Shown piece after piece: positions 1 to 64,000 of a stretch of DNA of 64,000 nucleotides. The notes under the pieces were generated by a model. That model ran no database searches. It was given only the letters and a program-made list of their open reading frames with translations, and was not told where the DNA came from. Source of the stretch: Chiloscyllium plagiosum (taxonomy: Eukaryota); the NCBI RefSeq assembly GCF_004010195.1, contig NC_057750.1, forward strand, positions 18,799,860-18,863,859. The letters are read 5' to 3'. The translations under genes and the position numbers were made by a program. Every line of letters begins with the position of its first letter. The stretch's first letter is position 1.

Positions 1-19
1 ATGTTTCTCCTCCTCTTCC

Positions 20-745
20 TGTTTCCTGTTTCCTCTGCCTCTATCTGTCCATTAAAAAACCTTTGTTTTTGTGAGAATGAGTTCCTTTCTTTGTTTCTCT
101 CAAGGGCACATCCTCTTCATTTTGTTGCCATTCATTCATGGTGACTCTCGTGTTCACTTTATTTCCTGTTTCCTCTGCCTCTATCTGTCCATTAAAAAAC
201 CTTTGTTTTTGTGAGAATGAGTTCCTTTCTTTGTTTCTCTCAAGGGCACATCCTCTTCATTTTTCTGCCATTCATTCTGTGTCATTCACGGTGACTCTAG
301 TGTTCACTTTATTGAACGATATAATTCTGTTTGTCACATCTGTCTCCTTATTGTTCTTTCTTTGCATGCTTCTTTCTTTCAGTCTCTTTCTTGGAATTTC
401 CATCTCACTGTTTTCTTATCTGAACATCTCTCTGAGTCATTGTTTTGCTTTATTTTTATTTTCTCCCTATTTATTTACCTGTGTTTGTATATGTCACTGT
501 CTTAAAAATTCTCCCCCTTTGTGCCTTTGTTTTTGCTTCAGTCTCTTGTTTCCTTCTCTGTTCAGTCTCTTTCTTGGAATTTCCATCTCGCTGTTTTCTT
601 ATCTGAACATCTCTCTGCGTCATTGTTTTGCTCTATTTTTATTTTCTCCCTATTTATTTACCTGTGTTTGTATATGTCACTGTCTTAAAAATTCTCCACC
701 CGTGTGCCTTTGTTTTTGCTTCAGTCTCTTGTTTATTTCTCTGTT
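20..745. repeat. Two local tandem duplications (about 140 bp and about 190 bp) in pyrimidine-rich sequence
   Basis: About 22-160 recurs at about 162-310, and about 378-560 recurs at about 561-745, nearly identically. Confidence 0.8.
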
Positions 746-1179
746 CGTCTTTCCACATCATTTTTCCTAAACCTGTCCTTGTTACTTTGTTACACATTGA
801 GGAGATGTGCAAATTCAGAGATTGCCAATGCAGGGCCTTAGTTGTTTCCCCTGTCTCAATTTGCTATTGCATCCTAATGGGGTATGAAAACCTGGAGAGA
901 TTTCAGCTGTGGGAATAGTGCATTGATGTTGATATCACATTTGAGCAAAATGTCTGCATATGACTCGCAACTTTACTTTTCACACCTCAATGGTGATAGT
1001 GACAATGTAAGTCAGATTCTGGGGATCTATAAAGTGTTTTTGGTCATAAGGCAATGCCTAACATGCCTCAAGTTGCAACTTCTTGCAGCTACCTGAGTCA
1101 CAACAATAACCTGCACTTATATAGCACCACATCCTATATATTTCCCTGAAACATAAAATAATATAAAGTGAGCCCACAG

Positions 1180-1495
1180 CCTAAGTGATACTGTCACTAG
1201 ACCATTGATCCAGAAACCCAGGTAATATTCGCTGGACCTGGGTTCAAGTCCTGACATGGCAGACAGTGGAATTTAAGTTAAAAATCTGGGTTTAAAAGTT
1301 TAACAATGATCATGCCAATTGTCAGGAGGGGAAAGCAAAACATTTGATTTACTGCAAACTATTAGGGAAGGAAGCTACTGTCTTTAGCCAAAATGTAACT
1401 TCAGATGCACAATAATGTGGTTGACTCTTAATTACTCTGGGTAATTAAGAATGGATAATAACTGCTGACACCCACACATCATGAATGAATTATTT
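1180..1495 (+). mobile_element. Degenerate tRNA-derived SINE
   Basis: B-box-like GGGTTCAAGTCC at about 1240 and a 3' tail ending ATGAATGAAT, resembling common shark SINEs. Confidence 0.5.
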
Positions 1496-1669
1496 TCAAA
1501 ATTCCAATGCTCCAGATAAGTTGGAATTTCCTCTCAGCATCGATCTTGTTAAAGGTCTTGAAAGTTGTAGTCCCTTCAATGAGGTCACTCTCATTCTTCA
1601 AAATTGTAGAGGTAACCAATGGTAGAAATAACCATTAGATAAAATGCAACTGTGCCGTTAGAATATAAA

Positions 1670-3410
1670 ATATGGAAGAGCATAGCATAGGAACAATGTT
1701 GTGCCAAACATAACGCCAAATTAAACTAATTTCTTCTGTTTGCCCTTGGTCCAGATCCCTTCATTCCTTGCATATTCATATGCTTCTTTAAAAGACCCTT
1801 AAATGGTCCTATTGTATTTGCTTCCAACACACCCCTGGCAGCACATTCCATACTCTTACCACCCTCTGCATAAAAGAGACTTGCCCCTCACATCTCCTTT
1901 CTTAGGAACTTACTCCCCTTACCTTAAAAGAATGCCCCCTGGTATTAATATTCCAAATTTGGGAGAAAGATTCTGACTGTCAACCCTATAATCACAGAGT
2001 CCCTACAGTGTGGAAGCAGGCCATTATGCCCAACATGTCTACACTGACCCTTCAAACAGTATCCCACCCAGACCTATACTCCCATCCTATTACTCTACGT
2101 TTCCCCTGACTAATGCCACTAACTTACACATCCCTGAACATTGTGGGCAATTTAGAATGGCCAATGCACCTAACGTGCACATATTTGGACAGTAGGAGGA
2201 CTGGAATTGAAGCTGGGTCCCTGGCTCTGTGGTGCACAGTGTTAACCACTCAACAACCATGCAGCCCACAGTATGTCTCTCACAATTTATATACATCTCT
2301 CACAATTTTATAAACTATGATCAGGTCTCCCTCCAGCCTCCGCTGCTCCAGAGAAAACAACCCTAGTTTTTCCAGCCTCTCCTTATAGCTCGACTCCAGA
2401 CAGGATCCTGGTATACCTCATCTGCATCTCTCCAAATGCTCCTGTAATGTGACAACCAGAATTGAATGTATTATCTTAAGTAGGTCCGATAAACATTTAG
2501 AAAGCTGCAACATCACTTCCTGACTTTTGTACTCAATGTCCCAACCAATAAGGACAAGAATGCCATACACTTTCTTTACCACCCTATCCACTTGTATGGC
2601 CATTATCATGGAGCTGTGGACTTGAACCCCAAAATTCCTATATATATCAATGCTGTTCAGGGTCTTGCCATTAACTGTATACTTTCCCTTAACACCTCAC
2701 ACTTACCTGGATTAAGCTCCATCTGCCAATTCCCCTCCCCCTTATCTGCAACTGATCGATATCCCACTGTATCCTTTGACAGCCTTCAACCTTATCCACA
2801 ACTCCCAAGATCTTTATGTCACTGGCAAACTTCCTAACCCACTCATCTACATTTTCATGTAAGTTATTTATATAAATCATGAACAGCAGAAGTCCCAGTA
2901 TAGATCCCTGCAGGACACCAATATTCATGGACCTCCAGGCAGAAAAGTGCCTTTCACCACTGGCTTCTATGGCAAAGCAATTTCTGAATCCAAATCGCCA
3001 AGTTACCATGGATCACATACAACTTATTGTTCTAGATGAGCCTTCCCTGAGGGACCTTGGTGAAAGTCTTACTAAAATCCATGTAGAACAACATGTTCTA
3101 CCCTCATGAATTGCCCTCATACAATCCTCAAAAACATGAAGCAAGTTCATAAGGCATGACCTGCCCCACACACCAAAGCTATACCAACTGTCCCAAATCT
3201 ATGAAACTTCTATGCCTAAGAGTTCTCTCCAACAGGTTCCCAACTGATGTGAAAATCACTGTCCATAGTTTCCTGGGTTATCCCTATTTTCCTTCTTGCA
3301 CCGAGGAACAACATTAGCTACTGACCAGTCCTCATGGACCTCTCCAGTGGCTAGTAAGGATACAAAGATCTTGATCAAGGCCCCAGCAATCTTCCCTCTT
3401 GCCTCTCTCA
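1670..3410 (-). mobile_element. CR1-type LINE, 3' part of ORF2 (RT), degenerate
   Basis: ORFs 2689-3009 (GVLQGSILGLLLFMIYINNL...KFASDIK) and 2418-2609 match CR1 RT motifs. Confidence 0.85.
1995..2270 (-). mobile_element. HE1-like V-SINE inserted in CR1
   Basis: Reverse complement resembles the 6552-6880 SINE. Confidence 0.75.
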
Positions 3411-4029
3411 TCTATCCTAAATATGTAATGGCAGGGCATTTCAAATACAAAATATAATCAAGCAGAGTCAGCATGATTTCATGAAGGGGAATTCATACCT
3501 GCCAAATGTATTGTCATTCTTTGAGTAGATAAGAAGCAGGATAGATAAAGAGGAAACAGTAAGTATGATACAATTTGATATTAAAAGGGCATTTCAAACA
3601 TGCCACATCTCAACGGAAAAAGTGAGGACTGCAGATGCTGGGGAGTCTGAGTCAAAAAATGTGGCACTGGAAAAAGCACAGCAGGTCAGGTAGTATCTGA
3701 GGAGCAGGACAGTTGACATATTAGGCATAAGCCCTTCATCCCTGATCTCAAGGGAGTAAGGTAAGACTGGAGAGCCTCTATTTTAACACAAAAATACATT
3801 ATAGATAAGGCAGATGGGTTAAGGGTATGGATTGACACATGGAATAGTGATGTTGCTGCCCTTGCAGAGACATGATTGAGGGAGGGACAGGTCGAGCAAC
3901 TCAACATTCCATTGTATACGATCTTTACAAGTGACTCGAAGGTGTGTAAAAGGAAAGGTGGTGTCATATTACTAATTAAGGTATTAGTCACTACAATAAA
4001 GAGGGATGCTATCTTGCAAGGGTGAAGAT

Positions 4030-5030
4030 TAGAGAGGTGCTGGTAAAGCACATCAGGTCAGGCAGCATCTGAGGAGCAGGAAAATTGATGTTTCAGCCAA
4101 AAGCCCTTCATCAGGAATGAGGCAGGGAACCTCCGGGGTGGAGAGATAAATGGGAGGGGGTGGGGGCTGGAGAGATGGTAGCTNNNNNNNNNNNNNNNNN
4201 NNNNNNNNNNNNNNNNNNNNNNNNNNNNNNNNNNNNNNNNNNNNNNNNNNNNNNNNNNNNNNNNNNNNNNNNNNNNNNNNNNNNNNNNNNNNNNNNNNNN
4301 NNNNNNNNNNNNNNNNNNNNNNNNNNNNNNNNNNNNNNNNNNNNNNNNNNNNNNNNNNNNNNNNNNNNNNNNNNNNNNNNNNNNNNNNNNNNNNNNNNNN
4401 NNNNNNNNNNNNNNNNNNNNNNNNNNNNNNNNNNNNNNNNNNNNNNNNNNNNNNNNNNNNNNNNNNNNNNNNNNNNNNNNNNNNNNNNNNNNNNNNNNNN
4501 NNNNNNNNNNNNNNNNNNNNNNNNNNNNNNNNNNNNNNNNNNNNNNNNNNNNNNNNNNNNNNNNNNNNNNNNNNNNNNNNNNNNNNNNNNNNNNNNNNNN
4601 NNNNNNNNNNNNNNNNNNNNNNNNNNNNNNNNNNNNNNNNNNNNNNNNNNNNNNNNNNNNNNNNNNNNNNNNNNNNNNNNNNNNNNNNNNNNNNNNNNNN
4701 NNNNNNNNNNNNNNNNNNNNNNNNNNNNNNNNNNNNNNNNNNNNNNNNNNNNNNNNNNNNNNNNNNNNNNNNNNNNNNNNNNNNNNNNNNNNNNNNNNNN
4801 NNNNNNNNGTGGATGAGATGCATTGAAGGGCATCTTCAATCATGTGGGAAGGGAAATTATGGTCTTTAAAGAAGGACGCCATCTGGTGTGTTCTGTGGTG
4901 GAACTGGTCCTCCTGGGAGCAGATACAGCGGAGGTGAAGGAGTTGGGAATTCGGGATAACATTTTTGCAGGAAGTAGAATGGGTAGAGGTGTAATCCAGG
5001 TAACTGTGGGAGTTGGTTGGTTTGTAAAAA
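4030..5030 (-). mobile_element. Penelope-like element fragment spanning an N-gap, with terminal repeat
   Basis: MASFFKDHNFPSHMIEDALQCISS is a PLE RT C-terminal-like peptide. The terminal repeat carries CTGATGA-AGGGCTTTTGGCT-GAAAC at 4117-4084. Confidence 0.65.
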
Positions 5031-5169
5031 AATGCCTTGCAAGGCTTTGTGGGAAGAGATTAGGAATAATAAGCGAGAAACTCAATCTATTAGGAGTGTC
5101 CTTTCTTCCAAACCCCCAATTAGTTAGCAGACAATTGAGTAGTTTCTGGCCAATTCACTGATTTGCATT

Positions 5170-7230
5170 TAAATAGTAACATGGCAATTATGTCATGATT
5201 ACCCCAGTATCACTTGGGATAATCGTAGTATAAAGAACGTAGAGAGGGCAGACTTCTTGCAATGTATCCAGGAGAGTCTTTCAAATCAACATGAAGGTGG
5301 TTCTCCAAGGGACAGTGCAATGCTGGCCCTAATTCTTGGAGCAAAGCTGAATTGGTGTTTGAAGTGTCAGTTCGGGAGCATTTTAGTGACAGCAACCACA
5401 GCACCGTACATATTAAGTTTGTTATGAAAAAAGATTTTTTTAAAAACTGTAAAAGAAATATTTTGGTTTGTGGAATTGGATTGGGGAATATTTTAGTAAA
5501 ATAAGGCAGGATCTGGTCAAAATAGACTGTGAACAGCTACTTGAGGGAGAATGTACAGTGATAGACAAGCAAAAAAGATGCAGGGGAAAGTATAGGCCCA
5601 ACATGTTGCTTTTAGGGTGAAAGGTGGGAGCAAAATGCCCAGAGAACCCGATGTAACTGAAAGCACGTCTATGAAAAAAAATGCCGATGTAACTGGTCGA
5701 AATACAACAATTTCGTGGCATTCTGGAACTTCCCAGTTCTGAGGAAGAGTCATTGGATCCAAAAAGTTAATTAATTTATCTTCACTGATGCTAACAGTCC
5801 TGCTGGTCCTTTCCAGCAATTTCTGTTTTTGATTCTGTTTGAAATCAATCGAAACCCTACAGGAGAATAGAAAGTGTAGGGGACAGTGCTGAAAGCAATT
5901 AGGAAACCAAAAAGAAACATAAAAAGCACCAACAGACAAGATTAAAGAGAATCCCAAGATATTCTACAAGTCTTTAAAGGAGAAGAGAATAACTAAGGAA
6001 AGCATTGGATTACTTGGGGGCGAGTGTGGAGATCTGTGCATGGACCCAGAGGAGATTTGTAGAGTGTTAAACAAATGCTTTATTCAAGAGCAAGCAGACT
6101 TAGGCACTGAATTCTGGAAGATGGACTATGAGGTTCTTGAACAGATTGGTATGGGAGTTGAGGAGATACTGAAGGTTTCTGAAAGGGGAACAAATCCCTA
6201 GGTCCAGTTGAGTTGTACTTCAGGCAGCTGGGGAAGCCAAGAGAGGAATCACAAGGGCCTTGACCAAATTTTTGTTTTTTTTTTGCTATGGTGGTGAGGT
6301 GCTAGAAATAGGAGGACAATGTTTTCACTTTTCAAAAGTGATTTTTGAGATAGACCAGGACACGAATAGATCAATGAGTCTCATCTTAGTAGTAGTGAAA
6401 CTTTTGGAGCACATTCTGAAGGAGAAAATTAATCTCAATTTATGTTTTCAAGGTTTGATCAGGTGAACAACAGCATGGTGTTCTCACAGGGAAGTCATGC
6501 CGTAACAAATCTGGTTGAATTTTCAAGGAGGTGATCAAGTATTTGTATAATGGGCGGCACGGTGGCACAGTGGTTAGCACTGCTGCCTCACAGCGCCAGA
6601 GACCTGGGTTCAATTCCCATCTCAGGAAACTGACTGTGTGGAGTTTGCACGTTCTCCCCGTGTCTGCGTGGGTTTTCTCCGGGTGCTCCGGTTTCCTCCC
6701 ACAGTCCAAAGATGTGCAGGTCAGGTGATTTGGCCATGCTAAATTGCCCGTAGTGATAGGTAAGGGGTAAATGTAGGGGTCTGGGTGGGTTACGCTTTGG
6801 CGGGTCGGTGTGGACTTGTTGGGCCGAAGGGCCTGTTTCCACACTGTAATGTAATCTAATATAATGTAATGTAATGTAAAGTGTGTAGATGAAGACATGG
6901 CAGGATGCAGTTTGTATAGTTTATACAGGATTTCAGTTAAGCCTTCAACAAGGCCTCATATGGGAGACTAATAAAGAAGATAAAGGCACATGTGATCCAG
7001 AGTAACATGGCAAGTTATATCCAAAATTGGTTTAGTGGCAGGATATAGAAGGTGGTGATAAAAAGGCTGTTTGTATGACTGTAGGCTGGTGTCCAGTGGT
7101 GTACCCTCACTGTTCATGTTATGTATATATAAGTGATGTAGATGAGAATGTGGGGGAATGATAAGTAAGTTTGCGTACGACTCAAAGACTGGCCAGGTGG
7201 TTCGCAGTGAGAAAGAAGGCCTTAGGTTAT
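5170..7230 (+). mobile_element. Degenerate CR1 LINE ORF2
   Basis: Fragments such as DKIKENPKIFYKS, SLILVVVKLLEHILKEKI, GKSC and KFAYDSK. Confidence 0.75.
6552..6880 (+). mobile_element. HE1 SINE (elasmobranch V-SINE), near full length
   Basis: tRNA-derived head GGTGGCACAGTGGTTAGCACTGCTGCCTCACAGCGCCAGAGACCTGGGTTCAATTCCC (A and B boxes), V-domain-like core, and (TGTAA)n tail. Confidence 0.9.
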
Positions 7231-7461
7231 TGTCAGAGTAGCAGCAAGAGAGAAGCAGAGCAAAGTGATGGATGTGGCAGTGGACATTCCAGGTAGAAGC
7301 TTGAGGAGCATAGCCTTGATCAAACTTTGCAGTGGGAGAGGAGTGGAATGGAGGAACCTAGGGGTGAATAGCAGCAATGGAATTACCAAATAAAAGCCTG
7401 AAGTGTAGGGCCAAATCAAGTTCAGCCCGAGCAGCAATGAGTGAACATAGAACATAGAACA

Positions 7462-7600
7462 TTAGGGAATCTGGAGTCAGGCAGGGCTGCCCACTCTCTC
7501 CTGCCTTGCTTGTGTGCTGTACAGAGCCATTTGCTGAGTCCATCAGGAAGGATGCAAGACTGAAAGGGGTGGCTATTCCTGCCATTGGGGGTCTACAGTT
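7462..7600 (+). mobile_element. Tx1-like LINE RT, left piece (continues at 15781/16028)
   Basis: Translates SGVRQGCPLSPALLVCCTEPFAESIRKDARLKGVAIPAIGG. Confidence 0.8.
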
Positions 7601-9659
7601 TTTTTTAGTAAATATTTTTATTAAAAGCTTTCTGACATCTTTTACAAAACTACCATAAATATTAAAAAAAACAAAATACAAAACAATTGAGGTAGTACAA
7701 CAATATCATATCACATTACTATTAGTGATAAACTACCTACTATTCCACCAGAACAAACATATCTACAATCAATTCAATAAAAATTAAGTTAAACTGAATT
7801 CAAATTAGCTTAAGTTAAATTTTAACACTTTATTATTTTTCACTCACTGCACCTCCACTAAAGCTCTCACCCCAGACATTGCATCCACAATTTTTCCTCC
7901 AGCTTCTGCCTCTCAGGCCCCACGGGTACCATAACTTATTCCCACAGGTATATCACAGACCTAATTAATATTGACAACAAGTCTGCCTCAGTATAATATA
8001 AAAAGGGCAGCCATGCCTTATAAAACTTCTGTTTTATGGTCATAGAGTCATAAAGATGTACAGCATAGAAACAGATTCTTCGGTCCAACCTGTCCATGGC
8101 AACCAGATACCCCAACCCAATCCATATCCCTCCAAACCCTTCCTAATCATATATCCATCCAAGTGCCTCCACCACATCCTCTGGCAGCTCATTCCATACA
8201 CATACCACGCTCTACGTGAAAAGTTTCCCGCTTAGATCTCTTCTGTATCTTTCCCCTCTCACCTTAAACCTATGCCCTCTAGTTCTGAACTCCCTGACTC
8301 CAGGGAAAAGACTTTGTCTAATTATTCTATCCATGCCCCTCATAATTTTGTAAACATCAATAAGGTCACCACTCAGCCTCCGATGCTCCAGGGAAACCAG
8401 CCCCAGCCTGTTTAGCCTTTCCCTATAGCTCAAATCCTCCAACCCTGGCAACATCCTTGTAAATATTTTCTGAATCATTTCAAGTTTCACAACATCTTTC
8501 CAATAGGAAGGAGACCAGAATTGCATACAATATTCCAACAGTGGCCTAAGCAATGTCCTGTACAGCTGCAACATGACCTCCCAACTCCTGTACTCAGTAC
8601 TCTGACCAATAAAGGAAAGCATATCAAAAGCCTTCTTCATTATCCTATCTACCTGTGACTCCACTTTCAAGGAGCTATGAACCTGCACTCCAAGGTCTCT
8701 TTGTTCAGCAACACTCTCTAGGACCTTACCATTGTGTATAAGTCCGACTAAGATTTGCTTTCCCAAAGTGCAGCACCTCGCATTTATCTGAATTAAACTC
8801 CATCTGCCACTTCTCAGCCTATTGGCCCATCTGGTCCAGATCTGTTGTAATCTGAGGTAAACCTCTGCGCTGTTCACTACACCTCCAATTTTGGTGTCAT
8901 CTGCAAACTTACTAACTGTACCTCTGATGCCCGCATCCAAATTATTTATGTAAATGATAAAAAGTAGAGGACCTAGCACCGATCCTTGTGACACTCTACT
9001 GGTCACAGGCCTCCAGTCTGAAAAACAACCCTCCACCACCACCCTCTGTCTTCTACCTTTGAGCCAGTTCTGTATCCAAATGGCTAGTTATCCCTGTATT
9101 CCATGAGATCTAACCTTGCTAATCAGTCTCCTATGGGGAACCTTGTCGAATGCCTTACTGAAGTCCATACAGATCACATCTATTGCTCTGCCCTCATCAA
9201 TCTTCTTTGTTACTTCTTCAAAAAACTCAATCAAGTTTGTGAGACATGATTTCCCATGCACAAAACCATGTTGACTATCCCGAATCAGTCCTTGCCTTTC
9301 CAAACACATGTACCTCCTGTCCCTCAGAATTCCCTCCAACAGCTTGCCCACCACCGAGGTCAGGCTCACTGGTCTCTAGTTCCTTGGCTTGCCTTTACAG
9401 CCCTTCTTAAACAGTGGCTTCACGTTTGCCAACCTCCAGTCTTCCGGCACCTCACCTGTTACTATCGATGATACAAAGATCTCAGCAAGAGGCCCAGCAA
9501 TCACTTCTCCAGCTTCCCACAGAGATCTCGGGTACACCTGATCAGGTCCTGGGGACTTATCCACCTTTAACCGTTTCAAGACATCCAGCACTTCCTCCTC
9601 TGTAATCTGGACATTTTGCAAGATGTCACCATCTGTTTCCTTACAGTCTATATATATAT

Positions 9660-9983
9660 TATATATATATTAGATTATATATTACTTACAGTGCGGAAAC
9701 AGGCCCTTCGGCCCAACAAGTCCACACCGACCCACTGATGCGCACCCACCCAGACCCATTCCCCTACATTTACCCCTGCATCTAACACCACAGGGAATTT
9801 AGCATGGCCAATTAATCTAACCTGGACATTTTTTGACTGTGGGAGGAAACTGGAGCATCCGGAGGAAACCCGAGCAGACACGGGTAGAATGTGCCAACTC
9901 CACACAGAGATTCGCCTGAGGCAGGAATTGAATCCCGGTCTCTGGCGCTGTGAGGCAGCCGTGCTAACCACTGTGCCACCCAC
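9660..9983 (-). mobile_element. HE1 SINE inside CR1
   Basis: Reverse complement of the HE1 head and body, with an AT-rich tail. Confidence 0.88.
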
Positions 9984-10312
9984 AATCTTCCATATCTTTT
10001 TCCACAGTAAATATTGTTGCAAAGTATTCATTTAGTATCTCCCCCATTTTCTGTGGCTCCACACAAAGGACACCTTGCTGATTTTTGTGGGGCCCTATTC
10101 TCTCCCGAGTTACCCTTTTGTTCTTAACATATTTGTAAAAACTCTTTGGATTCTCTTTAATTCTATTTGCCAAAGCTATCATGTCCCCTTTTTGCCCTCC
10201 TGATTTTCTTCTTAAGTATACTTCAACTTCCTGTATACTCTTTTAAGGATTCATTCGATCTACTTTACATATTCTTCCTTCTTTTTCTCAACCAAACCCT
10301 CAATTTCTTTAG

Positions 10313-10469
10313 GAGAAAGTGAGGACTACAGATGCTGGAGACCAGAGTTGAAAAGTGTGGTGCTGGAAAAGTGCAGCAGGCCAGGCAGCATCCGAGGAAC
10401 ATCTGCAGTCCTCACTTTCTCCTTGCTCCTTGGATGCTGCCTGGCCTATTGCTAAAAGATTCTCCTGCT
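10313..10469. mobile_element. Short rearranged Penelope-terminal-repeat insertion with 15-bp TSD
   Basis: GAGAAAGTGAGGACT...GCAGCATC unit plus inverted pieces. CCTCAATTTCTTTAG occurs at both 10298-10312 and 10470-10484. Confidence 0.75.
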
Positions 10470-12112
10470 CCTCAATTTCTTTAGTCATCCAGCATTCTCT
10501 ATCTGTCTTCCCTTTCACCCTGATAGCAATATATTTTCTCTGGATTCTTATTATCTCATTTCTGAAGACTTCCCATTTTCCAGCCGTCACTTTACCTGCG
10601 AACATCTGCCTCCAATCAGCTTTTGAAAGTTCTTGCCTAATATCGTCAAAATTGACCTTTCTCCAATTTAGAACTTCAAGTTTTAGATCTGGTCTATCCT
10701 TTTCCATCACTATTTGAAAACAAATGGAATTAAGGTCGCTGGCCCCAAAGTGCTCCCCCACTGACACCTCAGTCACCTGCCCTGCCTTATTTCCCAAGAG
10801 TAGGTCAAGTTTTGCATCTTCTCTAGTAGGAACATCCACATACAGAATCAGAAAAACACTTAAGAAATTCCTCTCCATCTAAACCTTTAACACTATGGCA
10901 GTCCCAGTTGATGTTAGGAAGTTAAAATCCCCTACCATAACTACCCTATTATTCTTACAGATAGCTGAGATCTCATTACAAGTTTGTTTCTCAATTTCCC
11001 TCTGACTATTGGGGGGTCTATAATACAATCCCAATAAGGTGATCATCCCTTTCTTCTTTCTCAGTTCCATCCTAATGTACTTCCTGTATGTATTTCCGGG
11101 AATATCCTCCCTCATCACAGCTGTAATGCTATCCCTTATCAAAAATGCCACTCCCTGTCCTCTCTTACCTCCCTTTCTATCTTTCCTGTAGCATTTGTAT
11201 CCTGGAACATTAAGCTGCCATTCCTGCCCATCCCTGAGCCATGTTTCTGCAATTTCTATGATATCCCAGTCCCATTTAAATGTGAACTGCATTCCATCCT
11301 TCAGATCCAGCACCTCCACTAATCCCCCCTACTGACATGGCTTCAGATTTTGTGAAGTTGATCCTGTATCCTGAAAAACTGCCAAATAAATTAATTTTTT
11401 GAATCAATCAAGGAACTGAATCCTCCAGATTGGCCAAGAACAAAAGGACATCATCAGCGTATAGGGTGATCTTGTGCTCCCCCACTCCCACCCTTGGCGT
11501 CACTATTTCAGGATCCCTCTTGTTAGCCTTGGATAATGGCTCAATTGCTAAACTAGTAACAGCAATGAGAAAGGACACCCCTGTCAACTACCTCTCCCAA
11601 TGCTACAGTTATTTGACATAGTGTCGTTTGTGATGACTGCCGCCTTTGGATCATTATATGACACAGACACCCACCTCACAAAAGCTCCCCCCAGACCAAT
11701 GCACTCTAGGACCCCAAACAGTCAAATATCTTATCAAATGTCTTTTCCCCATTGAAGAAGGCCGCCAAACCCAGGATTCACCTTTGCTGGCAAACCTGGA
11801 CTATGTTCAGTACCCTCCTGATGTTGTTGGAGGAGCTGTGGCCCTAATATAGGGCAATACTTCTTACAATCTCAGGGCCAGCACCTTTGACAGAATTCTA
11901 AAGTCTACATTCAACAACGAAATTGGTCTGTATGAAGCACATTCTTTGGTGTTTTTCTCCTTCTTTAAATGAGAGAGATATTAGTTTCCCTCCAAGAGGG
12001 TGGAAGACAATCCTGAGTATATGAAGAGCTATACATCCCCAAAAGTGCCTTCACCAATTCCTTATAAAACTCACTCAGGAATCCATTGACATGTTTTATT
12101 GCTTCCTATACC

Positions 12113-12280
12113 TCTGTATGGTCATAGGCGCATTTAACAGGGTGACCTGCTCTGTGTTTATACTGGGCTCTTGTATGGTCATAGGCGCATTTAACAGGGA
12201 GACCTGCTCCGTGTTTATACTGGGCTCTTGTATGGTCATAGGCGCATTTAACAGGGAGACCTGCTCCGTGTTTATACTGG
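12113..12280. repeat. About 3 copies of a tandem repeat (about 57 bp) within L1
   Basis: TGTATGGTCATAGGCGCATTTAACAGGG...TTTATACTGG is repeated three times. Confidence 0.9.
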
Positions 12281-14109
12281 CGGGATCCAGGTTTCCAAAA
12301 ATGACTGCATTCACATTGCACCGTGTTTGCTGCCCTCTGACCAGTATAACTCTGGAAAGTATTCCCTAAATCTAACATTGATCTTCTTCAACCAATGGGT
12401 AGCTGTGCCAGCCTTCTCTCTAACAGACATAATGGATTGGGAAGCATTTTTCTTTCTAACCAGATATGCAAGATTACTACCTAACTTATCTCCAAATTAA
12501 AACAATCGTTGTTCAGCAAAGGATACCTATTCTTTTGCCACCTGTGTGTGTGCAATGAGTCGAGAGCAGCCCAGAGAACTGTGATCCACTGCAGCTTGAC
12601 CAATGAAGGCCTATTATAATATGCTTCCTCAGCTACTTACAGCCGGGTCTCCAGAATCCATTACTACTCCTCCCTCTGCCTCCTTCTAGTCATTGAATAC
12701 AAAATGATCAGGCCTCGCAAATATGCCTTAGTGGACTCCCAACGTATTGTCGGATTACTGGCCATACCCGAATTGATATTCCAGAAGGCCCTGAACTCAC
12801 TTGTAATGTACTCAAAAAAATTGCTATCCCTTGACAGGAATGGCCTATGCGCCAGTGCCGTGCATCCATTCCACCACCCTTGATTTTAACATCTAAATAC
12901 ACTGACGTATGGTCCGAGATAGTTATAACCCCAATTTTGCAAGCCAAAGTTCTGTCCAAACAAACTGACAGCATAAGGAACATTTCAATTCACGTGTGGC
13001 ACTTGTGTAGATAGGAAAAAAAAGTTAAATCTCTTCTATTAGGGTGCAGATACTTCCACACATCCATTAATCCCAAAACCTCACACAAGTTCACCAACTG
13101 TCTAGATTGCACAGGCATATCTGCCGGCTCCCTTGGCATCCTGTCTACCCCGCGATCCATTAGGCAGTTAAAGTCCCCTCCTATGATTGTGCGGCATTCC
13201 CCCAGATTCATTAATGTAGCAACTGCATTAATTAGAAATTTAAGAGGGTGTGCAGAGGGACAATAAACATTCCGGATGCCATGCATTAGAGCTTTAAGAA
13301 TGATGAACCATCTATGTTTGTCTTTAATTAAACAGTTGCCTGGAATGGGAGGTTCCTTCTTACCCGTATAGGCTCTTCTCCACTCTTGGAACTAAAAGAG
13401 GAGAAGAATACCCTCTTCTAGGCCTCCTGCTGCAGCTTCAGATGTTCCTTATCAGTTAAATGTGTCTCCTGCAGCAGAGCGATGTCGACTCTTTTCTTCC
13501 TAAGCCTTGACAGCTCCTTTTTTCTTTCAATGGGGATATTGCTCCCTTTTACATGCCAGGTTGCACCACCTGAACAAATCACTAGCCATGGTCATCCAGG
13601 GCAGCCCATGGTTTCCCAAGAGAAGGAGGCTTATTTGAGGTGCGGCGAGTAAAAAAGACACTAGCTCTATAAAGTCTAAAAACTACTCCCATGAAGAAAC
13701 AACTGCCACTAAAAAACTAACCATTACATTTAACTTAAACCAACACTCAAATAAACTCCAATTCACTACAGATCTCCAACCTTGCCCTGAAGGGGCAATC
13801 CTCCTAATCTTTGCAACCATCCTGGCTCCTTCCAGCTGAGGCCACTCCGTAGCCCCAGGCAATGCACAGATAAAGAAAGTGTGTCATTTACATTCTGAGA
13901 GTTAACAATGGGCGCCCAACCAATCCCCTCCACACCTCTTCTCCATACATCTTAACCACAGACATAGCTACCCCCAAACCAAAAAAAAAGGACAGCAGCA
14001 AAAAAAACCCCAAACAATAAACAACTGAAATGGTAAATAAATCAGGTTTTACAGCAAGACAGTACAAAAGCTATAAAATGAATAAGCACAAATAAGGGAG
14101 AGAGAAGAA

Positions 14110-15490
14110 AAAGAGGAGCAGAAAAAGTAAAGAAAGACTGTACCATTATCTGTAATGGTCCCCCTTCCACTCCCCCCACCCTGACCAATCCCAACCCGAG
14201 TCCTTTATTTCAAAACGTTCACAAAGTCCTTGGCCTTTTCTGCTGAATAAAAATTATGTACTGTCTCCCCAGTGAGCGAAACGCAACATAGCCAGGTAGC
14301 TGATGGAATATTGAATGTTCAGATCCCTTAATTTTCTTTTAACTACATCAAATGCCTTCCTCTTCTTAACTATGGCTCCTGAGAAGTTTTGAGAAAATAT
14401 TATTCTTGAGCCTTTGTGCATTAAAGCCTGTGGATCTCTTCCCAGTCTTCTTGCTGTTTCAATCACTAACTGGTTTTCTTTATATTGCTGGAGCTGCATT
14501 AGCATTGTGATCCAGTGGGCCTGCTCCACACAAAGAGGAGCAGAAAAAGTAAAGAAAGACTGTACCATTATCTGTAATGGTGCCCCTTCCACTCCCCCCA
14601 CCCCCACCAATCCCAACCCGAGTCCTTTATTTCAAAACATTCACAAAGTCCTTGGCCTTTTCTGCTGAATAAAAATTATGTACTGTCTCCCCAGTGAGTG
14701 AAACGCAACATAGCCAGGTAGCTGATGGAATATTGAATGTTCAGATCCCTTAATTTTCTTTTAACTACATCAAATGCCTTCCTCTTCTTAACTATGGCTC
14801 CTGGGAAGTCTTGAGAAAATGTTATTCTTGAGCCTTTGTGCATTAAAGCCTGTGGATCTCTTCCCAGTCTTCTTGCTGTTTCAATCACTAACTGGTTTTC
14901 TTTATATTGCTGGAGCTGCATTAGCATTGTGATCCAGTGGGCCTGCTCCACACTCACCAGGCCCAACTCCAAATTCAGGCCAAGAACTTTGTTAGCCATT
15001 TCTCTAGGAATCCAATGAGGTCCCTGCCTTCCTTGTGCTCCAGGAGACCCATGAGTCATAAGTTTTTTTTATACTTTTGATTTCCGGGACATTCACTTGT
15101 TCCTGAAGGACCCAAACCCGGTCTCCCAGTATTTGGATCCTTATTCCCGAGACCTTTGCCACAGTCTCTGAGATTGGTGTCCTCTGCTCCACTGCTACTA
15201 TTCTTCGGTCCAGTGTTTGAATCTCCTGCTCCTTTTTCAGCATGGCAGGTATTGGCTCCATTGTTGCTTCAATCTTTTCTTAGAGTTTGGCAAACTCCAA
15301 GAGTAAATACTGTCTATGTTCTATGTACCTCCGCCACAGTCTCTGAGATTGGTGTCCTCTGCTCCACTGCTACTACTCTTCGGTCCAATGTTTGAATCTC
15401 CTGCTCCTTTTTCAGCATGGCAGGTATTGGCTCCATTGTTGCTTCAATCTTTTCTTAGAGTTTGGCAAACTCCAAGAGTAAATACTGCTG
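14110..15490. repeat. Tandem duplications inside L1 ORF1 (about 420 bp and about 175 bp)
   Basis: 14110-14531 resembles 14532-14952, and 15158-15308 resembles 15333-15487. The ORF track gives duplicated peptides. Confidence 0.85.
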
Positions 15491-15808
15491 CCCCATTAAA
15501 TCCAAAAGGGCCACCCCAGGAGTTTGAGCAATGGCTACAGGCAACCCCGACACAGTAGGGGAGTGCCCTCCTTGCTGTACTTTTTTCACCCCTTTTTCTT
15601 AATTCGCCTTCATTCTGATCATAGAGCTGTCACTTACTGTGTTCAGTAAGTTTATATTATCAATTTTTCTCCTCAGGATAGTTAACGAGGGGGGGTGCGT
15701 GGGCAAAGGTCCGCCTTATCAGGGGTATGGCACAGAGCCCAGCACAGCAGACCACTCAGACTGCTGCCATCTTGTATCTTGGGGGTCAACAGGTTAAAAA
15801 TCAACTAG

Positions 15809-16028
15809 GAGAAAGTGAGGACTGCAGATGCTGGAGATCAGAGCTGAAAATGTGTTGCTGGAAACGCGCAGCAGGTTAGGCAGCATCCAAGGAGCAGGAG
15901 AATCGACGTTTCGGGCATGAGCCCTTCTTCAGGAAATCTCTGAAGAAGGGCTCATGCCTGAAACGTCGATTCTCCTGCTCCTTGGATGCTGCCTAACCTG
16001 CTGTGCATTTCCAGCAACACATTTTCAG
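15809..16028. mobile_element. Head-to-head inverted Penelope terminal-repeat hairpin with two hammerhead motifs and a 14-bp flanking duplication
   Basis: Inverted arms are about 90 bp. GGTCAACAGGTTAA occurs at 15784-15797 and 16028-16041. Confidence 0.8.
15903..15934 (-). ncRNA. Minimal type-I hammerhead ribozyme motif (family A)
   Basis: CTGAAGA-A-GGGC-TCAT-GCCC-GAA-ACGT-C. A sister copy lies on the + strand at 15940-15969. Confidence 0.7.
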
Positions 16029-17455
16029 GTCAACAGGTTAAGGCCTCCCTGTACATGGATGACATTACTGCTTTCTGCTTGGATCCACTGTCAGTGTGCA
16101 GATTCATGTGCATCTGTTACCAGTTTCAACAGGCCTCAGGGGCCAAGGTAAATTGAGGCAAGAGCAAGGCCATGCTCTTCAGGAACTGGGCCAACCAATC
16201 CTCTATTCCCTTTCACCATCAGGACAGATCACCTGAATGTGATGGGTATTTGGCTTGGTGGTACTGGGACTTGCACCAAGTGGAAGGAGCATGTCATCAA
16301 ATTGAGGCAGAAACTAGGCAGATGGGAGCAACGGCCACTCTCCTTTATTGGTAAAAACCTGGTCGTCCTGTGTGAGGTAGTCTCAGTTTTGTTATTCATG
16401 GCACACATCTAGCTTATTCACCGAACCTGCACTGCCAGTCACCTGGGCCATCTTCCACTTCATATGGACATCAAAGATGTATAGTGTCAGAAGAGACATC
16501 ATGTATAAAGTTCTGGAGAAAGGTGGGGAAAACACACCCAATGCTACCCTTATCCAGATGGCCACCTTCGAGTGTGGCTGCATTAAATGTATATATCCCT
16601 GGTACACAATCACCAAGTGTCACTATATACTGAGGTTCTACCTGTCTTCGGTGTTGCAAAGGATGGGCTTGGCCTCGCTACTGCGGAACGCTCCATATCA
16701 CCTGTCCTTTGTGGTAAAATTTGTGAAGAAAAACACCTTTGACCAAAAGTCCATTAGGAGGTGGTCAGCACATAGTGTCCTTGAGACCATTTGGAAAAAA
16801 GAGAAGGCGGATCCTGTCGATCCCTGAGAAGACCATCAAAGTCATTTGGCAGAATGCCTCATCGCCAGAACTTTCAAACAAGCACCAAGACATTGCTTGG
16901 TTGGTGGTGAGAAGGGCACTGCCTGTGAAATCCTTTATACATGCCCGTCTCTCTGCGTCACTGCACACTGCCCTTGTTGAGGTTCGTCCTGAGCAACTTC
17001 ATGACGTGGGATGACATGCTCTATGGTCAGTTCCTCAGGACATACACTGAGATGAACATCAACTGTGTCTGGAGGATCATCAACACAATAAAAGACGCTT
17101 TTTGGTCTGCCCGAAACTTGCTGGTCTTTCAGTTGAAGGAGTTGACCTCGACTGAGTGTTGCAGACTGGCACATTCCAAGGTCCAAAATATGTGCTGAGG
17201 GACGTGTTGAAGCTTGGGGCAGCTGCCACCAAGATGCAGTGGGCAAAGACCACCATGCAAGGTCCCTTTGCTGAAGAATAAGAGGGGGGTGGCCCATTTA
17301 GTAATTGGGCTCTGCTGTCACCTTTACTGTGGGCGTCAAAAACATTTTATGTTGTCTATATGTAAGAAGTGTATAGATTTGAATCAGTTCATTAACTGTC
17401 CATGTACAAAAGATTTATTTTGAATGAATAAAGTATATTTTTGAAATTAAAAAAT
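16028..17455 (+). mobile_element. Tx1-like LINE RT and 3' end, degenerate
   Basis: QVKASLYMDDI...SGAKVN and later WRIINTIKDAFWSARNLLVFQ; the 3' end has AATAAA and an A-rich tail at about 17430-17455. Confidence 0.8.
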
Positions 17456-17577
17456 GTGTGTATTGCATTATTGATAAAGGAAACCATCATTGTTTAATAA
17501 GGGAGTATATCTTAGAATGTTTTCAAATGAGGTCATCTGAGTAGAGCTTGGAAATAAAAAAAAGATGATTGGTAACT

Positions 17578-19932
17578 ATAAGACCATAAGACATAGGAGT
17601 GGAAGTAAGGCCATTCGGCCCATTGAGTTCACTCCACCGTTTAATCATTGGCTGATGGGCATTTCAACTCCATTTACCCACATTCTCCCCGTAGCCCTTG
17701 ATTCCTTGTGACATCAGGAATTTGTCAATCTCTGCCTTGAAGACATTTAGCGTCCCGGTCTCCACTGCACTTCGCGGCAATGAATTCCACAGGCCCACCA
17801 CTCTCTGGCTGAAGAAATGTCTCCGCATTTCTTTTCTGAATTGACCCCCTCTAATTCTAAGGCTGTGCCCATGGGTCCAAGTCTCCTTGCCTAATGGAAA
17901 CAATTTCCGAGCGTCCACCCTTTCCAAGCCATGTATTATCTTGTAAGTTTCTATTAGATTTCCCCTTAACCTTCTAAACTCCAATGAATACAATCCCAGG
18001 ATCCTCAGCTGTTCCTCGTATGTTGGACCTATCAATCCAGGATCATCCGTGTGAAACTCTGCTGGACACGCTCCAGTGCCAGTATGTCCTTCCTGAGGCG
18101 TGGGGCCCAAAACTGGACACAGTTCTCCAAATGGGGCCTAACCAGAGCTGTATAAAGTCTCAGTAGCACATTGCCGCTTTTATATTCCAACCCTCTTGAG
18201 GTAAATGACAACATTGAATTCGCTTTCTTAATCATGGACTCAACCTGCATGCTTACCTTTAGAGAATCCTCGACTAGCACTCTCAGATCCCTTTGTACTT
18301 TGGCTTTACAAATTTTCTCACCGTTTAGTAGTCCATGCTTGCATTCTTTTTTCCAAAGTGCAAGACCTCACATTTGTTCACATTGAATTTCATCAGCCAT
18401 TTCCTGGACCACTCTCCCAAACTGTCTAGATCCTTCTGCAGNNNNNNNNNNNNNNNNNNNNNNNNNNNNNNNNNNNNNNNNNNNNNNNNNNNNNNNNNNN
18501 NNNNNNNNNNNNNNNNNNNNNNNNNNNNNNNNNNNNNNNNNNNNNNNNNNNNNNNNNNNNNNNNNNNNNNNNNNNNNNNNNNNNNNNNNNNNNNNNNNNN
18601 NNNNNNNNNNNNNNNNNNNNNNNNNNNNNNNNNNNNNNNNNNNNNNNNNNNNNNNNNNNNNNNNNNNNNNNNNNNNNNNNNNNNNNNNNNNNNNNNNNNN
18701 NNNNNNNNNNNNNNNNNNNNNNNNNNNNNNNNNNNNNNNNNNNNNNNNNNNNNNNNNNNNNNNNNNNNNNNNNNNNNNNNNNNNNNNNNNNNNNNNNNNN
18801 NNNNNNNNNNNNNNNNNNNNNNNNNNNNNNNNNNNNNNNNNNNNNNNNNNNNNNNNNNNNNNNNNNNNNNNNNNNNNNNNNNNNNNNNNNNNNNNNNNNN
18901 NNNNNNNNNNNNNNNNNNNNNNNNNNNNNNNNNNNNNNNNNNNNNNNNNNNNNNNNNNNNNNNNNNNNNNNNNNNNNNNNNNNNNNNNNNNNNNNNNNNN
19001 NNNNNNNNNNNNNNNNNNNNNNNNNNNNNNNNNNNNNNNNNNNNNNNNNNNNNNNNNNNNNNNNNNNNNNNNNNNNNNNNNNNNNNNNNNNNNNNNNNNN
19101 NNNNNNNNNNNNNNNNNNNNNNNNNNNNNNNNNNNNNNNNNNNNNNNNNNNNNNNNNNNNNNNNNNNNNNNNNNNNNNNNNNNNNNNNNNNNNNNNNNNN
19201 NNNNNNNNNNNNNNNNNNNNNNNNNNNNNNNNNNNNNNNNNNNNNNNNNNNNNNNNNNNNNNNNNNNNNNNNNNNNNNNNNNNNNNNNNNNNNNNNNNNT
19301 TTGATAGATTTCCTGACTTTCTTTGTCAGCCATGGCTGTCTAATCCCTCCCCAGATAATCTTTCTTTTCTTGGGGATGAACCTCTGTACAGTGTCCTCAA
19401 TTATACCCGCAAACTCCTGCTATTTTTGCTCTACTGTCTTCCCCACTAGGCTCTGCTTCCAGTCGATTTTCGTCAGTTCCTCTCTCATGCCCTCGTAATT
19501 ACCTTTATTTAACTGTAACACCATTACGTCTGATTTTGCCTTCTCTCTTTCAAACTGCAGACTGAACTCTACCATATTATGATCGCTGCTTCCTAAGTGT
19601 TCCCTTACTTTAAGATCTTTTATAAAGTCTGGTTCATTACATAGCACTAGGTCCAGAATAACCTGCTCCCTTGTGGGCTTCATGACAAGCTGTTCGAAAA
19701 AGCCATCCTGTAAGCATTCCATGAATTCCCTTTCTTTGGATCTACTGGCAACATTATTTACCCAGTCCACTTGCATAATGAAGTCCCCCATGATCACCGT
19801 GACCTTGCCTTTCTGACATGCCTTCTCTATTTCCCTGGTACATGTTGCTCCCCTGGTCCTGACCACTGTTAGGAGGTCTGTACATAACTCCCATTATGGT
19901 TTTTTTGCCTTTGTGGTTCCTCAATTCCACCC
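17578..19932 (-). mobile_element. CR1 LINE spanning an N-gap
   Basis: ORFs 19420-19866 (endonuclease tail, GSSDHN), 18032-18280 and 17664-18110 (RT C-terminus). Confidence 0.85.
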
Positions 19933-19939
19933 ATTAACT

Positions 19940-22900
19940 GACATTATACGACTTGCCTCTCAACAGTCAGAGTGATGTACAGGAGTAGATACACAGGCAA
20001 ATCAGGATTTTGAGAGGAATAGGATTATAGTTATAGCTTCGTGAACATTAACTGGGATTGGCTTATCATGAAAGGATTCAATAGGCTAAACATTTTAAGC
20101 GTATCCAGCAGAGCTTTTTTGTGCTGGTATGGAGATAATCTTACAAGAGATGATGCAGTGCTAGACCTAATCCATGGGAATGAAGCCAATCAAGTGATAG
20201 AGATTTCAGTGGTCAAGCATTTTGGGGATAGTGACCGTCACCCTATAAGTTGCAAAATTATCATGAAAAGGGATGAAGATAGTGAACAAGTTACATTTCT
20301 AAATTGGGGAAGGCAAATTTCAATCTTGGACAGGATCTGGCAAACATTGACTGGGAGCAACTACTTGCAGGTAAGTCTAAATTTGCACAGTGGGTGTTTT
20401 AAAAAAGTATTATAGCGATAATTCAGGGCTAGTGTGTTCCTCTAAAAGTGAAGGGTAAGGGCAGCAAGGACAGCAAACCCTGAATGTCAAGGGATAGTGG
20501 AAGTTTGATAAAGAAAGAAAGGAAACATAAAAGCTGAAAGAGCTTTGTGTGCTGGAAATCAAAAACAAAACCAGAAATTGGTGGAAATGCTCAGCAGGTC
20601 CGGCAGCATCTGTGGAGACAAATTATAGTTTATATTCCATGTCAAGTAACCCTTCTTTTTGAGAAGGAAACATTCATTAAGTACACAGCATTGAAGATGG
20701 AGGAGGCCCTTCAAAATTACAGTGAGTGCAAAACGTGCTGAAAAAGAAATCCAGAGGGCAAAGAAGGGTCGTGTAATTACAGACTTGTTAGTCTGATGAC
20801 AGTGATCAAAAAATTGTTGGAACAAATTCTGAAGCACAGGATTATTCAGCGTTTGGAAAAGTGATTGATCAGGGATTTGTCAACACGAATCTGTTATAGC
20901 ATGATCCCGCCTGATTAGTTTTATTGAGCTTTTTGAAAAGACAATTAAATATATAAATCAAATGCAGTGATATGATTTACGTCGACTTCACCAAGTCCTT
21001 TGACAAGGTCCCACATGGAAGGCTGGTCCAAAAAATAAGAGCGTAGGAGGTCAAACACAAGTTGATAAACTAGACCTGAGATTAGTTTTGTAATTGAAAG
21101 CATATGACCAGTCATGAATCTCATGGATCATTGTTGGGACCCCACTGTTTGCTATGTGCATTAACAACTTGGATATGAATTAGAAGGTATAATTATTAGG
21201 TTTACAGATTTCACAAAAATTACTGGTTTTTGTTGATAGTGAGGAGGATGGTCTCAAGCTACCATCTCATATTGTTGACAGATGGAATTTGAGTTATGTG
21301 GAGAGGCTGAATCAGGTAGGACTTTTTTTCCTCATAGTTTTGGAGGCTGACCTTGCAGAGCTTTATAACATTATGAGGGGCATGGATAGGCTGAATAGCC
21401 AAACTCATTTTCCAAGGGTTGGGTTTCCAAAGCTAAAGGGCATAGGTTTAAGGTGCATGGCACGGTGGCACAGTGGTTAGCACTGTTGCCTCACAGTGCC
21501 AGAGACCTGGGTTCAATTCCTGCATCGGGCAACTGTCTGTGTGGAGTTTGTATATTTTCTCTGCGTCTGCATGGATTTCCTCCCACAGTCCAAAGATGTA
21601 CAGGTTAGGTGAATTGGCCATGCTAAATTGCCTGTTAGGTATAGGGGAATGGATTTGGGTGGGTTGTGCTTCGGAAGGTTGGTGTGGACTTGTTGGGCTG
21701 AAGGGCCTTTTTCCACACTGTAAGGAATCTAATCATTTTAAAAGTACATAAAGGATGACATTTTCAAGCAGAGGGTGGTGGCAGAAGAAATGGTAGAGAT
21801 GGGAACAATTACAATTACAACATTCAAAAGGCATCTGATGGGTACATGGATAAGAAGGGTTTAGAGGTTAGATTGGGATGTCTGGTTGGTGCGGACAGAG
21901 TTGGACTGAAGAGTCTGTTTCCCTACTGTGTTACTCTATAACTCTATAAACGTGAGGCAATGCATGTTGGAACATTTAATAAGGGAAGGATCTACACAAT
22001 AATTCCTAGGGAATTCTCAAGAACAAAGCAACCTTGGTGTACAAAGTCCCTAGATCCCTGAAAGTGTCAGTGCAGATAGGGTAGTAAAGAGGACACACGG
22101 GATGCTTGCTTTCATTGCCCAGTGTAGAACATAGGAGCAAAGAAGTTTTGGTATGACTTTATTAGCATTGGTTAGGCCACAGATAGAATACTGTGAGCAG
22201 TTGTGGTCACCACATGATTCCACAAGGGTGCAGAACAGATTCACCATTGTGTTGCCTAGGTTTGAGAGTCTAGTTACGAGGATAGACTGGCTATGCAAGG
22301 TCTGTTTTTTCTTGGAGCCGAGGAACCAGAGAGCAAATTCTGATTAAGGTATACAAAATTATGGAAAGTATAGACAAAGTAGATTGTGAAAATATTCTCC
22401 CTGTAGCATATGCATCTAAGACCAGATTGCATGCATTTAGGGTGAGGGATAATTGGTTTTGAGGCATTCTGAGGGAACGTTTTTATCATTCAAAGGATGG
22501 TAGAAACATTGAATGCAATGCCTAAGAAAGTAATACAGGCAGGTATATTTGCAACATTTAAGGACCATCTAGATAACACTTAAAATGCTGGGGGATGGAA
22601 GGCTATTTCCCAAGGGTAGGTAAAAGGGGTTAGTATAGCTTGGTGTTTGTTGGTAAGCACAGACATGGTATTCCAAAAAGGCTGTTTCTATGGCACATGA
22701 CTCTATGAGGGTACAGACAGATGACCAGATTGGCAGATGAGTGGCAAATGGAATTTCACCCTGATATGTGTAGGGTGATGTACTTTGGAAGAAGGAACAA
22801 TACAATGGAATATGCAATGAATGGCAGGACACTGGGAAGCTCAGAGGAACTGAGTGCTCTTTGGGTGCTTGTCCTCAGATCCCTGAAGTTAACAGGGCAG

Positions 22901-24490
22901 GCTAAAAGGGTAATCAAGAAAACATAGGCATAGACAAGGAATTTATGTTGGAGCTGTACAGGACTTTGGTTAGGCCACAGCTGGATTGTTGTGTTCAGTC
23001 TTGGTTACCACATATTAGGATGAGTGTGATTACACTGGAAGGGGTGTGCAGAGGAAATTCTCCAGGATGCAGTTTGGGATAGAACATTTCAGCTGTGAAA
23101 AGAGTTGAATAAGCTTGGCTTGTTTTCCTTGAGGAAGAAAAGTTTGAATGGGAAGAGTATGTGATCATGAGGGGTGGATAGAAAGCAGCTGTTTTCCTGA
23201 GTTGAAGGGTCAGTGACAAGGGTGCATTGTTTTAAGGGGATGGGCAGGAGGGTTAGAGGGGATTTGAGGAAGAAATTTTGCTTTTAACTTAGAGGGTGCA
23301 TGGGTCTTAAATGCAGTGTCTAGGAGAGTAGTTGAATCAGGTAACCTCACAATCTTAAAATGTACTTCAAAAACCACTTAAAGCGTCATCACATTCAAAA
23401 CTATGTCCCTAGTGCTGGAAAATAGGATGAGAGTAGATTTAGTGTATTTTTAGCATTACTGACTGAATGGGCCAAAGGACCTTTCTGTATTGTATGATTC
23501 TCTGATTAGCTGGGATTGAGGATTTGTTAACCAATAGAATTCATAGGATTGGCATAAAGAAATATTTTCAGAATGGCAACCTGTAACTAGTGGAACAATG
23601 CAGAGGGTCAGTGTTGGTGCCACAACTATTTACAATAGAAGTATATATTAATTACTTTGATCACAGAAGTGAATATAAGTTGCAGATGGCACAAGCAGGG
23701 AGTTTACAAAGGGATATAGACAGATTAAATGAATGGGAAGGAACTTGGATGATGGAATATAATGCGGATAAATGTGCAGTTAAGCACTTTCACAGAAAGA
23801 ATAAGGGCATTTTTTTAAAGGAGAAACATGTTGAGAGATCTACAGCAAAGGGGAATTTTGCATTCTATGATCAAAATAAAAGCTAGCCTCCAAGTTCATT
23901 TGGTAATTAGGAACTGAAATGGAATGTTGACTGTTAAGTTCAAAGTGTGCAGAGTAGTAACATAGGGATTCTGTGCAAAAAAAAACATTCAAAGCACTAA
24001 TCAGGCCACAGCTGGAATACTGTGAATAATTGCTCATCTTGTTACAAAGATAATATGTGCTGGTTTTGAAGACAGTTCAGAGAAGGTTCACTGGATGTTA
24101 GAAGAGTATAAACAAAGAATATATAAGAGACCTAACTGAAACATATAAGATGCTTAGGGAGCTGGACAGGATAGATGCACTAAGGTTAAGTATCTAGGAC
24201 CAGAGGGCATAATCTCAGTACAAGGACTCGCCCATTTAAGATGAAACTTTGGAGTTTTCTTCCTAAGACGATGATGAAACTGTACTTTTCCTACTGCAAA
24301 GGGGTGTCAAGGCTGTTTTCTTCAAATATATTCAAAGCTAAGATAGACAGATTTTTAAGCAGTAAGGGAGCCAGGGTTTTGGGGATAGGCAGGAGAGTGA
24401 AGTTGATAATTATCAGGTCAGCCATCATCTCATTGCGGAGCGGAATGGATTCGATGGGCCAAGACGTGTATATCTATGTCTTCTGTTCTA
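19940..24490 (+). mobile_element. Several old degenerate CR1 fragments
   Basis: Motifs AVLDLIHGNE, DFTKSFDKVPH, LVRPQIEYC and EWQMEF are scattered over short ORFs. Confidence 0.7.
21458..21735 (+). mobile_element. HE1 SINE
   Basis: Same head and body as 6552-6880. Confidence 0.85.
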
Positions 24491-26655
24491 TAATTCTGGA
24501 CGTAGGGCCAGATCTGCCCAGTTGTAGAGCCGAATGTGAATTCAGAGAAAGGGAGCGACCGGATCATAAATGCATTCGAAGGTGATGATAATAAACTTGA
24601 AATTGAGTCATGTCCACGCGGAGGAAACGAAGGTCCACAAATGAGCTGGGTGATGGTTTTGCGCGAGATAAGATATAGGCAGAGACAAATAGAAACCACC
24701 TATTATCATTAAATAAACCCCACCCCGATCACACACGTGGCAAAATTGAAACCAGTTTTCCACAACCTTGATCTTAACAGAAATCGTTTGCCTACATCTA
24801 AAACAAAGTGCCGTTCATTAAGCATTTAGACTTCGTCGATATAGTTGTCGAGAGTGTGGTGCTGGAAAAGCCCAGCCAGTCAGGCAGAAGGACAATCGAC
24901 GTATCGGGCATAAGCCCTATTCCAGCACCAGACTCTCGACTCTGATCTGCAGTCCTCATGTTTCTCTCCGTCAATTTCGTTATTTATTAACATCTCCCTG
25001 AATCTTTCTCGGCCGTTTTTTTTGTGGTAATGATATCTATACAAGTTAAAATTATCGTCGGCAAAACTTTTTATGAGGTTGAAAGAGAAATAGTAAATAT
25101 AGAGATACAATTCGCCGCGTTGCAAGATCCTATGGAATGGGAGTACCTCAATTTAAGAGTTAGCTCATTCCTCTACTTCTCCCCAATCGCATTTTTTCGC
25201 CTTCTGTAAATCCCTCTCACTCCAATTTCCATAAGTTTAGGCCCTTACGTCTGTCTCGAACTTTCTTCTTTGAGTCCCTCTTTCTTGCTCTTCTTTGCAT
25301 TGCTTTTGCCGATTTCTCCTATGCGCCGCCTCAGTTATGCAATATACTTCCACATTAAATCTCAATAATTGCTTCACACGTGTGCAAATGAGAAATCACA
25401 AAATGAATGAATATCGCAATAATCTTTTGTTAAAATGTGTCGTGGATAATTTGTATTTTTTAGTCAACATCTCCCTCTGGTGGTGTAATGAAAGAATGGG
25501 GACGACAACAAAAAGAACTTGCACATTTATCATAACTAGCAAATCCAAAGGCTTCTCAGAATATCTGGACAATTCAGAAACTTTGAACTGGGTTATGTGA
25601 GAACATTTAAGGAAATATTACAAAGGACGTAGTGAGTATACCGAAAATATTCAATTAACACTTTTACATTCTTGAAGATGACGGTGGCTCTTTAGCATTT
25701 ACGTTATAATTCGTATAATATTGAAATACATGCAAATGTTGTTGAAGCTTGAGCTTAATAATTTGAAAGCAGATGAAGCAGTCCTGATAGGTGGCATCCA
25801 CGTGGTCTTGAGGCAAATAAATTATCTTTTTGGGATCCACTTCACTGAATTTGTAGCAGCTTAGTATAAAGTGAAATTGATTGTCACCCTTTTAAAATAA
25901 ATCGCTGAAAAAGCGGAAGTACGTATCCATTGATACCAGTAATTGAAAAAAATATATACGGATAGTGAGTTATTGTTATATAATAAACGCAGAAATTGCT
26001 GGAGAAACTCATCCGGTCTGGAAGCATCTGTGGAGAGAAAGCAGTGATGGTCCTTCAGACTGTTCTGTTTTGGTTTTATGTACCTTATTGAATAGAGATG
26101 GCTCTTTCATCGTCTTCCAACATTGATTCATAAGGAGGCTTCATGTCTAATAAATTTTATATGTCTTTTTTATTTTGAAAAAGGAATCGACATTAGCTTA
26201 ACAGCATCGTTTGAATATGAAACTCGGGAACAGGTTTAGTGCTGCCCCTATCAATAAGATCATGTGCTCTCAATTCCAGCTTACTGCCCCGCAAGGGTAT
26301 TCTGCCTTGTCCTTCGTGCTTCATGCTCAGGGTTAGGAACCGCGGCAAAATGTCGAAATAACTAATATTCCTTGGTAACAGTAAAGGATTTTGAAACTAC
26401 AAGGTTTGCAGTTGGAACAAGTAGTGGACTCACTGGGGAAGAAATACGCTTTCTATTTATTTAAGTGCATGTCAAGAGAACGATGATTAAACCTTTTATA
26501 TTTTTTCTGATCATTTTGTGCAGTAAAGTTGAAAATGGTGGCCCTTGCCAAGAGCGGAAGAGCATATATTTCGAGATATGCCTTAGTAAGAATGTCACTG
26601 CAAGACCAAGACTGTGGATGAGGAAAGGAAAGCAGTCAGTACCTACACAAAATTA

Positions 26656-26830
26656 AAAATCACACAACACCAGGTTATAGTCCAACAGATCTAATTGGAA
26701 GCACACTAGCTTTCGGAGCGCCGCTCCTTCATAACGTGGTTGTCAGGAGCGTCGCTCCGAAAGCTAGTGCTTCCAATTAAACCTGTTGGACTATAACTTG
26801 GTGTTGGTCCAACACCGGCATCTCTAAATA
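26656..26830. mobile_element. Inverted-repeat short element with hammerhead-derived arms (family C)
   Basis: CAACACCAGGTTATAGTCCAACAG...CACTAGCTTTCGGAGCG is mirrored by GGAGCGTCGCTCCGAAAGCTAGTG...CTGTTGGACTATAACTTGGTGTTG. Confidence 0.75.
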
Positions 26831-27898
26831 GTGTCTATACAAACTTTAAAAATCTTTTACCGAGGTTTCACTCAGGATTCCTGCTGCAAGGTCGAAACTA
26901 AAAATATTAGCGGTGATCTAGTAAGCTACACTGAATACCGATTGGAAGAAAATGGCAGGATACATGCGGATCTACGCAAGTTTCAGGACCATATATCAAA
27001 CTCTACGATATCCTAGATGTGCTGAGAGAGTGGGATCCCACTCGATTTTGATGCTTAATTTGGAAAGACGTAGTAGTTTGTATGTAGGATAAACCAGAGC
27101 CGACAGACACACACAACCATCTGGGAAAGGTACAAAAGGAAAAGAGAGGAAGTGAAATCAGAGTATTCGAGGACATAAATGCCCGAAGATCCGTGAAGAA
27201 TGTTTTTAAGTGAAAATAAGAGTGAATAAAGTGTTGGGTGCTTTTGAAAGGGTATTTGAAGTATTAGATCTTCCTCTCTGAGAATACCTTACTCAGATTT
27301 GACGTTCTGACGCAACTAAAACATTTGTAATGAGTACAATGGTGGACTAAGAGACAAATTCCCAATTTGAAATATCTTAGTTATCCAAGAATAGCTCCTT
27401 TATTCACCAAAGTGGAGTTACAAGCCACCTGTTAAGTGCACTGATTTTCAAGCCCCAATCCTGGGTTCGCCACAATAGTTAATAATTCAATCTAAATAAG
27501 CAAATCCTCAATTTAACTGTCTGACGAAACCCAATCAACAGAAGACACTGACCAAGCTCTTGTACGTGACAATAACTATTATTAAGTGTTCATAAAATAA
27601 TTCTAATCAAATGTAAAGAACCATGAGCTATTAACATATGTCTCCAATTAGTTGAAATTCTAACCCTTTTTTGGCACTCCCACACATTCACATTGCAAGA
27701 TACAGACAACAAAATAAATCGTTGGTGTTATGAGATGTGGGAATATAAGTGGGGAATCGTAGTACAATAATAGCAAAGAAGAAATTACTGGAAAAAATCA
27801 GCAGGTCTGACATCATCTGTGGAGGGAAAGCGGAGTCAATGTTTCAGGTCAAATGACCCTTATTTAGAATGGAAATTAGCTGGCAAGAAAGGTTAGCA

Positions 27899-28081
27899 GA
27901 TGATGGAAATATGTTGCTGGAAAAGCGCAGCAGGTCAGGCAGCATCTAGGGAGCAGGAGAATCGACGTTTCGGGCATTAGCCCTTCTCCTGCTCCCTAGA
28001 TGCTGCCTGACCTGCTGCGCTTTTCCAGCAACACATTTCCATCTCTGATCTCTAGCATCTGCAGACCTCACTTTCTCCTCA
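27899..28081. mobile_element. Inverted Penelope terminal-repeat hairpin with 14-bp TSD
   Basis: Inverted arms; AAGAAAGGTTAGCA occurs at 27885-27898 and 28082-28095. Confidence 0.8.
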
Positions 28082-28119
28082 AAGAAAGGTTAGCACGTCT
28101 GTTAGAGAAGGGATGGGGA

Positions 28120-28725
28120 GATGAATCGCAGGCTGGGTGACCGCTTTATAGAACACCTATGTTCTGACTGTAAGCGTGACCCTGACCTTCCAGCTGCCTG
28201 ACATTTCAACACATCACCGTGTTTTCTGGTCAACACCTCTGACCTGAGCTCGCTACAGTGCTTCAGCAAAACTCAGCAGAAAGTGGAAAAATAACACATC
28301 ATTGTCCGCTTGGGAACCCTGTAACCTTCTGGATTCAGCATTGAGTTCAATCATTTCAGGGCCTGAGCAAATTGTCGATTGTCTTTAAACCTACCCCTGA
28401 ACACCAGGCCTTGTCATCTTTTGGTACCACAAACGACCTATGGTCAACCATTAACAGCCCTCATTCTTCACCCAGGCTGTTTATCCATTCATTTTCTGCC
28501 CAACAGCGTTTCTGTCTATCTGGGCTTCCTCTGCACCTATTGCTTACTTTTTCTGCTCTCTCCCACTCATTCTCTAATAATATAAATACCAAATCTTTCC
28601 TAGCTGCCATCAGTTCTGAAGAAGCCACTGCACCCGAAATGTTAACATTTCACAGATGATGTCAGCCCTGCTGAGTTTTTCCAGTAATTTCTAACTTTGT
28701 TTCTGATTTCCAGCATTCGCAGTTC
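28120..28725 (+). mobile_element. Penelope-like 3' end (GIY-YIG remnant) plus terminal repeat with hammerhead motif (family B)
   Basis: RRLGDRFIEHL...HFN...HIIVRLGTLxPSGFSIEFNHFR. GTT-CTGAAGA...GAAATGTT-AAC at 28613-28646. Confidence 0.7.
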
Positions 28726-30537
28726 ATTGTTTAACTTTTGGTTGCAGCTCACTAGCACCAGCCTGTAGGTTTTGACTTTTTTTTCTTCCCATGATATCCT
28801 ACTCTCCACAGTATTTCCATCCAGATTCTCAATTCTTTGCGCAAACACAGGGTACATACCCATTAATTGTTAAGTTTCACAGACGCGGATTCTTTGCTGA
28901 AACTGGCCTGTCTTCTCATGCTCTTACTCTCTGTCTCAGCAGTTTCCAATGTTTTGGATGCATGAGCAGTTAGTATGCTGCAGTGTACAATTTAGGTGTG
29001 CAACAGCGTGAGTAGACTAGAGTGCATCTTCCCGCCAAAACTCTCACATCCGAGTCATTTGAGGGTGGAAGATGAAGTGGCGAACATACGTGATGTTTGA
29101 GATTAACAAAAGGCTGGTCCTGCGAAAAGGGAAACATTCCAACCAATGGCGGGGATGCCAAAATGAAAGGATATTATGAAATACCGAAATTTCCTAACAT
29201 TAGGAAAACATGTGGTGAAACTTCGCTTTATTACCTCTAAAACAAGCAGATCCTTCCTAAATTAGAGCAAAACATTGGACATTTAAAGTTTCACCAAATC
29301 CTATGCAATTATATCCATATTCCTATGCTTCCATTTCCTTGCACAATACCTGCTTGCCTGCCTCCTGATCTTCTCTGTTCCATGTATTAGTGCATTCTTC
29401 AAAAATCAGTACTTAAAAGTTTCAAGCATTTTTAAATGGTTTGTTTGACTAATTTTAGTAGCAAACTACACTTACACCCACATTACATATCCACCTTTCA
29501 CCTTGTGTTTAATCACTTGTTCAGACTATCGCCTTTTGCAGTTTATAATCTCACACCTGACATTTCCACCTCGCGTTTTACGGTCCAAAAACCGGTTGCA
29601 TTATTTCCTGGACATTAAGATAATTTTATGCAGGATAATCTGCATTCTTGGTCAAGTAATGGAATGCGGCATATTTCTGAGTTCTTAGGAAGGGTCACTG
29701 GATCCGAAATGTTAATTCTAATTTCTCTTCACATATGTTGCCAGACATGCTGAGCTTTTCCAGCAATTTCTGTTGCTGTGATAATACATTTGTTTATCCG
29801 GATGTAAAACGCCAGAACTGTTTATTGAAATGAATGAATTGCTTAAATTCTGAGTGAACGTCAGCGCGGGTGCACCCTGAAAGGGTGCTTCCGAAAATGG
29901 CATTTCCTAAGTGACGTTGCCAGCTGCCATCAAACCAGATGGTCGAAACTTGATCATGTTTGTGAGTTCTGGTAACAGGTTTAAGCAGGGTTCAGTTTGA
30001 CTGGGCTTGGATTTCACACTAAAGAAACATTATGTAACATGTGGCCCATGATAAAGGATCTCAGGTAAGTGACAGAGAAACTTTCGGCAACATCGAGCCA
30101 TGTCCAGTCCAGAGTGATTCATTTGACAGCACTCTCGCCTCTCAGTTGTAGGATTTTGGGTTAAATTCACATTAGGAGACGACATCAGCAGTGCCCAGTC
30201 TGATATTATCAAATAATATTGAGCATTTGCGGCACGTCGTGAAATACTGTAGGCTGTGGGCGTAGCGTTCTTACAGTGCTGTCAGTGTACCGAGTGATGT
30301 TTTGTTCCTCCTTTAACATGAAGGCGTGTGCCTAACCCTTGTTTGCTATGTTTGGGAGCTTGCTGTGCATTTTTCTGCCTTTTCTCCGAGTTTGCAATCA
30401 TGACGCACATCAAAAGAATCGATTCAATTGATGATAGGGCATTTTTTTGGAATGTCGCGTTTTCTGAAAAGAATCACAGAAATGCCAGAACGTACATTAC
30501 TGAGAATTTCCACGGGTGCTTCTAAATGCTTTCTGGA

Positions 30538-30576
30538 CGTTTTTGTATCTGTCTGGTGCAGTTTTGTACCGCTGTG
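30538..30576 (-). other. 23-RSS of V1
   Basis: Heptamer CACAGCG (30576-30570), 23-nt spacer, nonamer ACAAAAACG (30546-30538). Confidence 0.93.
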
Positions 30577-31198
30577 CTTTACTGGCAGCACAGAAATAGA
30601 TCGCAGAGTCTGTCTGTTCGGGGTTGTTCAGTTGCAAGCTGAATTTATTGCTTTCAGTTTTGAGCTGGACGGTGAAGCGATTCTGGAAATCGATCCCACA
30701 GCCGCCATACCCACTGCATATCCACTCTATAACGCGTCCCTTTTGCCGATACCAAAACATGGTGTATGTACTCATGCTATCTCCCTTCAAACTGCAGCCC
30801 AGACTGACAGTCTGTTCCAGTGAAATCGCAGCCGCGGGAGGAAACTGGACCACGTTAGGTGCAGCCCTAACCCCTAGATTGAAAAAAAAACAAAAATAAA
30901 TGATTTCGAATAATAGAATAATTTAGCATCGTCATGACTCTGTCAACTAGTTAAAAGACCAATCCAATCAGTCCCAATACCCTACCTTTTCATACAGCTC
31001 TACAATTTTCCTTTCAATAATTTATCGAATATTCTCATAAAAATTATTGCTGAATCAGCTTCAGCTTCTATATAGATTTTTTTCTAACTTTTTTCCATTT
31101 GCTAAACAGCTTTCCACTGTTGAACACTTACGGTACATCCACCGTCCGAGTAATAAAGACATAAAGACTAATAAGCATGTTCCAGGTGTGGCAACCAT
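30577..31198 (-). CDS. T-cell receptor V gene segment V1 (leader exon 31198-31132, intron 31131-30874, V exon 30873-30577); chain probably TRB by co-location, not proven
   Basis: Leader MVATPGTCLLVFMSLLLGRWMY ends phase 1 at C|GTAAGT. Acceptor ttttttttcaatctag|. The V exon reads (R)VRAAPNVVQFPPAAAISLEQTVSLGCSLKGDSMSTYTMFWYRQ...DSAIYFCAASK with canonical Cys, Trp and YFC, an open frame, and an RSS directly after it. Confidence 0.92.
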
Positions 31199-32290
31199 TG
31201 CTATTCTTATGAAGCTACCCAAAGATGTTGAAGGACAATGTGTTACCTAGATGAGCGTAATCAAGGTAAAATATCCTACTGAGCGGAAGTGCATCAGCTG
31301 GAGATGAACTCCATCTGAAGATGGACCAACCAATCGTGCACTGGAATTAAGTCAGGTCAAAATTCCAACAAATGAGCACTTGTTGCTATTGTATTCGGCA
31401 CTATCATGAACTGTACAAAGGCCCACCTCTGAAGGTAGAAGAACAAACCGCGTTGAGAATGTTGTTTTAGCAATTTCTACCTCTCAAATGACATCTGGAA
31501 AGAAAATATTATTTGCATATTCCATTGGCATTTTGTGGGACTGATTGGGAAATGTTGCCTGCCGTGTTTCCTGAGTTTTTACCTGAACTCCTAAGAATTG
31601 GTGGCAAAACATAAGGGATTGGCACTTGTGGTTTCATACGGAGATATTGAGCATAAACACAAAACATGGAGGCAATCCTGGACTTTTGTAAAGTTATTCC
31701 AGTCACATCGAGAAGACTCACTCAATTTCGTTCAGAACACATTAGGGAACAGAGGAGGGACCATCAGAAGGTGCAAAGGAGATTTTACAAAATGTTTCCA
31801 AAATTCAGGCAGAAAATCTGAAATTATTTTCCTTATAGCAAAGTGATATTGCGGGAGCTTAATAGAAGTGGACAATTTTAGGACAGGTATAAATAAGGAT
31901 GGTTGATAAAAGCTGCTCCCATGAGCTGTTGACACAGAAATGATGAATCATAGATCTAAGGTTTTGTGGATTGAATTTCGGAATGAACAGTTTTACACAG
32001 GGAATCATAGCAACGTGAAACTTGATGCATGCGTGAACATGGAGAGCTACATGCGTAGAACGAGGAATAGAATTATTGCTCCAGAGAGAGCTGTCACGGA
32101 CCAGATAGGTGGAATTGCCTCTGTTAGTTCTGCAATAATTTCGCGACTCCATGACTGGCTGTGAAGTGTTTGTAAGTACAAACTCACACATTACCATTAC
32201 CAAATGAATATCAACATGCTCGTTGGTTTACTGAACTTTCTAGAGTGCACTAGTCACAGATGGAGCTAGTACGTGTTGGCATAACAAGCA

Positions 32291-32329
32291 GGTTTTTGTA
32301 TCAGTCTGTGGTTAGGTTGTGTTTCTGTG
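32291..32329 (-). other. 23-RSS of V2
   Basis: Heptamer CACAGAA, 23-nt spacer, consensus nonamer ACAAAAACC. Confidence 0.93.
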
Positions 32330-32994
32330 CCGTACTAGCTACACAGTAGTAGATTGCAGAGTCTACCGACTGTGCCTTCTTCAGCTTCAGGATAAACCGG
32401 TTATTTGAAGAGTCGTGTTGCACTTCCAATTTATTATTCAAATCTGGCGCACAGCTTTTATATTCATTGCACAACCATTCTATTGCTGTCCCTTGTTGGC
32501 GGTACCATTGCATAGTATAGCTGCTCATGCTCTCTCCCTTCACACTACAGGTCAAAGTGGCAGGATGTCCGTGTGGAATCGTGGCCCCTGCTGAAGACTG
32601 GACTACAGTCGGCGCAGCTCGAATCCCTAGAACATATCCCAAGAAGGGTAATGTTATAGGTTAAGGCAACAAATCGAATGAAACCAAAGAATGTTACAAT
32701 TGCAGGAGAGGTAATTCGACCACTTTCCTCTGATGGCCTTTTCCGTGAGCTGTCTGCTCAGTTGTTTTTATATTTCTACTCTTACGTATTACCTTCTAGT
32801 TCCCTCCCTCAAACATTGATCCAATTCCATTTAATTTTGAAACGTAGTATTGAATATCCTCCAAATGGGTATAATTAAGATTTCTCCAATTTTACTGTTT
32901 CGAAAGGTGTGTTCGACCCCTAATACTTACACTGAATCCATTGAGCGAGCAACAGGGTGAGACAGATTGTGATCGCTTGAACTGACATTGCCAT
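32330..32994 (-). CDS. T-cell receptor V gene segment V2, same family as V1 (leader exon 32994-32931, intron 32930-32627, V exon 32626-32330)
   Basis: Leader MAMSVQAITICLTLLLAQWIQ ends phase 1 at T|GTAAGT. Acceptor gttctag|. The 297-nt V exon (same length as V1) reads (W)IRAAPTVVQSSAGATIPHGHPATLTCSVKGESMSSYTMQWYRQ...DSAIYYCVAST, followed by an RSS. Confidence 0.92.
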
Positions 32995-33224
32995 CGCTCT
33001 TTTCAGGAACTGAGCGCCAGCGTTACTGGTCGATAGGAGGGCGCTTTTGAAATGCTGCCATAGATAAACCACTAGATTGGTGAACTGTGATTGACAGTTT
33101 CCCGGCCAATCATGTGACTGAACCTACAAATTCTATTGATGTCTTTTTTCTCGCAAATCCGTTCTAATCTGTAATCGCTACCTACGCTTTTTTCTCCTTA
33201 AACCCTTTACTTTCCGCTCGCCTC

Positions 33225-34648
33225 CTTTTTCACACAATTCTTGCCCATTTTTCATTAATCGGGAATGAAATCTTTGCCATTCAGTGAGAATTAGGTTTAC
33301 GTGCTGAGACTTTGGGTTCTACTGCTGTGGTGATGTTTAAGGCTTAAGAAACACATGAGAGGAATCTCGAAACTGAAATATCAGAGCCAGCCACCTGATA
33401 TTTCTTACCAGCTATCGATATGCTGAATATATTTGCTAGTCTTTAGTGAACCTTTGGTCTGGCTATATACTCCAGAGGTCACGTCAGCGTCAAGACAGTC
33501 GGTGTAGGCTATCGATGGACCACTTCCATCTGGTTCACATCTAGCACCTTGACATCATTGTGATGAAGACCTTGTCCTTATTGTATAACAAATCAGCACG
33601 ATACCCAATATTCCAGTACAGTTTTCAACATCTCACTAGGAGAGCACATCAAATTTTACCTGAATTTTAGATACCAGAAATGTATGTCAGCAGGCTGATT
33701 TCCTTTGTATCATGTGGCGTGCTGACACAGGAGATGCGTTGAGAAATGTTATTCCGCTATTCCTGCATTGGCTGGCGAGTCATAGAGTATAGTAATACAG
33801 CATGGAAACATGCCCTTTAGCTCGAACTTGTCCATGCTGGTTTGATTTTCCAAATGATATTAGTGGATGTGCAGGTAAAACTTTGATGGATGTGGAAAGC
33901 TCCTTTGGGGCCTTGGATAGAGGTGAGGGAGGAGGTGGTGTGGGCGCTTTTACAGTTCCTGCGGTGGCAGGGGAAAGTGCCAGGATGGGAGGGTGGGTCG
34001 TAGGGGGGCGTGGACCTCCTTTTTCACACAATTCTTGCCCATTTTTCATTAATCGGGAATTACATCTTTGCCATTCAGTGAGAATTAGGTTTACGTGCTG
34101 AGACTTTGGGTTCTACTGCTGTGGTGATGTTTAAGGCTTAAGAAACACATGAGAGGAATCTCGAAACTGAAATATCAGAGCCAGCTACCTGATATTTCTT
34201 ACCAGCTATCGAGATGCTGAATATATTTGCTAGTCTTTAGTGAACCTTTGGCCTGGCTATATACTCCAGAGGTCACGTCAGCGTCAAGACAGTTGGTGTA
34301 GGCTGTCGATGGACCACTTCCATCTGGTTCACATCTAGCATCTTGACATCATTGGGATGAAGACCTTGTCCTTCTTGTATAACAAATCAGCACGATACCC
34401 AATATTCCAGTACAGTTTTCAACATCTCACTAGGAGAGCACATCAAATTTTACCTGAATTTTAGATACCAGAAATGTATGTCAGCAGGCTGATTTCCTTT
34501 GTATCATGTGGCGTGCTGACACAGGAGATGCGTTGAGAAATGTTATTCCGCTATTCCTGCATTGGCTGGCGAGTCATAGAGTATAGTAATACAGCATGGA
34601 AACATGCCCTTTAGCTCGAACTTGTCCATGCTGGTTTGATTTTCCAAA
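33225..34648. repeat. Direct duplication of about 625 bp, the two copies separated by a Penelope fragment (about 33855-34016)
   Basis: 33225-33853 is nearly identical to 34020-34648. Confidence 0.88.
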
Positions 34649-35114
34649 GTGCAACACTTCTCTGTATTGAATTGCATTTGGCAATCCTCAGCCCACTTCC
34701 CCGTCTGATCAAGATCCCTCTGTAATTTTTGATAACTTTCCTCGGTATCAATGATACCTTTTTTTTAATCATCTACAGAATTACTAATCATGCCTTGCAC
34801 ATTCACATCCAGACCATTTATATGAACTACAAATAACAATGGTCAGAGATCTGAGCCCTGTGGCACATCACTAGTCACAGGCCACCACTGCAAGAACACC
34901 CTTCAACCATCATCCACTGCTTCCTACCATTTAGTCAATTTTGAATCCAATTAGCTAGCTCTCCTTGAGACCTCCATGCAAGCCTGCTATGCAGCCATTA
35001 CTAAGATCTGTTTAGACAACATCCATTGCCATATCCTCGCAAATCTTCTTGGTTACCTCTTTAAACACTCAAACATGACCTCCAGCACACAAATCCATGC
35101 TGACTATCCCTAAT

Positions 35115-36180
35115 TAGACAGGTAGATGAAGGTGGGTTGAAGGTGATACTTCGAAGAGGACGGTGGAGCAGATAGGTGGGAAGGAAGATGGACAGGTAGG
35201 GCAGGTCAAAAGGGAGGTGCCGAGTTGGAAGTTGGATATAGGATTAGGGGAGGGGTGGGGAAATGAAGAAACTGATGAAATCCACGTTGTTCCCATGTGG
35301 TTGGATGGCACTAAGGTGAAAGATGAGGTGTTCTCCCTCCATGCGTCGGTGGTAAGGATTTGGTGGTAGAGGAGGCCCAGAACCTGCATGTCTTTTGGGA
35401 GTAAAAGGGACAGGTAAAATGTTCAGCAATGGAGTGGTGGGGTTGTTTCGCATGTGTGTCCTGGAGATCTTCCCTGAAGCAAGTAGGTGTCCTGTCTCCC
35501 CAATGTAGCGGAGACCATTCCCTTCATGACTCTCTTGTCAAGTCCATGGCCCCCCACCAACCCACCCTCCCCTCCTAGCACCTTCTCTGCCACTGCAAGA
35601 ATTACAAAAGCTGTGCCCATACCTGCCAGCTTACCTCCCTCCAAGGCCCCAAAGGAGCCTTCCAAATCTGTCAGATTTACCTGCACTTTCGCACACGTCA
35701 TTTACTGGATCACATTGTTCTGGATGTGTTCTTCTCTATATTGGGGAGACAGAACGCCTACTTACAGAGTGCTTCTGAGAACATCTCCAGGACACACGCA
35801 TGAAACAATGCCACCACCCCGTGACTGACCACTTTAACTCCCCCACCCACTCTCCCAAGGACATGCAAGTTCTGAGCCTCCTCCATTGCCAAACACTGAC
35901 CACCCAATGCCTGGAGAAAGAATGCCTCATCTTCCGCCTTAGGGACCGCTAACAACATGAGATCTATTTGGATTGGACCAGTTTCCTCATTTCCCCTCCC
36001 CCCACCTTATCCCAGATCCAATCTTCCAATTCAGCACCGCCCTCTTGACCTGTTCTACCTGTCCATCTTCATTTCCACTTATCCGCTCCACCCACCTCGG
36101 CAACCTGTCACCATCACCCCCACCTTCATCTACCTACGGCATTCTCCGCTACCTCCCACCTTCATCTACCCACGGGCCTT
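35115..36180 (+). mobile_element. Penelope-like element 3' part (GIY-YIG remnant) with inverted repeat
   Basis: FTCTFAHVIYW...LY(I)GET-like GIY-YIG remnant. 35115-35470 is an inverted copy of about 35780-36135. Confidence 0.75.
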
Positions 36181-37883
36181 AAACCTCAATTTCAGTGAAG
36201 TCCCTTGTCACCTAATACCATTCTGAAGTTCGATACTAAACATTCATTGTCTGACTCAACATTCAGTTCCCGAGATGAAGGAAGAGTAAGCACTTTTGTG
36301 GCCACCTGAACAGAGGAGAACACAGGGTTACACTGAGGATTTGCACCTGCTGATCGAAAACAATCTTGGTATCTGCAAGTGGAAGCGTTTTTTCTTGATG
36401 TGTGGAACGAGCTCATGGGTTTGGTACCTTTAAATGAATATGTTGTCCAAGATAGCCCGAGAGAGCTTCAGGAACCTGGCAATCATATTGAATATGGTGG
36501 ACACTATAGACGACCATTCTGATCTTTACGGGGACCTACTCTCTCCCCAGCTACCCTTTTACTGTTAATATAACCAGAGAACGTCTTGTCTGCCAAATCC
36601 ATCTCATACCCTCTTTTGCTCTTCTGATTTCTCTCTTAAGTGAGCTTTTCATTTTTATAATCATGTATGATTCACTTCAGCCTGAGAACTTAAATCTAAA
36701 GCCTACCTTCTTTTTCCTAACTAGAACCTCAATGTTCCTTACACATTGCCTGGACTCTTGACATCACACTTTTAAAAGCCTCCTACTATCCAGTCATTCA
36801 TCTTCCTTCATACAGACTCACACAATCGACCTCTGCTAGATCCTACCTAATGTCCCCAAAATTGGCCCTGCTACAGTTTAGCACCTTAACCTGTAGACCC
36901 GTCCTATCTTTATTCAAGACTATGTTAAAACTAAGACAGTTATGGTCACTGGACCCAAAATGCTCTCCGACTGACACTTCTGTCACTTGGCCGACATCAT
37001 ATCATTTGAGGAACTCTTGTGTTGCACCCTCCCGAATACGGTCCTCTACATATTGATTTAGGAAACTTTCTTGAACACATATGACAAATTCCACCCTATA
37101 TTGGATTTTTACACTCTGGACGCTCCAGTCAATACAGGGGTAATTAAAATCTCAAACCAATACTACTCTATTATTTCTCGAGGTATCTGCAATATCTCTA
37201 CACATCTGCTCCTCTAACACCCGCTGGCAATTTGGAGGTCTATAATGCAGTCTCAAATGAGTGGCCGTCCCCTTCTTGTTTCGAAGTTCCAACCATAAGG
37301 CCTTATTTGATTATCCTCTTAAGAATATCCTCTCGATGTACTGTTTTTATATCCTCACTTATCAAAATGGCCCCTCCTTGCTTACTTGTATTGTACTTCT
37401 GTCACGTCTGTAGGTTCTGCATCCTCTTGCACTGAACTATCAGTCCTGCCCTTTTCTCAGCCTGTTTCTGTTATGGTTGCAATATCCCAGTCCCCAGACC
37501 CAATCAATGCTGTAAGCTCATCTGCTTTACCAGTTAGTCCTGTGGACTGTGCCTTAAACCCTCAATTTCAGTGAAGTCCCTTGTCACCTAATACCATTCT
37601 GAAGTTCGATACTAAACATTCATTGTCTGACTCAACATTCAGTTCCCGAGATGAAGGAAGAGTAAGCACTTTTGTGGCCACCTGAACAGAGGAGAACACA
37701 GGGTTACACTGAGGATTTGCACCTGTTGATCGAAAACAATCTTGGTATCTGCAAGTGGAAGCCTTTTTTCTTGATGTGTGGAACGAGCTCATGGTTTTGG
37801 TACCTTTAAATGAATATGTTATCCAAGATAGCCCTAAAGAGCTTCAGGAACCTGGCAATCATATTGAATGTGGTGGACACTAT
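36176..37883. repeat. Direct repeats of about 330 bp flanking a minus-strand CR1 fragment (about 36520-37545)
   Basis: 36176-36508 resembles 37551-37883; ORFs 36192-36416 and 37568-37792 are duplicated. Confidence 0.85.
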
Positions 37884-38050
37884 CACATACACTCTGGGGC
37901 ATACTAAAATTAGTAACGTTGGAATTTTGATAGTTTATGACAGCAAGTGAATAAGAACCCTCGAAGCTCTGAGTTAGTTGATCTTTTACTTAGCATGCAG
38001 GTATGTTGCCTGAAACATATCTGTATCTGTGCCTATCTGATGCTCTCTAT

Positions 38051-40305
38051 CCAGAGAAAAGAAAGATGGATACCAGAATTGCGAAAAAGATGTAGTTATA
38101 TATGTTAAACGGTTTTAAATAAGCATACAAAATCCATGTCATATGTCACATACAGTATATGGCATATCATTGAAATAAAATTTGCCAAAAATGACATTAA
38201 GGTGGCTTCCATAAGGGTCTTTATGGCCATGCTGGCAAGGTCCACATTTGTTAAGTCGTGCCATGGAAAATAGGATCTGAAGTGGGCCATTCTGCCACAC
38301 TTTTCTATTACAGCATTCATAACCCAGTGAAATGAGGAACTCAGACATTGTTCCAGGGTAGATGGCATCTAACTGGGAAAGCAAATTGGCGAAGTTCCCA
38401 ATCGTATCTTACCTTTGTCCTCCCAGGCATCAGGTTTATCTTCTGGTTGGAAGGTGCTATCGATGAGACAGACTGCGCATTTGTGGTGGGGGGATTAAAT
38501 GTTTGTGGATACAGTACCTCCAATGAACTATTGTGTGCTGGATGGCATTGACTTCCTTGGTGGTTATTGGAGTGTGTGCATCCAGGCAAGTGAAGAGTGT
38601 TCAATCACTCCTCTGACTTGTACCTTGTGCATGTTGTACAAACTTTAGAAAATCAGGAACTGAGCTACCAACCGGTGAATTCTCATCTGCTGTTATAGTC
38701 AGAGTAGTTTTATGGCTGGTCCAGTTCTGGGGTTGTGTTCAATTAGGATTCTCGGGTTGTTGGTAGTGGGGGATGCTCCTGTTGCAGTAAATCTCTTGCA
38801 GTCTCTCAAGCACACGGCTTACCTGCGATTACTGACATCTACAATTAGGATTCTCGGGTTGTTGGTAGTGGGGGATGCTCCTGTTGCAGTAAATCTCTTG
38901 CAGTCTCTCAAGCACACGGCTTACCTGCGATTACTGACATCTAGATGATTAAATGTGATACCTCAGCAAGCACGTTAAGTTGCTTGGAGAACAACATTGT
39001 GAAGTAAATGTATAGTTCTGCTACGGATGCACAAGATGCTACTTCAAGCCTTTGGTGATGGCAAGACATACCAGCAGGGGTTAATTGTGAATACATCAGA
39101 ATCCTTGGGCGAATTCACAATTACGTCTGCGTTCAGTTGGGTTTTACTGTCTGCTTTGCTCATACAATGTTATACNNNNNNNNNNNNNNNNNNNNNNNNN
39201 NNNNNNNNNNNNNNNNNNNNNNNNNNNNNNNNNNNNNNNNNNNNNNNNNNNNNNNNNNNNNNNNNNNNNNNNNNNNNNNNNCCAGAGAAAAGAAAGATGG
39301 ATACCAGAATTGCGAAAAAGGTGTAGTTGTATATGTTAAACGGTTTTAAATAAGCATACAAAATTCATGTCATATGTCACATACAGTATATGGCATATCA
39401 TTGAAATAAAATTTGCCAAAAATGATATTAAGGTGGCTTCCATAAGCGTCTTTATGGTCATGCTGGCAAGGTCCACATTTGTTAAGTCGTGCCATGGAAA
39501 ATAGGATCTGAAGTGGGCCATTCTGCCACACTTTTCTATTACAGCATTCATAACCCAGTGAAATGAGGAACTCAGACATTGTTCCAGGGTAGATGGCATC
39601 TAACTGGGAAAGCAAATTGGCGAAGTTCCCAATCGTATCTTACCTTTGTCCTCCCAGGCATCAGGTTTATCTTCTGGTTGGAAGGTGCTATCGATGAGAC
39701 AGACTGCGCATTTGTGGTGGGGGGATTAAATGTTTGTGGATACAGTACCTCCAATGAACTATTGTGTGCTGGATGGCATTGACTTCCTTGGTGGTTATTG
39801 GAGTGTGTGCATCCAGGCAAGTGAAGAGTGTTCAATCACTCCTCTGACTTGTACCTTGTGCATGTTGTACAAACTTTAGAAAATCAGGAACTGAGCTACC
39901 AACCGGTGAATTCTCATCTGCTGTTATAGTCAGAGTAGTTTTATGGCTGGTCCAGTTCTGGGGTTGTGTTCAATTAGGATTCTCGGGTTGTTGGTAGTGG
40001 GGGATGCTCCTGTTGCAGTAAATCTCTTGCAGTCTCTCAAGCACACGGCTTACCTGCGATTACTGACATCTATATGATTAAATGTGATACCTCAGCAAGC
40101 ACGTTAAGTTGCTTGGAGAACAACATTGTGAAGTAAATGTATAGTTCTGCTACGGATGCACAAGATGCTACTTCAAGCCTTTGGTGATGGCAAGACATAC
40201 CAGCAGGGGTTAATTGTGAATACATCAGAATCCTTGGGCGAATTCACAATTACGTCTGCGTTCAGTTGAGTTTTACTGTCTGCTTTGCTCATACAATGTT
40301 ATACA
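38051..40305. repeat. Duplication of about 1 kb on both sides of the 39176-39281 gap; left copy has an extra internal duplication of about 100 bp
   Basis: 38051-39175 resembles 39282-40304. 38741-38841 is repeated at 38843-38943 in the left copy only. Confidence 0.88.
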
Positions 40306-40439
40306 GTGCACGTCGGTGAGCCCGTCGTGGTGGTATGCTTATACTGTGAAAGGTGCCGACTTTCAAGTGAGGCATTAAGGCCCGTCTGCACTCTTGCTTT
40401 GTGTAAAGGTTTCGAGATGCGCTGCTAGCAGGTGGAAAG

Positions 40440-40680
40440 TTTAGATTAGATTCCCTACAGTATGCAAACAGGCCATCGACTCAACAAGTCCACACCGACC
40501 CTCTGAAGAGAAACCCACCCAAAACCAATCGCCTACCCTTTATTTACCCCTGACTAATGCACCTAACACTATGGGCAATTTAGCATGGCCAATTCACCTG
40601 ACCTGCGCATCTTTGGATTGTGGGAGGAAACCGACGCAGACACGGGGAGAATATGCAAACTAACACAGATAGCAAACTAA
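40440..40680 (-). mobile_element. 5'-truncated HE1 SINE
   Basis: Reverse complement of the HE1 body and tail. Confidence 0.75.
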
Positions 40681-40921
40681 ATACAGGAAAGCAGTGGCTC
40701 CAGAAAACATATTCAAGAACAAAGGAAATGTAAGCATTCACAAACGGAACCATTGCAGAGTTCTGGGGAAAGGGCAGAGTTTAGGGCAATGCAAACATGT
40801 TTGGAAACACTGGTACAGCCATACGGACAGAATCAACTCTTAAGTGTCCTATCCATCCATGGCGAAAGAAAATGAGGGTCGAATGACATGAAATGTCAGA
40901 TAATGAGTTCTGCGTATTGTT

Positions 40922-40960
40922 TATTTTTATAACTATAGACCATCCTTCTCAGATGCTGTG
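40922..40960 (-). other. Degenerate 23-RSS of the V pseudogene
   Basis: CACAGCA, exactly 23 nt, then ATAAAAATA. Confidence 0.8.
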
Positions 40961-41252
40961 TGATAAAACGAGTGTAGAAGTAGACGTCAGTGTGAGACGG
41001 AGGGACATCTCTAACTTCCATATCTAACAGCATGTTGCTGATCCTGACTGCCTTAACAATCTCGGAGGTCTAATTGGAAACAAAACCTACTCTGACGGAG
41101 TGAAAAGAGCTCCTAAAGGCCGATCTGGTTGTTGTCATACCAGAACGGAATGCTATGGCCAGTATTTATCAGCGTACATTTGAATCTGTCTAACTTGTCT
41201 GTCGCCACTGACTCCAGAGAGGGTGTCTGCGCCAAGGAAGAGGCTAGTGCTT
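40961..41252 (-). pseudogene. TCR V pseudogene (frameshifts, stops, second conserved Cys lost)
   Basis: Acceptor tgtgacag| is followed by ALASSLAQTPSLESVATDKLDRFKCTLINTGHSIPFWY, a frameshift into QQPDRPL, and later VKAVRISNMLLDMEVRDVPPSHTDVYFY. Exon-like length is 292 nt and it abuts a degenerate RSS. A possible decayed leader lies at 41372-41331. Confidence 0.85.
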
Positions 41253-43606
41253 CTGTCACATTTGATGTCTGTTAGACTCTCATTTAAGTCAATTTTAGAT
41301 TAAAGCAGAGAAAATATTTAGAGAAACTACAACATCCATCTATAAAACGTCAAAACTGATTGCGGAAAGCATAGAATCTCTTTAGCACTGTGTGAGTTCG
41401 CCAAAGTATAATCATTGTTGTGATTGAGATGCCAGGCGACCAATTTCAGTACAGCAAGCTACCACTAATCACAATAAATAAATAGCCACGATACAGTTCT
41501 TTTTGACATTTTTTCGAGGTAACATGCTGCCTCAACACAATTTCTGTGAGTCCTCTAATACTCTATCAGTTGTGCCACGTGATCATTTACACCCCCTGGA
41601 GAGTGAAGCTGAGTTTAATTGTTGTGTCACACTACTGAGGCACTAGCCCAGGGAACATCAATCAAAATTGTGCTCTCAACAGTCAACAGAAGCAGTCGGC
41701 ACCAGCAGCGTTGAATTTAGCAGCAATACTGCTACCAGCGAGTTGAAAACTACCACTATGATGCAAAACACCACAAAGACATCTGTAAATATTTGGTGCT
41801 TTGACCTACGCAGGATTAGTGATATCATCAATGTAGATAATGAATTCAATCCAATCGTTCTCGATGTGAGGGAAGAGACCTCAAGACCACCTTTGGAGCT
41901 ACTCTCTAGCTGTTAAAATAGCACGCTTATGTAGACTTCCTGCCTTCTCCACATTCCACCTCATTCTTCAGACAGTGCATCACCTTCACGGAGTTCGAGA
42001 ACACGGAATGGACAGCTCCCTTGTTAGAGATTAGAATTAGATGTTGCTATGACAGAGTTGTTCACGATGAATTGTTTGTTGAAGTTGAATGAAATGACCG
42101 AAGTGGTAGTTATGACTAAGGCCTTAAATCAATCATTTGCTCACCCAGAAAATGTTAAAGAAAATGAGAAAAACTCGGAACCAGAACCACTCTGCTCATA
42201 TATAGAGAATGCTGGAACAGAAGCAAAGATTGCTGGAAAAGTTGAACGGGTCTGGCATCTGCGGAGAGAAACTAGAGTTAACATTTCCGGTCCAGTGACT
42301 CTTCCTCAAAACTCATCCAGAATGCTGGCCCAGCTTAATTTAAGATTTTCTCCAAGACTATCCCCTACATATTCACATGTTTAAGTGCGTTGTTATTCTG
42401 GTTTCACCCCTCCTTCGGTACAAGAAGCATTGTAGATTCAGAGATCCATTCACCTCATGCGACCTTAGGAACTGGCCAGCGACAGTATCTCCGAGGCAGG
42501 AAAGCAAGGAACATTTACACCAACATTTACTTCATTTTTGAAGAGCGACCAACGGTGAAACGCGGACTTTAAACGTTCTTTTTGGATCTACTTTCAAATT
42601 AAGATCAAGTGGCGTAACTTCTGCTTCCCGTCTGCCTCTCCCTAGTTCCCTCCTGTACCAAAATTCTCCTTTGAATTATTGTTAGCTAATTAGTTTTCAT
42701 GAAAACAAAATTATCTACGAATTATCCACCTGCTTCGAGAAAAGAAAGCTCTTCATCTGTTTAAAAATGAGGCTTCTTAATCATAGTATTTAAATTGTTC
42801 TAGTCTCTGCAGGAAGAGGAAACATGTTTCTTGTGTCCATCTAATCATTTCCCTGAAGAGCTCCTTTTTTTCAACAAGACCATTTCTCATTCTTCTCAAC
42901 GCTAATTCATGTAGATCCAGCCTGTTCAACCTTAACAAGGTCAAGATAGGATTGAGTCGTCTGAACCTTGTCTGCTTTTAAGGCAATGATATTATTTTTA
43001 GTAAAAGGAGACCAAACTTTACACAATATTCCAGGTGTGGTCTCACCAAAGTTCAGTACAGTTGAAATAAAATTTCTCTACTTGCATGTTGTGACACGAA
43101 GCTAGTCCTTTCTTTTTTCTAACAGCAGTTCCTTGGCTCAAGGAGACTCTGTCCTTGATTTCTTTTTCAACAGGGTAATAAACCGGTCCTGGCTCCAATC
43201 TGTCTGGTTTGGTACAGAGATGAAAACGATTTTGAAAAGTCTTTTGTTTATGTGTAAACAGATGAGACTTCAGGCCAAAGTGGTCATGTTTTAGAAATGA
43301 CCTGTATATGAAAAGGGGATGGTCAGCTCTCGAGCAGAGCTGAGCAGTTTAATTCAGTCCTGTACTGTTTGGAAGTTCAACAGGGAATTGTGTGAAAACG
43401 CTCTCTTTCTTTTCTGCCCTCCAACTTCAACATGCAAGCCTGTGTTCCATTTATATTGGTTTTTAAAAGGGAGTTTGCTTATTGGGACTATTGTATACAT
43501 TCAGAACAGCATAATAAAGTCTAGTTGGATAGACTGAATTCTTTAGGGATTCTTTATTCTGTTCTTTGTGTTTCGTTGCATAATTTTGTGAATAACACTT
43601 TGTCTT

Positions 43607-44580
43607 TGCAAGGTTTGTGAAGGTTTGTAGCTCAGGTTGAGATTTAGGGTGTAGGTTTGCTCACTGAGCTGTAGGTTTGATATCCAGACGTTTCATTACC
43701 TGGTTAGGTAACATCATCAGTGGCGACCTCCAAGTGAAGTGAAGCTGTTGTCTCCTGCTTTCTATTTATATCTTTTTCCTGGACGTGGTTCCTGGGATTT
43801 GTGGTGATGTCATTTCCTGTTCGTTTTCTGAGGGGTTGATAGATGGCATCTAGATCTATGTGTTTGTATATGGCGTTGTGGTTGGAGTGCCAGGCCTCTA
43901 GGAATTCTCTGGCATGCCTTTGCTTAGCCTGTTCCAGGATAGATGTGTTGTCCCAGTCGAAATGGTGGGTTTTTTTCATCCGTGTGTAGGGCTAAGAGGG
44001 AGAGTGTCGTGTCTTTTTGTGGCTAGCTGGTGTTCGTGTATCCTGGTGGCTAACCTTCTTCCTGTTTGTCCTATGTATTGTGTGTGGCAGTCCTTGCATG
44101 GAATTTTGTAGATGATATTGGTTTTGTCCATGGGATGTACTGGGTCTTTTAAGTTTGCTAGTTTTTGTTTGAGAGTGTTGGTGGGTTTGTGTGCTACTAG
44201 GATTCTGAGGGGTCTTAGTAGTCTGGCTGTCATTTCTGAAACTTCTTTGATGTATGGGACAACGCAACTATCCTGGGACAGGCTAAGCAAAGGCATGCCA
44301 GAGAATTCCTAGAGGTAAAAAGGCCTGGCACTCTAACCACAACGCCATAAACAAACACATAGATCTAGATGCCATCTATCAACCCCTCAGAAAACGAACA
44401 GGAAATGACATCACCACAAACCCCAGGAATCCCATCCAGGAGCAAGATATAAATAGAAAGCAAGAGACAACAGCTTCGCTTCACTTGGAGGTCGCCACTG
44501 AAGATGTTACCTGGCCAGGTAATGACACGTCTGGATATCAAACCTACAGCTCAGCAAGCAAACCTACACCCTAAACCTTT
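43607..44580 (-). mobile_element. Penelope-like retroelement 3' fragment: GIY-YIG endonuclease with inverted terminal repeats of about 300 bp
   Basis: ORF 43976-44296 NIIYKIPCKDCHTQYIGQTGRRLATRIHEH and ORF 43704-43979 HHFDWDNTSILEQAKQRHAREFLEAWHS. 44269-44577 is the reverse complement of about 43643-43941. Confidence 0.9.
43684..43723 (-). ncRNA. Minimal type-I hammerhead ribozyme motif (family D), intact core
   Basis: CCA-CTGATGA-T-GTTACCT-AACC-AGGTAAT-GAA-ACGT-C^TGG: stem I CCA/TGG, 7-bp stem II, GUC cleavage triplet. The inverted copy at 44495-44534 has GAAA changed to GACA. Confidence 0.8.
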
Positions 44581-45699
44581 TGCCTGTTTTAAAATCTCGT
44601 AGTCAACCTCGCTATCTTACTCCGGGTAATTTTCACTGTGCACTTACTGAAGCAAATTGCAAAGTTATGGTCTGGGGATGCCTGGTTAAGAAAGTTTTGA
44701 GTGGTCTGGCTTCATTCAAAACAGTTGCAACCTGATGGTAAGAAGTTCCAACGCACCACTTATCTTCCGAATCACTTGCTTTACCTGCATGTGAGCCTTT
44801 CTGTTTAATTGCGCCAGAACACTGAGGTATTTCCTCAATGTTACATTCTGCACTACCCCTTCATCCAAGTAATTGACACAACTATTAAATAGTTCACATA
44901 TCAAAACTGATTCTGTCGTACTAGTTACAACTTGGCAATATAAAAGACCATGCCAAACAAAATTGTATGTGTGCTACGATGTTACTTCATATAGCATGTG
45001 CTCTTATCTTGAACGTTATGAAATGTATTTTTAAAGTCCAAAAACACAATATCAACTAGGTCCTCTGATTTGCATTTTGCTTGTTCCTAACTAAAATGAC
45101 TATTAAATTAGTTGAACATTATTTGCCTTTCACACAACATTCAAATTTATTGACTATACCTGACCACATCGTTAATGTTTAGACATCCCAATATAACATC
45201 CTTAATAACAGGTTAATAACAGATGAATGTTAGGCCAACTAGCATATTTTCTGTTTCCCTCCTTTCTTGAACAAACACGTTACATTAGCTATTTTCACAA
45301 AAGGTTAGGATCCTTTTATAGCCTGATGAATTTTGGAAAAGGATAATCTTTTTTTCTCTCTCTTTCTCTCTCATCCAGTCAGTTATTTTAAGGCCCTAGG
45401 GTACAAGCAATCAGATCCTGGAGATTTGCCAATCATAAGGCCCAAGCTTTCTTAGCACATTTTCCCTAGCAATTGGAATTGCTTAAAGAACCTTTCCCCA
45501 TTCTTTCCTGATTTGCTAGTATATCTATGAAGTTACTTGCATCTTCCGTTGTGAGGACAGAAATAAACAACTATTCAATGCTTCTAATATTTGATTGTTT
45601 TCCATTATAAATTCCCAGGCTCACCCTCCAGAAGACTAACACTAGATTTAGTTCCTGTTTTCTTGTGTAAATACTTGCACAAATTCTATTGTTATTATG

Positions 45700-48300
45700 T
45701 TAGAACAAAGAAAATTTACAGCACAGGAACAGGCCGTTCGGCCCTCCAAGCCTGAGCCGATCCAAATCTACTGTCTAAACCTGTCTCCCTATTCCTAAGC
45801 ATCTGAATCCCTCTGCTCATTACCTACTCATACATCTGTCCAGATGCATCTTAAATGAATCTACCGTGCCTGCCTCTAGTACCTCTGCTGGAAACGCGTT
45901 CCAGACACCCAGCACCCTCTGTGTAAAGTACTTGCCGCATGTATCCCCTTTAAACTTTTCACCTCTCACCTTGAAAGCGTGACCTCTCGTTATTGAATCC
46001 TTCATCTTGGTAAAAAGCTTATCTCTGTCTACCCTGTCGATACCCTTCATGATTTTGTAAACCTCAATCAGGTCCCCTACAATCTCCTTTTTTCTAATGA
46101 AAACAAATCTGACCTACCCAACCTCTCTTCATAGCTAGCACCTTCCATATCAGGCAACATCCTCGTAAACCTTCTCTGCACCCTCTCCAAAGCGTCCACA
46201 TCCTTTTGGTAATATGGCAACCAGAACTGTACACAATATTTTAAATGTGGCCAAACCAATATCTTGTACAATTTTAACATGACCTGCCAGCTCATATAAT
46301 CAATACCCCGTCTGATGAAGGCAAGCATACTGTATGCCTTCTTGACTACTCTATCCACCTGTGCAGCAAACGTCAGGGTACAATGGACCAGAATTCCCAG
46401 ATTTCTCTGCTCATCAACTTTTCCCAAGGCTCTTCCATTCATTGTATATTTTGCTCTAAAATTAGACTTCCTAAAATGCATCACCTCATATTTGTCTGGA
46501 TTGAACTCCATCTGCTGCTTTCCTGCCCCACTCTCCAGCCTATCTATATTCTCCTGGATTCCTTGACAGTCCCTTATGCTTTCTGCTACTCCATCAATCT
46601 TCGTATCATCAGCAAACTTGCTGATCATACCAACAGTGCCCTCTTCCAGATCGTTTAGGTATATCAGTGATCCCAACACTGCTCCCTGTGGAACACCACT
46701 GGTCACCTTTCTCCATTTCGAGAAACTTCCTTCAACTACTGCTCTCTGTCTCCTGTGCTCAACCAGTCCTTTATCCACCTAGCTAGAACACCCAGCACGC
46801 CATGTGACTTCACTTTCTCCTTTAGTTTACGATGGGGAACCTTACCAAACGCCTTACGAATTTCCATGTGTGTGACATCTACAGCCCTTCCTTCATCTAT
46901 CAACTTGGTCACTTCCTTGAAGAACTTTATTAAGTTGGTAAGACACTATCTCCCCGGAACAAAGCCATGCTGCCAATCACTGACATGCCCATTCTTTCCT
47001 TAATATAAATTGATCTTATCCCTCAGTACCTTATCCAGCAACTTTCCCACCACTGATGTCAGGTTCACTGGTCTGTAGTTACCCGGAATAACTATCCTTC
47101 TTGTACAGAGGGACAACATGAGCAAACGTCCAGTCTTCTGCCACCTCACCTGTGTTTAAAGTTGCCACAAAGATACCTGTCAGGGCCCCAGCTATTTCCT
47201 CTCTCGCCTCCCTCAGCGACCTGGGATAGATCCCATCCCATCCTGGGGATTTGTCCACCTTAATAATGTCTAGCCCACCCAACACATCTTCCCTACTTAT
47301 GTCAACGTGATCCAAACTAATCAAACTTCCATCTTGAATCTCAAAATTCATCATGTTCCTCTCCTCAGTGAACACTGATGCAAAGTAATCATTCAGACTC
47401 TCACCCATTCTCTCAGGTTTGACACACAGCCTTCCTCCATTATCATTTTATGGACCATTCCTTTCGCTAGTTACCTGCTTGCTTCTTATGTAAGAATAAA
47501 ATGCTTTGGGATTCTCCTTAATTCTGCTCGCTAAAGCTATTTCATGACCCATTTTAGACTGCTTGATTCCTTGTTTAAGACTGGGCCTACTCTTCTGATA
47601 TTCCTCCAGGGCCCATTCTGTTCTTAGCTGCCTGCACCTTATGTACGCTTCCCTTCTCCTCTTGGCTAGTTGTACGATTTCTCCTGTCATCCACAGTTCA
47701 TGAATCTTGCCTTTTCTATCATTCGCCTTCAACGGGGTATGCCTATCTTACACTATCTTTAATCTATCTGTGAAAGTTTCCACATATCAAATGTGGACTT
47801 TCCTTCAAAAGCTGTGTCCAATCTACATTTCCCAGCTCCTGATGATATAATTGGCCTAGACCCAGTTCAGTACTCTTTCCTTAGGACCAATCTCATCTTC
47901 GTTTACGTGTATTCTAAAACTTACAGAATTGTGGTCACTGTTCCCAAAGAACTCCCCCACTGCAACTTCTACTACCTGGCCTGGCTCATTTCCCAATACC
48001 AGCTCCAATATGGCCCCTTCCCTCGTCGGACTATTGACATACTGCTCTAGAAAACTCTCTCATATGCTCCCTACAAATTCTACCCCTTCCAGACCTCTGA
48101 CACTAAGTGAATCCCAGTCATTGTTGGGAAAATTAAAATCTCCTATCACCACTACCCTATTGCCTCTACATCTTTCCAGAATCTGTTTACCTATTTGTTC
48201 TTCTACCTCACGCGCACTGTTGGGAGGCCTTTATACAGCCCCAACAATGTAATTGCGCCCTTCTTATTTCTCAGTTCCACCCATAATGCCTCACTACCTA
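45700..48300 (-). mobile_element. CR1 LINE ORF2
   Basis: ORFs 46077-46778 (GVPQGAVLG, KFADDTK), 47079-47408, 47448-47732 and 45820-46050. Confidence 0.9.
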
Positions 48301-51300
48301 TGTTTAAGCTGGCTTTCACTCATACTCTACTTTATCCATGTTTTTAGTGATTCTTTCATGGTTCCAAAAATACAAATGATCTTCTAATTAAAATAAATAT
48401 CGCAGAGTTTGGCAGTCTTTGTTTAAATTTTGACACTATCTTTTACATCGATAAATGTTCCCGGCTAACTCTTCTTTGTCAACAAGTCTTTCTTTCTCAT
48501 TGGGATGAAAGAAGGGAACTGATATACTAGCAGGGAGATTTGCTAGAGCTGCTCGGGAAGGGTGGGACCCAGTGAGGTAGTGAGGAAAGAGATCAATCTG
48601 AGACTGAAGAGAGACAAACAGTCATGGCTGGCAGGGTCAAGGTAGGACAAATAAATTAGACTGCATTTATTTCAATGCAAGGGACATAACAGGAAAGGCA
48701 GATGAACTCAGGCTATGGTTAGAAACATGGAATTGGGGTATCATCGCAATTACAGAAACAGGACTGGCAGTCTAATGTTCTAGGATACAAATGCTGCAGG
48801 AAGGATAAAAAGGGAGGCAAGGGGGGGTGGCTTTTTTGATAAGGATTAGTATTACAGCTGTGCCGAGGGAGGGATATGCTTGAAATACATCCAGGGAAGT
48901 TATTTGGGTTGAATAGAGAAATAAGAAAAGGATGATAACCTTATTGGGATTGTATTATAGACCCACTAATAGTCAGAGGGAAATTGAGGAAAAAAACTTG
49001 TAAGGAGATCTCAGCTATCTATACGAAAAATAGGGTGGTTATGGTAGGGGATTTTAACTTTCCAAACATAGACTTTCTCCTTTAGTTTACGATGGGAAAC
49101 CTTACCAAACGCTTTACTAATGTCCACATGTGTGACATCTACAGCCCTTCCTTCATCTATCAACTTGGTCACTTCCTTGAAGAACTTTATTAAGTTGGTA
49201 AGACACTATCTCCCCGGTACAAAGCCATGTTGCCGATCACTGACATGCCCATTCTTTCCTTAATATAAATTGATCTTATCACTCAGTACCTTATCCAGCA
49301 ACTTTCCCACCACTGACGTCAGGTTCACTGGTCTGTAGTTACCCGGAATAACTATCCTTCTTGTACAGAGGGACAACATGAGCAAAGTTCCAGTCTCCTG
49401 CCACCTCACCTGTATTTAAAGTTGCCACAAAGATACCTGTCAGGGCCCCAGCTATTTCCTCTCTCGCCTCCCTCAGCAACCTGGGATAGATCCCATCCCG
49501 TCCTGGGGATTTGTCCACCTTAATAATCTCTAGCCTACCCAACACATCTTTCCTACTTAGGTCAACGTGATCCAAACTAATCAAACTTCCATCTCGAATC
49601 TCAAAATTCATCATGTTCCTCTCCTCAGTGAACACTGATGCAAAGTAATCATTCAGACTCTCACCCATTCTCTCAGGTTCGACACACAGCCTTCCTCCAT
49701 TATCATTTAGTGGACCATTCCTTTCTCTAGTTACCTGCTTGCTTCTTATGTAAGAATAAAATGCTTTGGGATTCTCCTTAATTCTGCTCGCTAAAGCTAT
49801 TTCATGACCCATTTTAGACTGCTTGATTCCTTGTTTAAGACTGGGCCTACTCTTCTGATATTCCTCCAGGGCCCATTCTGTTCTTAGCTGCCTGCACCTT
49901 ATGTACGCTTCCCTTCTCCTCTTGGCGAGTTGTACGATTTCTCCTGTCATCCACAGTTCATGAATCTTGCCTTTTCTATCATTTGCCTTCAACGGGGTAT
50001 GCCTATCTTGCACTATCTTTAACCTATCTGTGAAAGTTTCCACATATCAAATGTGGACTTTCCTTCAAAAGCTGTGTCCAATCCACATTTCCCAGTTCCT
50101 GATGATATAATTGGCCTAGGCCCAGTTTAGTACTCTTCCCTTAGGACCAATCTCATCTTTGTTTACGCGTATTCTAAAACTTACAGAATTGTGGTCACTG
50201 TTCCCAAAGAACTCCCCCACTGCAACTTCTACTACCTGGCCTGGCTCATTTCCCAGTACCAGCTCCAATATGGCCCCTTCCCTCGTCGGACTATTGACAT
50301 ACTGCTCTAGAAAACTCTCTCATATGCTTCCTACAAATTGTACCCCTTCCAGACCTCTGACACTAAGTGAATCCCAGTTATTGTTGGGAAAACTAAAATC
50401 TCCCATCACCACTACCCTATTGCCTCTACATCTTTCCATAATCTGTTTACCTATTTGTTCTTCTACCTCACGCGCACTGTTGGGAGGCCTTTATACAGCC
50501 CCAACAATGTAATTGCGCCCTTCTTATTTCTCAGTTCCACCCATAATGCCTCACTACCTATGTTTAAGCTGGCTTTCACTCATACTCTACTTTATCCATG
50601 TTTTTAGTGATTCTTTCATGGTTCCAAAAATACAAATGATCTTCTAATTAAAATAAATATCGCAGAGTTTGGCAGTCTTTGTTTAAATTTTGACACTATC
50701 TTTTACATCCGTAAATGTTCCCGGCTAACTCTTCTTTGTCAACAAGTCTTTCTTTCTCATTGAGAGGAAAGAAGGGGACTCATATACTGGCAGGGAGATT
50801 TGCTAGAGCTGCTCGGGAAGGATGGGACCCAGTGAGGTAGTGAGGAAAGAGATCAATCTGAGACTGAAGAGAGACAAACAGTCAGGGCTGGCAGGGTCAA
50901 GGTAGGACAAATAAATTAGACTGCATTTATTTCAATGCAAGGGACCTAACAGGAAAGGCAGATGAACTCAGGCTATGGTTAGAAACATGAAACTGGGGTA
51001 TCATCGCAATTACAGAAACATGGCTCAGGGATGGGCAGGACTGGCAGCTTAATGTTCTAGGATACAAATGCTACAGGAAGGATAGAAAGGGAGGCAAGGG
51101 GGGGGGGTGGCCTTTTTGATAAGGGTTAGCATTACAGCTGTGCCGAGGGAGGGATATGCTCGAAATACATCCAGGGTAGTTATTTGGGTTGAATAGAGAA
51201 ATAAGAAAAGGATGATAACCTTATTGGGATTATATTATAGACCCACTAAAAGTCAGAGGGAAATTGAGAAAAAAACTTATAAGGAGATCTCAGCTATCTA

Positions 51301-51355
51301 TACGAAAAATAGGGTGGTTATGGTAGGGGATTTTAACTTTCCAAACATAGACTGG
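46808..51355. repeat. Tandem duplication of about 2.26 kb, each unit holding a minus-strand CR1, a spacer and a plus-strand CR1 5' part
   Basis: About 46812-49071 resembles 49072-51352, with scattered substitutions and a 16-17 bp indel. Confidence 0.88.
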
Positions 51356-52440
51356 GACTGCCATGGTGTTAAGAGTTTAAATGAAGAGGAATTTGTTAAG
51401 TGTGTACAAGACAATTTTCTGATTCAGTATGTGGATGTACCTAAGAGAGAAAGTGCAAAACATGACTTACTCTTGGGAAATAAGGCAGGGTAGGTGACTG
51501 AGGTGTCAGTGGGGGAGCACTTCGGGGCCAACGATCATAATTTTGACGTATTAGGCAAGAACGTTCGAAAGACGACTTGGAGCAGATTTTCGCAGGTAAA
51601 GGGACGGCTGAAAAATGGGAAGCCTTCAGAAATGAGATAACAAGAATCTCGATAATATATATCCTTGTTAGGGTGAAAGGAAATATTGGTAGGTATAGGG
51701 AATGCTGGATGACTAAAGAAACTGAGGAGTTGGTTAAGAAAAAGAAGGAAGCATATGTAAGGTATAGACAGGATGGATCATGTGAATCCTTAGAAGATTA
51801 TAAAGGAACTAGGAGGATACTTAAGAGAGAAATCAGGAGGGGGAAAGGGGGACATGAGATAGCTTTGGCAAATAGAATTAAGGATAATCCAAAGAGTTTT
51901 TACAAATACATCAAGGACGAAAGGGAAACTAGGGAGAGAATAGGGCCCCTCAAAGATCAGCAAGGTGACCTTTGCGTGGAGCTGCAGAAAATGGGAGAGA
52001 TACTAAATGAGTATTTTGTATCAGTATTTACTGTGGAAAAGGATATGGAAGATATAGCCTGTAAGGAAATAGATGGTGACATCTTGCAAAATGTCCATAT
52101 TACAGAGCAGGAAGTGCTGGAGGTCTTGAAACGCATGTAAGTGGATAAATCCCCAGGACCTGATCAGGTGTACCCTAGAACTCTGTGGGAAGCTAGAGAA
52201 GTGATTACTGGGCCTCTTGCTGAGATATTTGTAGCATCGATAGTCACAGGAGAGGTGCCGGAAGACTGGAGGCTGGCTAACATGGTACCACTGTTTAAGA
52301 AGGGTGGTAAGGACAGGCCAGGAACTATAGACCAGTGATCCTGACCTCAATGGTGGGCAAGTTGTTGGAGGGAATCCTGAGGGACAGCATGTACATGTAT
52401 TTGGAAAGGCAAGGATTGATTAGAGATAGTCAACATGTGT
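50770..52440 (+). mobile_element. CR1 LINE ORF2 (endonuclease to start of RT)
   Basis: ORFs 51212-51493, 51577-52140 and 52141-52338. Confidence 0.88.
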
Positions 52441-52499
52441 CCGAGGAAGAGGCAGATATAGTCAACATATGTTCCATGTGCCCGTGGAATTGGCAAGCA

Positions 52500-52965
52500 T
52501 AGCTAGGGACCATGCAGGTGCCCATGGCTAACCCATCGGTCTGAAGAAAGTGGAGGATTCAAAGGAGAAATTGTTGAGGGTGAGGAACAGTTCAACCAAT
52601 TGAATGAGTGTGTCGGTGGAGGGGTACTGGTTTGGAGCGGGAGAGAAAGAAATGGAGGGCTTTGAGCCCTGTATCTTGGCGGATGGACATGCACAGGAAT
52701 GAGACATCCATGGTGGCTGGGGAACCGAAAGTGCAGAAGAGGTAGAGGGCATGGGTGGTTTAGAAATGTATGTGGGGTGTTTCTGGACCAAGTGGGACAG
52801 GGCGTTGTCAAGGTATAAGGAGATACGTCCGGTGGGACAGGAGCAGGCAGAGACAATGGGTTAACTGGGTCAGTCAGGTTTGTGAATTTTGGGAAAGAGG
52901 TAGAACCAGGCAGTGTGAAGTTCCAGGACTATGAGGTTGGAGTCTGCAGTCCTCACTTTCTTCTC
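52500..52965 (-). mobile_element. Penelope-like RT fragment
   Basis: YPSTDTLIQLVELFLTLNNFSFES followed by a frameshifted (V)AMGTCMVP motif. Confidence 0.75.
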
Positions 52966-54039
52966 ACTGTAGGTGTAATCGTGGCTTTCTAAATGGAATT
53001 GAATAATTACTTGAATGGAAGATGTTTGTAAAATAAAAGAAGGCAATGGACAAAGAATAAGGAAGAGTGACTAAATGATGGAAGGGTCTGAACTGGCTTC
53101 ATAAATTTAGGATAGTCACATATATCCAATGACGTATTCAGGAGAAATATTTTGTTCAGAAGGTGCCAAGAGTGTGTAACTTAATAGCATGAAGGCTGGT
53201 CAAATAAGCAGGTGTGAAATGATTAATGTAGAGAAGCTGGAGAAGTGAGAAGGTAATGGGGGCATGTTGATAATGTGTTTGAAGAGAGCATGAATATCTA
53301 ATTAGACAAATCTGTAGTAACGACTCATGCACTCATCTAGTTCTGGCTAATATGCAAAAAATGAAATAATGGTTTAAAATACGTCCCGGCCTACAATTCA
53401 CCGAACACTTGTTAACCTCATCAAACAAGATTTCAGTTGAGTTAACGGTTTTCAACAGGTGCTGAAACTGCCATCAGAGGGCAGGTGTCTCAATAATAAA
53501 CCTATCTGTAGCAGATTTTGTACAAATTGAAAGATCAGACATGCTTGTTAGGAGAGACTGGAGACGCCAAGATACTTCTCTTTGCAACCGAGAAGTTTAA
53601 GGGAAGATTTGATGGAGTTCCTCAAAATCCTGAAGGCAATTGGTAAAGTTAATGAAGAGGAATTGTTTCCACCTGCAGATGATTCGACAGCCAAAGGCCT
53701 ATAATTGGAGGAGCAAAGTGGAGTTCCTTTATATAGTGAGTTTTTAATCTTCTACACAACGTTACCTTTTAAGTGTGGTGGAAGCAGGCAGTCTAACTAA
53801 ACCTCGCTCGATGCTAGCTAAGACTGACATCATAAGAAGAGAAGATTCTGTTAAATTCTGTGCATTATCATTTCTACTATGACTTGTTAACACAGTTATC
53901 CCAATAACATAACCTCCTTGTTTAATTTAAGTTGTATCTCAAAGGAACAATATTATGTATATTGATACAAATACATCTATTTTAATTTAGTGCAAATTGT
54001 AAGTCCAATGTTAGACATATGGATAGAAGAAGGTAAGAA

Positions 54040-54200
54040 GAAAGTATGGAGGCAGATAGTCAGCAAGATAGATAAGAGAGATAGATAGACAGGAAGATAA
54101 ACAGATTATAGTAGGATAAATAGAAAGATAAATCTATAATAGATGAGAGATGGGCGATACATGTATAATAGATAAATAGGAGATTGACAATTTCATCTTT
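54040..54200 (+). repeat. Degenerate (AGAT)n microsatellite
   Basis: GATA/AGAT-rich run about 100 bp from the V3 RSS. Confidence 0.65.
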
Positions 54201-54290
54201 GATTGCAGAGACAGATTGATTCACAGACCTCTGGACTCTGAATCTATCCTACATATTATTACATTTCATCAAATGGTAGTGTCTTAGGTG

Positions 54291-54329
54291 TGTTTTTGTC
54301 ACACGGTTCAGCCCCACTTTACCTCTGTG
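54291..54329 (-). other. 23-RSS of V3
   Basis: Heptamer CACAGAG, 23-nt spacer, nonamer ACAAAAACA. Confidence 0.93.
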
Positions 54330-54920
54330 CATCACTGCAGGCACAGAAATACTGAGCCGTGTCGCCTGGTTGCACGTTCCCTATATTTAGGTCGAAAGAG
54401 CCGTCTGTTGTCTTCTTGGCGAAAAATCTGTCTGTGATTCCGTCCGACCTCTTCGGGTCCTCTCCATGCACTGCGTACAATAGATTTTGCAATCCCTGGC
54501 CCGGGAGCTGACGATACCAGTACATGTAAGCATCACTGCCGCTTTGGGTGCAAGGAATAGTTGCAGATCCTTCCAATTTCACCGACACATGCTGCTGAGA
54601 CTGCACAATCTTCTGAGACTCGCAGAATCCTCGAAATAAAACAGAAGTAATAATTAGAAACTGAAGATTGCTACTTTCGCCAGAACTTGAATCTGTTAAA
54701 AATTAGTTCGTTGTTCATTCCTTCTTTCTTTCCATTATTCATTGTCTCATTCTAGATCTATTTCTCTCTGTATAGATCCATTTTATAATATTTATTTTGT
54801 AAACAGCTGTACAGATTTTTGCTCCAAATTGTAAAGACCTCGATGTGACGAGAAATTACATTAACTACCTGCCAAATAGATGAACAGGAACAGGCAGGAT
54901 AGAAGCAATGTCCGCATCAT
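54330..54920 (-). CDS. TRBV: T-cell receptor beta-like V gene segment V3 (leader exon 54920-54869, intron 54868-54630, V exon 54629-54330)
   Basis: Leader MMRTLLLSCLFLFIYLA ends at G|GTAGTT. The V exon reads GFCESQKIVQSQQHVSVKLEGSATIPCTQSGSDAYMYWYRQLPGQGLQNLLYAVHGEDPKRSDGITDRFFAKKTTDGSFDLNIGNVQPGDTAQYFCACSD. YMYWYRQxPGQGLQ, DRF and YFCAxS are typical of Vbeta. Chain assignment is from motif recognition only. Confidence 0.85.
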
Positions 54921-55899
54921 GTACTAAGGGGGCTGTGAATGCCAGTAAGACTTTAGCCTGGAGGCCTGATCCGGGCAATGTGAACATAACCAACTTAACC
55001 TTTTGAGAAATGAACAGTGATCGTCATAAAACTCCGCCCCCACATCCCGAATTGCCAGCTCAAGTCCACACCACCCACATTGCATAGCTCTTCTCATCAT
55101 ATACACTGTAGATATAATTTATGGGGCTGCAAGGCTTCAAAACATTCAAGTAGATGAGCTCAGCAGTGTCTGATGTAGCTTAATTTTAAACGGGCTGTTC
55201 TGACATATTTTGAAACACTTCTGGGGCAGCTAAGACTTGAACCCTCACTCTGATAAAGTAGAATGGACCACATCGTCGGGGTGATATATTTCTCTGACCA
55301 TCTTTATTGTGTTTGGTGAACTAGGTGATTACAGTAATAGCATAAGAAATCGAAGCAGTTGTAGGACATGCAAACAATTGAAGCAATATCAAGATTAAGA
55401 GGGGATTAAGCCTTCATTCAAAGTCAAGATTAAGAGGGTATTCTATTGAGGCATTCAAAATTGTGGACAATTTTTACAAGCGAAAGAAGGATAGTTGACT
55501 TACACTGGTTAGTATGTCGGTATCTTGGAGTCACAACTTCAAGATTGTGTGCTTGGAGAGCTTGGAACAAGATGAGGAGAAACGACAATATTCGAAGAGT
55601 TGTTTAGATTTGCAATGCGCACCTGGGAAAGTGGTGGAGGTTTCCGAGTAGAGCTGGATATATATATCCCATGAAAGGGATTAAGTTAGAAGGCTACAGA
55701 GATAGCATTGGAGAGTAAGACTAGGTAGGTTTCTCTTCTGTGGTGTTATATACACGGTGGGTCACATGGCCTCATTGTGTACTGTACAGTTCTATTTATG
55801 TATTTTATAACATCACTGGTGATCAGATTATGGCCTCAACTCCACGTTCCGGTCTGTAGAAACACCTATGGTACTGCCAGCCAGACAATTTCATGATTT

Positions 55900-56520
55900 T
55901 GACCTCACAACAACAGTGAATGTTTGGCAATATAATTCCAAATTGGGATTGTAGGATCGTCTGTGATTTTCCCATCTAACTGCTTCCCTGATCCTTCTAG
56001 GTTGTGGACACCACAGAATTCCGAAACACTGTTGAAGCCAAGAAGTGTAAATGACCAGTCCCGTTGTTTCTGGTCAAGGTTTCTTTGTAGACGTTCTCTC
56101 AGGCAGCCATTCGTATGGCTTCTCTGCATTGTTGTATTCTCTTTCGAGATAGTTCTTCATTAGTTCACATGGGACATTAAATTGCGTTAATGGTGCTTTC
56201 ACCCGCATGAGACTGGATCGGCCTGCATGCCTATCCTGATCCCTGACTCTCCCATACTTTGAAGATTTGAGGTGATGCTGAACTCCTCAATATTTGCTAT
56301 CTTGAAGGTTTCCCCTTTTCTTTGAAAATTGGCACCAAAATGCTTTGCATTCATACCCTTGGGATTTTGTTTCTTCTCATAATATAAATGAACAGCTTCT
56401 CCAGACCTGGATTGCATGATTGTTCATTGTAGCAGGTCATATTGACACAGATTATTTCCATGTCTACTCCAGTTTCGTATGTTCTTCTAACAAGTGTCTC
56501 CTCATTTCCATCTTAAATGA
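55900..56520 (-). mobile_element. Old RTE-clade LINE RT fragment
   Basis: Manual translation LEKLFIYIMRRNKIPRV*MQSILVPIFKEKG...KVWE...STINAI matches RTE RT N-terminal motifs. Confidence 0.6.
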
Positions 56521-56576
56521 AGTTGTTGTCTCGATTCAAGATTCCCCTGAGAGAGAGCAGTTTCTCTATATATTAG

Positions 56577-57017
56577 ATGGAAATCTGTTGCTGGAAAAGC
56601 GCAGCAGGTTAGGCAGCATCTGGGGAACAGGAGAATCGGCGTTTCGGGCATTAGCCTTTCTTCAGGAATGGCTGAAGAGCTTCTGTGCAGAGGAGATGAC
56701 CTGGGGGGTGCAGTGAGAGAGGGACTCACTGAAACCTTTGTAGAGGGAGAAAGAGAGCTTCTTCAAGGAAGGCATCCTTGTAAGAGGATTCGCAGTAGGT
56801 TGAAATCTTTGAGGAGAAAGTGAGGTCTGCAGATGTTGGAGATCAGAGATGGAAATGTGTTGCTGGAAAAGCACAGCAGGTTAGGCAGCATCCTGAAGAA
56901 GGGCTAATGCCTGAAACGTCGATTCTCCTGTTCCCTAGATGCTGCCTAACCTGCTGCGCTTTTCCAGCACCACATTTCCATCTCTGATCTCCAGCATCTG
57001 CAGACCTCACTTTCTTC
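56577..57017. mobile_element. Partial tandem of a hammerhead-bearing unit of about 270 bp, plus an inverted copy (Penelope pLTR or retrozyme-like)
   Basis: 56577-56620 recurs at about 56849-56891. Hammerhead motifs at 56667-56636 (-) and 56893-56922 (+); 56893-57017 is inverted relative to the unit. Confidence 0.75.
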
Positions 57018-57651
57018 TGTCTATATTACCCTATCACTTCCCGTCAGAATTACATACATTTCAATAAGACCACGTCTGATTCTTCTAGATTCCAGTGCAG
57101 ATAAACATAAATGTCTTGTTTCACAAATCTTACATCCTTTGAATGATTCCAGTAAATATGCTCTGGACGGCTTCTATTGCACGTGTATTTCCCCCTTATG
57201 AAAGGCAAGACTGTCCAAAGAACTCGAGGTGTAGATTCACCAGTTCTCTGCACGGTTTAGCTTGACATCTCCGCTTTTATATTTAAACAAAGTCCTGATT
57301 TTAGGACTGTTAGCGTGTTTTAAATCTTTCCAGGATCTCAGACTTCCTTCACACTGCTTTTTCCTCTCACCCCTGCATTGTTCCTATCTTGGGAATCAGC
57401 TCCAGGCCTTAGAAAAAAACATATTTGTGCACGTTCCTGCAGTCCTTCCAAAACCCCTTGTCCCTGTAATCCCCTGCAAAGGCTACAACCTCTCTATCAA
57501 TGCATTCTTCTCCAGCTCCAAAATTCTATGATAATTCTTGTCTGTTCACCATTCTAGATTTCCATTGCTCTGCTACAGGCGACTCTAGTTGCAAATATGA
57601 GGCAATAAGCACTTTGGCCTATCGTTGTCATGCTGAAGGAGCGGCGCCTAT

Positions 57652-57686
57652 CACCTGATGAAGGAGCGGCACTCCGAAAGCTAGTG
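57652..57686 (+). ncRNA. Minimal type-I hammerhead ribozyme motif (family C), intact core
   Basis: CAC-CTGATGA-A-GGAG-CGGCA-CTCC-GAA-AGCT-A^GTG, immediately before an N-gap. Confidence 0.75.
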
Positions 57687-58199
57687 TGCTTNNNNNNNNN
57701 NNNNNNNNNNNNNNNNNNNNNNNNNNNNNNNNNNNNNNNNNNNNNNNNNNNNNNNNNNNNNNNNNNNNNNNNNNNNNNNNNNNNNNNNNNNNNNNNNNNN
57801 NNNNNNNNNNNNNNNNNNNNNNNNNNNNNNNNNNNNNNNNNNNNNNNNNNNNNNNNNNNNNNNNNNNNNNNNNNNNNNNNNNNNNNNNNNNNNNNNNNNN
57901 NNNNNNNNNNNNNNNNNNNNNNNNNNNNNNNNNNNNNNNNNNNNNNNNNNNNNNNNNNNNNNNNNNNNNNNNNNNNNNNNNNNNNNNNNNNNNNNNNNNN
58001 NNNNNNNNNNNNNNNNNNNNNNNNNNNNNNNNNNNNNNNNNNNNNNNNNNNNNNNNNNNNNNNNNNNNNNNNNNNNNNNNNNNNNNNNNNNNNNNNNNNN
58101 NNNNNNNNNNNNNNNNNNNNNNNNNNNNNNNNNNNNNNNNNNNNNNNNNNNNNNNNNNNNNNNNNNNNNNNNNNNNNNNNNNNNNNNNNNNGGAAGTGA

Positions 58200-60010
58200 T
58201 GTAGTTGTGGGAGGTCAGGGTTCTCCTACTCTGATTGAAATCATGCATCGATCCCCTCAAGATCAGATAAAAGTGAAGCGTGTCTGTAGTTTTCAAAAGA
58301 TACTGGGATAAACGCAGTGAGCGGGCAAAGCAGTGGCAGATGTAGTTTAACATGGGAAATTCGGAGGTTATTTTCTGCCATATTAATTCGAGAGTTGAGA
58401 GAACCAGTTTCAGCAAACGTATTGGGCTAAAAGCAGATAAATTCCCTAGACCTGGTGGCTTACATCCGAGGATTTAAATACAAGTAGCTACAGAGATAGT
58501 GAATACGTTGGTTGTAATTTTCCAAAAATCGTTGGATTCCAGAGAAGTACTGGAGGATGTAAAACTGTCAATGTGACAACCCTATTCAAAAAAGGAAGGA
58601 GGAAAAAATTTGGTAACTATAGACCAGTTAGCCTAAAATCTATTATTGGAAAAAATGTTGGAATTAATTAGTAAGTAAATAATAATAATAGAGAATTGCA
58701 ATCTAATTAAAAAGAGTTAGCATGCCTCATGAAAGTGTAGTCGTGTCTGTCTTCCAGAAAGTTTCAACCAGAGTGGAAAGAAGGGAACAAATAGACGTGA
58801 TGTATTTGGTCTACCAGAAGGCATTGGATTACGTACCTCGCAAAAGGCTAAGCCGAAATATAAAGGTCCGTGCTGTTTGAGATAGAATATTGGCGTGGAT
58901 AGGGAATTTGCCAAACGGCATGAAACAGTGAGTGGGGATAAGGGGTTCTTTTTCGGGTTGGCAACCTGTAACGAGTAGAGTTGCAAAGGGACCAGTGCTG
59001 GAACAGGAGCTGTTTACAATAAATGTATTAATGACTTAGAGGAAGGACGCAAATGTATTGTAGCCAAATTTACAGACAACACAAAAAGGAGTGGAAAGAC
59101 AAATTGTGAACGGGATACAAATAGGTTGTAGAGCAAAATTATTAGGATAATGATGTGGGCAAAAAGTAAACAAACTGAATATAATGTGGGAAACGGTGAA
59201 GTTGTCCATTTTAGAAGGGACAACAAAAGAACTGAGCTCAATTCAAACAGAAAGACAGTTGCCAAAATCTGCAATGTAAAGGGACTTGGGGATATTTGTG
59301 CATGGAACACAGAAAACAAACTCATGGGTGCACCAGATAATCAGGATGACTAATGGAATGTTGACCCTTATTTCAAGGGGATAGGTGAATAAGAGTAGAA
59401 AGGTCTTACTGCAACTGTACAAGATGCTAATGAGAACCACATTTCGAGTACAGTGAGTAATTTTGGTCCCCTTATTTAAGAAAATCATTTATTTCATTGG
59501 AGGCAGTTCAGAGTAGATTAATTTAGATGACCCCTTGTATGGGCATTTGTCTTATGAGCAAAGGCTAAAACATTCGCTGCTCGACTTACTGGAGCTCAGA
59601 AGAATGAAACATTTCTCATTCAAACATTTAGGAATCTTAGGGGGCTTTACAGGCTAAAAGCTAAGAGGGTGTTTCCCTCATGGGAAAATCTAGGAACAGA
59701 AGACATAGTCTCAGGATAAATAGATGCTAATTTAAGGCTGAAATAAAGAGGATTTTGTTCTGTCGGAGGATTCTGATTCCTTGGAATTTCTTGACACAGA
59801 AACCTGAAAATTAGGGGTCACTTAAATATAAGCCTTTGCTTATATTTAAAACTGAGATAGATTGATTCTTGATGAGAAAGAAATCACAGGTTAATGGGGA
59901 AAAGACAAGAAGGTGGGTTTGAGGATGTTGAATCAAACATGATCCTATTGATGTAGCAGGCTTCTGGGCCCGAATCACCTAATGTTCCTATTTCTTACTA
60001 TCTCATAGCC
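58200..60010 (+). mobile_element. Degenerate CR1 LINE RT
   Basis: KADKFPRPGGLHPR, NYRPVSL, GPVLEQELFTINVLMT and AKFTDNTK remnants. Confidence 0.75.
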
Positions 60011-63000
60011 TTAGAACAATTTGTTTTATGAAGGAATGTAGTTGTTCAGATACACAAATTATATAAAAAAGATAGTCCTGCGCAAACATGTTGTATCACA
60101 CCACAGTCAAAAGTATAATTGAATGCTGGCATTTTTTATTCAATGAAATTGGAAAACAAAACAGAGTATGTTCTGCTTCAGTTGGACAAAACTCTGCACA
60201 ATTTCCATCAGGAACATAACTCCTGGACAGATTATCTGGGAAAGAAAATAATTAGATTTTGTAAATGCGGCAAAACTGATTCAATGGAATGAAATCTTGC
60301 CCTAAAGAGATAAATCATGATGATGAGTTGACCAATATTGTTTACCTTACCTTCTGTATGAAGTGTTGATTTATTCACAGAATAGATGCAGAAAGAGGTC
60401 ATTTGACGCATTGACTCTGTGCCGACCCTCTGAGGAGCATCAGACCCAGGTGCAGCACCTCCACATCATCCCATGTTTGCTGTAGCTAGCTCATCTAGCC
60501 TGCACATTGATGGACGTCACAGGGCAATTTACCATGCTAATCGGCATAAACTGCACATCTTTCGACTCTGCGAGAAAGCCAGAGGATGTAATGGAAAAAC
60601 ATTCAGATAAAAGGAGTACATGCAAATTCCACACAGAATCATGAGACAAAGCACACAAAAATAATCACGTCTTTAAGCGGTGGTGGCATCAGGAGGTATT
60701 CTGCTACATGGAAAATGGTGAAAATCTGAAACCATCACCAGGCAAAAACCTGTGGATAGTTGAGTCATTTTTACAGCTCAAAACTGAGATTGATTTAACT
60801 GTGTCACTAGTTCGAAGTATCTGGACTAGAGGGGTTTGTGGACGAAAGGAAAGTAGAGATCAGCCATTTTTTTCAGCAAGTTCATAGGATTAATGGTATT
60901 TTAGAAATTTGCCAGTGGAATACAAGAAGTTTTATTACTTTGAACCTGTAATCCCAGCCACTGAAATCAGTTATAGACCCAAGCACCCTCCCATATTAAG
61001 AAACAAATGGAATTTTAGCGTCTCAGAAGTTATCAATCATTCCATTGTCTCACTTCTCCATGTTCTTTCTGTAGTCATTCTCTTTTATTTCGTCATTACT
61101 TTCTTCTTTCTTTTCTTTTTTTGTTGTTGCGTTGCTTAGGTGAATTTTTACCATTTTGATTGACACCTGAATATTAGGGGTCACTGCTCCTTAAATACAG
61201 TGATAACTCCAGCATGAATAGGTTAAGTCCATTCAAAAAAAGGAATGTTCTTTGGAACTATTCTACAGAAGAGTCGTTGAGAATTAATCATAGAGTCACG
61301 CAGTATGATAACAGATTCGACCTAGCAAATCAAACATGCCAATCTGATTTTGTCCAATTTCCCAGCACTTGGTCCATCTCATCTAAACCTCTCCTATTCA
61401 TATGCCCATCCACATACCTTTTAAATGTTGTAATTTTGCCTGTCTTCATACACGCACAACCCTCTGTGAGAAAAATTTACCCCTCAGTTCTTTTTTAAAT
61501 CTTTCGCCTCTCACCTTAAACCTTTGGACTCATCTGCACTGGGGAAAAGACATTTGCTATTCACCCCGTCCATGCAGTTAGAACTTAGCGAAAAAGCCCC
61601 TGCCTAACTCAGACTTTAGTTAATTCTGTTTTCCTCTTTCTGTAGGAGGTGAGAGACCTGTTGCGTTTTTCCAGCTTGTCCTGTGTTGTTTCAGATTCCC
61701 ACCATCGACAGTACGCTACCTTCGTAGAATGAAGGAAGTTGTTGTTGAGAATCCTGAGCAGACTGCACCTGGAAAATGTCTTTATATCTTGGGCAGCTTT
61801 AAACAGAATTAGACCGGGGTTCGTGGTGTTAATCACGAAAACGGTTTGCACAAATCTAACTGTATTGTCTTGAGTACAGAAGATTGAACGTGAGCTCAGT
61901 TAAAGGCTTTATTTCAGAATTTTAGGCGAGTATTTTTCCAACAGTTATAGGCATTTTCTTCACGGTAAGAGCAGAGCAACGTGATTTCATTTCATGTTGA
62001 GAAGTAGACATTTCAGGAGTGATGTCAAAACTCTCACTGCCTGCAACGACAATGCTAACTAATAGTCAGTTAGAAGTTTAGAAACAATGATCTCAGCTGG
62101 AGGCTGCTGAACAAAATTAGGAAAGGGACCAGTAAACCAATCTAATTGATTGATGGAGCAATCCTAAATAATTGTACAGAGGCCCATGATTCAATATTAT
62201 GATTGAATCATGTTCAAGCCACTTTATTTTGGGTTCATATCGCGACATGTGCTGACCATTTGAGAATAGAAATGTTGGCTCAACATCAAAACCAAACTAT
62301 TTTGCTCTTTTGGATTGTTCTAATTTTTCTGCAAGTTGCTCTTTTTTGCAATCGTTTGTTCTATCTGTTGTGGTTCTGTTCACCGAGCTGGGAATTCTAT
62401 CTGTGTTCGGTATTTTCATATATTTTACACAATGGATCAAAACCAACTTGACTCCATTTTCAAGTTCAGAGTACACGTATCGTGAACCCACTCATATATA
62501 ATTCTGTTCCCTTCCTCCACATGACTTTATTGAATTTCTTCCTCCCCATCTATTCAATGCATTGATGCTGTTCTCCTCAGCTGTGTGATAGCCTGTTACT
62601 GCTGTGAAGATGTGGGTGGTACTATAACTTTAAGAGAGTTAAAAGCTAGCAGAACTACCTGACAGTACCAAGTGTTCTGAATAAGCTATAATGTAACATG
62701 TGGTCCAGCTACTGGCATGGGACAGGTAGCTGGTTGCTTGGAGACAAAAACAGATCCAAAGTAGGCCAATCAGTTTAAATTACAACCACCAAAATCATCA
62801 AACACCAATCAAGTTTGCATTTAGCATATCGAAAATCTTGAAAGCCAATGACACAATCCAATGCTTTGGGAGAATAAGACTGGGGAAAATTGAACAGTTT
62901 GGAGGAGAACTGCCACGCCACCAGCATGTCGGGACTACCCAGAGAATAACTCTCTTAAAGGTACTTTTATCGATCAGTAACCTGTGAAGCAGAATTCCCT

Positions 63001-63282
63001 AAGAAGAAAAGAAGGTTTGACATCTGGGTGGTTTTGAATTTGATTTTTTTTTCAATAAATCTTTATCGGGAAGATTTTCTCGGACTTGTATTGTAGAAGG
63101 GAAAGGTAAAAGATAGTCGAGAGGAAGGAGTTGTAAATAGTTTGTAAGTTAATTATTCTTTGTTATACTTTAAGAAATAAAGTTGTTACTTTAACTTTAA
63201 GCAACCAGCTACCTGAGCCATGCTCTTGGCCTCTCAAATTTTCACTGATTACCGCATGGGATAAATCTTTTCTTAAGAATTA

Positions 63283-63585
63283 GAATCCCTGCAGTATGGA
63301 AACAGGCCCTTCGGCCCAGCAAGTCCACACCGACCCTCCAAAGAGTAACACAGCAAGACCCATTCCCTACCATATATTTAACCCTGATTAACCCTAACCT
63401 ACCCATCCATGACGACTGTGGACAACTTAACGTGGCTAATTCACTTAACATCATTGTGACTGTGGGAGGAAGCCCACTCAGTCACGGGGAGAATGTGCAA
63501 GTCACTGCACAGTCACTCAAGGCTGGAATCAAACCAAAGTCCCTGGCGCTTTGAGGCAGCAGTACTAACCACTGAGCCCCCATAC
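63283..63585 (-). mobile_element. HE1 SINE, inserted within an LTR-like repeat (about 62600-63645)
   Basis: Reverse complement of the HE1 head and body. Flanks end in ...GTGTTGTAACA. Confidence 0.75.
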
Positions 63586-64000
63586 CAGTCTTTTTTATGT
63601 TGCTGGTTTAAATTAAGCAGGAACGTTTACCCCGTGTTGTAACAGATATACATTCTAATCACTCTCTGAGTGAAGACTCTTTACCTGAATTTCCCTTTTG
63701 GAATTAGCACTAATATTTAAAATATTCAAATACCACGAAAAGCTTGTATTTGTGATCCTGTAGTCCTCATCTCCCGAATCAATAATCATGTCTTCTTATA
63801 ATTAATATTTTCATAATTTCGAAGACTTAAATATTCATAGAACCATATAGTACAGCAGAAGTTCTTTGGTCCATTGAGTCTGTACCACCAAAACTACACT
63901 ATTCTGCTTAACAGCACTATGCCTATACCCTTGAGTATTATGAGATTTCAAGTGCTCGTCAGGATTGTTTTAAGGTTGTGTGGCTACTCGCTTCAACTCA

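What the first reader, a model, noticed from the sequence alone, without database searches (positions are those of the whole stretch)
4084..57686. At least four covarying families of minimal hammerhead ribozymes hidden in the short dispersed shark repeats
Seen in the sequence: repeats unrelated in primary sequence share the type-I hammerhead layout of stem I, CUGANGA, one extra nucleotide, stem II, GAA, a palindromic 4-mer, H^, stem I'. Family D (43723-43684, -) has CCA/UGG, GUUACCU/AGGUAAU and ACGU-C. Family C (57652-57686, +; relics at 26703-26770) has CAC/GUG, GGAG/CUCC and AGCU-A. Family B (28613-28646, 29681-29716, 5736-5770, 42312-42277; all partly decayed) has GUU/AAC, GGGUC/GA(C/U)CC and AUGUU, probably CpG-decayed ACGU-U. 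Family A (15934-15903, 15940-15969, 56893-56922, 56667-56636, 4117-4084) has GGGC/GCC(C/U) and ACGU-C. Stem I, stem II and the palindrome all change between families while the catalytic boxes are kept. Established knowledge: Penelope-like elements carry minimal hammerheads whose palindromic helix III forms in dimers, and an extra nucleotide between A9 and G10.1 occurs in some natural hammerheads. Inference: these abundant shark repeats are self-cleaving, hammerhead-bearing PLE termini or retrozymes. About a dozen motifs in 64 kb would imply a very large genome-wide count.
Basis: partly seen in the sequence, partly recalled or inferred. Interest (0 to 1): 0.85.

Follow-up and report, generated by a model that had tools for sequence, protein, structure and literature searches.

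The report
Penelope-element minimal hammerhead motifs, mostly relics
The short repeats in this window do carry minimal hammerhead-ribozyme motifs, but these are the already described ribozyme motifs of Penelope-like retrotransposons, here mostly as truncated, decayed copies with no evidence of cutting.

Summary
The motifs are real and not chance. A strict minimal-hammerhead descriptor hits 3 sites in 3 sequence-unrelated repeats, against 0.0033 per dinucleotide shuffle. A looser one hits 4 against 0.08.

There are three lineages, not four. A and B are homologous subfamilies. Only 5 of the 12 listed sites have every element unbroken, and all four B copies are broken.

The Penelope-like element (PLE) reading holds.
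- Motif D overlaps the end of a GIY-YIG endonuclease ORF. All 10 long relatives scanned carry a reverse transcriptase upstream.
- One A motif lies downstream of a PLE RT-linker fragment, though across an assembly gap.
- The copies show PLE insertion hallmarks: inverted 5'-truncated arm, a 38-43 nt tail at one end, and 14-15 bp target duplications.

The layout matches Cervera & de la Pena 2014 feature for feature. It is therefore a new member of a known kind.

Self-cleavage is untested. Rfam hammerhead models give nothing, and RNA reads show no pile-up of ends at the predicted sites, on a weak library. No tandem, retrozyme-type arrays occur.

The scan had already noted the same thing on other pieces of this genome: 89 notes, none followed up.

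The parts
43684..43723 (-). Family D minimal hammerhead, all elements unbroken. Stem I 3 bp, CUGAUGA, one extra U, 7-bp helix II with G.U at 10.1/11.1, GAA, ACGU, C17. Predicted cut between 43687 and 43686.
44495..44534 (+). Second family D motif on the inverted arm. It reads GAC where GAA is expected, so the core is broken.
43640..44578 (-). 5'-truncated Penelope-like element as a fold-back. Arms are 43640-43955 and 44255-44578 (93-95% complementary) with 299 nt between them.
43976..44296 (-). ORF piece with the GIY-YIG endonuclease core and a C..C..H.H pattern.
   Evidence: Pfam GIY-YIG E=0.0026, 18.5 bits, below the 22.6 cut-off; 6735 relatives at E<=0.001; 10 of 10 long relatives hold RVT_1 upstream
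43704..43979 (-). Following ORF piece in another frame. Its stop codon (43704-43706) lies in loop II of hammerhead D.
   Evidence: no Pfam hit
57652..57686 (+). Family C minimal hammerhead, unbroken. Stem I 3 bp, CUGAUGA, extra A, helix II 4 bp, GAA, AGCU, A17. An assembly gap starts at 57692.
26665..26806 (.). Family C fold-back, arms 26665-26728 and 26745-26806. The motif on the minus arm (26704-26739) has a broken CUGANGA box. The plus arm (26742-26769) starts inside helix II.
15798..16027 (-). Family A fold-back element between perfect 14-bp target duplications (15784-15797 and 16028-16041). Arms are 15841-15932 and 15940-16031, with a 43-nt tail at one end only. Motifs at 15902-15936 (-) and 15936-15970 (+) both have an unbroken core.
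56812..57018 (+). Family A fold-back, arms 56812-56892 and 56938-57018. The motif at 56889-56923 (+) has an unbroken core with G.U at 10.1/11.1.
   Evidence: boundaries 56891 and 57015
56557..56669 (-). Family A copy that continues upstream of the motif. The motif at 56635-56669 has a mismatched first helix II pair and a non-palindromic 4-mer.
27899..28081 (+). Family A fold-back between perfect 14-bp target duplications (27885-27898 and 28082-28095), with a 38-nt tail at one end. One arm starts inside helix II (27961-27988, -). The other starts just after the predicted cut site.
10313..10469 (-). Family A-related fold-back without a hammerhead, between perfect 15-bp duplications (10298-10312 and 10470-10484).
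4084..4118 (-). Family A motif, decayed: one helix II mismatch and ACAU in place of the palindrome. It lies next to the gap at 4184-4808.
4811..5059 (-). Open 83-codon piece that aligns to the linker between RVT_1 and GIY-YIG in three RT plus GIY-YIG proteins. It is on the same strand as, and upstream of, the motif at 4084-4118, across the gap.
   Evidence: pairwise E 5e-4, 0.002, 0.001; the search for homologous proteins found nothing
3712..3744 (-). Family A relic with both catalytic boxes broken.
24895..24923 (-). Family A relic that is 5'-truncated and lacks the CUGANGA box.
28613..28646 (+). Family B relic. The box is kept, helix II is lost, and the 4-mer is AUGU.
29681..29716 (+). Family B relic. 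The box has one change, and helix II has 5 pairs, one of them G.U.
5736..5771 (+). Family B relic with GAA changed to AAA.
42277..42312 (-). Family B relic with C3 changed and helix II mismatched.
20628..20663 (-). Family B relic, heavily decayed.
27835..27865 (-). Family B relic that is 5'-truncated and lacks the CUGANGA box.

Best explanation
The motifs are the minimal type-I hammerhead motifs that endonuclease-bearing Penelope-like elements (PLEs) carry at the junction of pseudo-LTR and ORF.

Three PLE lineages (A/B, C, D) have scattered copies through this locus. Reverse transcription starts a few tens of nucleotides downstream of the ribozyme. Insertions are therefore 3'-terminal pieces that include the motif. 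They are usually strongly 5'-truncated, often carry an inverted 5'-truncated copy fused head to head (a fold-back), and often carry a 38-43 nt tail at one end.

In active master elements the motif is thought to pair with a second copy through its self-complementary 4-mer, and to cut after H17, slowly or with help from the element's protein.

The copies in this window are dead passengers. Most have lost core positions, largely at the CpGs that the motif contains.

Shown here: the motif layout, its excess over chance, the PLE coding context, and the insertion anatomy. Inferred: the dimer and the cutting.
For: - Excess over chance: 3 sites against 0.0033 and 4 against 0.08.
- Features the wide descriptor left free come out as published: all 4 sites have exactly one extra nucleotide and a 4-nt palindrome. 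[quoted passage not shown]
- D overlaps the end of a GIY-YIG ORF. Relatives: 6735 at E<=0.001. Of 10 long ones scanned, 10 hold RVT_1 upstream of the matched part (7 above Pfam's cut-off) and 5 show a weak GIY-YIG there.
- In D, A9, the extra U and G10.1 spell AUG, and the predicted cut lies 25 nt after it. In the Anolis element PAc the ORF starts at stem II and the cut is 26 bp after the start codon (PMC11167929, section 3 read).
- An RT-linker piece lies upstream of an A motif.
- Fold-backs, one-sided tails of 43 and 38 nt, and perfect 14-, 14- and 15-bp target duplications match the PLE anatomy in PMC8557442 (passages read).
- CpG observed/expected is 0.36. The family A read consensus restores C at 11.1 (56912, T to C in about 77-92% of reads or depth).
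Against: - No Rfam hammerhead model matches, at the gathering score, at E<=10 on the whole window, or on 72-111 nt pieces.
- Fold energies are barely better than shuffles (z -2.0, -0.4, -0.9, -1.05), and B copies fold worse than shuffles.
- Stem I is only 2-3 bp, against 4-5 in the 2014 consensus.
- D has G.U, not G-C, at 10.1/11.1.
- No read ends pile up at the predicted cut sites in RNA raw reads (table 6). Genomic copy boundaries fall 30 nt upstream of the cut site, not on it. So most templates were uncut.
- Family C has no coding context in the window.
- The A-to-ORF link crosses an assembly gap of unknown true length.
- Cofold does not predict the canonical helix III dimer.
Confidence: 0.85

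Rival explanations
1. The motif is hammerhead-shaped but does not work as a self-cleaving ribozyme in this lineage. It would be kept in master elements for another reason: the ORF start context, a binding or folding signal for the element's protein, or a marker of the RNA's 5' end. On this reading cutting is negligible in vivo.
For: - In D the start codon and the previous ORF's stop codon both lie inside the motif.
- Genomic copies keep the whole motif. Their commonest 5' boundary (56891) is 30 nt upstream of the cut site, so templates were uncut.
- There is no pile-up of read ends.
- The literature reports very low in vitro activity (PMC4209133). In PAc, cleavage occurs only with protein, is not needed for insertion, and leaves no RNA-seq ends at the site (PMC11167929, section 3).
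Against: - Three lineages with unrelated helices keep the same 11 core positions and the same spacing, which a start-codon context alone does not require.
- C and A have no start codon at the D position.
- C3/G8 mutations and their rescue show real ribozyme chemistry in PAc (PMC11167929).
Confidence: 0.25
2. The elements are non-LTR retrozymes: tandem hammerhead repeats that spread through small circular RNAs.
For: - Type-I motifs with an unstable helix III are also the retrozyme type (PMC7229834 abstract).
- A 2026 preprint derives animal retrozymes from PLE pseudo-LTRs and reports them in its one cartilaginous fish (10.64898/2026.07.22.740005, abstract and passages).
- A 272-nt direct spacing between two A pieces occurs at 56575 and 56847.
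Against: - None of the 8 tandem arrays in the window overlaps a motif.
- The copies are solo or fold-back units with target duplications.
- The joints listed are skips and strand switches between copies. No head-to-tail junction at the cut site is among the 15 shown; 168 further joints are not shown.
Confidence: 0.05
3. Chance resemblance: low-information boxes happen to fall in abundant repeats.
For: - CUGANGA alone is common: 54 sites against 43 +/- 6.5 in shuffles.
- Without the palindrome demand, 1 of 300 shuffles reaches the observed 3.
- Rfam finds nothing.
Against: - The full descriptor gives 3 against 0.0033, with 0 of 300 shuffles reaching 3.
- The hits fall in three repeats that share no BLAST similarity.
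- One of them abuts a PLE endonuclease ORF.
Confidence: 0.01

Closest known systems
Minimal hammerheads (min-HHR) of metazoan Penelope-like elements (Cervera & de la Pena 2014, PMC4209133; main text read)
   Same: - Type I motif with both catalytic boxes.
- One unpaired nucleotide between A9 and 10.1.
- Self-complementary 15.2-16.2.
- Short helix I and no real helix III.
- Several sequence families per genome.
- Most copies single and truncated, and pairs on opposite strands a few hundred bp apart.
- Location next to the PLE ORF.
   Different: - Helix I is 2-3 bp here, against 4-5.
- Helix II is 4-7 bp, against 7-8 in the schistosome families.
- D has G.U at 10.1/11.1.
- Cartilaginous fishes are not named in the main text.
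PAc, a Poseidon-clade PLE of Anolis carolinensis (Frangieh et al. 2024, PMC11167929; section 3 read)
   Same: - The ORF starts at the start of stem II. In D, AUG is A9, the extra U and G10.1.
- The cut site is 25 nt after the start codon here, 26 in PAc.
- Insertion 3' ends lie tens of nucleotides downstream of the ribozyme, with an optional tail of 30-40 nt.
- Both DNA strands can be extended, which fits fold-backs.
   Different: There is no biochemical data here. Families A and C have no start codon at that position. Copy ends lie about +75 nt from the AUG in D, while PAc's mapped initiation sites are at +111-118.
General PLE insertion anatomy (Craig et al. 2021, PMC8557442; passages read)
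   Same: High 5' truncation, an inverted 5'-truncated copy at the 5' end, a 30-40 bp tail at one end only, and a CCHH pattern in the endonuclease.
   Different: The units here are extremely short (125-230 bp). For family A the 5' boundary is not spread out: it sits 2 nt before C3 in many copies. No partial tandem or pseudo-LTR pair is seen in this window.
Non-LTR retrozymes of animals (Cervera & de la Pena 2020, PMC7229834, abstract only; Li et al. 2026 preprint, abstract and passages)
   Same: Type-I hammerheads with an unstable helix III, non-autonomous, and possibly PLE-derived.
   Different: Retrozymes are tandem arrays that give circular RNAs. No array is found here.
Extra nucleotide between A9 and G10.1 in a viroid hammerhead (De la Pena & Flores 2001, known to me only as cited in PMC4209133)
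   Same: One unpaired nucleotide at the same core position.
   Different: That is a type III viroid ribozyme with full helices. I did not see the paper.

Membership tests
PLE minimal hammerhead (min-HHR) | Catalytic boxes CUGANGA and GAA, plus H at position 17, in type-I order | tested here: met
   5 sites have every element unbroken (no stem I demand). The other copies in the alignment each have at least one broken element.
PLE minimal hammerhead (min-HHR) | [quoted passage not shown] | tested here: met
   All 4 sites found with 0-2 allowed have exactly 1.
PLE minimal hammerhead (min-HHR) | Conserved G10.1-C11.1 pair | tested here: inconclusive
   G-C in C and in A at 15902-15936. G.U in both D copies and in A copies at a CpG. 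The read consensus of family A restores C (place 56912).
PLE minimal hammerhead (min-HHR) | Self-complementary 15.2-16.2, with no stable helix III | tested here: met
   ACGU in D and A, AGCU in C. Decayed to AUGU, ACAU or ACGC in relics.
PLE minimal hammerhead (min-HHR) | Lies in or next to the pseudo-LTR of a PLE | tested here: met
   Met for D. Tentative for A, across a gap. Not shown for C.
PLE minimal hammerhead (min-HHR) | Self-cleavage after H17, as a dimer or with protein | not testable with these tools
   One search shows no pile-up of read ends, but the library is poly(A) single-cell RNA and cannot capture such ends.
Penelope-like element, endonuclease-bearing | Single ORF with RT followed by a C-terminal GIY-YIG endonuclease | tested here: met
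   The endonuclease part is present (Pfam E=0.0026, below cut-off). 10 of 10 long relatives have RVT_1 upstream. The window copy itself is 5'-truncated and holds no RT.
Penelope-like element, endonuclease-bearing | Inverted 5'-truncated copy, a one-sided 30-40 bp tail, and target duplications | tested here: met
   D arms of 316-324 nt, A tails of 43 and 38 nt, duplications of 14, 14 and 15 bp.
Penelope-like element, endonuclease-bearing | Partial tandem that forms pseudo-LTRs | tested here: not met
   No direct repeat pair flanks an ORF in this window. All copies are truncated.
Rfam hammerhead families (types I, II, III, HH9, HH10; family names recalled) | A score at or above the family's gathering threshold | tested here: not met
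   No hammerhead match at the gathering score, at E<=10 on the whole window, or on 111 and 72 nt around D and C.
Non-LTR retrozyme | Head-to-tail tandem repeats, each with a hammerhead | tested here: not met
   0 of 8 tandem arrays overlap a motif.

The most novel reading that the evidence does not exclude
Families A and C may not be randomly truncated PLE tails. They may be a hugely amplified, SINE-like, non-autonomous unit whose RNA begins exactly at the 5' edge of the hammerhead.

For A, the unit would be 125 nt, 56891-57015. Many genomic contigs break at 56891, 2 nt before C3, and many fold-back joints land there. For C, the break is at 57648-57652, the first base of stem I. The cut site, 30 nt further on, is not a preferred boundary.

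This would mean the ribozyme fold marks the end of reverse transcription or the template-switch point that creates the fold-back, rather than its cleavage doing so. That would be a structural role for a hammerhead that I did not find described.
Probability: 0.2. Interest if true: 0.55.

Novelty: new member of a known kind. Interest (0 to 1): 0.25.

Why it matters
It places cartilaginous-fish-type repeats (organism coded, not named by my calls) among the genomes that are flooded with PLE minimal hammerheads. I could not find that stated in print for this group.

It also explains several oddities of this locus as ordinary PLE insertion products: the fold-back 'miRNA-like' hairpins that Rfam half-matches, the 14-15 bp duplications, and the one-sided tails.

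For annotation, these motifs should be masked as PLE-derived and not counted as independent ribozyme genes.

The one open point of wider interest is whether the sharp 5' boundary at the ribozyme's edge reflects a mechanism.

Tried and rejected
- **Rfam.** I searched at the gathering score, at E<=10 on the whole window, and on two short pieces. No hammerhead appeared. Only sub-threshold 'miRNA' hits on the fold-backs turned up, which I read as generic hairpin matches.
- **MAFFT alignment of 15 motif copies.** It was not structure-consistent: the B and C rows were shifted. I therefore did not run the count of structure pairs, fold_alignment or a covariance model on it. No R-scape-type statistic was obtained. 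With copies from one window, chosen by a descriptor that demands pairing, such a count would be circular anyway.
- **Single-strand folds and homodimer cofolds.** Helix II forms in D, C and A, but z-scores are weak. The predicted dimers are generic full-length duplexes (D, C) or use a 6-nt self-complementary stretch spanning the cut site (A). None is the canonical helix III dimer, so this was not informative.
- **Protein Atlas.** It was closed for new sequences. The search for homologous proteins on the RT-linker piece found nothing. On the endonuclease piece it found only 3 unnamed eukaryotic proteins.
- **Reads.** Run X22 laid no read at all. There was no pile-up of molecule ends. The library type makes this a weak negative.
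- **Target duplication for element D.** I looked by eye and found none.
- **Lunse et al. 2017** (dimer cleavage of PLE hammerheads) is not held. I know it only as cited in PMC6765202.
- **Supplements** of PMC4209133 and of the 2026 preprint, which list species and motif families, were closed. They may already include cartilaginous fishes.

Full report
**What is there.** Each reads, 5' to 3': a short stem I strand, CUGANGA, one extra nucleotide, a hairpin (helix II), GAA, a 4-mer that is or once was self-complementary, a non-G base, and the other stem I strand. None of the motifs spans an assembly gap. The gap at 4184-4808 lies next to one A motif, and the gap at 57692 cuts off the sequence 5 nt after the C motif. 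I could not test continuity across them and filled nothing.

**Is it more than chance?** I wrote the layout as a strict descriptor and ran it on both strands of the window and on dinucleotide-preserving shuffles made segment by segment between the gaps.
- With stem I of at least 3 bp, there are 3 sites (43684-43723 minus, 56890-56923 plus, 57652-57686 plus). The mean over 300 shuffles is 0.0033, and no shuffle reaches 3.
- With stem I of at least 2 bp, there are 4 sites against 0.0067.
- With no stem I demand, there are 5 against 0.09.
- Without the palindrome demand the excess nearly vanishes: 3 against 0.21, and 1 of 300 shuffles reaches 3. So the palindrome carries much of the signal.
- CUGANGA alone is unremarkable: 54 against 43 +/- 6.5.
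- A wider descriptor allowed the U3/A8 core variant, 0-2 extra nucleotides and palindromes of 2-8. It gives 4 sites against 0.08 in 200 shuffles and no new family. All 4 have exactly one extra nucleotide and a 4-nt palindrome, although other values were allowed.

**How many families?** BLAST of each unit against the window shows that C hits only C and D hits only D. A and B hit each other at 68-78% identity over 60-115 nt and share the module downstream of the motif. So there are three independent lineages, and A/B are subfamilies of one of them. Between A and B, helix II differs by one whole base pair (4 bp against 5 bp). This is a paired change between relatives, read by eye. Between lineages, helix II, stem I and the inner pair of the palindrome are all different yet paired. 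The descriptor demands pairing, however, so this is not an independent covariation test.

**State of the copies.** Only 5 sites have every element unbroken: D at 43684-43723, C at 57652-57686, and A at 15903-15934, 15939-15968 and 56890-56923.
- The four B copies each have a changed box, a mismatched helix II, a changed GAA or a non-palindromic 4-mer. Two of them fold worse than their shuffles.
- I found a second D motif at 44495-44534 (plus), which reads GAC where GAA is expected.
- I also found further truncated or decayed A/B relics.
- Many changes sit at the motif's own CpGs: 11.1-12, the palindrome, and 17-1.1 in A. CpG observed/expected in the window is 0.36.
- The family A read consensus has C at 11.1 where this copy has T (place 56912).

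**What carries them.**
- *Motif D* lies at the end of an ORF in two frame pieces (43976-44296 and 43704-43979, minus). The first piece has the GIY-YIG core (Pfam E = 0.0026, 18.5 bits, below the 22.6 cut-off) and a C..C..H.H pattern (by eye).
- A phmmer search of 1.84 billion representatives gave 6735 relatives at E <= 0.001. I scanned the 10 longest of the 150 listed. All 10 hold RVT_1 upstream of the matched part (7 above Pfam's cut-off), and 5 show a weak GIY-YIG at the matched part (1 above cut-off). RT followed by a C-terminal GIY-YIG is the Penelope-like element (PLE) ORF.
- The ORF's stop codon lies in loop II of the hammerhead. A9, the extra U and G10.1 spell AUG, and the predicted cut comes 25 nt after it. 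On the other arm this frame stays open to the end of the copy (by eye).
- Frangieh et al. 2024 (PMC11167929, section 3 read) describe the same arrangement in the Anolis element PAc. The ORF starts at stem II, the cut is 26 bp after the start codon, reverse transcription starts inside the ORF's 5' part, and there is an optional 30-40 nt tail.
- *For family A*, an open 83-codon piece at 4811-5059 (minus) aligns to the stretch between RVT_1 and GIY-YIG of three of those proteins (E 5e-4, 0.002, 0.001 for single comparisons). It lies upstream of the A motif at 4084-4118 on the same strand. The gap at 4184-4808 separates them, so the link is tentative.
- *Family C* has no coding context in the window.

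**Insertion anatomy.**
- D is a fold-back with arms 43640-43955 and 44255-44578 (93-95% complementary) and 299 nt between them.
- Family A units are short fold-backs between perfect target duplications: 15798-16027 (14 bp) and 27899-28081 (14 bp). A related unit without a motif lies at 10313-10469 (15 bp).
- In the first two, an extension of 43 and 38 nt is present at one end only. A further fold-back at 56812-57018 has it on both arms.
- Family C forms a fold-back at 26665-26806.
- These are the hairpins that Rfam half-matches as miRNA precursors, far below gathering scores.
- Craig et al. 2021 (PMC8557442, passages read) list exactly these traits for PLEs: strong 5' truncation, an inverted 5'-truncated copy at the 5' end, and a 30-40 bp tail often at one end only.

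**Comparison with what is known.** Cervera & de la Pena 2014 (PMC4209133, main text read) defined the minimal hammerhead of metazoan PLEs. [quoted passage not shown] Some pairs lie on opposite strands 100-700 bp apart. They counted thousands of copies in fishes, coelacanth and Xenopus, and activity in vitro was low even for dimers. The present motifs fit feature for feature. The differences are a shorter stem I (2-3 bp) and G.U at 10.1/11.1 in D. The phenomenon is therefore known.
- I did not find cartilaginous fishes named for it. The search for 'hammerhead ribozyme' + 'Penelope-like' + 'shark' gave 1 paper, which uses the word only for the ribozyme's shape.
- The search for 'Penelope' + 'Chondrichthyes' + 'ribozyme' gave 3 papers. 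One is a 2026 preprint that reports non-LTR retrozymes in its single chondrichthyan genome (passages).
- I did not identify the organism. The runs are coded.

**Is it a ribozyme here?** Nothing I could run shows cutting.
- Rfam's hammerhead models give no match at any threshold tried. That is expected for motifs without a helix III (my inference).
- Folding gives helix II in D, C and A, and stem I in D and C, but z-scores are only -2.0, -0.4, -0.9 and -1.05.
- Cofolding did not return the canonical dimer.
- I laid two raw poly(A) single-cell RNA runs, one set of probable RNA contigs and one set of DNA contigs of the same coded organism on 56500-57691. One RNA run laid nothing. In the other there is no place where many molecules begin or end. 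That library cannot capture 5'-OH or cyclic-phosphate ends, so this is a weak negative.
- More telling, genomic copies keep the whole motif, so their templates were not cut there. This agrees with PAc, where uncut RNA is the main substrate (PMC11167929).

**Abundance and boundaries.**
- Summed word depth in the DNA contigs is about 9.6 on the unique flank. It is 2.2-4.1 million over the family A unit and 1.3 million over the family C motif. The tool warns that this is not a copy number, but a very large count is plausible.
- Loose ends with heterogeneous continuation mark family A boundaries at 56891 (159 contigs; 2 nt before C3) and 57015 (286 contigs). Several of the listed joints land on 56891 or 56892.
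- For C, the break lies at 57648-57652, the first base of stem I.
- In the window itself, inversion points of A and C fold-backs also fall within or just before the 5' half of the motif.
- B copies extend some 20-25 nt further upstream.
- Other first-reader notes on this genome say the same (s1-885836, s1-883930; unchecked notes).
- I cannot explain a sharp 5' boundary at the ribozyme's 5' edge by cleavage, because the cut site is 30 nt downstream. It is my most novel reading, and it rests on one call.

**Not retrozymes here.** Tandem Repeats Finder lists 8 arrays, and none overlaps a motif. The 272-nt spacing at 56575/56847, noted as retrozyme-like by s1-884014, reads to me as a longer A copy lying next to a fold-back. 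I did not test this further.

**Verdict.** The PLE interpretation is right, the claim of self-cleavage is untested, and the family count should be three. It is a new member of a known kind, of modest interest. The scan has noted the same thing many times on other pieces of this genome: 89 notes with these words, none followed up.

Noticed in passing
window 57686-57691 and onward (family C downstream part; also 26770-26806): In the raw poly(A) RNA reads, the continuation after the family C motif holds an AAUAAA hexamer. It then switches to a run of A about 15 nt later, where the DNA contigs read on with other letters (287 reads, agreement 0.89). Pairs are strongly one-sided: 811 against 74 in the last bin. 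Family C copies seem to act as polyadenylation sites about 30 nt after the predicted cut site, in the sense orientation.
   Followed up: partly
window 56820-57019: RNA read pairs over the family A fold-back are about 2:1 biased. The bias flips between the two arms (first mate on + 153-241 against 67-146 on the left arm; 138-178 against 336-365 on the right arm). That fits mostly element-sense transcripts rather than passive read-through in both directions.
   Followed up: no
window 56670-56811 (minus strand): The 141 nt upstream of the A motif at 56635-56669 are themselves highly repeated (summed depth 0.14-0.25 million against 9.6 on the unique flank). They stay open in one frame over 61 codons. 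They may be the pseudo-LTR or ORF end of the longer family A element. Just upstream of the motif lies a stretch complementary to the CUGAAGA box, which could sequester it.
   Followed up: no
window 30497-30853 (-), 32301-32642 (-), 54319-54606 (-): ORFs with the look of immunoglobulin-superfamily V segments (WYRQ...YFCA pattern). The window appears to lie in an antigen-receptor locus. Another first-reader note (s1-883896) covers 30698-32471.
   Followed up: no
window 8212-9369 (-), 46077-46778 (-), 47079-47732 (-), 49339-50043 (-), 51212-52140 (+): Several non-LTR (LINE-type) reverse-transcriptase and endonuclease ORF fragments, unrelated to the PLE copies. A near-duplicate pair lies at 47079-47732 and 49339-50043.
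   Followed up: no
window 14110-14953: A 422-bp unit repeated twice at 98% identity, covering two near-identical ORFs (14254-14616 and 14676-15059, minus).
   Followed up: no
window 43650-43679 and 44539-44568: A 10-nt direct repeat with 20-nt spacing, downstream of the D motif on both arms, in the stretch where PLE reverse transcription would start.
   Followed up: no
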